Below, in pieces: positions 1-64,000 of a DNA stretch of 64,000 nt (positions are counted from its first letter, which is position 1; every line of letters starts with the position of its first letter). This stretch comes from Oikopleura dioica (taxonomy: Eukaryota > Animalia > Chordata). The stretch spans positions 12,772,001-12,836,000 of the forward strand of contig OU015569.1 of the NCBI GenBank assembly GCA_907165135.1, read 5' to 3'. The translations under genes and the position numbers were made by a program. Under the pieces are notes generated by a model. That model saw nothing but the letters and a program-made list of their open reading frames with translations. It did not search any database and was not told the origin of the DNA.

Positions 1-1427
1 AATTACGTCAACTGGCGAGGCATTATCGAGCACTGATTTAGTGCTGCATCTTCTCGAAAAAAGGGAGCCAAATGAAAGGGAGAATCAACTACACGCAGTT
101 TTGCCACTTGTACGCGATTGTCAAAAGCCGCGTCGTCGGTGTCTGCGGACTCGTTTACAACAACAAAGAAACAGAAGAAATAAAGTGGATCGAGTGGGGC
201 AGTCCTTACGATGACGCAATTTTATGCCCCGTTTTCGACTTGCTCAATAATTCCTGCGATTCCAACGCTTCCTACTCGTTTGATCCCTCCTCGAAGAGCA
301 TGCTTGTCGAAATGGAAGAAGACATTAAAGGTTAGGCTAACAATTATCTGCTTTATGAGTTTGGCTCGCCAACCTGTGTAGAAATCCTGAGTAAGGGTCT
401 ATAAGATCTCTCGTGAAAAGCCACTTAGCTAGAATTCGAAAATTGAATGGAAAAGAAATTTTTGGAAGCCGCTTTCCGAGCTTTGATAAGAGTTCTTTCA
501 GACCCTGACTCAGGTTTTCTACACAGGTCGCCGAGCCCAGTTTACAAGTGTCTTCCCCCTCTAAAGCAAAACTAATGCTCGTTTAGCTGGCTCCCAAGTT
601 TTCATCTGCTACGGGCCAAAATGCGACGATGTCCTTTTCAACAACTACGGCTTCGTCTTCAAAAGCGGCGAAAATCAAGAGAACTCGATCCGCGTCTTTC
701 CAGAAGAAGTGATTTCCGAGTTGAGGCAACAAGGAAAACAGACATGCGCGCAAATTGACGAAAAGTACCAAAGCCTGCTTCGCCAAATCGAAGATGATGC
801 GACTTTTCATCTCGCTTTCGATCAGATGAAGCTGAGGAGAGGCAATGTAGACTGGAACTTGTGGTACTTTGTGGTCTGGATGACTGGCGGCAGCGTTGAA
901 GGTATTTTTGTTTGGAAACGAGACGCAACAGATCAACAGGTCGCGAAAACATACGTTCCCCGAACATAAGCAATTTACCCAGTTTCTTTTGACAAGCAGA
1001 ATTACAGAAAAAATAATTTTCTACATTCGTAAAATCTTCAACTAGAATCGCTTCTTTCAAAATATAAACAATCAAATTAAAGTATCCAGCAAAAAATGAA
1101 TAGTCAATTTCATTTAAATTTCAAGAGCTGTCTTCCATCCGTTCCACGCTCAACTTTTCAAGTAGCAGCGAGGCAAAACAGCGAGTCAATGCCCTGGACG
1201 TGATTCTAGCGATTCTGCGTAAACGACTAAATCAGCTGGCGGAAACGGCGAATGCGCAAGCAAAACTGACGCTTGAAATTCCAGATTGGTACTTGAAAAC
1301 GCTCAAGACTCTTAGGAGTTCGCACAATCAGCTGATGACCTACTGGTTCGTTTTTTTCCTTCACTCTATGTGTAAAAAGAACTGTTTGTTGCAGGTACGA
1401 CGAGTTGGTCGAAGAGCGCAAAAATAA
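1..1427 (+). CDS. SET-domain protein, Rubisco-LSMT/SETD3-SETD4-like; 5'-truncated, multi-exon
   Basis: Splicing 331..586 (AAAG|gttagg...tttag|CT) gives CPVFDLLNNSCDSNASYSF...DIKAGSQVFICYGPKCDDVLFNNYGF, matching the PxxDxxNH...GeqvfisYG...LLxxYGF signature. Last exon ends ...YWYDELVEERKK*. Confidence 0.8.
360..540. mobile_element. hAT-type MITE (host family), intronic copy
   Basis: Inverted ~45-bp arms similar to CTGGGCTCGGCAACCTGTGTAGAAAACCTGAGTCAGGGTCT; degenerate 8-bp flanks tttatgag/tttacaag. Confidence 0.75.
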
Positions 1428-1628
1428 AAGAAACCATTGCGAGGGAGAATCCGATCCAGGACAAACAGGCCAGGCTCTTTACCAAAAGATATCACTGTAA
1501 TAGAAAATTAAACATGGAGCCAACCACAGTCACTAGAATCGCGGCTCTTTCTCGAGTCAAAACGCCGTCGAGCCGAAAGCCGCCGCTCCGTATCCCGCTA
1601 CATGGGGAGCTATTCGGATCCTCCTGCT

Positions 1629-1838
1629 CTGGGCTCGGCAATCTGTATAAAAACCTGAGCCAGTCTCTTAAACTTTTAAAGTGAAAAGCCGTGTAGCGGC
1701 TCTTTTAGAAACGAAGCCGCAAAGAGGCTAATTATGATTGAAAAGATTATTTTCGTTTTCAAAAAGTTGCTACGCGGCTTCTCATTAGAAATCTTTCAGA
1801 CCCTGACTCAGGTTTTCTACACAAGTTGCCGAGCCCAG
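1629..1838. mobile_element. hAT-type MITE (same family) with perfect 8-bp TSD
   Basis: TIRs ctgggctcggcaa...ttgccgagcccag flanked by CTCCTGCT at 1621..1628 and 1839..1846. Confidence 0.85.
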
Positions 1839-2478
1839 CTCCTGCTTACCGCTATTTGAAGTGGCTTTCTTGAAACGATCATTTTTTTCTTCTTTCCTGT
1901 CAAGTTTTCATTTTTATCACTTTTCAGCAAAAAGTTCAAGCAATAAATTTCCGTTCAGAAATCATGACTTTTTGATGACTTTCATTTGATTAAGGCAATT
2001 TTAGCGCGGTTTGTTTTTATTTAGTCGATGGTTTTAGGTGTCGCTGGTTATTTTAAAGTTGCGATGGGAAGGATGGCGGACGTGTTAAAAGGGTTTATCG
2101 TGGTATTATGTAAGTAGCGAATTTTTAAAAGGAAAATTAGAAGGCGCGGCGCTGGGTGGTGGTGCATTTGGCGAAATAATTTAAAAGAGCTCTTAGGAAG
2201 CTCTTCCGAACACGCGCCACTCCCTGGCTCCTGATAACAAGGAACTCTTTATCGCGCGCCAGTCATAACTGCGATCCCTATCTCTCGACCACGTCACTAG
2301 AATCTACAAAAGACACCAATTACCTCACTAAATAGCCTTTAACTCTCGCCCTTGCTTTCAAACGAAATTCTTCGTTTCAGTTTTTAACACTTTCACTTTG
2401 ATAGTAATTTACTATCAAATTTAGTACGCAATAATTTACTACGCTTTAAGCGTTTTAACTTTAAAGTCGGACAGCTCG

Positions 2479-2632
2479 GAGAGCTTGGCAACTTGCGTAG
2501 AAAACCTGAGTCAGGGTGTAAAGAATCTATTTTTAATAAAAATATATTTAAAAAGTCGCTACATTTTAGCTCTTTAGCTCATTTTAGCTCCTCAGAATCT
2601 GACTCAGGTTTCCTACACAGGTTGCCTCAGAC
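2479..2632. mobile_element. hAT-type MITE (same family), diverged copy
   Basis: Inverted arms gcttggcaacttgcgtagaaaacctgagtcaggg / ctgactcaggtttcctacacaggttgcc; boundaries approximate. Confidence 0.7.
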
Positions 2633-3206
2633 ACTCAAAACAGTAATACATGTATCCAAAAAAGGCAAGAACAAGTAGGTGGATTGCACGATTTTTTATC
2701 GCGACCTTGCTAATTGCACCGAGAAAGGGATTAAAGTAATCTTTTTAGAACAGTCACTTTTGGATGCTTAATTTCGGCCACGTAACAAGCCCAATTTTAA
2801 AAGAAAGCGACTTCCGCAGCGCCAAATAAAAACTAAAAAAGAGAAGTTAAAAAGTAGCAAACTCAAACTATGCGTAGATGCGGTTTCCACTGTCCGGAAG
2901 CGTTTTTAAATTTTAAATATTTAAATCGTGTTTTTCTCAAAACATGTTGTTATTCCTCTTTTTAAAAACGCAAAGGTCGAAACTCACTGCTTGGTCAGCT
3001 TTTTCATTTCGATTTTTTATCCTCTTTGGACGTTTTTCGTCGTGATTCGAGTTTTTCCAAATGATTTGGCGGTTTATGCTTACGCCTTTTACAGGAATCG
3101 GATGACACGCTGATTTAACCAGAATTTGGAGTACAGGAGAATAAATTCAAGACTCTTCCGTTCACAAAATGTGTAATTGGAGCACCCTTCTTCATTCACT
3201 TCTTAC

Positions 3207-3385
3207 CTGGGCTTGGCAGCCTGCCTGGAAAGCCTGAGTCAGGGTCTGAAAGATCTTTAGTGAAAAGCCGCGATAAACGGCTTCGCATATTTTACCTATC
3301 TAATCTATTTTTAATTTTACGCGGCTTTTCATTAAATATCTTCTAGACTCTGACTTAGGCTTACTACACAGCTTAACGAGCCTGG
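3207..3385. mobile_element. hAT-type MITE (same family), diverged copy
   Basis: ctgggcttggcagcc...cctgagtcagggtctgaaaga paired with ctagactctgacttaggc...cgagcctgg. Confidence 0.65.
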
Positions 3386-3457
3386 AGTGACCTAGATTTT
3401 ACATAAAGTAAAATTCTTCTTTATCAAAATAGATTTAATCAAATAGTTGAAAGATTC

Positions 3458-3886
3458 GGGGATCTACCTCTCGTGGTCATTTCGTCAAAATTGCCTCTCG
3501 TGGTAAGTTGCCTCTCGTGGCCATTTGCCTCTCGTGGTCATCACGTATCGGCTTACGAACCTTAGGGTATCCAAACTTTTCTCGAAGGGCAGATTTTTAC
3601 AAGCCTAATATTCTTAGATTTCAAATTATTTTCGAGTAGTATATTCGCGGAATGTAAAGATAAGATAATTTTTTGAAAACCTTACTCATCTCTATAAGAA
3701 AAACTTCGAAAAGAGTTTAACTTTCGATCAATTTGAAAATTTTAATTGCATTCTCATTTAGAAAAAAATTTGGTTGGCTTGTGCCAAGAAAGAGCATGCG
3801 TTTATAAAAAATAAATTGCATTTTATCCAAATTATAAATAGGCCTTTCTAAGTATTTTAGAAAGAATCTTTCACACCCAACTTATC
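3458..3886. mobile_element. MULE-like MITE, left part (split by the Polinton)
   Basis: ~100-bp TIR starting GGGG and built of TGCCTCTCGTGG subrepeats, inverted relative to 46250..46351. 9-bp TSD GAAAGATTC at 3449..3457 and 46352..46360. Confidence 0.85.
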
Positions 3887-4604
3887 AGTAGTATATAGGG
3901 TGGCTGTATGTTTCGAAAGGTAAGTGCTCTGTGATTGCTCTATTTCACTGTGCGCGCAATTCAAATTTGGTCCAATCCTCAACCATTAGGGCGGCCGTGT
4001 ACCAGTCGATTACTTCCTCTCTCTCCTCCTCCAGGTAAACAATGCCCACCAAGATGTAAACAACTACTCCAGTCTAAACAAACATCTTTCCTTCAGTGAT
4101 TAGGGCGGCGTGCCATTTCCGCAATTCTTCTAGAGCCAATAACATTTCCTCTCTCCGCCCACAGGTAAACAATCTCCACCAATCAACTTCCGCTCTCATT
4201 CAAGAGTTATTCTAGCGCTCATTTCCTCAGATGAGTAAACAGTGGTCACATTTATCATAACAACTATAATAACAGGTATGACGACATCCCCCACTTCGAA
4301 CAGCAATGACCGTGATCGACCTCAGAAGACTGCCCAAACAATAACTGACCGTGGCAAGAATAAACAATCACTGAAGAATAAACAAGGTAATCAAACCAAA
4401 GGACAAAACAAATTCTCACACACCTTTTCAGATCAACTCAGTCTACTCCTGCAGACAACAATGACTGTATATAATATCTACTGTATATATCCTGCAAATA
4501 ATCAACAAACAATCAAAATCAATTTCAATTACATTTATTCCTCAATGCACTGGGAAAAAACGTATTTCAGCTCAGAATATGTAAAGGGTCGCAGGTTTCG
4601 CACT
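3887..4604 (+). repeat. Left terminal inverted repeat (718 bp)
   Basis: Reverse complement of 45509..46226. The match ends at ...GCAGGTTTCGCACT on both sides, and both copies give identical ORF translations. Confidence 0.97.
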
Positions 4605-4612
4605 GTCAATCA

Positions 4613-5000
4613 TCAAAAGCATCTGTTCAGGAAATCATCAAACATTTCGTCAAATGCAGCGTCCTTTAGAATCTCGTCGACGAGTTTGTAGACTTCTCTT
4701 CGTCTTTGCTTAAAGTCAGATGGTTTCTTTGAAAATTTGTTGACCTCACGCAGGCTAGTCGATGTGTCTTCTCGCGGGATGCCCATTCTATTTCCTCGAT
4801 TCGTCTTGACCTAAGTTTATCTCATAGTACTTACTCTTGTATTTATCAGAATATCTCTCGTAACTAAAAGCTCAAATACCTCTCAAGTTTAAATTCTCTC
4901 TGGTTTGAAGGTCTAAGTGATTGTCTCGGTCAAGTTGTTTCCTGTTTCTCCGTTTGATCCAAACAACCGCATCTAGCATATTCTACGCCTCAACTCATCT
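4613..5000 (-). CDS. Putative spliced terminal ORFan reading outward into the left TIR
   Basis: Last exon open for ~65 codons (VKTNRGNRMG...DAAFDEMFDDFLNRCF*), with the stop 9 nt from the TIR edge. Upstream exon structure and start are uncertain. Confidence 0.35.
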
Positions 5001-6960
5001 ACCAAAGGTCAAAACAATAATTTTGGGTTGCAGATTTGTCTTTTGCATTCATAATTATTAATAAATAGATGCTTTCTGTCTGACCAAAGTGTATAACAAA
5101 GTGTATTCCTGCAATTTTTTGACGCTCAGATGGTCTCTTCCATGATTTTTTTATTGATAGTCATTTCTGCACATTTTAAGAGGATTACTTTTTAGAAAGG
5201 AGCGACGAGTTGTTGCTTCATTTTATAATATTTTATTTTCAACAGTAACATAATAATATTTTTATTGTCGAATTTGGTATATCAAAATACGCTTCATTTT
5301 ATCACATTAAATTATTTTGCATTCTTTCATCGATCTGTAGCTTCATTTTATCATCCCACTAAGTTAGCGAAATTTCATCGATTTGTTGCTTCATTTCATC
5401 TCTTTTTTTTTGGTTTTTTAAAATTTTATGTTTTTTTTGGATTTTTGTTTTATGTGTGGCTGTTGCTCAGTGCGCGCTGCTTTTTGTAGCGCTTGTTCGC
5501 GTCATATCTGCGATAATCCGACTCGAATTCGAAAATTCAACGTCGGTCTTTCCGCTTCAACTTGGGGATTGCGTCATGCCCGCTCTTGATTTCGTCGATT
5601 GTACAATTATCAACAATCGGTGCTATAGTTCCATTCTTTCTTAAGAATGGTGGCTATTTCATCGAAATTGAAATTTGTAGATTAGCGATGATCTTTATCA
5701 GGGCCACAATATCTGTCAATTCTATTATAAACAGGTATGTTGACCGTTGAAATTTTCATCTAATATTTTATATCTCAATTTCATGTAGATTTAAAATTTG
5801 AAATACCACTTGCTGCTTTTCTGTTTATTCTTTATTGATGAACAGAAATACTCAGACAGTGTTATTGCAAAACAAGTGACAATAAATGAATCTCTGTGAA
5901 ATTATGAATTCGTTGTGACTTTCATAAATAGGTCGAGCTTGGTGGCGCTCGCTCACCAGCAACATCGACGACATCTCTTTTGCGCCGTTTCTTTGCGGAA
6001 TAAAATCTGATGTTCTGTGCTAATTTCCTCATTCAGATTTGTCAAATTACAAATTTTTTCAGTTTCTCTAGTGTCGTCTATGAGAGATGCGCTCTTCACT
6101 CTTTTCGATGTCGGATGCCGCCTGTACTTTGCTCTTATTGTGGTAAGTTTGATAGCAGTTTGTCCAAGAGAATTAACCTGTTCTTTAGATTGCGATCCTT
6201 GGAGAATTAGTAACCGAGATGATTTTCCCTGGATTGGCTGAACGGATGCTGACAAACGAAAGTTTCTCGACTGGTCGACCGATTGATAATTTGAATGCTT
6301 TGCTGGGTTGAATGGAAGACGAACTGAGTGAAAGCACAATCTGAACCTTCTAAGTAATATCGCCTCCTCCCCTTTAGGATGTCACAAATTAATCATCTTT
6401 TTATCGCCATCAAATTTTTTTATCTCCGTGCTCGGTTGTTTACTTTTTTTTTCTGACTTGCGTGTAGTTGAAAATTGTTATTTTCATGTTTTATCTCCGG
6501 TCTCTTGTAAATATTATCTTTTTTTTCTAGCTAGAGCACTGTCAACCAGCGGCACTGTAGGTTTTTTAAAATAATTTTGTTTTGGTCTGCGGTCATTCTA
6601 GTTGTACTTTATTCGTGTTAGATTAGGATGTTAGAAAAAAGTTCATCGAAAAACCTTGTTCCTGTTCTGTGAAGTTCAAGCATCTGGGTGCACCACAGTT
6701 TCTATTAAATTTCATTCTGTTCACAAAACTACATGAAACTGTCACACTTACACCTTAATAAAAAAGGACCCACATAATTTCTAGAGTTTGTGTTGTTTCT
6801 TAGCATGAAAAAGAAAATAAGTTTAATTTGAGTAAAAAAGTCTCTAGAATTCTGAGAAGCCCAGGACTATATAAACAAGCGCGCACTGCTCAGAAGTCAG
6901 TTTTACAAATTGGTAAAACAAAAAAACAGTGTCCGCTGCAGATTGCGCGATTTTTTGAAG

Positions 6961-7893
6961 ATGGTCCGAACCGCTACCCGACGAAACCAGAAACGTGCCG
7001 CCAAGGCAGCCAAGGCAACTCCGACTTCCTCGAACTCGGCGCCAGCTAACGTTGTGAAACGAGAACCTCGTCGATGGGCTGCACGATCACCACCTCTTCG
7101 ATCGGCTCGACCGCTCTCAAACGACGAATGGCCAGAACTACCACGATCTTCTTCTTCTGATGAAGCGCCTCCAGCTTCGCCAATCGGTTCGCCACCACGT
7201 GCGCCCGCTACGCCCCGACAAAGTACTCCGAAGAAATCCGACCACCCGCAGAAACTTCGAACTGGTATTCGAATGTTTCAGTTTGACGACATTGGACAAG
7301 AAACTCGTCAAGCGCCTCCTCTTCCCGATCGACCCCCTGTCGGCACTCCCGACGATATTTCTCTTGCTGAAACAACGTCTCTTGATAGGCGTCAAGATGC
7401 GGAAGAAACCGTCCTTCTCAATGACGGGGACGAAACAAAACTTGAAGCCTTCACTTCAGGATTTTTGTTGAAGAGTGACATCGCGGAATTTTCCTCGTTG
7501 TCTCGCTACAACGACGATGTTGTGAAATCTGATTGGTTCTTTCGACCTATTAAGAACCGATCAGCTGTGGATGGCAACTGGAATTTCCCTGCCGACTGTA
7601 AGTCTTTCAACGATGATGTTTAGTAATTGTATTTAGATAATCCAAAGGGAAGTCCATTCGCGAAGGCACTTGGGTACCTGAAACACTTTTACGCTAATAA
7701 AACGGCAAGTTTGGATACTCTCGAGGAGGAAATAAATAGCTGTCAACTTGGTGTGACCCTGGAAACACCGCGTCTCCTAGCCCCGCTGCGAAACATCGAA
7801 CTAGCTGCAGAGGATTCTGAAAGGCAACCCAACATCAATGACACCATCATTGACTGTTTTTATCAAACTGCAGATCGTTCTTTCTTCAATTAA
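6961..7893 (+). CDS. Polinton accessory ORFan (~297 aa), basic/Pro-rich N-terminus
   Basis: ATG 6961; a 39-nt GT-AG intron at 7598..7636 joins the two track ORFs in frame (894 coding nt). Confidence 0.7.
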
Positions 7894-8387
7894 AACTGTT
7901 TGAAATAAAAATCTGTAATTCTTACTTCTATCTAAAAATTCGTAAATTATATTTTTGATTTACGTTTTATCTTGTTTTTTTTGTTTTGACCTTTGCAGGA
8001 AATGTCAATTCTAGAAATTAGGTCATTTATTCTTATTCGCGCATGGATTTGTTTGTTTTGATCTTTGCAGGAGCTCTCACTTCTAGAAAAGTAGGTCTTT
8101 CCCTTTTTTTCGCAATTGGAAAATGATTGCGTCATTTCGCGTTTCGAGATTTCTTTTTCGCCGGCTGGCATCTTTCGAGATTTTGGTTATTTCGTTAACC
8201 TAGTTTCTTACTCTTAGAGATAAAACTTATTCCCAGAGAATATTGCGAAGAGATAATCAGTTCGAGGCGGCGCTATGCTTTATTTCTTATCACACTTTCC
8301 CATAGTTTTCTTCTGTTTAAATTGATACCCTGAAAAGGGGATTGACGCTTTCTTCTGTAGAAATTGACCGGTGATTTTATAGGGGCA

Positions 8388-9921
8388 ATGTATGTTCAGC
8401 GCGGGGAAGGCGGCGCTCCGCAGCCACAGTATTCTGCAAGTTCTCGTTCGCTTGATGGTGGCAATGCTCTTGAAGATCGCATCTCCGTCGCCTCTTCTGT
8501 CCAAGGCCAATTTGCGGTTCCGACTGTTCCTCAACAGACGAGCCGTCAAGAGTGGAATTCTCGTCAATCGACTGGCGAAAGGTTATATTCTCTGTGTGTT
8601 TAAATTTTGAGTTTTTTTAGAGAATTGTTTCCGGAAACCACCCCGATGCCTCAGAATCAACAAACTTCTGCGCCTTCCACCACGGTCCCTCCAACCGGCG
8701 GTCATACTTCGACTACTACGTCTTTCGCGGCTGGAGCTGGAGTTGGTGGTGGAACTGGCACTTCAACCGCCTTCCCTGCTGCGCCCACTAACATCGGGGT
8801 CCACATGAACGATGTTTCTCGAACTCGGGTCGAGAATGAACACCAGCCGCTGCTTGTTGGTCGGGGTGTCGGCAATCCAAGCGTTGCGACCCGATCTCCA
8901 ACGGTAAATTTTCAATATTTCTTATTTTTATTTAATTATGATTAGTTCTGCTTTGCGACAAAAGCGTTCTGGACAAACTGCGCGGTGTTTGCGGCGGGTG
9001 CTTTGATTGCGCTAAGCGCATACATATTGTACTCCACGTACAATAATTGCGTGCCCTCCGCCCTAGTTAACCGCCGCGATGACCTTTCTATCGAGTCCAC
9101 TACTCGTGACGGTCAAGTCCAGACCGACGACCTCGATGCAATCCCCAGCGTGAGCCGAGTCGCCGATGAGGAGGAATCCCAAGAGCATGACGAGTACCGA
9201 CTTCGAACTGGCTCGGCTCATCGTGCCCGACGTGGCACCCGCACCCTCTTTTTCCACCGTAAGTTATGAATTGCTGCAAAAAGAAAGCTAAAATTTATAT
9301 AGCTGGTCCATATGGCCGTGTTGACGATTCTGGAGTCGTCATGCAAAACGACTATGATGTGGACACCAGCAGCTTCTCAGCGAGTTCCAAATGGTACTCC
9401 GGTGATTTGGATGCAATCTCCAGTATTACCGACAGTAAGTCTAAAAGTGGTGTTTCATGAATTAATCTTTTTATTAGTAATCAACCGCCGCAGAGCTGCT
9501 GTCACTCAGCTCTTTGAAGATGACGAAAATTCTTCGTCGGAGGAAGACAGCGTTTACTTCATTGCTGGGCTCTTTTCCGAGCCTGAATTAGAGGGCAGCG
9601 GCAGTGAGGCAAGTGTTGATCTTACTTCAACTGCTCTCTCCGACGACGATCCCGCGATCGAGGCAGTGCCTGTAGTTTACGTCGCCGAGACTGATGGAAG
9701 CGGATCTGGCGACTTTTCTCTTCCTGCTGCAGGTAATTTAGATTCAAATTCATTACTTTATGTTTATGTAAGGTGCTGATATGGAGGTCTCTGCTGTCGC
9801 CGATAACTACGTCGATGCGGAGATTTCTTCCAACGACACTGCCGATGCTATTCCAACTGACTTCAACATCACAGCTGGTTCCAACTCTTCTGAAGCGATG
9901 GAACTAGCTGAGCTCAACTAA
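8388..9921 (+). CDS. Putative type II membrane glycoprotein, multi-exon ORFan
   Basis: Five consecutive GT-AG micro-introns keep frame. Single hydrophobic stretch FWTNCAVFAAGALIALSAYILYSTY, then an acidic Ser/Asp-rich region with N-x-S/T sequons and basic RARR/RRRA sites. Confidence 0.7.
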
Positions 9922-10307
9922 TCCTGTCCAATTAGTTCAAATCTCACCCTAAATTACTCTTTTGTCTACCTAATTGTGCTTCATTCCCCAAAGTTTAATA
10001 TGATTAACACAAACTTTTTGCGCCTTTTTTAACACTCGTTCTCTCGTAAAAGTAATCTTTATTATTGAAACTTTTTAATGAATCTTTAACTGAAATTATC
10101 AACCTCTTTTGATCTACTCTCACCTCCTGCTATTTCCTCTCCCGTTGTTCCATCTTTCTCGCCAATTTCCAATTTTCCACGGTCGCTCTTATCAACACTA
10201 TCATTGCCGTAATTTCTCTCTCCTGACATAATCCGGCCCATCAAATGTCAAATATGAAGCCACTTTTACCAATTAAATATCACGCTTAATTATTTAGATA
10301 TAAAAGT

Positions 10308-10769
10308 ATGCGAAAGCTTCGAAGAACCGTCTCTCTTGGCGCTCTCACAATTTCGTCTGATTCTAACGATAGTTCCTGCACAAAAACCTTGCCAACTTTG
10401 GATGAATTTTCGTTCTACAGACAACCAACACAAAAGCGTCAGTTTCGTCTTCGCATGGTAATGTCCCTTCGAGAAAACTCATTCTAATTAAAATTTAGAT
10501 CAGAACGACTGATGCTGACAACAAAGAGTTTCAAAAGAGCGCCAGCTTTCTTAATTGGTTTGAAAGATCTGCCGATAAATATTTTCCGACTGCTGATGAG
10601 GTAAATTTATCTTTTATTCAATAAGTAATACTATTTTTAGCATTTAAACACAAATCTTCGACTCGCAATGTACCTCTCCGATTCAGAATTCTACGAATGG
10701 CGAATCCTTTCCTGGATATCATTTCAAAGGGTTTATACGCTCCCCAATATTTTTAATAACCTGCCCTAG
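10308..10769 (+). CDS. Small 3-exon ORFan (~126 aa), absent from the ORF track
   Basis: MRKLRRTVSLG...FRLRM|IRTTD...PTADE|HLNTN...NNLP*, with two phase-0 micro-introns (first 10458..10498). Confidence 0.6.
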
Positions 10770-10939
10770 CTTTAAATTGTGCTGCTTGCCTGCTTACTAA
10801 CTTATCTTATCGCCTTTTATTCGTGCTATGCTTTGCTTTTGTAAATAGGATTTCAATTTTCAATCGAAATAACCTTACAGACATTGAATCGGATTTCTGA
10901 CGTTTGGCGCTAATAAGCTGACGACTCTGGAGCGACACC

Positions 10940-12444
10940 ATGGGCCGTACGAAAGGCAAGGAAAGCTTCAAAAGCCGACTTCTGCATGAAGTCGCCTCTC
11001 GTGCTAAAATCGGGTATTGAATCAATGAATCCCACGATTCTTATAAGTTTATTTAGCGAAAAGGTTACCCGTAAAGTAACCAAGTCGATTGCCTCGGTCA
11101 TGGTTCCAAAACAATCAGCCGAGCCAGAAGGTCAAAAAAGTCCAATCCCGAAAGCGATGGCACCGCGTTCGCTTCTGGACGTCGCTGCTAGCGAGATCGT
11201 CCAGCGTGCTATCCCTTCTTTCATCCCCCACTCCCCAAAAAACGGTAGCTCAAACATTACTTTCTATGTGCTTATTGTTTTAAGGTCGGGTCAAGAAGAG
11301 AAAGCGCGCTGTTAGTTCAGACGAGGAAGCAGCCGAAGAGAACGAGCAACCGGCGAAGCGTTCTAAAGGTCTTTTTGAAAAGGCCAAGCAGTGCGCCAAA
11401 GATGCCAAGCGTCGAACTATCAACTCCATCAAGGGTAAGTCCATTTGCTTGTTTCGATCGTTAATTTGTAAAATAGAGACTGTGAACGCTGCACCGGCAC
11501 TTCAAGCTTCGTTGTTGATGGGAACTTATACAGCGAGTCTCTGCGTGACACCAACAGGCAAGACCCCAAAGTTCCTCGACTCTTCGGTGGTTGATTCTGA
11601 TCGCCCAATCGTCGTACCTGAGAAAGGGATTTTCATCCCTTATTCCTGCTTCAAAGGGGTTTTGCCAGCGTTAGAGGCTCCTCCAGAAATGCTCGCGATT
11701 GAGGAATCTCAGATGCCAGTTCCACCGCGACCGATTTCTTATCTCCGCAATAACGAGGCTCAGCAAAGTCAGCTCGCGCATCCCGTTGTTGCTCAAGATC
11801 GTGGCATCGATTTCGCTCAAGGAATGATGACTCCGGGCAAGCCATCTCAGGCGCCATTTGGTATGTTTTGAACTTTGGTCGCAACTTTTAAACTCTTTTT
11901 AGTTCCTTTCAACAGTGGAACTTCGCCCTCCGCGTTCGAGCCCCGCGTTGACGACCTCACCTCTGAGAAGCGAGTTAACATCACCGTCGTTTCCAACTCT
12001 CCTCCTCTTGGCGAGACAGAGAACTCGTTGGCAGCGCGCGAACCTTCGCCTCCATTCGCCGCGGAGATTACTTCCCCTAAAACTGTCAAGAAGAAGAATC
12101 TCTTGTTGGCCTCTCGACGATTGGTGTTTGACTCGCCATCTCCCTCCCCTCGAGAAGATCCTGACCTGAATGTCACTCTCCGTCCTCAGGTCGACCTTGA
12201 TGCAACTCTCTGCCCTCAGCCTAACTCGCTGACCTTTGCAATGCCCGCGTCTGGAACTAAACTTGTTCCTGTCGACGATGGTCTTGTTGCTGGTCCACCT
12301 GATGCGGTCACACCTGCGACTCACCGCGTTGTCAATGCTCAACTTCTTCGTGAGCGACGACGATCTTCTCCACTCGTCGTTCCTGCCTGGCAGAACTGCA
12401 TTGACGAGTTGTCCAAGCGAGGACCTCATTCTGCGGACAATTGA
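10940..12444 (+). CDS. Multi-exon ORFan, Pro/Ser-rich, NLS-like motifs
   Basis: MGRTKGKESFK start; in-frame GT-AG joins link the track ORFs; VKKRKR and PAKRSK basic clusters. Confidence 0.65.
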
Positions 12445-12594
12445 AAAAATACTGTCGAACTTTACTGCTTTTACTTGCCTGTAAAAACACGATCGTTCTC
12501 ATATAATCTCTGTTAACTTTTTATTTGTCTTATTTTGCATGCATTTGATTGCTAACACAAGAACCAATTTGTAGATTGAAAGTTTGGTGGTTTA

Positions 12595-15539
12595 ATGAGT
12601 GAATCATCTAAAAAGAAAAAGGGTTTGAGTCTTAAACCTTCTACTCCGGCGCCTCGAAGTGATATGACTTGGTCTGATGTAGATGGAGAGCAAGAACTTG
12701 ACTCTTCTCAAACTACTTGCTTTCGAAACCAATTCAAAATGGTTAGATTCCTCTTTTTTCGCTTGTCTATGTTTTAGAAATCCGATTACGCGCGAAAGGC
12801 AAAGGTGAAAAGTTATTTGGACCAACTTGAAGGAAAGATTCAATCTGATTTCTTTTTTTATTCAATAAAGAAACCATTTGAATCTTTTAAGATTCGGCTA
12901 TGCCTATAAATCCGCGGAAGAAGACAAAACAGGACAGCGTAATTGACGCTCGGACTGAGGATGAAAAGGCTGCTAATCGCGCGTTGGCTCGGAGTGCGGC
13001 TAGAAAATTTGCGAGCAACCGCGACAGTCCTGCTGGTCCAGCTACACATTCTTCTGACGATGAGGTTGATCGTAATTCCTCTGATAGTGACGTAACTTTC
13101 GTCTCTGAAAAACTTCCAATAACTCCGACTACACCTTCAAAAAGTAAAGTTGTTCGACCGAAGGTAATTCCGACGAAAAAAGCAGCCTATCCTGCGAGAA
13201 ACAAGAAACGCAAATTCTCTTCAAGCGACGAATCTGAAGAACCGATTTCTGAGCGTCGAGCAGTGCGAGGCAAATCAAAGGCAAAATGTGCTTCTGGTAA
13301 AAAGAATGAAAAAGATGCCAGTGAACGATCGCAATCGCCGAAAAGTAAGCCTATTCCTCGCGCCCGACGATTGCAGAATGTTCCCCTTGGAGCGCTTTCC
13401 CAAATGGACTGGATGGATCGTCGGGATCCTAATGTGCCAAAAGGTGACAGTGTCGCACCGCCAAACGAGCCGATCGTCAAGCCGATTTTGGCGCAGAGTG
13501 AGTCTAATCTGCCTCGGGAGATTTCTATGAACAACGCGGTGTTTGAGCAAAGTGGGGTACCTGTTGATCTTATTGAAGGCGACGCCCCTCACATTCCGCT
13601 TAATCTAACGCGAAAATCTGATACGGATAAGGTCCAAGAGCAGTTGGCTTCAATTCGACTCGCACCGAAGTCTGCCAGAAAAAGTCGACACAGCGAGAAG
13701 AATAAAAATACGATTGAATCAAACAAATATCAATCTTCCCTGTCAATGGTACCTGAAGAGACTGAAGAGGAGCAGTATCCTCGCGATCATGAAGATTCAA
13801 TCACTGAAAGCGAGGAAAGCGATGGTGAACTACGAATGAAAATAAAGGGGCTAGAACAGGAGAAACCTATGTGGTATCTCAATCGATTCCAGTTGCGACG
13901 GTTTTTTTCGGCTGCTTATGATTCGAAGAATGGCATTCGACCGAGCTTACGCGGCACGAGAATAGCCAATTTTCTGCAGCGTGTCGATAGAAAGCTCTCA
14001 AATGCAGAACGCGCAACTGCGGAACAAGATGATTCTCCCACCTATCGTGTATTCTTTGAAAATACTCCCAAATACAGTTCTTTCGATCCGTTCTACACGG
14101 AACCTGGTGCTTACACTGGTGTTTATGTTGAATGGGATCAATTGGGCGCTTTCAAACCATATTTTGCGGTGGATGGATTTGGAAATTTCTACATCCGCAT
14201 GCTTAAAATTTGGGTAAGTTCCTTCTGTTACAAAGCTTGCATAATATTAACTCTTAGGTCCACTATCCAAGCAGTGTGGAGGGAGTTGAAGGCGCTTGGA
14301 AACTCGTTGACTTTGCAGATCGTTCTTTGGGACATCCTGCAAAAGTACTAGCAGCTGTCAACAAGATACCAATTTACGCATATCCTTGGCCGACTAAAAT
14401 ACGCATTCGTTCTCTCGACAAAAGCCGTCCACTCACAATTCTGGATCCTAATGGACCTTTCAAGGCTTCTGTTCTGCTCATTAACGGATTTATTCCTCTC
14501 GTTTGCGATCCACCCTACAAAAAACAAGCCGATCTTCTGTTTAACAACCCTGAGGTAATTTCTATATAGTTGATTTTCTTTCTTTTAGTAGTATCTTTAG
14601 GTGTTGGACGTTCTTTGTGACTCTGATATGACAAACGAAAGACCAAATCAATCGCAAGTGGATGCTGTCAATACCCGACTGGAGAACTTCGTCTGGCGGT
14701 GCATTCCAAGTGTCTTTAGGGCTGATCTCTTTGGAGTGACTGACGATAACAACGTCCCTTCGTCTGAGAACAAGACTGTCGAAGAGCGATTCCAGGTTCT
14801 TCAAAATAAATGCGATTCATTGTTTGGTGCCAAAGAAAGCCAGCAAAATAATGATCCATTTCAAACTAAGAAAAACCCTATTGACGTCGCCGTCGACCAG
14901 ATTCTTGAGGCTCTCCCGCCTATTTTCAAGCGGTATGAAGATTTCTGGCCTTCAAAAATGCTCATTGAAGCGCTTCTTTACGCAAACAGCACAAAGTGTT
15001 TCACCGAATCCACTGACTTGATGGCTATGGTGAGTTTTATTGTTACAAGTGTCATCATAACCTTGATTTAGATGGGCGTTTCCCGCGGAATCTCTGCAAA
15101 AATTATCGCTTGGCAGATTTGGGCTCAGTATCGTCCCGAAGAACTTGACAAAAAAGCCGTCAAAAAGGAGCTCATGAAAGTTCAGAAGAAGCTTGAAAAA
15201 GGTCTCAAGACGAAAAATTTAGGCGTGCCCACTCCAAGTGTCATGCATTCTGTTGCCCCTGAAAAATCTATACCATTGAAGAAAGGTAACTTACAGTCCT
15301 GATTAAATTCTAAAGTTTTATTAGCTGTGGAGTCCGCACGACCAAATAAACGTAGCCAAAGTACCGCTGACACTCTCGAGCAAGAGATTCCTGATCCTTT
15401 GTTGGTTGGTGGTACTCGACGCGGAGTGAATCGCAATGAAAATCGTTTTGGTTTCTTTAAAACACACCCCAAATCATCAACTACTGCGCCCACACCTCCA
15501 TCTCTTATCTCATCTTCAAACTCCGATGATTCTTCTTAA
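12595..15539 (+). CDS. Large multi-exon ORFan: disordered basic/acidic N-half, apparently globular C-half
   Basis: Track ORFs 12595, 12900, 14276, 14601, 15072 and 15327 are joined by GT-AG micro-introns (e.g. KIW|VHYPSS, NNPE|VLDVL, LMAM|MGVSR). Confidence 0.7.
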
Positions 15540-15585
15540 TAACCTGCATTAACAATTTTTGTTAGTACGTAATTTATTTCAGAAA

Positions 15586-17372
15586 ATGACCCGTTTATTC
15601 GGACTTATTTTGTTTTTACCGTTGTGTCTATCGATGTTTCCGTTCGACTGTCCCGATTTTATGCATGCTCCGAGCAATCATAAACAGTGGTGTATGTTTC
15701 GAATTGGTGTCGATCATTGTTATGATGGTGATGAGTCAACAAGTACTACCACTCGTCCAGCTACGCGGAAAACAACAACAACCACCGAGGAAGCAAAGAC
15801 GAGTACAACAACTGAAAGTACGAAAGCTGCAACGACTACTCTGAAGACCTCAAGTTTCACTCCTTCTTCTGCGATTAGCACTTCTACCATAGAAAAGACA
15901 ACGACTGAGGAAACAAAGACAACGACTGAGGAAGCAAAGACAACGACTGAGGAAGCTAAGACGACAACTGAGGAAGTTAAATCACCTACTACAGAGAGTA
16001 CCGTCGCTTTCACGACTTCTTCTTCGTCGTCCAGTCCAAATACAACAAGCGCAAGTCCAATTGAAGAAACAACTTTTACTGACTCGATTGATTACGTAAC
16101 CGAATCAATGAATTCCTCGGCGGAAACAATCAAGCCAGATTTTTCACCCCTGAAAAAAAATTTGTTGTTCAGGTGAGCTTTGTTGTTAAGGTAGCCTTGG
16201 GAACGTGGTGGCAAAATGATGCATGGTATGATAATTTTCATGGTGGCCCAAAACCCTATGGTGGTATCTGAGACATTTCATCTACCACCATGCAATTTAA
16301 CCCTACCATGGTAGATTTTGCCACCACGTTCCGAAAGGCACCATGCGATTCCAAAAAAAAATCTGGGCGGAAAAAAAACCTCGAAATTCCGCAAGTTGAA
16401 AAATTTGAAATGATTAATTTGCGTTTTTCGCGCGTCCTTATATACAAATCTATTTCCGCTAAATATAGGTTAAATAAACAAATGAGTCATTTTACTCACC
16501 GAACATTTCCTGCATTTTTGTAAAATCAAAACAATTAGGTTCATTTCCAGGAATCGTTTCCGCTATTTTAGTTAGAACAAATAAAAAAACTGGGGAATGA
16601 ACGAGAGTAACCTCATAATCAAAACACTTCATGACCTACTAACCTATTGACCCATATCTTATCAACGTTATTTTAGCGCGTTTACTTTCGCTTTACGATT
16701 GACACTGTTAACGGCGATTGTTTGTGTGTTTCGGCAGTGGTATTTGGCGTTCACCAATCGCGATCAAGCCGATAAAGACTTTATCACACGATTCAACACC
16801 GCAACACGCTTTGTTTTTCGTGAAATTCTCTGCCTGCGTCTGTTTGAAAAACCAAAAATGGTGTACAACATAAGCTACTCTCGCGGTGGAATTACTGGAG
16901 CTTCTGCAACTACAAATATTCCCGGCGAAAACTATGCTTCCGATAACGTTGACACTCACCCACCTGGATATATTCCAGGCCGAAGAACTATTCAGCAACC
17001 ACCAGCAGTTAACTCATCTCGAGCGGACAATGTCATTTACTTCGATGAAACTGTTACGTTGGAAGAGGCTCGTCGTAAAACTTACGAATCAAGCCTTAAA
17101 TTTGGAATCGATAAAGAACGCGTGGATCAAATTTTCAGCAAAGATTGGGTCCCTGATGAACAGACGGTTGATCAGGAAAATACAAGTGCGGAAAAGACTG
17201 ATGAAGTATCGCTAGATCACGATCTAGAAAAAACGAAGACGTGGAAAAAGAGCCGATGGCAAGTGACGCTTTCCTACCAAAGCCAATATGTAAGTCTTAT
17301 AATGAGTTATTCCATTATTACTCTCGTTTAGCACAAGATGAAAACCACAAAAAGTCGAAGTTTGCGCGAGTG
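15586..17372 (+). CDS. Putative type I membrane glycoprotein: signal peptide, small Cys domain, Thr-rich mucin stalk, TM helix, tail (may extend past 18000)
   Basis: MTRLFGLILFLPLCLS signal-like start, TTEE(A/T)K repeats, and intron 16173..16676 joining in frame to LLFSAFTFALRLTLLTAIVCVF. Confidence 0.65.
16196..16338. repeat. Short foldback/MITE-like palindrome in an intron
   Basis: ggaacgtggtggcaaaat ... attttgccaccacgttcc inverted arms with internal catggt/accatg repeats; no clear TSD. Confidence 0.6.
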
Positions 17373-18002
17373 AAAGACTTCATGGCAAGGTCAATTTCTC
17401 CATTCAACGATAAAAAGAAAAGAAAAAAGAAAACGATTCCCAAAAGCAATGAAGCGTTCAAATTGAGCATTGGATCTTCTGACGAAGAACAAACAGATGT
17501 CGAGGGTGAGTTTGCTGGTAGCATTGTCAATCAAACGCCCACTCTCTCAGAACAAGAATGCCTTCCTCATCTGGTTTATGAAGATAAAACGGCAGGAGAA
17601 GAGAACAACAACGAGAGTGAAAAAATGTTCTCCGAACGAGAAGTTGATTTAAAACTTGATAAATCACTTTTTTCGCGTTCTCATAAGACTCGTCTAACAC
17701 AGCGCAATATCCGCTCTCCTCGACTTGGCCACAAACCACATCTTGAGTCTCCACTTGTTCAATCATTTTCGCGAACGGACAACGTCAGAAGTCAATCCCA
17801 TATCAAAACGGAAGCTAAACCTAACGTGACGGTGTCTGATGACGAAAAGGAAGTTCATGACGCCGATACACCAAAGAATTCCTGCGGATTCAAGAACAAC
17901 AAAAACTCCCCGACTTCAAAGGTAAATATCCGTTTTGGTATTTTGATCCCGAAAATATTTAATCTCCATTTAAAATCAGTTTCCTCAAGTCTGGGTGTCT
18001 AA
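17241..18002 (+). CDS. Disordered charged ORF, probably the frameshifted continuation of the glycoprotein tail
   Basis: Overlaps the 16699 ORF; one extra A in the run at 17228..17233 would fuse them. Confidence 0.5.
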   Translation: MEKEPMASDAFLPKPICKSYNELFHYYSRLAQDENHKKSKFARVKDFMARSISPFNDKKKRKKKTIPKSNEAFKLSIGSSDEEQTDVEGEFAGSIVNQTPTLSEQECLPHLVYEDKTAGEENNNESEKMFSEREVDLKLDKSLFSRSHKTRLTQRNIRSPRLGHKPHLESPLVQSFSRTDNVRSQSHIKTEAKPNVTVSDDEKEVHDADTPKNSCGFKNNKNSPTSKVNIRFGILIPKIFNLHLKSVSSSLGV

Positions 18003-20090
18003 ATATTATCTCGGGCTCATCATTATTTCAATTTATGAGATGATTGGGAACGGAAAGTAATCACTGAACCTTGCCACAATTTCCGTAGTTTCAATAACGA
18101 CCCACCATTCCTAAAGCCAAAGGTACAAACAAAGTGAGTGCGATAACTTGCAATTTGTTGATTTCGATCTTTTTTACGGATTTTGCTGATAAAATCAGTT
18201 ATGGGAAATTGAGAAGGTTGTAAAACACTGCGGTCATGTTTTTTATATTACTCTGAAGTACCCTGCAATACACAGTCAAAGCTCCCGCGCTCGCGCGCAA
18301 AGATCAAAACAACATCTGCTTTTCGTTCTTGCGCCATCTTCTTGCTCTTTAACGCTATCGCGCCAAAGTACTAAATAAAACCAAGTCTCTTCCCTTTACC
18401 AAAGTACAAAACAATCTTCTTCTACAACTTTCAAGCACTTCTATCCTTTTTACAAGTATGATCCTCAACGTCCAACAAATCAAGCCCGAGTCCTCCAACA
18501 AAAAGACAATGCGACGACTTCGAAAGTTTCTACGAAAAACTTTTTGGTCAAAACTTTGCGCTACCCTATTGGGGAAATCGAGCGAGGACTTAACGTCGAC
18601 TCTGATATCGAGCAACGACCTGGAGCCATTGATTCTGCTGCCGTTCGCTATCTTACCCGTGTGAGAAACCCGTATGCTCCCGAAGATGAACCCGACTCAC
18701 TCATGACTCGCATGAGCGAGGAAGAGTTACGATACGCCACAATCAGACGTTCTTACTCTTTTAGATACAAGTATTCAAACAACTTCATTTTCCCTTTGTA
18801 ATGTTTACGCTCCCAGTATTGACAACCTGCCGCTTTTCGCTACCATTCTACAATACGTTTGATTCCTGATCTAAATTATGTTTCAATTATTTTCTTCCTA
18901 CGCGATATTTTTTCTCATGCCCTAAATCTGTTATTTTGACCCAAATAAAATCTAAAAACAAATTTACGAATCTCAGCGGGTTATTTCCTGCAGCGCCCTC
19001 TCCCATTTTTTCTTCATAAAACAGGCTGATTTTCGTTCATTCTCAGAATTATTTCAAAAATGTAATTGATAAAAGAAAAAAACCCAGTACCAACTTGTGA
19101 GAATGAACGAAAAATGAACCAAATATGTCGAAGAAGACCTCGAGAAAAGTCAGAATATTTTCTTTTATGTTATCATAACTATTCTAAAATGTCACGTTAA
19201 CAATTTCTGAACAGTATGTGCAATCAGTCTTTTATATTCAATAATTAAAAATTATAAAATGTTTCAAAAAGCTGAAAGAGTTATAGAGTTGAAAAAGGGT
19301 TTATCATTAAAAATATAAAATGTAGCAAAATGTTTCGAAATGCGGTATATTTTTCATCGGATATTAAATATAAAATGTTCCCAGATGCATTTTCATGCTG
19401 AAGTTTCTTAATTTCATTTTACTTTCAAATGAATCAATGTGTAAAAAGATCCTATCTAACTTCTTCGGATTTATAACTGTGCTTTAAATGAAAACTGAAT
19501 GAAAATGATTTTCTAGACGCGTTCCACTCTTTTATATATTGCAATAAAATGAAGCTTAATACCTTAGCGATTTGATGACGGTCGTCTTTCCATTATATCC
19601 TTTAAAATGAACCTATTGGCAAATTAATTCCTATACCATGGCACCTGATAATTAAATAAAATGTCGCAATTTTCTTATTTGTCGATTTACCGTTCTTCTA
19701 GGATAAAAAATGAATCTGATGGTAGTTTTAAACCAAATCCATGGCACCTTATTATTATTATTAAAATGCTCTACTAAAACTTCATTCTGTCTCGGTTTCA
19801 AATTAAATCCCTTTTATTTAAAAAACAATTTATTCCTTGTTGTTTTGATCTTTGCAAGTCACATACCTAACACCAATGCAGGAAACAACGAACACCAAAC
19901 TACCAAACAACCTAACTGCGAAAAGCGAAAAAGTGCTTTATTTTAGTTAGATGCATAAAAACCTGCCTGAATAGATAAAAGTATTCGAATGATCACAATA
20001 GTTAAACACAATCAGTTCAAATTATCAGATTTATTTGATTATTGAGTACATAAAGAGTACAAGAAATCAATGTTTTTCATTCTTTTGCAG

Positions 20091-20582
20091 CTACTTTTCT
20101 TTCTGGAGACGGTTGAAGTCTTCAATCTTTGCGGCAAGCCAGGGATCGATTTCTCGTGGGACAGCAAACTCATCCTCATCACTCTCGATTTCCTTGCCAG
20201 ATGAGTGCTTGGCAGGTCGGAATTCGTGCATCAGAGCTTCCACGATTGCTGGGGGTTTTGACTTTGCAGATCTTGCAAGATCGCAAACGATGTAAAATCC
20301 GTCGTCCAAGAGGTCGTCGATAAAAATCTGCTTCTTTTTGCAAATCGGATTCGAGCAGTGTCGCGACTTAAGACAGCTTAAAAGATCGTAACTTGCCTGG
20401 CTGGGCCGGTCTGCATTGATCTCGATCGCTTGGTAATTGATCGAAGAAACCGCTTTCAAAAGTTCATCGCTAGTTTTCTTGATGAACACAATTCCTTGCT
20501 TCTTATCAGCGGTTGCGTTACATGCATCAGAAGGTGGCGTTGTCGGTGGCAAGGGGGGTTTTTGGGAATTCGCGTGAAACAT
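20091..20582 (-). CDS. ORFan on the opposite strand of the accessory arm
   Basis: 163-aa ORF with an HCSNPICKK motif; no recognisable family. Confidence 0.5.
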   Translation of the reverse strand: MFHANSQKPPLPPTTPPSDACNATADKKQGIVFIKKTSDELLKAVSSINYQAIEINADRPSQASYDLLSCLKSRHCSNPICKKKQIFIDDLLDDGFYIVCDLARSAKSKPPAIVEALMHEFRPAKHSSGKEIESDEDEFAVPREIDPWLAAKIEDFNRLQKEK

Positions 20583-20698
20583 TTTCTCGTTTTTTAGCTA
20601 TCTGATATTTTATAGTAAATAACGATAGGAGAGCAAAGGTGTGGGTCTTCGCAACTCACGAGCGACGCTTGAAATAACACTTCTTTTAGACTGATGAC

Positions 20699-22375
20699 TT
20701 GACAATCAGCGAACATGCAGCAATGCTCGGTGGAGATGGCGGATTTAAAAATCATGCTTCATATGCTGCTGGCGTTACTGCGCGAATTCGTAGTAAACTA
20801 GGCGATTTTGGAGATGTTGACTCACCTGGTCTTCAAGCCAAATTGATGGAAACTTTCATTCGACACGAGGCAGATAAAAAAAGAGGTGAAGCAAGAAAGA
20901 ACCGAAAAGTGGGAGGAATTCGAAAGCGAACCCTTTTCTCCTATTTCCGATAAGCTAGAAAAGATGCGAACTGAGAATGTGATAGCTCAAGATTCGTCGA
21001 TGACTAAGTTCAAGGTCAAGGCCACATCACCCGAATACAAGTTCAATGAGCAAGAATCAAAACAAGTTGCTGCGCCCACTGACGATGCATCGGAACCTCC
21101 GACTTGTTCAACCTCACAACACGATTCATCAGAATCAAAGCAAGAGGTAAAGAGAAATTCTGATTATTTTTATGTTTTTATTACGTTCTAAGATCCGGTC
21201 TTTACTTGCTGCAGTGCCAAAGCCAAGAAGTATGTTAGAAGAGATGGCTAAAAAACCAGTTTTTTTCCCTCCACAACCCAGACCACCGACTCCACAAGAA
21301 TCTCTTCCTGCTCCAGCAGCTGGAGGATTTAATGGCCCGACGAGATTTCCGGTTATACCGTTGCGCCCGAATGCGCCTAAGAAGCCGCTGATTTATGAGA
21401 TGCCAATTGTTACAGAAATGTAAGTTTTATTTTCTTTTTCATTAAATGACTTTTGAAAAGGGTTCGTGAACGTCGACAGCAGGAAGAGGACGAAGAACGT
21501 CGACGCTATTATGAAGAAGAAAATAATAAACAGCGTACTTTTGGTAAAGGAGGCTCCAACCTCACTCCACCGGACCCATTTGATAGAAAAGAAGCTGCAT
21601 ATTTTTCATTTGGACGCCCTGAAAATTCAAATGAAGACGATCGAGACGAAAATGCTCAAATTGGCTTTGGTGAGAATGTAATAATAGACGAAATCGCACT
21701 GGCTGAAAGATTAAAAGAAGGCTCTCCTACCAGAGAGGAAATTTTGGAATCAAAAGAAGCTTTTACGACAATGCCTGTCCCAGACGCTCTCAATAAGAAG
21801 GAAAGTAATGATCAGGGTGGGACTGTTTCTTCGCCAACAACATCAGCATCGTCGAGCTCGTGGTTTTCTTCGTCGCCGTCTTCTTGGAATTCTTCAAGAA
21901 CTCTCACGAAGTCGACAAGTCAAAGTAGCGGAGGAACTTCATCTTATGACGATGATGAAGAAGATTTCGATGTTTATGATGATTATGAGACAGATCAACC
22001 GCAAAAGACGACTCAGGTGCTGCTTCTTCATGAAATAAAGAAAAAACGAATGGAGGAGCTTGCAACAATTGTCGAAGATAGCGACTCAGAGGCCGAATCC
22101 CTACATTCTTCACCGCGGGCATCTAACAGTCAATCAGTAGACTTACAAAAGGTAATCATATTCGACTGAAAAGATTTTTATCCATTTTTAGGAAGAAGAT
22201 GTGATGGAAATAGAAAATAATGACGTAAAGGCAAAGACAGATGAAGGGCCAAAGGCAGATGAAGAATTAAAAGCTGATGAAGAGCCAAAGAAAGAGGAGG
22301 ACGTTTTTGTACCACGAAGATCAAAACGTCAGAAATTTCAAACTGATTTCTATGGATATGGAAAGAAAAAATGAA
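20699..22375 (+). CDS. Multi-exon charged/disordered ORFan
   Basis: Adjacent ORFs 20699, 20886, 21172 and 21453 with GT-AG micro-introns between them; possible 1-nt frameshift at the A-run 20876..20882. Confidence 0.55.
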
Positions 22376-22756
22376 TCACTTTCTCCATATTCTGAACCTC
22401 AATATTAGGGACCTTATCACTTATCACAGTTTCGTTAAAATTCACGTTGCCAGCCAACTTGGAGGCGAACGTTCACTTACCCTTCTCCTATCTGTGTTCA
22501 AATACCGGCAAGCGACATTCTTTCCGATATCACACCTTAACCAATTCCCATAATACATCCGCGCAATGGCGGTCACTTCTTTTCATCTTTGACTTCCTAA
22601 AAAACAGAATCTATCCTGTATCGTTTGATGCTCTTCGAGGGTGTCGCTGTTAAAAGTAAACTTGAGAAGTGGGGATTTTTCACTGTCGAACATTTTACGT
22701 TTAGTAAAGAAATAAATCAAAAAATCAAACGAATTAATGTTTTATTTTATCGATAA

Positions 22757-25700
22757 ATGAAAGGATTTAATGAAAACATAGAGGACAAATCTCACGAGAG
22801 CATTAATTTTCCAGATTGTCAAGAGAGAGCCGACATTTTTGATCGACCAAACGATTCTTACGATGGATTACGAGCGGTTCGAGTACTTTCAAGAGAACGA
22901 TCGACGTCGGTATCAGAACTTGCTCTGGGAGAGACAGTTTCGAATTCAATCAGCACCAGCGTTGTTACCTCAAACACAAACGTTTCCAGAGAGCGAGAGT
23001 TTGATTTCAATGTCAACCAGTTCGAATGCGAGCGAAAGTTCCTCGATCTTGACAGTGGTCGAATCGTCGGCGGAGCGCTTGCCAGTGGAGCAAGTACCAT
23101 TGAACCAAACAAGGGTAATGAGGGAGACTTTATCAATTTCGAGCAGCTTTCAAGAAATAGCGCGCACAATGCTTTTGAGAATTCAAGCTCATCGTCGAAC
23201 CGATCTAAAACGAATCACAATATTCCTGGCAATAATCTCTTTGCTCCTATTACTAACATTGGTGCTTCTGAGCCAGTTTCGCTTGCACTAAACAACCCGT
23301 TTTCTTTGCAGCTCGATTGCGATAAAAAAGAAATTCTTATAATGCGAAAAGATTACAACTTGAGGATTCCTTCTATTTATCGTAAGAACCGTTTTCACGA
23401 GTCCGAGCTGCATTTGCACACTCACTATGAAAATTCTGCTGCCGATTTCACATTGCCGCTTCAGAAACTAGAACGTGCTTTTATTGGAGATGCGCTTAGA
23501 CATAGATATGTGTTTAAGAATTCGGCTATGGACTTTAAGCAGCACATCAAATCTCCAGTTAATGTGAAGCTGACTAGTGCACAATGGTCAAGATGCGCCC
23601 GAAGAGTTGCAAAGAATATTACTGGGGCCAGCCTGTTTTACCCGTATCGTGACAACTGGGAGTCGACGTCAGCTGCTGACACGAAGCTCTATTCAAAAAT
23701 CTTCTCTTCAGACGATTCTGGTGATGACTATCAACTGCGATTTCTCGATATACCTGCTTTAACCCAGAACATGTCATTTGAGGAATCTTCATCTTGTCTC
23801 GCTCTTTTAGAGTCTTACTGCAGTCTCCTAAACCCACACTTCATTAGAAGAACAATGACAGAAAAGAATGTCGATGGAACAAGCCGCAAAGTACAGAAAC
23901 TAAGAGTTATTACTACAAATGTACAGTTTCTGAGTCCAGTAGAAGATCACTGCTCAACTGATGGATGTAATCAATTTATCTCCAACATCCTTCGCTTAGA
24001 CGAGTTAGTAAATGAAGCTGGTGATTATCAAAACGATCCTGGCTTTATTGAATACAATGCTGTAGATATCACGATGGAATACTACTCACTCTGGGAATTT
24101 ATCGCTGGTAAACTCTATCTGAACGCTGGAAAAAGGAATGACGCTGCTGCAGAAGTAGATGAAATAAATCGAAATGTGAATGAGCCTTTCAACGACTTAT
24201 ATGAGGATATACAAGTGACACAAAGGGCAAGAGATATTCTTGAATCACGACGCGGTCCAATCGAAACAACTTATGCGGATCCTTGTTCATACAAGTTAAA
24301 CGATCGTTTATATTACGATCCATATGGCGAACAACGATTTATGAAATACAATTATGAAGCAAGTCGTTACTCGGTCAAGCCTTATCGTCTAGCAGAAACC
24401 GACCTCTTCGCTTACACAGCATTGATCGGTGTTCTTATTCAAGCAGTTGTACCGTACTACATTCCTTCACAACTGATGAGCGGCAATCAAAGTAGTCAAC
24501 TTGCCAATCTTTTCGTTGACGATGTCGATTGTGATGTGAACGCCGAAAATAATTATACTCGCAAAATGAAATCTGATTGGCGCGCCGGTCTAAAAGCAAT
24601 AAAAAGACCAAAACTGGTGAACGAAGAAATGCTTAAACTTGAGAAATGTTTTTGCACCGACGCTCGCAATAGCTGCTACTCGAAGATGTTCCAGTTAGAC
24701 ATATTCAAATATGAAGTAATTAGGGACCATTGCCCAAATTGTCATATCGGTTACTTGATCACCCTCGCGAAAAATTTTCACGATCAAACCGACAGAGAAC
24801 ACTCGAAATTGCGCAGAATCTACTCTCAGCCGGTCGACGCATCTATTCAGGACCCACCAAAGATCAAAACAAAACGACACGCACTGCGACTATCACTATA
24901 TTCACATATCAAATTTGTGCAAGATCTTTTCAGCCGATCGCAGTCGCTCTATCACTCATATGTGACGAAGTGTTATTCAGTTGGATTGGCGTCTCTGCCA
25001 ACTAAATCATCATGCTTCCAAAATCTTGTTGGTTGCAACGGTTACGCGAAAATTGATGACGGGCAACTACCAACTCTTTGTTCACGATGTTTAAGTGGCT
25101 TAAACTCAACTCAAAATCGTATGGCGACAATACTCAAATGGCGGGAACCTGTGCACAACGCCGTTATTCGAAAACGACAGTTACAGTTTAATACTCTTAT
25201 ATCGGAGAACGCAGAATTCGATGAGATTTTCATTCACGATGTTGTCGCCAAGAAGAACCAAGTAAGTGCGATTCATAAACATAAATTTGTTCCATATTTT
25301 TAACTCTCTGTCGCTTCAATGAAGTTCTCTTTAGCGACAAAAACGAAAACAAACATGGGAAACGGAAGGCTCAGAAAAGATAGAGTCAAACTTTCCTTCA
25401 GCTGCCAAAAAAAGCAACCGAGAGATAAAAACTGCAAGGTAAGATACTCACACCAAGTCCGATTTAGAGAGAGAATTTAGTGACAAACCCTCAACGTCAA
25501 ATGGTGGAAATTTCGCCGAGAAGGTCGCCACTAGTGGACAACAATCGCCATGTTCAACAACAAGAAGAACCACCACAGAATTTTACGACAGCAGATCAGC
25601 CTCTAGAACAGGTTTGACATTTAAAAATTACTGATACTAATAAGAGCTAAGGAGAAAGAAAACATACCTTCAGCGATGATATCGGACGACAGCGACTCAG

Positions 25701-26506
25701 CCCAGACACAACCCCCCAGCCCACCGTCGGACGAAGTGGAGTCGCCCCCTCCTACGCCACCAAGTCCAATGATGGAAGACGCTCCTCCTTCGCCGCTGAG
25801 TCTGACATGGGAACGACATGCTCAAACACCACCTCCTTCGCCCCACACAGTGTTTTCAGAGAAATTACGACAAATTCAAGAATTGAAAGCGGAAGATTTA
25901 CCAGAACGATGGCAAGTCAGAAAGAATCAGTTAACGAGCCTGGAGGAATACTTTCCGAACTACTCCCCCAAGGTGACTCAAGAAGAAACAATGTCCAAAG
26001 AGTCAACGCGCCAGGCACAAACTTCGAAAGTGTGCTTCGAGAAAGTAGTGGAAGCGGAACCTTTTCATCTTTTCGACGGTCACTCGAGAAACAACCCAAT
26101 CAATTCCCCGTGGTATTGCCGGATAATTTTTCGACCGGGCGAGATAAAACTTCTTCCAATAACGAACTTGGGAGTTGTAGCTATTCCAGCAAAACCACGC
26201 TCAAACTCACCATGCCAGAATGTTCAATGCCAGAAAACAATCGAGGAGCTCCACAAATATTACCAATTGGAAATAGAGAGAGCGCGCTTTTACAGGGAAG
26301 AACCCTCACCACCTCCTCTACCGATTTTCTCCAGCCTTTTCAACCAACAACAAACACACAAACCGGATTGCGATTCGCCAGGACCCTCGGGATTGAGCAT
26401 AATGAAAGAAGACCACCTACAGCAACGCCAACCTATTACCGAATCTCAAATGAGCGAAATCCAATCATCCGAACCGCCAGCCAAGAAGCTCCGCATGGAT
26501 CATTAG
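22757..26506 (+). CDS. Large (~1,200 aa) Cys-rich ORFan with Pro-rich C-terminus and terminal NLS-like motif
   Basis: 848-aa ORF spliced through three micro-introns (last 25612..25651) into the 25676 ORF. Cys pairs CSTDGC, CFC...C, CPNC, CSRC; ends PPAKKLRMDH*. Confidence 0.7.
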
Positions 26507-26802
26507 TCAACTCTCACATCGACTCGCCCAAACCTCCATCTTCATTACCATCATATAACACCGCAGTATATAACAGAAAAAGATCCGAAGCGACAATGGA
26601 AATTGACAGCTTAGTTGACGAATTTAAAGGTAAATTTAAAATTTATAAACAATCTTATTATTATTCTCTAGCAACAGATCACATCTATCATCGTCAATCC
26701 TCATCATCGTCTTTTCACTCTGACACGACTCATTCTACCGAAAACAAACAACCAACAGAAGTCGACAACGAAACCGACGAAATTTTAAATCTTTTTGTTT
26801 AA
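25807..26802 (+). CDS. Overlapping alternative-frame ORF
   Basis: Open over ~700 nt of the preceding CDS, with a plausible in-frame 42-nt intron (26630..26671) downstream of the other frame's stop. Confidence 0.4.
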   Translation: MGTTCSNTTSFAPHSVFREITTNSRIESGRFTRTMASQKESVNEPGGILSELLPQGDSRRNNVQRVNAPGTNFESVLRESSGSGTFSSFRRSLEKQPNQFPVVLPDNFSTGRDKTSSNNELGSCSYSSKTTLKLTMPECSMPENNRGAPQILPIGNRESALLQGRTLTTSSTDFLQPFQPTTNTQTGLRFARTLGIEHNERRPPTATPTYYRISNERNPIIRTASQEAPHGSLVNSHIDSPKPPSSLPSYNTAVYNRKRSEATMEIDSLVDEFKGKFKIYKQSYYYSLATDHIYHRQSSSSSFHSDTTHSTENKQPTEVDNETDEILNLFV

Positions 26803-26893
26803 CATTTACAATTTAATTTCATTCCTGCTTTACACTTCTCTCATTTGCACCCAGACAGAATATAACAACTAGATTTTTCATTAAACAATTGTT

Positions 26894-27676
26894 TTATTTA
26901 AATGCCCAAGCAGCAGGATAGGTTTGAACAATTATTTGATAGGCTAAAATTCTATTTAAACGAACATTGCTCTCTTCAAAGACATCTCGACGGTGAAAGG
27001 TGTTTTTTAAAAGGGCGTTGTTGAAATCTTCAGGTTGTATTTCTTCCAGGAGTTGTTCCAAATCGGCCTCATTCCTAAGATATTCCGTAGAATTACAGCT
27101 CCCCCAACTATTTGGATAAATGATGGAATATTTGGAGCGAATTTCAGGCTCACCAGTATCCGTATTGAACCAAGTCCCAGTAGAAACGGTGCTGTAGAAA
27201 GCGTCAACAGAGACTCTCAACAGTCCAGTGAAATTTCTGCCTATTTTGTCCACCAAGCCCACATAGTCCTTGTCGTTCAACAATGTTATTGTGTACCGAT
27301 TGCAAAGATGAGCGTAGTTGCCTTTTGGATCCGCGCCAAGAATAAGCCGATTATGACGAAAATTGTTTCCTAAATTTGTTAAAATCATAAACATGTCTTT
27401 TATACTTATTAAATGGCGCTGTGGAAAATGTCTTGTGCCACTCCCTTCAATCAGTGCTTCGAGTTCTTCAGGCTCAAAATAATCATCGTCAGGCCATTCA
27501 ATTGGGACATGCTTTGATAGAAAATCTAGTTCCCAAGCAACATTAGATTTTAGTCCATCATCTGACAGTGAGAAATTAGGTTCTTTTGATCGTCGAGGAT
27601 AAAACCACTCTATTTGTTTCTTAGACAGATTGAAATCTGTTTTGATATGATAAAAACGGTCCATAAAATCCGCCAT
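26894..27676 (-). CDS. Stand-alone ORF resembling the N-terminal (terminal-protein-like) region of Polinton pPolB
   Basis: C-terminal half YSIIYPNS...YLRNEADLEQLLEEI...EESNVRLNRILAYQIIV recalls the conserved segment preceding the exonuclease in Polinton pPolBs; recognised by eye only. Confidence 0.5.
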   Translation of the reverse strand: MADFMDRFYHIKTDFNLSKKQIEWFYPRRSKEPNFSLSDDGLKSNVAWELDFLSKHVPIEWPDDDYFEPEELEALIEGSGTRHFPQRHLISIKDMFMILTNLGNNFRHNRLILGADPKGNYAHLCNRYTITLLNDKDYVGLVDKIGRNFTGLLRVSVDAFYSTVSTGTWFNTDTGEPEIRSKYSIIYPNSWGSCNSTEYLRNEADLEQLLEEIQPEDFNNALLKNTFHRRDVFEESNVRLNRILAYQIIVQTYPAAWAFK

Positions 27677-27947
27677 CGATAAACCATTAGACGGTTTGTC
27701 CGTGTCAATATTTTTGCGCGTCGTCTCGTTGTTTTTCGTATATATTTTATAGTATCAAATATACTTGCCATTTGTAAGTCGACTTCTTCCTCCGAAGAAG
27801 GTACTGGTGGAAGTGAAGAAGTCGACGTTGGTCTTGACTCCGTCATCATAGAATTATCTTCAGGAAAGACCGGAGATAAATTAGAAGACATTCTTAATTC
27901 CTAAATATTTTAACGAAATAAAAAAACTCTACATTCGTGACAGTTAA

Positions 27948-30900
27948 TTAAAAATATGAGCCATCAGCTTTTTTCAACGGTAAAGTATTAATTTTGTTTT
28001 CACAAACGATTCGCTTTTTCAGAATAGAATTTATAACATGTTTTGACATCGTCCATGTTTTCGTGCGTTTTGCTTTCTGATCGAATTGGATTAGGGGTAC
28101 ATCTTTTTTTATGCGCATGTTCATGTCTGACGAAAAAAGAGCTGCCAAATACTCGTAGTGTCTAAAACAAAATAGCGAAAATATTGTAAAAATCCTACTT
28201 TATGTGAATCTTTTGCGGACATCCTTTGGCTGAACGTTTTTGATATGAGTAGAGTATTTTGAATCTTTATACTCTTCCAATATCTCGTAAACTCGATGAG
28301 CGTTATTTGGGTCCGCCAGTTTTTCTTCCAACTCGCACGGATCAGAATCAGCGAGTATATAACATTTGGGTGATAATGATATCATCCACCCCTTTGAGAG
28401 TCCATTCTTTGGTCCTTCAGGCTTCAATAAACCGGGTTCCTTTGCAGACTTAGGACAACCCTCTTCCACAAACCACTCGGGAACAATTTCTTCTTTCCAT
28501 TCATCTAACTTATCGGGCTTCACACATTTCTCGAGAGTTTCAGCGCCCAAAGCAAGCATAAAAGAGTCGGTGTCCGCATAGCACATAGTGCACATTCCAT
28601 CCACCATATATTCGCGGAGCACATCCAAAAATCGAAAAAACAGCAACTTACTATTCTGGTAGACAGCGATTTGCACATGTAAACAGTTATTATGGACAAC
28701 TTTTCGTTTTGAGAAAACTGCTTCATGCAGCGGATCGAATCGCTCGCCTTAAGCAGTCAACCCTGTTAAATCCTTTAATCGAGGGTCGCGGATCGCGTCA
28801 AATAAACCATTTGATGATAGAATTCGAGTTTTCACAAATTTTGAGCGATCAATCGCAAAGTAGCCAACAGCGGAATTAAGAATAAATTTGATCCAGTTTT
28901 GGAGTGCATCATCCTTGTTCTTACAGGCTTCCACACGATCAGCCACCATGGTGTTAACAAAGTCTTTGAATGGACAGCCCCGTTTATATTCAACAAAATA
29001 ATGAACTTTGTATTTGATTCCTTTCGCGTCGTAGTAGGAAAGCATATCGGAAGTTATCATATATCTCTTGGCGTTGTAGCAGAATATGTTCTCCTGGCAT
29101 GGAAACATTTTCTTTTTCTTCTCTTCAGTAAGAACCTCATTTAGATAACCTTGAACATCTTCAGGATTGATTGTATGTTTTGCAAAAATTGGTGGAATGT
29201 CCTTATGCGCTTCAATAACTTCTGGAGGCGACTCCAAATCTACCATCGCGAAGCCGTAGAACAATGATTCTCCATTTGAGTTTTTAGTGGTTATGGCGTT
29301 TTTGAATTCTTGTTCAGTAACTCCTTCATGACCCGACAGTTTGCGCGATTGAGGTGATCTACTTCCCTTAAACAAGAACGGGTAGTCGATCGAATACGGA
29401 GGTTGTCCTTTCAGCTCTAATGAACGCCACTCCCGCCTCCATTGACAGGAATTCTTTATTTCAATTTGATGTGGAAAGTATGCGGGTCCTTCAGGTTGCA
29501 CTGTTGCACCAGTTTCAATGTCAATAACAATCGGTTCGGGAAGCCCATCGCCAATACCGTCAAGAGCGCGAATAATCGCTACAATTTTATCGATGCGCGT
29601 TTGCTCATGCTCGAACAGTTCCATTTTGGTCATTTGTTTCTCAATTATTTCCCCGGTACCAGGATCGACAAGCTTTTTCTTAGCAGGATATTTAGGTGAA
29701 CCCGTGCAGTAAGGGCAGACGTGAAAGGCGCATCCGCGGTATTCAAATAAATGTCTTTTAACAAACCTGACGCCATTGTATTCCATTTCAAAACTCTCAG
29801 CATAACCGTCAATGAAATATTCACCAAATTGTTTTTCTTCAAAATTGTACGAATGCTGGATAGGACCTTCCAAAAAATTGACGACAGTTGTGCAGTTGTT
29901 TAAATATTCGAGCCATTGAATTGATTCGAGAGACGTGTTCTGACGTTGCTTAAACATACCCTTTGAGAAAAATCGGATTTCTTCATAATGACAATTATTA
30001 GTGGAGTAGCCCATCTTATCAGGCATATAAATTATTCCCGGTCCAAGCGGCAAAGCGTTACGAAATGCTTCTGGATACAGACTGTTGAAATCAAGCATGA
30101 GAACTAACTTGTGAATAAAGCCCTTCGACTTCCAGGCTGCTTCGGGAATTTTATCATTCGGTCCATTTAGGTAAACGGCCCGCTTGAGGACTTGGCAAAT
30201 GCCACCTGTTAAATTTGCTCTTAAATCTTTGAGAAAGTGAGGGTGGTCAGGTGAAATCGAATACAATGGTGTTAACTTCGGATCGTATTTACTGAGAGCA
30301 ATTTTGTGTGCTATTTGGGAGATGCTGACATCGGAGTGGATACCAACGTGAAATTTTTCAACGTTCTTCCTTCCGAAACTTGAAATAGAGCCTTCGAGTA
30401 AATAAACATCGTTGTAATTATAATGTATCAGATATTGTCTCATTGTAGGTTCAGGAATATTCTCCGGATCTCTCATGTGCGCATCAACAAGTTTAGCCCA
30501 AAAGAATAAACTGTCAGCATATTTTTTCGGTGAAAATCGTAAGAATTTAAGAGTAGCTGCGCAATATTCATCAAACCGCCAAAACCCAGTTTCCTCATCA
30601 GAAATCAAAAGATCCGATACTTTTTGTTTAAAGTAATTGCAGTATTCGAGAGGCATATCCACACCATATTCTTCTTTAAGCTGACCCATTGCGCAGTAAT
30701 ACTCAAGCGCCGGATCAGTTATCAAATTATCGAAGCCAAAGAAATCGTAAAGTTTTGCAAGAACTGTTTCTTTATTGAGATCCGTTGAAAATTTCCAGTC
30801 TCTTCTCATCAAAGTATTCATCTCTGTCACGTGTTTTTGTTTGGTAAGAGTGAGTGTTGAATAAAAACAAGGATAGGAGCTCAATTCATCTGCTTTTTCA

Positions 30901-33605
30901 AGATGAGCAACTTTCGTAAACCATTCATAAGGAAATGAACCTTTGCAATATTTATCTGGATCCAATCCGCAGGCACTAGCTAAACTCTCAAGCGACATCG
31001 GACTCGTATAATTTTTAAAATCCCTGAAGCTTAGATTTTTGGCGTCTAATAACATAATTCCAGCAGCTCTTTTAATATAAGAAATATCCTCTGTTTTACG
31101 ATTCACATACTGAAAAAGCACTGACGATAAAGGAGTGAATAAAATTGGTAAGTCGTATTTTTCACCATTGAATGCGTAAATTTTCAGCTTAAAGAAATCC
31201 TTCAAATATTTCAATTTCTTGTTCCAGAGCCCTCGTTGATGGAAATTTTCTGAGGGATTGTTCTTCTCGTACTCAATTTTTTCCTTATAATAAGTGATAC
31301 CAGCAGTTATACATTCAGGGACAAGCTTGGCCATCCGCTGTTGAGTTTTATCGAGGTAAAAAACAAATTCTGCACACATTAAAAGAATCGCTTCGTAATC
31401 ATCCTCTTTGCGAATAAATATCTTCTTTTCACCATCACTCGTGTATGTTGCAATCGAAACTAGATTGTGAAAGTGTGGTTCATTCTTTGCAAACGGTGAG
31501 GCAGTCATAAGCGACTCAATATCATACGTGCAGAAAAAAGTTTGCACGTAATCAAAACTAGGCAGAAAACCATCGTCAGCGAGCTCTTTAATATAATCAT
31601 TGATTCTCGGACCTTCCACTCTTTGTTCGATAATGTTAATTTGATCCAAAGTACAATATTTAACGTGTTTTTTCATTCGTTGCGGCCTTGAGCTTGAAAA
31701 TAAACATCCTTTTGTTGGGCACACTGGGAGATTTTTTACTGCATTTGCAGGAAGAATACGCACACGAGTATCCTCAGAGAACACGTTTGGAGTAAGGCTA
31801 AAAGCATTTTTAATCGGCGCGTAATCACCAAAGTCGTTGACTAATCGTGTGCCCACGCTGGGATTTCTGTCATCATAGTCGGTAGTAGTTGAGCGTGTTT
31901 CAACGTTTTCTTCGCCTAGATTACCATCTTCTTTTTCTGGGCGTTCCTCTTCGCATTCATTATCAAGAAACATATTTCGTCGACCGCGTGAATTCTCGGA
32001 TTGAGCATTTTCGGTAAGTCTATCAAAATCCACAAATGACAGACCGTCCTCGTTATTACGGTCGCTTTTACTGGGAGCGAGAAGCATTAAACGATGGCGA
32101 TCATCATCGTCGACATTATCGTCTCTCAGATCCTCGTTGTCATCTTCGCTCTCGGAGGCATAGTGATATTGATGAGTCCTCGATCGGGACCAATTCAAAA
32201 TTTTTGAAATTTGTCTGTTACTCATATATTGATCGGCAATAGCAGCACGTCTTTGATAATCAACATCACCCGCAAAATTCGGTATAAGATCAGGATAACG
32301 CTTAAATCGACGATACTCATAACTGGTATACTTTTTAAACTCGCGAGCGAATTCATCTTCTTTATAAGACGCCACGAGTAAATTCAGGGGAATACACTTT
32401 GTTGATTGAACAGTAGCATAGATACATTTTTTAACATTCACATTATCGTTAAGTATTTTCCCAACGAACAGACGAATGTCGACTTGTAATTTCTGTTTAA
32501 TTTTTTTTAAAACACCATCAGCAATCGTAAAAATTTTGTTCTGATAATCATCGCCGAGTATTGTTTTCTTTAGCGCCAAAATTTTGTTGGGATAATCTTG
32601 TTTGCGTAAACTTGGCCACTTGACCTTGACTATGGCTGTCCAAATACACGTCCAAGCAGAGTCGCATGTCTCAAACGGTTTTCTACCAGGTAAAACCCAA
32701 AACGTTCCCAAACGGTGAAAAAACGGACGAGCAGATTGAAGTACAACAACGGGTCTAGCAATAGCTATAGATTCATTGGGCACACTTTCTAATCGGTTAA
32801 TTATCGACGAAATATCATCATTGCACATTCTTCTTTCCAAAGGTCTGTAAGCTATGCCAAGTGGTGCGTATCTACCACCGTAAAGCACATAAATATCAAT
32901 ATTAAGGAAGCGTTCAAGTTTAGGTAGTACCGCTCTTGTCGGTCGATTACCAAATTTTTCAACAAGCCTCTTGGTATCGACTTTAGCTTTTTCTTCTCTT
33001 AATGGTTGGTTCACTTTTTTAGGTATTTTCGGAGATATCTTCTGTAAATGTTTCCACCAATTAACACCCATTAAAACAGCATCATAAACATTCGAAGTAT
33101 GTTCGTCACAGGAATCAGGATCCGCGGGGAAATAATCAACTTCATCGTTAACGTATTCGTCATTATGAAAAGTATCATCAAAGATATTTTCGTTATTCGA
33201 AATAACCCGGGAACTAGCTGTACTAGCAACACTGCTACCAGTTTCATAATCATCGAACATATTTTCATCCAAAAAACGGGGTCCAGGGATATCTCTTGGT
33301 CTAACAAAAACACTATCACTGCCATCAGGATCTTCTTCGAACTGACTTTCAGCGTCAAATGTTGCTCTACACGTTTGATCTCCGCTTAGTGAAGAATTTG
33401 ACGAGGGAATATTACGCAAAATACTGTCATTATTAGGAAGTGGAATAACGATACTAGAAATACTGCTTGACGCTTCACTTGCACTTGAAATATTTGAAAG
33501 CAACTCGTCGATTTGTCTATCAACTGATCCATGCAGAAATCTTCGTCGTTTTATCTCGCCAGTACTTGTTGTGTACTTTGGTCGATTAGGTAAAAACCGT
33601 TTCAT
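27948..33605 (-). CDS. polB: Protein-primed family B DNA polymerase (pPolB), ~1,870 aa if repaired; in-frame TAA and 1-nt frameshift in this sequence
   Basis: Exo I TYDIES, Exo II FNGEKYDL, Exo III YNYNDV; motif A DFNSLYP, B KFILNSAVG, C YADTDS; KRSAKG only after a -1 shift at 28237..28241; 37-nt intron 28162..28198. Confidence 0.95.
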
Positions 33606-33710
33606 TTCATTTAAAATTATGCGTGAAATAGATTTTATTTCTGTTTTTATAGATACAGTGTTTACAGAAATAGCGACTACAGGGAAGAAGAAAACGAGGG
33701 CGCTCGGCGG

Positions 33711-35523
33711 CTATCCACGAGGTCTTTTGGCGTTTCGTTTGGCTGTAGCGACTGGAACTTGTGATAGAATAACAGCCTCTAAAAAACAGTGAAATAGAAA
33801 TTCGATATTGAGTTTTACCTTGCTTGACAGAATCAAGAATAAGAGCGTCCACTGGAATCCTTGTCGTCATAGCACTCCAATTTTCTGTTGTTGTTTCTTT
33901 ATTTTCGTAATTAGCGAACCCTGCGAGCGGTTTATCGAAAGTAATTCGTATATTAACAGTCGCGTGAATTCCTTGCATTGGAGCGAATGACATTGGAACC
34001 ATCCAATTCTCCGTTATAAATTGAAAATAATCCAGTCCTTCACCAACAGATTTATTTTCATATCTTCCATTATGGTGCAAAAAGTTGATGTAGTGATCTC
34101 TTGGCGATTTCCACGGTGTACCAAAGGAAAATTTGTTGTCCACAAGAATAGAGAACTCCTTGATAGTAAACCCTTCTTCAAACAAAGTCGTTTTCGTTAT
34201 GCACTGATCAAAGGATCCAGGACATCGAGCGCCTCGCATTCCCGTAAAAATTAACCATTCAGGGAGGGGGCCAGACGAAATTTCAAATTCGTAAGTTTGC
34301 AATCCAGGACTCAAATTTTGCATAATCATACGTGGATAATAAAACGGTATTTTTAATTGACCTTTAACTCCAGTTGTTAGAGGCTTTTCTTTCGCTTTTG
34401 GCTCGCAAAATACACTTTCAAGCATTATATTTTTTAAGTGATATTTCTCAAAAAACCGTTTACTAGGATATTCAACAGCACAATTTTTCTTCCAAAAATG
34501 AACGTATTTTTTTTCATTTTCCTCAACGATGTTAAACTTAGGTATTTTACAATAGACCATGTGAGGTCTAAAACTTCCCGCTTGAAGTATAGTATTCTTC
34601 GGCGTAGCTTGTTTTCTTCCAAGATCAAGGATTTCGATGAAATTGATGTACTCGCCTGTCTCATACTTGGTTTTACCATCGTCGTTGACCTCCAAACAAT
34701 CGCAGTCGTCAGGATACTCATGTTTAACGGAATTATTCATTAGTAAAAGGTCAGCATGATACGGAAATTTAATCTTTGACACAATTTTAGATTTTGCATC
34801 TAACCCGTAAATATTATCGTAATCAGTACGACATTCTGTAAACTCAGAGAACTTTTGCAAAAATAACTTAGCATCATTTACTTTTACCAAGAAAGAAACT
34901 CTTGACCCAGGGGGTAGAACTTTTTCCTGACGCGCTAAGCCATGAGTTATCGGAGTCCGCAAATTGTAATCATACCAAAGTACATCATAAGAAAGAGCGG
35001 CGCCATCGGTTGTCAATTTGATTGTTTCAGGTTCAGGTTTCCAATTCTTTTCTGCATACTGTTGTCTATTCTCAACAAGAGTTTTTCCATTGTGTTTCAC
35101 CCGTTTCGTTTCAAGTTCATCGCTGTCAACATCGAAAGCGTCAAAATGACCCTCCACAAACATTTCGATTTCCTGTGCTTTAGGTGAAAAGTTAAGTTTC
35201 TTTATAAAGTGATTGAAGAAGGCGTACTCCAACCCATCAGTAAATGTAGAAAAGATAGTACTGTCCAGAATCTTGACTTCAAACTTATTTACCATCTTTG
35301 CTGCCACATCATTATCAGGAACGAAATTCGAAGGCATCTCCATTTGATAATGAAACATACATCGATCAAGTTTTATGGGAAGCTTATCCTCAGGAACTGT
35401 AAAACAAATTTCGTTTTCAAGGGGATGTGTTGCTAATCGCATAACTACTTTGTATCCAGTAAATGGATCTTCGACTTTCTTTTTTGGAACGTAATAAAGA
35501 AGCTGTCCATAATTTTCGGTCAT
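33711..35523 (-). CDS. Putative double-jelly-roll major capsid protein (Polinton PY-like), ~590 aa
   Basis: Position in the core module and PY-like motifs (EYAFFNHFIKKLNFSPKAQ; FEISSGPLPEWLIF...PGSFD). The 40-nt intron 33779..33818 gives the C-terminus ...AKRNAKRPRG*. Confidence 0.7.
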
Positions 35524-35726
35524 TTTCGTTAACTAAAATTTATTTTAATATCAATGAACAATAAAATGATTGAGATGAGCGAAAAGGAACACAAAAATAA
35601 TCACATGAATTTTGATTGTTAGAAATATAACAAAGTAAAGTCCCAAGTTCGATTTAAAAAATAAATCAAAGAATTTAAAAATATGTCCGAGTCCGTTGAG
35701 CAAAAGAGAAGGAATTCTTTTATTTA

Positions 35727-35906
35727 TTATCGGCGCCGTCGTCGTCGTCGAGGATACTTCCGTCTCCTCGTTGTTGTTTTCCGACGAGGCCGACGTCGAA
35801 CCAATCTCGAGGTCCTCCGTTTCGGTCCTGGTCTCCGGCGACGTCGCGTAGTTGTCCGAATTCGGGAAAGTTGTGGTCTCAGAATGAACGATCGAAGACG
35901 AGTCAT
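35727..35906 (-). CDS. 59-aa arginine-rich, protamine-like protein (below the ORF-track cutoff)
   Basis: MTRLRSFILRPQLSRIRTTTRRRRRPGPKRRTSRLVRRRPRRKTTTRRRKYPRRRRRRR*: 28 Arg, 3 Lys, no acidic residue; AATAAA directly follows the stop. Confidence 0.7.
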   Translation of the reverse strand: MTRLRSFILRPQLSRIRTTTRRRRRPGPKRRTSRLVRRRPRRKTTTRRRKYPRRRRRRR

Positions 35907-35965
35907 CCTTGTTAGTTTCTTCGTCGACGAACAGAGAGAATAGGTCCGTTATCTAAAATATATTC

Positions 35966-38065
35966 TCAAGATTCAGAAAGCGGCAACACAAGATTGAGTT
36001 CGTTTTCATAAAACCGTCGGTCTAGAGTTTCTCCATTGGGCCCTTCTAATTCAAATGTGAAAACACGAGCTCCTTTATTGATGTGAACGATTTGATAGAG
36101 CTCTTTTGACCACTTTGAAACCGAGCCTTTATCGAAAATTCGCTGCATGCTTGGATCTTTGACTTTCCTCACCAGATCACCCAAGTGTAGTCTACTTCCA
36201 GTTTGACGTTTCATTTTTGAGCGCAAACTCTCCAAATAATCGAAAAGCTGTGGTGCATTCGTTCGATTTACATCGCTAGGTCTCATGTTTATTGAGGAAT
36301 GAGGAGTATTATTGATTGCTTGATTCACATCATCCAATATATGTGTCCATCTCTTGACCCCGTTTTGAGCCGTAAAAGCTCTTGCTAAACGAGTTTCCAA
36401 CGTGCGACTAAAAATAAATAACTAAAAATTTGCTAAAACTTACTTAAATCTTTCCACCATCGCTGCCTTGTGACGACCAACTAAATGTACCGGAGTCATA
36501 CCCCACTCTTTCAGTAGATCCTTAGTTGGACCCAAAAATTCACTACCCTTATCTGAACAAAAGAATGTATGTCCAGGTAAATCTAGTCGCTCAAAAATAT
36601 GTTTCAATTCTTTCGAAGTTTCCTCCGCAGTCAAAGTCTTTAACATTCTAACAAAACTTTGTCGAGATAGTGCATCAATAACACATAGAATATATCTATA
36701 GCCATTATTAACGCGACTGTAATTTTTATACGCAGCAATAGTATCTGCAAAAAGTGTAGTATAAAGTCCGCTAGCAATAATGGGATTTCGAGTAAAATTA
36801 TAGCGAAAAGGTTTATGAAGAGAAATAGGCTCGTTCATGCGCTTAAATCGTTTCAAGTCAAAACCACTATAATAAGATTCTTTATTAGGGTTATACATTA
36901 AATCGAGAGCAAAAGGAGGTCTTCTAACTGTATCACTATTATTGGGATCATTTTGTCCAGAAATCTGCGATGTCTGCGACTCCTCGATTCTCGACGTCAT
37001 TGTCTCCCCATCGGAGTCATACTCGGATTTCTCTCCGTCGGAACTATCTCCGGCTCCCTTATCTCCCTTCTTGTGTTTATTACTAGCGGACTTTCCGGAT
37101 TTAGACTTTCCTGACTTAGATTTGCTTGGGGGTTTTGATACTGTAGTGACTCTTCCAACAGATCGCTTGGATCGCTCATTCTGTCGCTTAAATTTGTACG
37201 CCGGGTTCTCGACAATAACAGACTGGGATCGTCTGGAATTGGCTCGTCTGGCGTTGTTATGTCTTCCACCCGATTCTTTTCTAGCATTTTTAGATTTTCG
37301 TCTGACCTCATAATCGGATTCGTCGGATTCATACGAGTCTGAATCTTCATCATTTGAAGTTGTTTCGGAATCGTAATATTTCCGCTTTCGTTTCGAGCTC
37401 CTATTACTTGTGTCATGAATTGAATCCCGCCATTTTCTGAAATCAGAGCTGGTGATAGTATAACCGTCGGATTTATTGGCTTGTCTTTTAGAGCGTTTGA
37501 ACGGTTGCCGCTTATTTCGTTCATCTTCTTCGCTACCACTTTCGTCCACGTCTTTATATAGTCGTTTTCGCCCGCGTTTCGTTCTAGAGCGGACGACAGT
37601 TGGTTTCTTCTTTCTCTGGGGCTTTTTAAACTTGCGCTTTGACCGAGATTTTTCAAATTCTTCGCTGCCCTCGGAATCATAGAAGTCCCTATGTTCTTGC
37701 TGCTGATACCTTCTCTGGCCACCGGCGATTTTGTACTGACCACTCTCTTCATCGGACTCTTCGTCTTCCTCCTCGCTAAATTTTTCTTCTTCATCTGAGC
37801 TTGAATACGCTCTTCTCTTTCGAGATTTTTTTGATGATCCTCTAGGAAGGGCTCGGTTGCATAGTCCTGCAACCATTTTGGCCGTGTCGTCTTCCTCCGT
37901 GTCATAGTCAGGGTAATTTTCCTCTTTTGTCTTAGGAGCTCGGACTCTAACGCGATTAGTTATTGGATTAATTTCCCAGTAAGAGCATATATTTTCCATT
38001 TGGGACAGGGAGAAAAAACATCCTCCGTTTAGGGGGGCTTTACTTCCAGTATTTAATGTACTCAT
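35966..38065 (-). CDS. int: Retroviral-like (RVE) DDE integrase, ~687 aa, with long charged N-terminal extension
   Basis: FADTI / CSDKGSEF / MVERFNRTL triad, restored by the 36-nt intron 36408..36443; NNTPHSSINMRP and GDLVR...FYENEL motifs typical of Polinton integrases. Confidence 0.95.
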
Positions 38066-38432
38066 GTGGACTTAAAATTTTAAAATTGCTCAAACTCAAT
38101 CTTGTAAAATAAAAGAGATAATTTTTGAAATAAGTTACCTGTGTCATTACCTTTTAAAAGTTTAAAGAACTTTTTCCGAGAGATGTGATTTCTCCAAAAG
38201 AGAAACAGAATATGAAAAAAAGCGCTCAAGGTCAAGACTTATAAACAAGAGGGAACAGCGCCATCTGACACATCATCTAAAACAACAGTATAAATAAACG
38301 TGTCCGATCATTCTTGCTCAAAGTACGTGATGTTGAACCTTGAGAAAAAAGCAAAAATTGTAATCAACTGTCCACTCAATATTTAACAAGAAATTTTAAA
38401 TACGACAAAATCAAAGAAACGAAGAAAGCACT

Positions 38433-39158
38433 ATGTCAACTATCATTACAAAGTTCTTGCCAGACATTCGTTTTCAACACCCGTGCTCTTTATTTATAAG
38501 TGGAGCTACGGGAAGCGGTAAAAGCAACTTTGTAAAGAATTTAATAGAATGCGAAGGTATTCGTGGAGAAATGACAGATATATATTATTTTATGCCACGC
38601 CTGGAAACAATTAATATTCGACCACCAGCACATCAAGAATTGTTTTTGATGGAAGGTTTGCCAACAAAAGAATGGGTAGATGACACATTTAAGACAGAAA
38701 ATAATAACAACGTGATTGTTGTAGACGATCAGTGGTCACAAGCAGTCAATAGTCCCGTAATTGAGTACCTTCTCACATACGGTCGTAGACATCTCCGGCT
38801 GACTCTCATCTTTATAAGTCAGAACTTCTACGAAAAGTCAAAAATATCCATAACTCTCAGGTAATAACACATTTAAAATTATCCAACCAGATATTTCAGG
38901 AACTGCATGACAATCTTTATATTATTTAAAAATAATACAGACACAGGCATTAACAAAACAGTAGCGACGAAAACAGGGGAAGTAGAAGCGTACAACGCGG
39001 CAATGAGGCTTTTCAAAGAGCGCAGAATCCCGACCTTCTACTATGTGATCCTGGTAAGAGACATCAACCACCCAGATCAACCACGTGTTATGACGAATTA
39101 CTTCGGGGAAATCCCTGGCCTTGGCGGCGCACCTTGGCTATTTGACGTTCAACAGTAA
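38433..39158 (+). CDS. A32/FtsK-HerA family genome-packaging ATPase, 228 aa
   Basis: Walker A GATGSGKS, Walker B IVVDD, GRRH, ISQN; 39-nt intron 38861..38899 gives ...TLRNCMTIFILFKN. Confidence 0.93.
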
Positions 39159-39504
39159 CCCCTTGCATTTAATCCTTGATTTTTAATAAAATAAACGAAA
39201 AATTTTAATAAAATCTGTTTATTTTGATGTTTGGCGAGAAATCAATTTCTAGAACATTTGTTTTTTTTTTTGACGAGTAGATCAAGAAGAAGTGTTTTCA
39301 GCGGATGAGGTGGGTTGCGTCTCGTTTTCTTCTTTTCTAAAACCATAAGATGTGAATTTGGTTATGCAATATGTAAAATAAAAAAAACTCAAAATTTGAT
39401 AAATTAAAACTAGATCCATGAGGTGTGTAAAAAATGTAACTTTCAACACTTACTTTTGACTATCCAAGATGCTTTTCTGCTCGTTTTTATATTTTCGAAG
39501 AAGG

Positions 39505-40458
39505 TTAAAGAGTGCCCAATCGTAGTCTTCTTCGTTGTGAAATGTTGGTCGAAGTGCATGCCGAGTAAATCCCAAAAGTGACTACAAAGTACTTAATCAG
39601 AAACAAAAGATAAATTACATTTTCATTATCATTGATTATTTGCCGTTCCAAGCAGATGTTTTCAATACGATGCGCGAATCGCACAAAGGCGCTTATCGGT
39701 CCAAAGTAATTGCAGAAGGCGTAAGTACGGAACAATTTTCGGGCGAGTTGCCTGAGGATCAGCAGTCGCGTGTCAGACATTTGGGCATAATCGTAGTCAT
39801 CTTTCTTCAATCCAGCGATTCTTAATAAAGAGACAACGCGTCTGTCGATTTTATCTTTGTCAGCTTGATTATTCTTTCGATAATCTGGGTTTCGCTCAAG
39901 AAGACAGCGCACGAAGACTTCGGCATAAAAAAGAAATACAGATGTCATCGTAAAAGAATATTCGCGAATCAATGTGAGATTAAAAAAGACATCGTCCAGA
40001 TACGGGTAAACAACCTTCTGATAATCGCATGTAAAGCTGTAGGACATGTCGGCGGTCTTTTCCCGAGAATAGGTAAAGCGACGATAGACAATCATTGGTT
40101 CATAAGCCAGGGACCCATAGGAAGTACTTCCATCGACACAGTGATGACAAATAGACGGACGTCGGCGAACTATCACAAATTAAAAAACTATGTTTTGAGC
40201 TTTGGTATTACCTAAATCTTCTCGGAGGTAAATAACAATTCGTGGGTGGAAAGTGTTTGTTTCCCTGTTGTAATCCTGGAACAGATGAAATCCAAAGCTC
40301 ATCTTGCGGGTCGTAAAAGCTTCCTTAGCAATAACCTCTGGTATCGGGTACCCGGAAGAACCTCGGTGCCACCCATCAAAAATGTTCTCCCTACGCGAAA
40401 TAACTGGAAACTTAACGCGCACAAGTTCAGAGAGAGTTTCTTCGAAAATCAGGACCAT
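39505..40458 (-). CDS. ~300-aa ORFan beside the ATPase
   Basis: The 42-nt intron 40170..40211 joins the two track ORFs in frame (REDL|VRRRPSICHHC); 3' end uncertain. Confidence 0.65.
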
Positions 40459-40635
40459 CTCGATAAACTCTAACAGCTAAGCCAAAATTACGAAACGAAA
40501 CTACGAAAAACCTCAACCAACTCTCGACCGCCTCACACAACAATCTCAAACCGAAAAAGGAAATTAAAACAAAGGTGAGATACAGGAAATATTTTTATTT
40601 TAATGCAGCTGAAAAGCGCAAAAGTTGCTTCTGCT

Positions 40636-41508
40636 TTAGTTGCTTTCGGTAGACCAATTTCGCCCAGCAAGCGTGAAAGAGCGATTCGACGGAGTGGTGA
40701 ATTCTAGTCGCCATCTCTGGTTGCAAATATCACTCCATAGATCGTGGTAGCGCCCATCGATTTCCCGCTCCTTGGCTTGAATATAGCCCTTCAACTGGAG
40801 CTGTTCTTCTCGCGTCAATTTAGATTTGAGAAGATTGTAGATGGCCGAAGGGGAAGGATCGTTTGGTTGGGTGGCGGGATCGATTGGGGCAGACCCAGCG
40901 AAATCGACGACTAAAATTAATTATTTTCAGCCTGAGAGACATTTAAAACTTACATTCGCGAGCTGGAGAAAGAGGCTCTCGTTGGTCGGGAGCGGTCGTT
41001 TCTTCGCCGACGCTAGGTCGAGGAGGGAGATTCGGGTAGACCTGAGGGGCTTGAAGGCCACTTGGTCCAGCCTCTTCTGGAAGTCGGAGCTGGGGGTCAG
41101 AGTTTCGAGATGGCCCCCTAACACGGAAGTGATTTGGGGGAACCTCAGTGTCCATTGGAGCAGAAGCGATCGGGGACGTAGGTGTCTGCTCGGGCTCCGG
41201 TTGATGAACAGGGGAGCTAGGAGCGAGATGATCGGTCGCTTCAGGAGCGGCGGCAACTTGTCGTCGGTTCTTGGTAAAACCGAATTTGGGGATCAGTTTC
41301 CCTTTGCCACGTGGGAGTTCTTCGCTTTCGGATGAGGAGGAATTGGGCGCATCGATTGAATGGAGAGCCAATTTCGCCTGGAGTAAGTGCGCTTCCGCGC
41401 GAGAGATCGCAGAAGCGAGAGCGGATCGCTTGCTTGTCGCAGATCGAGTAATTCGCTAACATAATTGTAAATTCGAAAAAAATTTCGAATACGGGTACTT
41501 ACAGTCAT
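40636..41508 (-). CDS. Multi-exon Pro-rich ORFan
   Basis: 2-codon first exon ATGACT|gtaagt spliced to RITRSATSKRS..., continuing into the 40943 and 40636 track ORFs. Confidence 0.55.
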
Positions 41509-41913
41509 CGGGAAAGTCGAAAAAAAGGGTTGGGGTGGACTTTATCCAAATGCCGAGTTTATCCAAAGGCCGACTTTATCCATATGCAGAGTTTATCCAA
41601 ATGGATAAAGTCGTCATATGGATAAACTCGGCATTTGGATAAAGTCCGCCACTTTTTTGCTAAAAATTTTCTAGAACAAAGAAGTTACTTGCGAGAATGG
41701 ATAAACTCGATCACTTTTTTATAAAAGTGGATAAACTTGATCATTTTTAGTAAAAATTGGATAAAGTCGATAATTTTTGAAAAAATTTGGATAAAATCGA
41801 TCAATTTTAATTTATAAATTCATAATGAAGACCGAGTCAACTTCATCAATTCTTTAAAGTCACCCCCCTCCCAGATGAAAATTTTTCTGATAATAATTGT
41901 GTCAGATGAGTAA

Positions 41914-42378
41914 TCTTTGTCGCGCCGCCAATTCTCAATGCTCGGCGTGCTCAAGCTCAGCAAAAATTCAAACCCGGCGTCAGCCGTGCTAAAGCTTAGT
42001 TTGATTTAGTCTTTTTCATGCTCAGTCGTGATCTAGCTAAGTTTGATTGAGCATTTGCGTGCTCAGCCGTGCTCATGCTCGTGAATATCTGAAATGTGTG
42101 CCAAATTGCTCTGAGCACATATAATTTAAATAAACTTATAATTCAAATATTGGAAGCAAATCCGTTCTCAGATGTGCTCAGAGCAATTGGGCACACATTT
42201 CAGATATTCACGAGCATGAGCAAGGCTGAGCACGCAAATGCTCAATCCAACTTAGCTAGATCACGACTGAGCATGAAAAAGACTAAGTCAGACTAAGCTT
42301 TAGAACGGCTGACGCCGGGTTTGAATTTTTGTTGAGCTTGAGCACGCCGAGTACTTAGAATTGGCGGCGCGACAAAGA
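41914..42378. mobile_element. MITE with ~205-bp TIRs and TAA duplication (PIF/Harbinger-like)
   Basis: Near-perfect palindrome tctttgtcgcgccgcc...ggcggcgcgacaaaga around a ~50-bp spacer; TAA at 41911..41913 and 42379..42381. Confidence 0.8.
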
Positions 42379-42887
42379 TAACGGGAGTCACTTAATAGCG
42401 CCGCCTTGCGCCGTCCTTCGCCGCCCAGTCCCGCTTGATATTGTTCTCCACGAAGATTTTTGGCGTTTCAATCATGAATTTTTTATGTTTTCTTATCAAA
42501 ACTTTTATTCTCGTATGTTCAAATAATTTCACCAACAGAAAAAAAGAAAACTTATGATTTAGGGCGTCAGAAAAGGAAGTCAAAATTATCTACAGATTTT
42601 GGCATAAAATCATCAATTTATTAACCGCGTGGGACGAATCGTACATTCCAATGTCATTTAAGACTTTAGGGGCCCGGTATTCCCAAACTATAAATCCGAT
42701 TACTTTGAAATTTTAAATGTGGGTTGGCTCATGCCTTCTTAGTAACTTGTGCAAATGTGGAAGTTTTATCACGGCTCAGTTGCACCTGACACAGGATTAA
42801 GTCTGGCCTACTCGAGCGCCCGCTGAGATTTTTACTGTAAAAACGAACCAATTTGTTTGTTTGAGCTATTAAGGGAAGGTTACAATT

Positions 42888-43060
42888 ATCCTGAGGATCA
42901 ACCTCAGGATACCCTCTAGAAGTGAATCCTGAGGATTGTCCTCAGGATACCTTTCATAAACCTATCCTGAGGATAAGACACAGGATACACTCTAGAAACG
43001 AATCCTGGGTATCAGATCATAAAATTTCTTCGATAAAATTAGTCCTGAGGATAAGAAAAA
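42888..43060. repeat. Cluster of short TCCTGAGGA/TCCTCAGGA quasi-palindromic repeats
   Basis: About six copies in both orientations. Confidence 0.7.
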
Positions 43061-44620
43061 ACTGACAGATTCAGTCCCAGAGTTTACTACAAGACAGGCG
43101 CGGAGCTCTCTCGACTCCTCTTTTCGTGAGAGTGGCGTGGTTGAGCGGAGCGCTTTGATTGGTTGCAAGCGAAAAAGCACAAAAAGAAGAAAAAAACGAG
43201 CAAGAAAGAGGAAAACGCTAGAATAGAAATTCGAAAGAGTTTTGAAATAAAAGCCCGTCAATTTTCTAGCTTAACATCATCGTAATAAAAGACACGGTTT
43301 AGTTTTAGCGATTCAATGGAAAAATTTCGAGAAATCGAGAGAGTAAGATTTGAAATCGCTCTAAAAGGAAAATTTTCAATAAAATTTTTTTTTAAAATAC
43401 CACATTTGAGTTTTGCGTGCATTTTTAGGTAGTATTGTTTTTGAAATGAAAATGATCCTACTACGCATTTAGGCGCTACGAAAGTTCAAATTCATAGCTT
43501 ATATCCTTAAGCACACGACGGGCCAGAGGCCCTTACGCGCGCATTTTCTGATAGAGAACTCATGGGGTTGGCGGGGCCCAACTCTTGCTGTTGTTCCGAA
43601 CAGTTAGCTTGGCCAGAATTTGGTCAGACGAGACCCGGTTTGTACTGAACCGGGCGGCGCAGGGCGGCGCTATTCAGTACACGCCAAGATTACTCATCTC
43701 ACACAATTATCATCAGGAAAATTTTCATCTGGGAGGGGGTTGACTAGGTTGGGGTGTTCGGTGAATCTGGGCACAATTGGCCTACACAACTTCCAACTCC
43801 CCGTTTCCGACCAGGTCGCTTTTTCGATCGTTCTTATGACTTAGCGGAAGCCTTCAGCGATACGATCTGTAACTTTCTTAGGCTGTGAGGGGGGTTGAGT
43901 ATAATGTTCTATATGATTTGAAAGGCATTATTTTAGCATTATCAATTAAAAAATGATCGACTTTATCCATTTTCTACAAAAAATGACCGACTTTATCCAA
44001 TAATATGAAAAAGTGATTGATTTTATCCATTTTCTGAAAAAATCCTTTGTTCTAGAAAATTTTAGAAGAAAAAATGGCGGACTTTATCCATCTGCGGAGA
44101 TTATCCAATTTTGACTTTATCCATTTGGATAAACTCTGCATATGGATAAAGTCGGCCATTGGATAAACTCGGCATTTGGATAAAGTCCACCCCAATCGAA
44201 AAAAAGTCGAAACGTCCTTCTTCTAAAGCTTGCAGAGAGCAACTGATTACTTTTTGCATTTTAGACCTGATAACGACAACAATTCTAGAGAAAAAATGGT
44301 GTTTTTCACTTTAAAATTCAATGTTTTGATCTTTGCAAAACATGTTCTAGAGACGATATTTAGCATAAAAAACAGCATTTTTACCATTATTTTTCAATGA
44401 TTCCGCAATAAAATAGAATCTACCGGATAAAAAATGTTGTTTTTTCTACAGTAGGTCGAGACCTCGATAAACAGACTTCACTCGCAATTCAAATAAATTC
44501 CGACGGTGGAAAAATCTTTTACGGATGTTTATGCACCCGAGAAGGGGTATTTATTAACGAGACCATCAGGAAAAAACAGCTAAATCTGCTGAGTTGAGTT
44601 CCACGTAGCTTCTGAATGTT

Positions 44621-45457
44621 GTGATAACTTTGGATGAAGGAAATGATCTTGACCGAGTAGATCAAAAGAAACAAATCATACACTTGAACAAACGACACGA
44701 GAATTCTTTTTTAAACTTTACAATGGAAGTACAAAGCCAGAGAAAAGAACAAGATGTCAAGCGAGAAATCGAAGTGGTACAACATCCGCGCGATAAAATC
44801 AAAGCTTCAAGAAAAACTTACAAAGTAATGTATGAGAAACTACTTGATCAGCTGCTTAGGACCCAACCAGGAAGATTCCACTCACACTGCAACGGTCTAC
44901 TTTGGGCTATCGGTAACAATGAGGACGGAGCTCCAAAGTACAGTGCAAATCGGCTCAAGTCAATCATGGATAAGTCACCAGACGTGGATTACGACCATAA
45001 TCTCCGAAAAGAAATTGAAGCTGGCGCTGAACGGAACAATAGTGAAGATTTTGTTATTGACCACAATACCTTTGATTATTATGCTAGGTACGAGGACGGC
45101 GACTTCAACGTGCTCTACATCAGACGAACCGCCAAAGGAGGCGAACAACCATTTCCCGATTATGACACACGCGACTATTCCGACGACTCTGACGACAATT
45201 TCTTCCAATCAGATGACGACATCAGTGAAGACAGTGACAAGACCGTATCAGTGCGAATCGGAGAGCCAGATGAAAGTGAGTCAAGCTGCAACTGTGGCAA
45301 CATATTCCTCGAAGGCAATGACACCGACAGTGAGTACTCAGACGAAAGCACGGACGACGACTGCGAAGATGGGACAGACGATGATATCAGTTGCGAGAGA
45401 CTTGAAACGGCAGAGGCAGATGCGGATGCAACGGTTAAAGCGACTAAAGGTGCTTGA
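44621..45457 (+). CDS. Terminal ORFan (278 aa) with Asp/Glu-rich C-terminus, reading into the right TIR
   Basis: Uninterrupted ORF; AATAAA at 45574..45579 inside the TIR. Confidence 0.7.
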   Translation: MITLDEGNDLDRVDQKKQIIHLNKRHENSFLNFTMEVQSQRKEQDVKREIEVVQHPRDKIKASRKTYKVMYEKLLDQLLRTQPGRFHSHCNGLLWAIGNNEDGAPKYSANRLKSIMDKSPDVDYDHNLRKEIEAGAERNNSEDFVIDHNTFDYYARYEDGDFNVLYIRRTAKGGEQPFPDYDTRDYSDDSDDNFFQSDDDISEDSDKTVSVRIGEPDESESSCNCGNIFLEGNDTDSEYSDESTDDDCEDGTDDDISCERLETAEADADATVKATKGA

Positions 45458-45508
45458 ACGACGATTCAGAACAACGCAACTAATACGAAATATTATTGCA
45501 AACAGAAA

Positions 45509-46226
45509 AGTGCGAAACCTGCGACCCTTTACATATTCTGAGCTGAAATACGTTTTTTCCCAGTGCATTGAGGAATAAATGTAATTGAAATTGATTTTGA
45601 TTGTTTGTTGATTATTTGCAGGATATATACAGTAGATATTATATACAGTCATTGTTGTCTGCAGGAGTAGACTGAGTTGATCTGAAAAGGTGTGTGAGAA
45701 TTTGTTTTGTCCTTTGGTTTGATTACCTTGTTTATTCTTCAGTGATTGTTTATTCTTGCCACGGTCAGTTATTGTTTGGGCAGTCTTCTGAGGTCGATCA
45801 CGGTCATTGCTGTTCGAAGTGGGGGATGTCGTCATACCTGTTATTATAGTTGTTATGATAAATGTGACCACTGTTTACTCATCTGAGGAAATGAGCGCTA
45901 GAATAACTCTTGAATGAGAGCGGAAGTTGATTGGTGGAGATTGTTTACCTGTGGGCGGAGAGAGGAAATGTTATTGGCTCTAGAAGAATTGCGGAAATGG
46001 CACGCCGCCCTAATCACTGAAGGAAAGATGTTTGTTTAGACTGGAGTAGTTGTTTACATCTTGGTGGGCATTGTTTACCTGGAGGAGGAGAGAGAGGAAG
46101 TAATCGACTGGTACACGGCCGCCCTAATGGTTGAGGATTGGACCAAATTTGAATTGCGCGCACAGTGAAATAGAGCAATCACAGAGCACTTACCTTTCGA
46201 AACATACAGCCACCCTATATACTACT
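45509..46226 (-). repeat. Right terminal inverted repeat (718 bp)
   Basis: Reverse complement of 3887..4604; ends ...TATATACTACT, followed by TSD CTTATC. Confidence 0.97.
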
Positions 46227-46232
46227 CTTATC

Positions 46233-46351
46233 ATCTAAATGCCTTACGTCAAATAAGCCGATACGTGATGTCCACGAAAGGCTAATGGCCACGAGAGGCA
46301 ACTTGCCACGAGAGGCAAATTTGGCGAAATGGCCACGACAGGTAGCTCCCC
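46233..46351. mobile_element. MULE-like MITE, right part
   Basis: CCACGAGAGGCA subrepeats, ends CCCC, followed by TSD GAAAGATTC. Confidence 0.85.
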
Positions 46352-46432
46352 GAAAGATTCCCTTCTTGATTCCTTGAACCACGCCGACAAAAACGTAATG
46401 CTTCGTCATACATTTCCAAAAGTTTTTCTAAC

Positions 46433-48620
46433 ATGAATACGCATCACTTAGGCGACGTGGCCAAATGGGTGAACAAGGATACTAAACACTCAATTAGGGT
46501 GATGAAGAAAGGGTATTTTCCAAACAGGGTGTGATGAACAAGAGACTCCTGTCAAGAGTGTCGCAATTGCAAAGTCGAAATCCTCAAAAAAGCGTCCTGT
46601 ATCTTTGCTATATGATTTCGCTCTTGTCGGTAGAACTTCTAAAAGGGTTTCAGCTTTTCACACTCAAGGACCATAAACGCTCGCGGGAGGTATTTCTCGA
46701 GTGCCAAGTTCTCGACTTCAACTTTTGGAAAGTTTTCAACTTTTTCGTGTTCAACTCGAAAAGTTACTTTTACAAAATCCCTTTCCATCAAGGATACGTT
46801 CTATTAAAAACTGTGCTCGGAAGCCTTTGTAGAAAACCTAAGTCAAGATATGAAGAGCCAAAATATAAAGCCGCAGATGCGGCTTTGATTTAAAATAAGC
46901 CGCTCTGCGTCAATATTATAGATTGGGCTCGGCCACCTGTTTGGAAAACCTGAGTCAGGGTCTGATAAATCCTACTCTAAAACAAGTATTCTTGATGTTT
47001 GCTTGCTTAAAAAAGTAGACACGTTCTGTTGGCAAACGATTTGGCGGATTTGGAGCGTGTGTCAGGGCTGGTACGTAAAATACGATTACCTTGTGCAGGA
47101 TAAGCTGAAATAAGGATCCCAAACACCAAAACGTAGTCTACACGCACGCGCAGGTATGTTTCTAAGGCGCTGTTCTCGGCGAAAAACAACTCTTTCAAAA
47201 CAAGACTTTTCTGTTTTTCCTTTTTTGAAAGATCAAACGAGTCCGTTTTCTCGAGATCTAAGAACGTTCCTAGGATAAAGTGCAGTTCCGGAGAACGCCG
47301 AACAACCCTCACGTGATCGATGATGGCGGATTCTGTCAAATATGCCAAGTGCAAGTGGGCCAACGAGCCAAGCACTGCCGTTCATGCAACAAATGCGTCC
47401 AAGACTTCGGTGAGAATTCTATTTTTTCGGGTCTTAGAGCAGAATTTAAGGCCTTAGAAACTGGGCTCGGTAGCCTGTGTAAAAAGCCTGAGTCAGTGTT
47501 TTGAAACAGCCACGAAGAGTTAATGTCTTGAAATTCAAGACCCTTTTAACACAGGTTGCAAGCCCAGCTTAGGAGATCTTGTCGGTTTTATCCTTCTTTT
47601 TGTAAGAAAGAATAAGGGTGTCACTTTCATATTTTACCTTTTAAATAATTAAGATCATCACTGCCCATGGCTGGGGACTTGCATTGGCGCTCGAAATTAT
47701 TCCGCTTTTGTAGCTTATGCAGTGATTTACGCGCTCCTTCTTCTCGCCAGCGCGATTTTAGGAAACGAACTCAATCAAACCTTCGATTGAACTTTGACGA
47801 CTGTTGAGTACGTTTTCGCGTAAGGGATCACCTCCGCGGTCGGCGTCTTTGGCCAGCTCGACAGTGTCTACTCACCGCTTTATGGCGCCTTGGCCAGATC
47901 GGGCGAGATCACACTAGCCGTGTTTAGCTTCTTGTTCGCTTTGATCAGGTAGAAACAGAATCATAGCAGCTCAATTAAGAGTTCATAAATGAGTGACGTC
48001 ACTGACGCCCATATAATATGGGCCATATTATATGGAAATATGAGTCACCATTTTCGAAAATAGAACTCTAGGCTCGGCAACTTGCGGAGAAAACCTGAGT
48101 CAGGTTCTGAAGAGCCCAAATAATAAGCCGTGTAATGGTCTTATGTCGAAGCCGCTCTACGACTTGGCTATGCTACTAGCCTTAAGGCGGCTTTTCATTT
48201 AGCTTCTTCAGAGCCCGACTCCGGTTTTCTCCAATTCACATTAAGATTTCTTGAAATTCAGCTTGCCAGTGATCTACGAAGTCGGGGACCTTCTTCAGTA
48301 AGAAAAATTAAAACGGAGAAATTGAACCGTTCGAATAACATGAAATTGCAGCGCGCTCAGTGGTATTAAGCACATTAAGAATTCGCCGCTCCGAGAATGA
48401 ATTCTACCGCGAATTTGACGAACATTTTAGCTATCACTTCAAGTTGCGAAAACTCGGGTTGACCACATTCCAGTTGATCAAGCTTGGAAACGCCCGCAAA
48501 AACGATGATTCTTTCGATTTTTCGAAGCAAGAAAAATTCAAATTGCGAAAAATTGAAAAACTGTACAAAAAACTCGGACGGTGGTTCTTTTCTTTACAAG
48601 ACTTTGTGTCTTCAGAGTAG
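46433..48620 (+). CDS. DHHC palmitoyltransferase (ZDHHC1/11-like); start uncertain
   Basis: Intron 47410..47653 gives [41 protein letters not shown]; downstream HFKLRKLGLTTFQ matches the TTxE region. Confidence 0.88.
47461..47568. mobile_element. hAT-type MITE (host family), intronic
   Basis: ctgggctcggtagcc...ttgcaagcccag, flanks cttagaaa/cttaggag. Confidence 0.7.
48070..48240. mobile_element. hAT-type MITE (host family)
   Basis: ggctcggcaacttgcggagaaaacctgagtcagg with diverged inverted partner cccgactccggttttctcc. Confidence 0.65.
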
Positions 48621-48899
48621 GAGCTTTGTTTCGAAGCCGCTGAGAAATAAACGAACCTGAGAAAGAAGCTAGAAGCAGTCTACTTTGAACCGAGGACTCA
48701 CACGTTGCGAAAAGTGTCCTGTCCAAATGTCAAGTTCGTTATTCAGCAGGAAATTGACAATTATCTGCAAGTCGGGCGAGCCCACAGCAACGCATATTTT
48801 AAGTAGTAAATCTCACTCCGACCGGTTTCTCGCTTTTTTTAACGGATTCGTCAATTTCCTTCTTTCAACTTCATTTCCGACAAAAATAGCGACACCGAT

Positions 48900-49092
48900 T
48901 TTCTTTTCAACCTTTGTAGAAAACCTGATTCAGGGTCCTGATAGAGGATAAAAATCCTGAACAAAAGCCCGAAAGCGGCTCACTCTATTTTTTATTTTCA
49001 GGTAAAGCCGCTCCGCGGCTTATTTTTTGAGAATAGCCGCAGCGAGGCTTTATTTTGACCCTGACTCAGGTTTTCTACACAGTTGCGGCGGC
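48900..49092. mobile_element. hAT-type MITE (host family)
   Basis: gtagaaaacctgattcagggtc / gaccctgactcaggttttctacac. Confidence 0.65.
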
Positions 49093-49875
49093 CAAAACCA
49101 GTTGATTGCTTTCTGATCACGTGCTTTTTCGATTCTTGATTACAAAAATTCAGATCAAATGAAAAAAAATTAGAAAAAGATTTGTGATTTTTGAAATGCA
49201 GCTTTTGGTTTTATTATCGTAATTTCAAGCTCTTAGAAACATTGTTTAGAATCAAACAATTTTGAAGGACTGCTTCTTTTCAGCGTTTTTGTTGTTTTCT
49301 TTCATAATTTCATCAATAATTATCGCTGCAAATAGAACTCGCCAATTCCAAGTTGTTTTCGTTACGGTTCTGCTTCAAACAAAAACAGAAAAACGAGCAA
49401 TTCCAAAGCACCAAAACTGGCAATCGAAGAATATATGTTTAACTTGTGTTTATTATGCGAGGCGCTGTTTTATCGCTCCAGCTTTTCTCTTTTTTCTTTT
49501 TCCAGTGAACTCGACCGCAGAAATTTTACAAGAAATTTATCGTACATTTCATTCTACCCACTTCTGCGCTTAGACGCTTGACACAGTAGAAGTGACAGCT
49601 AGGCGACTGAAACAACTGTGTTTGAATGCAAAACGCAAATCGTAAGATCGCAAATTTAAAGCCGGATTATGATCAGAAGGGTCAGCCCTTCTCTAACCCC
49701 CAAACGCGGACAGGTTTCGGCGATTACAAATGATCATTTACGAAGAAAAAAATTAAGCGCATCACTAAATTATTTGACGTAACTTATTTCTGAGCAGAGA
49801 GAGATAAGGAAAGGAAGAGGCCTAAAACGTTTTTAAGGATATGCAGCCTTATTTTTAGTTTAACTCCCTTATTCT

Positions 49876-49996
49876 GGAGTCGACAACCTGTGTAGAAAAC
49901 CTGAGTCAGGGTCTTGAAGAAGCTTTGCCGCTTTTGTTTTTTGAGCTAAGCTTTTTCAGAACCCTGACTCAGGTTTTCTACACAGATAACCGAGCC
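49876..49996. mobile_element. hAT-type MITE (host family)
   Basis: caacctgtgtagaaaacctgagtcagggtc / accctgactcaggttttctacacag. Confidence 0.7.
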
Positions 49997-51590
49997 AAGC
50001 CTATCTATTAACGACAATGCGGGTGGAAGATAAAAGTAGAAACTTTCTTTTGATGAATAAAAATAAGTACACTTGATACATATCAATTTAATAACTCTTG
50101 TAGAAAATCGGCTTTTTACAAGAAACCCTTAATTCTGACTTTATCTTTTATAAGTTATTAATTAATGTAATGACTATTGACGATAAACACGCTCTTTAGA
50201 AAGCCGAAGAGCATTTCTTCAGATCAATAATTGTTATTTTCAATAATTTCCAGGATCCAAGCCGTGTTTTCGTGCAAACCAGATTCGATAGTGATAATAG
50301 TGTATTTGGAGCTAGATGTTGCGTGGTCCATTCAGCTCGTTTCGTCGAGCATTGCGGGATGATTCCAGTCAGTTGGCCCGTGCATGAAAAGACAGAGGGC
50401 GCTCGCGAGGGACTGTGCACGCTGATATCACGTAAAATTGGACGAGCTAGGTGTACCATTGAACCGCGTGTGAGAGACCGTCGCCGAATCAAATCGTTAC
50501 AAGCGCAACTAGAATTACGAAGCCCTTCATACAGAAACGAAAAACCAGAGACAGGTCAGAAAATTTAGAGAGAAAGACAAAACCGCCAAAGAAAAGCACG
50601 ATTAGAGAGATTTAAAATTCAACGCGAAAATTTCGAAAAATCAAGTAGAAAAAAAGAAAAATAAAAGTATAATTAATACTTGAGGAAATTTTGATGCTCA
50701 AAATTTCAAATAATCGAAAATCCAAAATTCTAAAAAATAAAATAATTGAAAAAATTGGAGATTTGGTATTTTCATCGGGATTTTTATTGAAAAAAATGAA
50801 TAAATTTGATTTTTTTTATTCCAATTTCAAAAAATGCAAATATGATAAAAATGAGCTTTTGAAGAAACGATTTTTTATGATCATTTAATTTCTTTTATGA
50901 AAATCTTAATTTTTTAAAATTAATTTGCCAACTCAAAAAACGAAGAAAATCTTTCATCGAGAATCGTCATTTTTTTCGTTACAGTCGGAAAGAGCGAGAA
51001 TGATAATTATCACGTTCGTTGAGAGGAACGCGCTTTCCCCTGTGATACGCTCTCCTGCTTTCTGACTCCGCCCAGGGTAACATTCTAGCGCCCGTGCCCC
51101 CTTTTTGCTGAGCTCGACACTCCGCTCATCCTTTTTCCAAGACGCGCTTTACCGCGTGACTGCCGAGCTCAACAAAATAAAAAAAAAACGACGAAATCTT
51201 CAAAAAAAAAATAATTGAAAGAAATAAACCTTTCTTAAAATTCGGGCAACTTAAATTAAAGGGTCTAAACCGTAACTCAAAGAAATTTGGTCACCGTCAT
51301 CGTAATTTAAAGAAATTCAAGAGGGTGGCTGAAGAAGCCTTTTGAAATTGCATCAGTCGGACGGCGCAAATGCCAATTTCGCTGAGACAGAATATTGTTT
51401 GGCGATTAATGACGAGACAATTTGACCTTTTTTACTCCTCCGCGAAAGGGGTTTCCTGAGACTCGACTGTTTAAATTCGCATAATTGCAACTCGCGCGTC
51501 TCCTAAATTTAGTTTGATAATCGTTCTTTTCAGATGATCTAACCACGCTGCGCCCCAACTGGTTCATCCTCCCCTCTCCTTTAACCAAAA

Positions 51591-52887
51591 ATGATGGCCC
51601 AGCCGCACGGGCTCTACGCCCAGCCGATGGGCGGCTACTACCCCCAACAAATGCAGTATCCCCAGCAACACCAACAGCCCCAATTTCAAATGCCATCCCA
51701 GCAGGTTCAGTCTTACGTTCCCCCCGTCCCGAGCTCAGCAGAATACGAGTACCCAGGCTCGAGTTTCGGCGCTCCAAAGTCCGACTTTGGCAAGTCAATC
51801 AAAGACCACGGCATTCCCACGGCCAAAGACGGCCGCGTGGATACAAACAGAGCGGCTAGGCTGCGTAAAATGATGAAAAACGTTATGTTAAAATCTTCAA
51901 AAAGCAGGGGCTCGGCAATTTCGATGCCTTCTGCCCCCGCTGCCCCAGCCCCTGCTGCTCCCCCCGCTGCTCCCCAAATTCCCGCTCATCCAGTAGTGCC
52001 CGTAAACACCCCACCTCCCATTCCCCAAACAGCATCACCCGCAGTCGTTTATGAAAATCACGGCGTCCCACAGACAGTTCTTCCGCCTTCAGTCTACCAC
52101 GTGGATAACTCGCAGCCGCCCGAGCTTCCCAGCAGCAACATCAGCAACATTCTAGCGACGGAAGAAAACGAGCTGCTTTTCCTTGTTTTCATTTCAGGTG
52201 CGCTATTTGGGAAGTGCTCAACCCGTGTAAATACGATTTCTTTATTTAGTGGCCGGTGTGTCGCTGATTTGCATTTTGGCGCTGGCACTGTATCTTTTGA
52301 AAAGACGCCGTCGCTCAGCAGAAATTTCGGTCGCTGAAGATGGCCGCTTTGAACAGTTCAAGGATCCGGGCCCGCTCTCCAGCCACTCCTCCTACATCGA
52401 CCCCGGCAACTTGTCCTGCAGGGAAATGGAGACGAAGAAGTACAACTGCAAAAATATACCCGCGCCAAAAGACTTTATGGATAAGAAGGTTAGTCTTTCT
52501 GCCAATTCTTTCAACAAGAAGACATCGTCTTTCTGGTTCAAAATTGCCAATAAAATGCGTCAGAATGGGCTCAAGATAGTTGATTTTTTCCTTTCTATCG
52601 ACACTTGACGAGAAAATCGACAATTTTGAGCCGATTTCTAGCAATTTTACTAGGAATTTTGGACCGCAAAGTCGAAATCGTAAAATTGTCAATTTTGAGA
52701 AAGAGTTTTTAAATAATAGAACATTTTTCAACTCTCTAAATAGGACATCGAAATGGTGAGAACGCTGAGTAGAGCTCCTGCTCAAGAAGAACTCTACCGA
52801 ATACGATCGAACGAGTCAAAGGACTCCGGCTTCTCTAACTCGCGGATATCAAGAAAGGTCTCCTACATCGCGCAGCTAAAAACTTGA
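51591..52887 (+). CDS. Host single-pass membrane ORFan with Gln/Pro-rich region
   Basis: Q/P-rich ORF, then hydrophobic VSLICILALALYLL followed by KRRRR; exon boundaries partly inferred. Confidence 0.5.
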
Positions 52888-53206
52888 AGATCCACTTTTT
52901 TGTACGAAAAACACTAGAAAACAAAAACAATGCAATCATCTCCCTGTTCATACGGTTTCAACAGTTTGTGAATACAGCACACTGATACGTGTTTCTTTAA
53001 TTTATAAAAAATCGTCTTAATTTGATCAGACTTGGTGCGGCGAGTTCCAAAATTCAGATTCTCTTTCTTGAAGTAGTTTATTTGATCAGTGCCGACTTGA
53101 ACAAAACAACATCGAGTCCTAGTCACTCTCCTTCGGCCCGTTCAGAATAAAAAGGGACGGGCGCTGAGAAAAAGACAAAAACTAAAACTGAAAAGAGAAA
53201 ACTTAG

Positions 53207-56200
53207 AAAATGGCTCTCGCTCCTGGATATGGAGCCAACTCGGCCTTTTGCGCACGAACACGCTCGTCTGCGAAACTTCACGGGTAATGGGAAAGAACTG
53301 CGACGATATTTGGACGAGATCTTCGTCTAGAGATCGACCAGAAAGCGGCATCTACAAGATTCAGATGCCCGGGCTTGAAGCCAAAGACGTCGAGTGCATT
53401 TTCGGCAGCGGTTCGCCAAAAACTGTCATCCAAAAGCGAACAACTGGCAAACTCAATTTTAACCGTGGCTGGAGAGATTACAAATATGGATTCTCCAACG
53501 ATGTCGAAGTCTCTCCTTTCAACGGAGGCGGCAGCTCCATGCGTGGTCCTCGACCAAAACAGTGCAATCTCCAGGAATACTGGATCGGTCTCGAGTACAT
53601 TCATGCGCTGACCCAAGATGGATACAACAACCTTCGAATCGATCTTGAGCGATACGACGGACAGGAAGGAACGGTCACTTATGGAAATTTCGACATTGGC
53701 TCCGAGAGAGAACAGTACAGACTCAACTCTCTTGGTGAATTTAGCAATGATGGAAACCGAGATCTTGGCGACGCTTTCAGAGGCACAGGCTTCGGAGATC
53801 AGGGCTACAGTCGATGGGACAAGGAAGATACCAACCACGAAGGCATGCCCTTTTCCACTTATGATCGAGATAACGACAAGTACGATGAAGGAAACTGTGC
53901 CAGAGAAGATGGCTCAGGCTGGTGGTTCAACCGATGCTCCGCTGCTAACCTTAATGGAAAACATTATGGCAAAGGAAGCACTGCTCTTTACAGACCCAAG
54001 TATGTACTCTTTCTTGATTTCAATGAATAATAATTGCCAGGAATGACCAGAGCTTTGATGACGGTATTCTCTGGATGACATGGACTCAGAACAAATTTGA
54101 ATCACTGACAGGATCAAAAATGAGTCTCGGAGGTGTTGACTTTGATGAAACTGATAAATCAATAGTGAATTATAAAGATTGCCAAGAAATAGCCGAAATG
54201 CTCTACAAAAAGGTAGCGTTCAGAAATGAAAAAGGTTACCTGTACTCGTCATTAACTTTCTAACAGAGTATTTCTACTAATCGTTAGTGCATTAACGCGC
54301 CCATAGAATGACCTTTATCTCGTTATCTACCATCAGGGATCCCTGGAGTGCGCTGACTCATTCGCTGTGCCATCAGCGCGCTTTCTTTTGGCCGCTTCAG
54401 AGTAGGGTTCGCACGCAAATAAATTTCTTGATTTTCAAGTTTCTTTAAACTCGTTGATATGAAAATTTACAATAGTAATATTGCCATTTTGAAGAAGTTA
54501 AAATTCTTTAAAAATATAAAAAAGTTTTTTCAACCCTTTTTGCTAAGAAAAATATTTAATTCGTCTTTAGGCACATTTCTAGTGAAGCGGCACTAACGAG
54601 TACTCGATATATTGTAGTAATTGCCGTAACGAACAATCTATGAAAGTTTGGTTAAAATCGGTTGGTACTCCTAGGCGCCGTGGCTCTTGAAAATATGAAG
54701 CCTGCAAGTCTTTGTTATTGTCTTGGAGGACCCCCTTGGAGGACTTCATCTGCTGGAAGACCAATATTATGAATATTCAATATATGGCCGTGCTCGGCCG
54801 GTATATGGCCACCCATGGTCAACTTTGGTCAAGTTCGGCCGGAGGACCCCGGAGGACCTCCTTGGTGGAAGACCATCAGCTTGAAGACCAATATTCAAAA
54901 TTTTCAATTTATGGCTGTGCTCGGCCAATCTCAGCCCCGTTCCTTGATTTTTATATTTAACCCGTTAACAGGGTGGTCGATTTCGCCTACGCTTTTGCCT
55001 GTCTGCGATTGAGTGAAATCATGAATCCGGGCATGCGATTGGCTACTAATTTCCACGCGTGGAGATTAGATCTCCACGGGCCTGTTAACGTTCCTTGATT
55101 TTTTAATTTAAGGGGCTTGACGGCCCTTCGGGCCGTCTCAGCCCCGTTCCTTGATTTTTTAATTTAAGGGGCTTGACGGCCCTTCGGGCCGTCTCAGCCC
55201 CGTTCCTTGATTTTTTAATTTAAGGGGCTTGACGGCCCTTCGGGCCGTCTCAGCCCCGTTCCTTGATTTTTAATTTAAGGGCTTGACGGCCCTTCGGGCC
55301 GTCTCAGCCCCGTTCCTTGATTTTTAATTTAAGGGCTTGACGGCCCTTCGGGCCGTCTCAGCCCCGTTCCTTGATTTTTAATTTAAGGGCTTGACGGCCC
55401 TTCGGGCCGTCTCAGCCCCGTTCCTTGATTTTTTAATTTAAGGGCTTGACGGCCCTTCGGGCCGTCTCAGCCCCGTTCCTTGATTTTTAATTTAAGGGCT
55501 TGACGGCCCTTCGGGCCGTCTCAGCCCCGTTCCTTGATTTTTAATTTAAGGGCTTGACGGCCCTTCGGGCCGTCTCAGCCCCGTTCCTTGATTTTTAATT
55601 TAAGGGCTTGACGGCCCTTCGGGCCGTCTCAGCCCCGTTCCTTGATTTTTAATTTAAGGGGCTTGACGGCCCTTCGGGCCGTCTCAGCCCCGTTCCTTGA
55701 TTTTTAATTTAAGGGGCTTGACGGCCCTTCGGGCCGTCTCAGCCCCGTTCCTTGATTTTTAATTTAAGGGGCTTGAGATCGGCGTTGGACTCTGAGGTGA
55801 TCAATCTCAGTTATGTCCCCAACCCCACCCACACCCATTCGAGGATTAAATTCAAATTAATCAAGTTTTTTCTTTTATTATGGTTTTTATTTAGTTTTTT
55901 TATAATTTTAATTTCTTTATTTGCGGATTTATCATCTTGCTACGACTTTTTTCGACTCGAAAAAATCATTTTTGAGCTTTTAAAATGATAGTCTAGGTTT
56001 TCTCAGGCTTAATTTTGCAAAAATGAAAAAATCGATTTTTCGACCCCTATACCCTTAATTTTTCGAAAATTTTCTTTGATTTTTTTCTTGATTAGGACCT
56101 CAGAAATATGTCTACAAAATTTCATCCCTCCAGATCAAGTGCAAAAAAGTCCATTTTTCCACTGGCGCAACCCCAGTGATAAGACTTTCAGGAGTGATAA

Positions 56201-58158
56201 AGAAGGGTTCCTGCGTTTCGATTAAGTTAATTTTTTAAGAATGTCCCATTTACGTTGATTTGATTTATCTGCGAAAATTTCAAAATCAGGGTCGAAAAAA
56301 AATTTTTCGCAAAAAGTTACTTGAGCCAAGATCTCGGCGAGCGGCGGCACTTCAGCACACGAGCGCCACCCATCCATCGCGGCGCGGCGCGCACACCGGC
56401 GATTTTTCGCCATTTTCTCGACTCTAGAACTCGGGTTCTAGTAGAGATTTTTAAATTCTGATTTCAGATTTGAAATCAGTGGAATGAATAAGGGGGGGAC
56501 ACTAAAAATGGTTATTTGTTAAGCATTTTAAAATTTTAAAATTATTTGGGTGCGAACCCTACTTCAGAGGCAAAAGGGAAAGATGGGCGCTGCGAGCTCG
56601 ATGAATCAGAGCGCTGTATTCTCTGGCGCACTGCAGGGATACGTGATGGTAGATGAGATACAGTTTTTTATGGAACTTCTGGACACCAGATTATGCAACA
56701 AAAAATGTCCAGAACTTCCATAATTAACTGTATTTCAGATCTGAAAAAAAATTAAAATCCGTATCAGCTAAATAGAAAAAATATTTTGTCGACTCGTAAG
56801 ACAGACCCTTATCCGATCGTTGTTGACACCGTTTAATCATTTTGAACGCCAAAAGGGGCAATTGACCCAAGGAAACGCTGAAGATTTCAACGGCGTTTAC
56901 AATATTTATACGAACTCAGAAGAAACTGAATCCAAACCAACTCAGTGCAAGTTCTATGCTAAAGGTAGAACACCATGTGGCCTCACTCTGATCCAAAAAC
57001 GTATGGACGGAGCAGAAGATTTCAACCGGGGATGGTCGGACTATAAACGCGGCTTCGGTTTGAACATTGTTTCCAATCGAGGTCCACGGCCCAACAACGA
57101 CGAAGACCAGTCGCTCGGTGATGGTAATTCATAAATTAAGAGAACACGCACTAGAATCATTTTTAGGTGTTTCTGAGGGATGGCTTGGAAACGATCCCAT
57201 CTGGCACTTGACTAACAATATCAAGGATGATTACAATCGAGCCGTTAGGATGGGATTGTTGGTCGAAATGGACCGGAAATACGACGCAGCGACCAAGTTT
57301 GACAACAGTGCCGCTTGCAGGTAAAAACCGAATAGGATAACGGTTTTTCTGATAAACCAAAAGATACGACTTCTTCCGAACTGGGGATGAGCGATCACTT
57401 TACACACTCTTCAACATCGATGGCTATTCCAGCGTCTACGGCAACCCCGGTGACGCTTTTGCCGGAGCCGACTTCGGAAGCGAAGGATTCGGCAACGATA
57501 TTGAAATCACCCGTCACAAAGGTTTCTTGAAAGATATTCATTTTTAGAAAATGTTTGATAAGGGATGAAGTTCTCCACTCGAGACCGAGACAACGACAAC
57601 GACGCTTACTACCACTGTGGTCGACAGGACAAGTCTGGCTGGTGGTTCAACGGCTGCTCTGCTGCCAATCTCAACGGACACTACTACTCTGCTGGCGTTG
57701 TCGTATGTACAATCAGGATTTTCCCTTTTTTCTCATTCAGTTATTTTAGGAGGGCGGACGACGAGGACAGCAACTCACTAGCACAGATCAATTCGACGAC
57801 GGCATTCTTTGGGAAACTTGGACCGCCACCAAGTGGGAGTCTCTCATGGCCACTCGAATGTGGGTTGGACACAGCGAAATTATGAATATCATCTTTGGAA
57901 GGAATCGCTTATAAATTGCCAAATTTTCTGTCTTTTGATTCCAAACAGAAAGTGGAGGCAAGTAAAAAGCGCCAAAAAAGCATGGCGAGCACAAACAGCA
58001 AGCCAACCCCGCCACCATTCCGAGAAGAGCCCACTCGAGCGCCCGATTGTGACCGAACAGACTCGCACAGCTCTCCCTACCGAAACCCACTTTGCGCTGA
58101 CGACGTTGATATTTATTCCGACTACGAGTACAAAGACGACGATTCTTTCTACGCCTAA
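53207..58158 (+). CDS. Fibrinogen-related protein, probably two tandem FReD domains
   Basis: Domain 1: [56 protein letters not shown]. Domain 2: [52 protein letters not shown]. Start and inter-domain splice are inferred. Confidence 0.85.
54403..56561. mobile_element. Non-autonomous hAT element (2,159 bp) in an intron of the FReD gene
   Basis: TIR TAGGGTTCGCAC(G/C)CAAATAA; perfect 8-bp TSD CTTCAGAG at 54395..54402 and 56562..56569. Confidence 0.88.
55091..55775. repeat. Minisatellite: 12 full units of 54-56 bp plus a partial unit, each with a GC hairpin
   Basis: Unit TTCCTTGAT5-6AATTTAAG3-4CTTGACGGCCCTTCGGGCCGTCTCAGCCCCG; units differ only in homopolymer length. Confidence 0.97.
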
Positions 58159-58413
58159 ATGAATTGATATCTTCCGGAGACTTTGGAAGAGACCCTAATT
58201 CTTTCTTTACGACTAATAAAGTACTCAAAAAATCATTGAAAATTATGGTCAGAAAAGAGTGATAATTGCTCATCATTAAACACTTGCAAGGGGCTACTGA
58301 AGAACCTCTGAAACCATCTGAACTTTTAACGAGAAGCGGATCATCCATAAATCAAGAGTTTTTATAGTCGTGCGTGGATTTATTGCTCAGTAAAAGAAAC
58401 AGTCGAGGGTGCA

Positions 58414-59560
58414 TCATGCGACGTCGCCTTTGTTGAAGGTGACCCAAACTTTCATCGCTAAATGTAAAAATACGTTTATAGTGCAGTTTTTAATTTGAGT
58501 ACCGATTATGTTGTTCGCGGTGGATTCTGGGTAAATAATGAGTCCTTTGCAGTAGATGTCTCCGAGGTCGATGGGAATGATTTGATCGGAGGAAGTGTTC
58601 GCTAGAAAAATTTCATATGAGAATGACCATTGATTTTCCTTTTTTTAATTGGCAGAATTGTCTTCAAGAGTAAGTGTAGTGAGAACCTTATTTTTGGCCT
58701 TCAGATGAAAAAAAAGATAATTGTCATAGTATATGAACCTGAAATAAATAGATTCACTATTTATATTTCACGAATGAAAAAAATAAGACTGCCTTTAAAT
58801 TTTAAACTGAAGTTCACTTATTGAACCGAGTTTACCTTGGAAAGTCTTGCCGTCCATGTAAGGCAGGATCTTGCCTCCTTCGGTGATGTACTCGAAGTGA
58901 AAGCTGCGGACGAAGCTCTGTCCTTCCGGAGCGCCCGTGCCTCTCACCTGATAAAAAATAAATCAACTTTATTTCATTGTTATTTGCAAAGGTAGTGGTA
59001 TAAGACAATTCGTGCAAATCTCAGTGATTTCCTCTGAAATTAAGACTGCTTGAGTTGGTGTTTACGGCGAATAATAAATCCAGGATATTAGCGCGATTTT
59101 GAACGTGTCACAAGAAAGTGAACTCAACGTCCTTAACACACTGTATAATTCTGCTACTGAACCTTTATCGAGTCGATGCGGTAGGATTCTTCAAAGTCTG
59201 AAAACAACTAATTTAATGGAGAAGATGATATGTGATCTTACCTAGTCTCATCCATTCGTTTCCAACTTCGAATGTCTGCCAATAATCCGACTCATCACCC
59301 TTTGTGTAGTCGTATCCTTATGATTTTAGTGAGTTACAGATTCGATAACAGAACAAGTCAAAGTCTATCTCGTTTCTGGTGGAAAATACCCGGAATGGGT
59401 ATTTTTAAATTCAAGAAGGCAAAAACAGACAATTTTTTATAAGTGGTTGAAAAAGATCAAGAGCTAAGAGAACGTACCAGGAAGAGTGGAAGATTGAGTG
59501 ATTTTCTTGATTCGGACACTTTTGGTCACTTCGTGCGTAGAAAACCGCCTGGAAATGAGT
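58414..59560 (-). CDS. F5/8 type C (discoidin) domain protein, multi-exon; start uncertain
   Basis: Spliced reading NEWMRL|DFEESYRIDSIK|VRGTGAPEGQSFVRSFHFEYITEGG...FQ|ANTSSDQ...GLIIYP matches the F5/8C pattern. Confidence 0.6.
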
Positions 59561-61080
59561 TGAGAAAAAGGTCAGAACTGACTAATAAAAGGTAATTTAG
59601 CGAGTGATAGTAACTACTGTATAACAGTAAACTCGGTCCTTTTATCATCTGGGATGAGGAGATCTTCGCCCTTGTTATCGTCCGCCATTTTTGTTCTTGT
59701 CTTTTTTCGGCAATAAATCGCTTGGACAGATTGGTGGCTCTGATTTCTCTGTTTTCTTTGGCTCTGCACTTCTTCGATTACTGTTAATGCTTGGCTTCGA
59801 TGGAGTAATAAATTTCCTCCTCACGTTGTCTTGTGGCGAGCTTAGGCCAACTTGCTGGAATTTTATACTGCCATTCACACCCTTAACTTTTAATCCCTTC
59901 AAAGTCTCGATTTTTCTCCACGCGCGAATTTTCGCTACAATAAAAATGTTATGAAGCCGCCAGAAATCACGAGACGAAAAGTTTCTTACTAGGTCAAGTC
60001 TGAATACGCGCGGAATTGAGGAAAAGGCCCAAAGCACATTATCAGCATAGTTCTTGATGTTCTTAGTGCTTGTCAGCGCGAGGCGAACTTACTGAAGACG
60101 ACGGGTGATGGACGACCACAACATGGAAGCCAGTGAACGCCCAACGCACAACACGTTTTAAGACAGTACTTACAGACTTTACAGTGCTTGCAAAGGCAGA
60201 GCTGATACGAATCATCTGAAACATTCAGCATGTAAAATGCTTTGTCGGCTACCCGGATTTTTGACGGATTGCGAGCTCGACTCGGTTACCTGTTAAGAAA
60301 ACCTCAGTCGGGCTCTGATAGATCTGAAAAGCCACGTAACGGCTTCGCGAGAATTTTAAAACAGATTGGAGTAGTAATTTTGCGGTTTTTCATCAGAGAT
60401 CTTATAAGACCCGACTGGGGAACGGGCGGTTACAATACCAATTGGTATTCCAATACCAAAGTCGGCAAAAAATGTCAATATTTATAATTATAAAAATACA
60501 AAATATATAATTTATTATAATTTGTATTGTTAAATACTTGGGGAGTGTTTATAATAATTCCATGGGCAAAAAATTCAAATTGTTAAAAAAAATTCGTTTT
60601 GGAATACCAAAAAAGCTTTGGTATTGTAACCGACTGTTCCCGACCCGACTCAGGTTGCTGAGCTTTCGAATAAAAATGGTGATGAAACTCGCTTTTTTAG
60701 AAAATCGGGCGCATCAGGGGGTTCGCTTGCGATCCAAATCAAATTTAGTCAATTCATTTCATCTCTAGTATTTTATTTTCTTACGGAAGTATTGAAGGAA
60801 TGGTTCTTGAAGAATCTTGCGTATACTTTCAACCTTTTTGGATAATGAGATTCACAGAATGATAAATATAAAAATTATGAATAACGATTCATAATAATAA
60901 TGATTAAAAAGCGTTATAATTTGAAATTACACAAAAATAATATTTTTTGTTTAACGCTCGCTAGAAGTGTTTGAAAAGGAACTTGATAGTGATGATTTTG
61001 TACATTTGTCGGGTTATTATAAAAATAGGAAAATTGTACGTTTGGCAATATTTAATATTTCGCGTTTTTTGAAGCTCTTT

Positions 61081-63471
61081 TCAGGCTCTTTTGACCGGTT
61101 CTTCGTTGGCAAATAGTTTTTGGAAGTTGCCGGAGAGTTTGTTGCCACGGCAGGTGCGCTCTAAATTGTAGTAGTTCGGAAGTTCCTGTAATGAGCATCA
61201 ACTAACCAATAACTGTGTTGAGACTCCACGAGCTCCCGGGAGACATGATGAATCCTTTGCTTCCAGCGCACAGTTCTTGCTCCACGGAAGAGAAAACTAA
61301 GATTGACAATTGAAATATTTTCTCCAACTTATTGCCCACCTTGTGGATCACCACTCAAGCAGGGGTCCAAGTTCTCCACCAAGCTCACTCCAGAATAGCC
61401 TCGAAAGGAGCCTTTCTTCTCGATCAGCCCGATCAGTCGACTGATGAAAGTTCCCTCAGTCGGTGGGCTTGCAATGTAAAACACCTAGAAATTAAATATT
61501 CTTCAGTAATATTTCTATGTTCTCTTACATTAATCTTCCATTCAAGAAGGATGTTGACGATAATATTAACAATAAGAGAAGGGTCGTCCTGGATGTCCTT
61601 AATCTGCTGACAGCGATCCTGAAGAATACACGATCAATTTTCAGTCAAGTATTTTATTCAATATTTTAAAGATACTTGACGAATTATTGTGGGCAATAAT
61701 TATTATAAAAAATGACTTAAAATGAAGCTAAAATACCCATTTCTGTTGATCTGCAAATGATAGAGTCTATTTAAAAAAAGTTAGTTTTTCTTCTCGCCTT
61801 TTTTATTCGCAATTCGAAAACTTACGTGGTCGTCTTTGCTCTCCGAGCCGCAGATGCTCTGGACCTTGCTGCCGAAGGAGGAGTCATCGAATCTCCAGTG
61901 CACGGCGAGATAGTTTCGAGTGCCGATCACCTCATTTACAAATTTCTCGGCGCCCGCGCGGATCGACTTCGGCCTCTGAACTATCTTGTAGATCCGGCGC
62001 ATCGCATCTGCGTCTGCTAAAGGGACTGCGATTCCGTCGTTGAAGCGTTTGTTACTTTTTCCTGGTTCATCAAAAATATATAACAAGAAGCATTACTTCC
62101 CGATTTCATCCCAAAATTAGCACAGTAACCCTCTAATTTTTTTCTCCTCAAGTAGGTTTTCTTCTCTCGGCAGCTTGTGAAGGAAACCTGAGTCAGATTG
62201 CTGAAAGAGCTTTTATAAAAAGTCCTTTCAAAAGCTCTTTTAGAAATCTGACTCAGGTTTTCCGTACAGATTGCCTAGTCAATATTAACCAATATCAACC
62301 AAATCCTGAAAGCTATGGTTTGCCTCTCCGGGTGAGGAGAAAGACCAACTGCACGAAAATCAAAGGATCGATAAGGAAAGACCCAGGCTGCACAGGAAGC
62401 GTCTGAATAAGAAGCTGCGAAGAATTCCTTAATCTTTTCCTTTACCAGTTCCGTAGAGAGCATCAAGCTTTTTTGGATCGTGAGGAACATGGAGCGCAGT
62501 CAACTGCTGGAGATTAGAAACGTCGTGGGGATGAACTTGCGCGGTGAAAAAGTCGGAAACGTGGAGATCGTTGGAGACGACGTTTCGCTTGATGAAGTCA
62601 GTCGATTCGTAAGTCTTGAGGAACTTCAACTCGCTGTAGTTCTCGAACTCCTTGAGTCGGTCGTACTGCGGCCCGGTGTTGCAATCGCGCGAGAGGAGCA
62701 CTGCATCGATTCTGCCGCCACAGAGCCGATTCGCTTCGGCGTAGCTAGCTACTGGGACCAGTCGCGCCACGGACTCGATGTCAATCACCATTTCAGGTGG
62801 CAGCAAAGCTGCATGTTCGCTGATAAGACATTTGTTAGGACATTCAAAAAGGCTTGATATTTACATTTGGTCGGCGTCGGACTCAGATGAGTGGCGGAAA
62901 AACGGCGGCACTAGCAGTGTTCGGTTCAGCTTTGCTCGAGTTAAACAAGAATTAAAGTAGTAGACATCAAGAACTGGTTTTCAAGCTTTTCTACGACACT
63001 TTTCAATTGGTCTCTATTATCTGGGTTCGGCAACCTGTGTAGAAAGCCGGAGTCAAGGTTCCAAAAAGCCGCGTATCGGAACCCTGACTCAGGTTTTATA
63101 GACAGATTGCTGAGCCTGGGATTCTTTACAAAGTGGGCTAAAAGTGGCAGCACCAAAGAAAGAGAGCATTTTTCTAAGAGTTAACTCTTTTCCTTGATCG
63201 CTAGAAAAATGGTCTCGATAAAGCCGCGGATTTGATTGTTCGGTCCCCAGATCAAAATCGGCACCAGAAAGCGGCTCCGGTCGAGATTATACTCTGGCTG
63301 GACGTTTCGAAGAGTGTCGATGTTTTTCTTCGGGAAGCAGTGTTTTTGGGATGCTTCTTCTTTTGAGAGAACTTGCTGTTGAAGAATTGGGCTGGTATTT
63401 GAGTGGAGCTTGAATTTTGGAGGCGAATCTTGGATTATTCTACTTGGCGACTGAGTTGTGAAAATCTCCAT
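61081..63471 (-). CDS. O-fucosyltransferase-like (POFUT2/GT68-type) glycosyltransferase, multi-exon
   Basis: WGPNNQIRGF, YLAVHWRF, YIASPP and SSVEQELC...FIMSPGSSWS motifs in the expected order. Confidence 0.75.
62170..62280. mobile_element. hAT-type MITE (host family), intronic
   Basis: ggaaacctgagtcagat / atctgactcaggttttcc inverted pair. Confidence 0.65.
63020..63120. mobile_element. hAT-type MITE (host family), intronic
   Basis: ctgggttcggcaacctgtgtagaaagccggagtcaagg / accctgactcaggtttt...ttgctgagcctgg. Confidence 0.7.
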
Positions 63472-64000
63472 TGGAACATCGTCTCCGAGCTAATTCAAAT
63501 CTTTATCAATCACTTTTTAAGGGAGTAGACGTCGTTAATCACATTCCCCAGCTGTTCATTATTAGTATATTTAGAATACCCTTATTTACGGATTTGCGTT
63601 CGTGTAGCGTTTTTGACAAAAACTTTTTGTTGATAAAATAAGGGTCTCGGTTGCTAACAAAGACAGCTTGGAAATCAAATTTCTAACGATATCTACCCAT
63701 ACTTATTTCCAGACAATGAGCTTTACAATCTTCTTCCAACACTGATCCAAATTAAAGCAAAGCTACGGAATTAAAACCTGCTAAATCTTTGCATTTTCTT
63801 CGGTTTCCGAAAAAATGACGAACAAAAAAATCAACAAAAAAGAGTATTTTTGGCACCTGTTCATCTCCTAACCTGTTCATTTAGAGCCCGCTGATAAGAA
63901 AGCTAAATATTTAGAATTTTGGCGCTCAGTTTTTTTTTCAATTCAAGTTTTCTGATAGGCAGAAATCGAATTCAAATGAATTTGGAATTTACTGTTACAG

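Follow-up and report, generated by a model that had tools for sequence, protein, structure and literature searches.

A Maverick/Polinton lies in the X-specific region of Oikopleura dioica (assembly OKI2018_I69, chromosome XSR), where it spans 42,340 bp of the 64,000-nucleotide stretch of DNA analysed here, hereafter the window, and is bounded by terminal inverted repeats (TIRs) and a target duplication (TSD) (Table 1). The two TIRs show 0 differences over 718 aligned positions, and the TSD is a perfect 6-bp repeat, for which the probability of a random match is 1/4096. A transposon is nested within the element: its 83-nt ends are inverted copies of each other (99%), repeats of 17 nt and 30 nt form subterminal arrays, an 11-bp direct repeat marks its borders, and it contains no long ORF; without this insertion, the element measures 39,674 bp. 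The preliminary description had recognised a Maverick/Polinton of 42.3 kb, or ~39.7 kb without the nested insertion, with apparently identical TIRs, a perfect TSD and a core of ~12 kb. These claims are borne out: the ends, together with the pPolB, rve integrase, capsid fold and ATPase described below, mark a Maverick/Polinton inserted as one unit, and the core genes fall within 27951-39158, about 11 kb.

Table 1. Features of the element and its ends, in window coordinates.
Feature	Position	Strand	Basis
Left TSD copy, CTTATC	3881..3886	.	Direct reading; same as 46227-46232
Left TIR, 718 nt	3887..4604	.	100% complementary to 45509-46226
Accessory arm, about 23 kb	4605..27800	+	Densely coding; no Pfam family
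Pro/Ser/Arg-rich, probably disordered protein (ORF cluster)	6856..7890	+	Translations; no Pfam match
Ser/Thr/Gly-rich stretch, then hydrophobic, membrane-span-like segment (ORF cluster)	8604..9779	+	Translation, hydropathy; no Pfam match
ORF cluster with second-largest arm ORF (486 codons)	12891..15071	+	No Pfam or PDB sequence match
Candidate mucin-like type I membrane protein	15586..17331	+	Sequence features
Single-exon gene, 163 aa (P0040)	20091..20582	-	Annotated in source genome; exact look-up
Largest arm gene, XSR.g17020 (P0001, 1,282 aa), spliced model	22757..26802	+	Source genome annotation
286-codon ORF, downstream of pPolB on the same strand	26894..27754	-	No Pfam, no PDB sequence match
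pPolB, about 1,850 codons	27951..33605	-	Pfam DNA_pol_B_2, E 1e-17
Major capsid protein (MCP), 638 aa, double jelly-roll (predicted)	33607..35523	-	Uninterrupted; homologues and predicted fold
Two overlapping open frames between integrase and MCP	35554..35952	-	Translations
Integrase (rve core and C-terminal domain), 699 codons in one frame	35966..38065	-	Pfam rve, E 1.6e-4
Probable A32/FtsK-type packaging ATPase, 241 codons in one frame	38433..39158	+	Pfam Pox_A32, E 8.9e-5
ORF pieces next to the nested insertion	39505..41455	-	No Pfam or PDB match
Nested non-autonomous DNA transposon, 2,666 bp	41530..44195	.	Own inverted ends, subterminal repeats
282-codon ORF, very acidic (D+E fraction 0.24), reading towards right TIR	44609..45457	+	Translation
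Right TIR, 718 nt	45509..46226	.	100% complementary to left TIR
Right TSD copy, CTTATC	46227..46232	.	Direct reading

The protein-primed polymerase (pPolB) scores 64.6 bits against Pfam DNA_pol_B_2 (cut-off 25.8), as befits a Maverick/Polinton, and its relatives carry PF03175; a 1,618-aa query aligns at 44% identity across 100% of length to relatives of 1,842 and 1,879 aa. Its reading frame contains two in-frame stops and no frameshift. One stop occupies a conserved, ungapped position in the alignment to four relatives and is a demonstrable break, and the other falls inside a 12-codon insertion relative to them. Because pPolB carries this premature stop, the present copy is probably not autonomous, as judged from its reading frame. 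The element had been called young, which fits the insertion, since the TIRs are identical, but sits less well with an interrupted polymerase gene.

The gene for the MCP is free of introns, and its product has 22 homologues at 33-50% identity. The AlphaFold2 model (pLDDT 72.6, pTM 0.73) is a predicted double jelly-roll (DJR), the capsid fold of Mavericks/Polintons; Foldseek matched it to the MCPs of Sputnik, iridovirus, mavirus, faustovirus and PBCV-1 (E 1e-9, probability 1.0), and virophage, NCLDV, MELD-virus and adintovirus capsids were also matched by fold. The integrase gives a weak but consistent match to rve (22.3 bits, under the curated cut-off of 32.6). Another Maverick model from O. 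dioica, P0006, shares 56% identity with it over the integrase part and matches rve at the same profile region (E 3.6e-5). Assignment of the packaging ATPase is borderline, at 22.5 bits against a Pox_A32 cut-off of 22.8, with Adeno_IVa2 and FtsK_SpoIIIE also matched and a P-loop and an acidic Walker-B-like motif visible in the translation. Two in-frame stops within one short stretch of the integrase, and three clustered in a short stretch of the ATPase, could each represent either a break or a mini-intron. For the MCP, the pPolB profile, the ATPase and the integrase, searches of the PDB by sequence or profile returned nothing or chance-level matches.

Relatives of pPolB and the MCP, 33-50% identical, are present at further O. 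dioica loci (chr1, PAR and XSR) and on marine metagenome contigs. They show a lineage that has the long pPolB and the integrase-then-MCP and MCP-then-pPolB adjacency in common. No chr2 match was reported in the homologue searches with either protein.

The remaining reading frames outside the arm are harder to assign. One of the two frames overlapping between integrase and MCP is Arg-rich (KR fraction 0.48), and the other is acidic and Ser/Thr-rich with a hydrophobic segment at its end. The "protamine-like protein" reported earlier thus exists as an Arg-rich frame, but it overlaps a second open frame on the same strand. Across about 60 ORF pieces of the element, Pfam recognised only the pPolB, rve and ATPase families, apart from two chance-level matches that were set aside, Histone (0.023) and DUF3246 (0.017). 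Among the ORF pieces, no penton (minor capsid) protein was found by Pfam or PDB sequence match, and no peptidase family of the Ulp1/adenain-like cysteine protease type appeared at E up to 0.05-0.1, a search that a diverged or split gene would escape. The ORF pieces next to the nested insertion are a candidate site for a missing virion gene. The lack of a recognised penton or protease, together with integrase and ATPase Pfam scores under the curated cut-offs, counts against the interpretation preferred below. No tRNA and no Rfam family was detected within the 64-kb window, and an exact look-up in a protein collection found 1 of 19 window ORFs.

More than half of the element is taken up by the left arm. 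On its plus strand lie 14 ORFs of 150 aa or more, where shuffled sequence gives an expectation of 0.34, and on its minus strand three; no Pfam family was recognised in any of them. A host MITE motif present in 18 copies in 21.7 kb of flanks has 0 copies in the arm. No long internal repeats were found, hence no mark of a second insertion, nor was there paralogy among arm ORFs or between the arm and the flanks. Dense coding, a position inside the TIRs and TSD and the absence of the host MITE show that the arm travelled with the element and is part of it, as the earlier statement that the extra genes had moved with the element held. Its base composition is uneven: GC3 is 0.42-0.49 in the left half, against 0.50 in the sole host gene of the window and 0.34-0.36 in the core genes, and core-like in the right half. 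That the left half is nearer to the host gene than to the core genes also counts against the preferred interpretation.

The arm appears to code for roughly 8-15 mostly low-complexity or disordered proteins, among them candidate mucin-like membrane proteins. In the cluster containing the 486-codon ORF, the N-terminal part is basic and disordered, and the C-terminal part looks structured. The candidate type I membrane protein combines a signal-peptide-like start and a Thr-rich domain with a 21-nt tandem repeat (x4) with a hydrophobic span that lies in the following ORF piece. The two membrane glycoproteins claimed earlier are borne out in part, in that signal-peptide-like, mucin-like and hydrophobic segments are visible in the translations, with hydropathy as the test; by hydropathy and composition, the virus may be membrane-associated. 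No segment of the 848-codon arm ORF is strongly hydrophobic. For the 848-, 486-, 383-, 286- and 224-codon ORFs, PDB searches by sequence and profile gave nothing or chance-level matches, and the structure model of the largest arm protein (pLDDT 30.6, from an alignment of four sequences) is too poor for a fold reading.

The arm had been described as roughly 15 spliced ORFans. Many coding ORFs are present, but splicing is documented for one gene, and two or three have relatives, so that not all are orphans. The model of the largest gene, P0001, contains four short introns, one of 73 nt (GTAAGT...TTTAG) and two 42-nt GT..AG introns common to the paralogue model P0033. The globular part encoded by its first exon has distant homologues on marine metagenome contigs, where they form long, unspliced ORFs; its C-terminal part has a paralogue, chr2.g6159, at 61% identity. 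P0040 likewise has a chr2 paralogue, chr2.g6157 (P0041), at 81% identity by BLASTP; the two arm genes thus recur on chr2, diverged and with their order kept. The term "intron-rich" is documented for this one arm gene; the MCP is intronless, and a donor motif, GTAAGT, is not enriched on the arm coding strand (10 against 6.5 expected). Stop-codon recoding was rejected as a cause of same-frame ORF neighbours, as reading any single stop type as sense lengthened ORFs no more than on control strands or flanks and the stop types are mixed.

Intact vertebrate Mavericks measure 12.7-24.6 kb (mean 16.9 kb) and carry eight intronless ORFs (PMC8097293) between TIRs of 46-1,447 bp (Barreat & Katzourakis 2021, PMC8097293). 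The Oikopleura element shares with them pPolB, rve integrase, DJR MCP, packaging ATPase, TIRs of hundreds of bp, a 6-bp TSD, modules on opposite strands and accessory regions beside the core. It differs in its size (39.7 kb, or 42.3 kb with the nested transposon), an accessory share of more than half, at least one intron-bearing gene, a pPolB of about 1,850 codons and no recognised penton or protease. Nematode Mavericks carry intron-bearing, GC-richer cargo next to the TIR (Widen et al., bioRxiv 10.1101/2022.07.12.499685), comprising 2-5 kb with WASP proteases and KRMA kinases as families, and a gB-like fusogen (bioRxiv 10.1101/2022.07.12.499685). The present element likewise has intron-bearing, compositionally distinct non-core genes between TIR and core (P0001 being its documented intron-bearing gene). 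As in nematodes, membrane-protein genes, candidates in its case, hint at a particle that is enveloped or interacts with membranes. Nematode Mavericks thus already provide examples of cargo with introns and of envelope genes, whereas an arm of about 23 kb, with no recognisable family and no class III fusogen recognised, sets the Oikopleura element apart.

Adintoviruses and MELD viruses, of the 10-50 kb size class, are described with core-protein domains that are Arg-rich and pX-like and with accessory proteins that act on membranes (Starrett et al. 2021, PMC8502044); the paper makes no mention of tunicates (PMC8502044). The animal-associated set of pPolB, integrase, DJR capsid and FtsK-like ATPase is common to them and to the element, and the MCP model matches capsid models named 'Adintovirus sp.' and 'MELD virus sp.' at the level of fold, while named adintovirus proteins gave no match at the sequence level and, unlike adintoviruses, the Oikopleura element is known from the integrated copy alone. 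Polintons/Mavericks have been quoted as '10-40 kb' and 'up to 40 kb' (PMC10175614), PLVs as 14-40 kb (PMC12220804) and Preplasmiviricota as <50 kbp (PMC11161782), which places the element at the upper edge of the quoted Polinton/Maverick class and within the range of the phylum. The preliminary label of a giant element, about twice the commonly described 15-25 kb, is accurate in that typical animal Mavericks are far smaller, but 'up to 40 kb' had already been quoted (PMC10175614), and the size is the top of the recorded range for the class, not twice that range. In the literature searched, the sole mention of O. dioica Mavericks is as a repeat class, 'MAV' (PMC5240408), and no description of their architecture was found.

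With a probability of about 0.7, the locus represents one recently integrated Maverick/Polinton of the Oikopleura lineage, an endogenous adintovirus-like DNA virus of the phylum Preplasmiviricota that carries the arm as its accessory module. It entered the X-specific region as a single 39.7-kb unit, generating a 6-bp target duplication as rve-integrase insertions do, and the 2.7-kb non-autonomous transposon was gained afterwards or already before. The core holds the genes for replication (pPolB), integration (rve), the capsid (DJR MCP) and packaging (A32/FtsK-like ATPase). By analogy with the family, protein-primed synthesis from the identical TIR ends would copy a linear genome, an icosahedral capsid would enclose it, and the integrase would insert it. 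We read the arm as a lineage-specific accessory (host-interaction) module; the protein tables by themselves suggest that it belongs to the lineage, and part of it may be captured host DNA.

It is doubtful that an ordinary-sized Maverick captured a large host-gene block, so that the arm, or its left half, would be host-derived cargo rather than a viral module. The nematode precedent of TIR-adjacent, intron-bearing, GC-richer cargo (bioRxiv 10.1101/2022.07.12.499685), the spliceosomal introns of P0001 and the host-like GC3 of the left half all point that way, as do the two genes with chr2 paralogues, which could be ordinary host genes because no MCP or pPolB match was reported from chr2. Yet the largest arm gene has its distant homologues in long unspliced metagenome ORFs, like the core genes, no arm ORF matches Pfam even though conserved host genes often do, the flank MITE is missing from all 23 kb, and the right half has core-like GC3. 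A more drastic alternative, in which the assembly fused two unrelated sequences, or host DNA lies between two fragments that each bear a TIR, and a 42-kb unit never moved, is very improbable: contiguity is taken from one assembly, and long perfect repeats can mislead assemblers, but a perfect 6-bp duplication at the outer ends is expected only from one-step insertion of the whole unit, no internal repeats offer mis-join points, the host MITE is absent inside, and gene models of the source genome run through the region.

Decay is a further concern, in that many of the single in-frame stops between same-frame ORF pieces could be nonsense mutations in an old pseudo-element whose TIRs owe their identity to gene conversion and not to youth. 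Adjacent ORF pieces share a frame 15 times against 8, where one third is expected, nine pairs lie one codon apart, the stop in pPolB is proven, and the mixed stop types are what mutation would yield. Against this stand the absence of frameshifts over 2,500 codons of pPolB and MCP, an intact MCP, 3n GT..AG mini-introns common to a paralogue that account for at least some same-frame neighbours, the clustering of integrase and ATPase stops in short stretches, like short introns, and TIRs that differ at none of 718 positions; an old, decaying element is accordingly quite improbable. Recent integration of an adintovirus-like Maverick remains the preferred reading, and a bolder version of it, tentative and rather unlikely, would make the element a member of an undescribed ~40-kb adintovirus-like lineage of appendicularian viruses, with a 1,850-aa pPolB and a large spliced accessory module including mucin-like membrane proteins. 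Because relatives occur on marine metagenome contigs, such a lineage could still be circulating at sea, with occasional entry into the Oikopleura germ line.

The genome of O. dioica is among the most compact of animals, and a 42-kb insertion with perfect ends stands out for that reason. Should the arm be a genuine viral module, the lineage would bring the genome size of animal Mavericks closer to that of adenoviruses and add spliced genes and possible membrane proteins; it would also provide a chordate case in the debate over whether Mavericks are transposons or still-infectious viruses and gene-transfer vectors. Should it consist of captured host DNA, the cargo taken up would be several times larger than the 2-5 kb regions reported in nematode Mavericks.

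The Maverick/Polinton at 3887-46226 is a real member of its class that was inserted recently as a single unit. The stretch bounded by its terminal inverted repeats (TIRs) measures 42,340 bp, and it is flanked by a target-site duplication (TSD) of 6 bp, a match that would arise by chance with a probability of 1/4096. Subtracting a nested insertion of 2,666 bp leaves 39,674 bp, in agreement with the ~39.7 kb of the preliminary description. Membership of the Maverick class is clear, as six of the eight defining features were found and the other two were not. A long inverted repeat also lies on both sides of the insertion, just outside the TSD, and the landing site of the element seems to be the interior of a foldback or MITE-like structure.

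Features of the Maverick and its surroundings, in window coordinates
Feature	Position (nt)	Strand	Remarks
MITE-like repeat copies	381-3243 and 46832-63098		all in host flanks
101-nt inverted repeat	3455-3555 and 46254-46354		91% complementary
TSD CTTATC	3881-3886 and 46227-46232		directly outside TIRs
TIRs	3887-4604 and 45509-46226		718 nt each; 100% complementary
Arm	4605-27800		accessory region inside TIRs
Annotated 163-aa arm gene	20091-20582	-	exact look-up; cluster-mate chr2.g6157, 81% identity
Largest arm gene	22757-26802	+	spliced source model, 1,282 aa
Protein-primed polymerase (pPolB)	27951-33605	-	outer bounds; single frame, ~1,885 codons; Pfam DNA_pol_B_2, E 1e-17
Major capsid protein (MCP)	33607-35523	-	638-aa ORF; 22 homologues at 33-50% identity
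Arg-rich stretch	35554-35952	-	between integrase and MCP; two overlapping open frames, purine-rich
Integrase	35966-38065	-	weak rve match, E 1.6e-4
ATPase	38433-39158	+	Pox_A32, Adeno_IVa2 and FtsK_SpoIIIE matches slightly below cut-offs; P-loop present
Nested element	41530-44195		2,666 bp; 83-nt inverted ends, 99%
Palindrome in nested element	41910-42382		211 nt, 95%
Host gene fragment	53248-54030	+	fibrinogen C-terminal globular domain; Pfam Fibrinogen_C, E 1.4e-42
Pieces of the host fragment	56772-57882		weaker, duplicated, downstream

The nested insertion is a non-autonomous DNA transposon, bordered by a direct repeat of 11 bp and carrying arrays of subterminal repeats that are 17 nt and 30 nt long, many of them of the GGATAAAGTC type; no long ORF was found in it. 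A palindrome lies within it, and the regions on either side of the insertion were compared separately.

Among the core genes, MCP is free of in-frame stops and matches capsid models of virophage, NCLDV, 'MELD virus' and 'Adintovirus sp.'. The integrase shares 56% identity with the corresponding part of a second O. dioica Maverick model, and both match one and the same region of the rve profile. Counted with each span read in one frame and without choosing introns to bridge stops, the integrase has two in-frame stops and the ATPase three, and a single stop occurs in a putative minus-strand gene to the right of the ATPase. As the integrase and ATPase stops are each confined to short stretches, short introns would fit them better than independent mutations. 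The two frames of the Arg-rich stretch differ in composition, one being Arg-rich (KR 0.48), while the second is acidic, rich in Ser and Thr and hydrophobic at its tail; of the two, only one can be the true product. Arg-rich pX-like domains have been reported in adintoviruses (PMC8502044). Neither a penton protein nor a cysteine protease was recognised among about 60 ORF pieces of the element.

Two uninterrupted marine metagenome proteins, of 1,842 and 1,879 aa, align at 44% identity to the whole of the upstream pPolB ORF piece (1,618 aa); further alignments were obtained with O. dioica models located on PAR, chr1 and XSR. Additional Maverick loci of O. dioica are g1345, g1462 and g2762 on chr1, g12375 on PAR and g14646-7 on XSR, and metagenome contigs bear the relatives P0025/P0018, P0036, P0017 and P0028. 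The N-terminal ~1,000 aa matched no Pfam family and no PDB profile, and the full-length alignment to relatives makes this region a conserved trait of the lineage; the extension is common to the metagenome proteins and the other O. dioica relatives. Neither pPolB nor MCP showed a frameshift, and the pPolB span read in one frame holds two in-frame stops. In all four relatives, one of these stops faces a residue; the alignment is free of gaps within 20 columns of it, and 10-21 identities occur per 30 columns to either side. Judged from this alignment, this stop is probably a true premature one, a base-call error being less likely. The other falls within 12 codons that are inserted here in comparison with the relatives and may belong to a mini-intron. 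This copy of the Maverick is probably non-autonomous.

The arm is coding, as its plus strand carries 14 ORFs of at least 150 aa, compared with 0.34 in shuffles; three more lie on the other strand. The window holds 18 copies (0.02 expected) of a MITE-like repeat family, which has CCTGACTCAGGTTTTC as its core motif and frequently forms close inverted pairs. All of them lie in the flanks (21.7 kb) and none in the 42.3-kb element, and if about ten independent MITEs had fallen randomly, the chance of none inside would be ~2e-5; this absence shows that the arm is not ordinary local host DNA. The right flank also holds a fibrinogen-related host gene fragment, followed by duplicated pieces of it. A search of the element interior for further repeats of 30 nt or more, inverted or direct, yielded only a tandem repeat with a 21-nt unit, which is coding; nothing there thus points to a second large insertion.

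The source's gene models identify the largest arm ORF, at 100% identity, as OKI2018_I69.XSR.g17020, which places the window in the X-specific region of the Okinawa assembly of O. dioica, an appendicularian tunicate. A complete HMMER scan of 1.84 billion representatives returned three relatives of the 848-codon arm ORF besides its own model. Two come from JGI/ENA metagenome contigs; one cluster-mate, an unspliced ORF of 980 aa, aligns over residues 235-833 with 23% identity (E 9e-21). O. dioica chr2.g6159, the third, matches the source's model at 61% identity over the C-terminal 494 aa of the latter. Together with chr2.g6157, the relative of the 163-aa arm gene, it shows that chr2 holds a diverged copy of at least the g6157-g6159-related part of the arm, with gene order kept. 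Because homologue searches of both MCP and pPolB returned no match from chr2, this locus may be another element, a remnant, or a host source of captured cargo. Base composition hints at a further division: GC3 is 0.42-0.49 in arm ORFs at 6.8-15 kb and 0.32-0.40 in plus-strand arm ORFs at 15.5-26.8 kb, compared with 0.34-0.36 in most core genes and 0.50 in the sole host gene in the window, and the higher values in the left half of the arm point to a possibly different origin of that half.

Among ~35 ORF pieces searched in the arm and on the right-hand side of the element, none matched a Pfam family. Their translations are mostly of low complexity and rich in Ser, Thr, Pro, Arg and Glu, and several contain hydrophobic segments or ones resembling signal peptides, and a mucin-like repeat rich in Thr. 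The proposed membrane glycoproteins are thus putative, being deduced from composition, and a virus with a membrane is a possible reading of the element. The arm does not consist entirely of ORFans: two of its genes have chr2 paralogues, and the largest has metagenome relatives as well.

The models were searched exon by exon, and the only spliced proteins used were the source models of the largest arm gene (P0001) and its chr2 paralogue (P0033). The former has four short introns, of which the first is 73 nt long (GTAAGT...TTTAG). Two 42-nt GT..AG introns of this gene are both common to the paralogue model, one of them containing an in-frame stop, and the introns of this one arm gene look real. 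Their case shows that introns with a length divisible by three yield same-frame ORF neighbours. On the coding strands, neighbouring ORF pieces are in the same frame in 15 cases and in different frames in 8; the two 42-nt introns account for part of this excess, and the rest may be mini-introns or nonsense codons. The preliminary description of the element as intron-rich is therefore only partly borne out: it holds for one arm gene, but MCP is intronless and the donor hexamer is not enriched.

In vertebrates, intact Mavericks span 12,723-24,620 bp (mean 16,862); their TIRs measure 46-1,447 bp, their TSDs are 6 bp long, and their ORFs, eight in number, lack introns (PMC8097293). Those of nematodes have a gB-like fusogen and bear 2-5 kb of cargo that contains introns and is richer in GC (bioRxiv 10.1101/2022.07.12.499685). 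For Polintons/Mavericks, one review states sizes of '10-40 kb' and 'up to 40 kb' (PMC10175614), and genomes of Preplasmiviricota stay below 50 kbp (PMC11161782). The literature located treats the Mavericks of O. dioica solely as a repeat class (PMC5240408). The size of about twice the usual lies above the vertebrate range and at or just over the recorded limit of 'up to 40 kb' (PMC10175614). The longest contig for both P0025 and P0018, ENA metagenome relatives of pPolB and (5'-truncated) MCP, is 26,656 bp; should the two share a single contig, ~20 kb would lie beyond pPolB there as well, a hint only that relatives may be large. The O. dioica element is unusual in the proportion and character of its accessory DNA, as well as in its very long pPolB.
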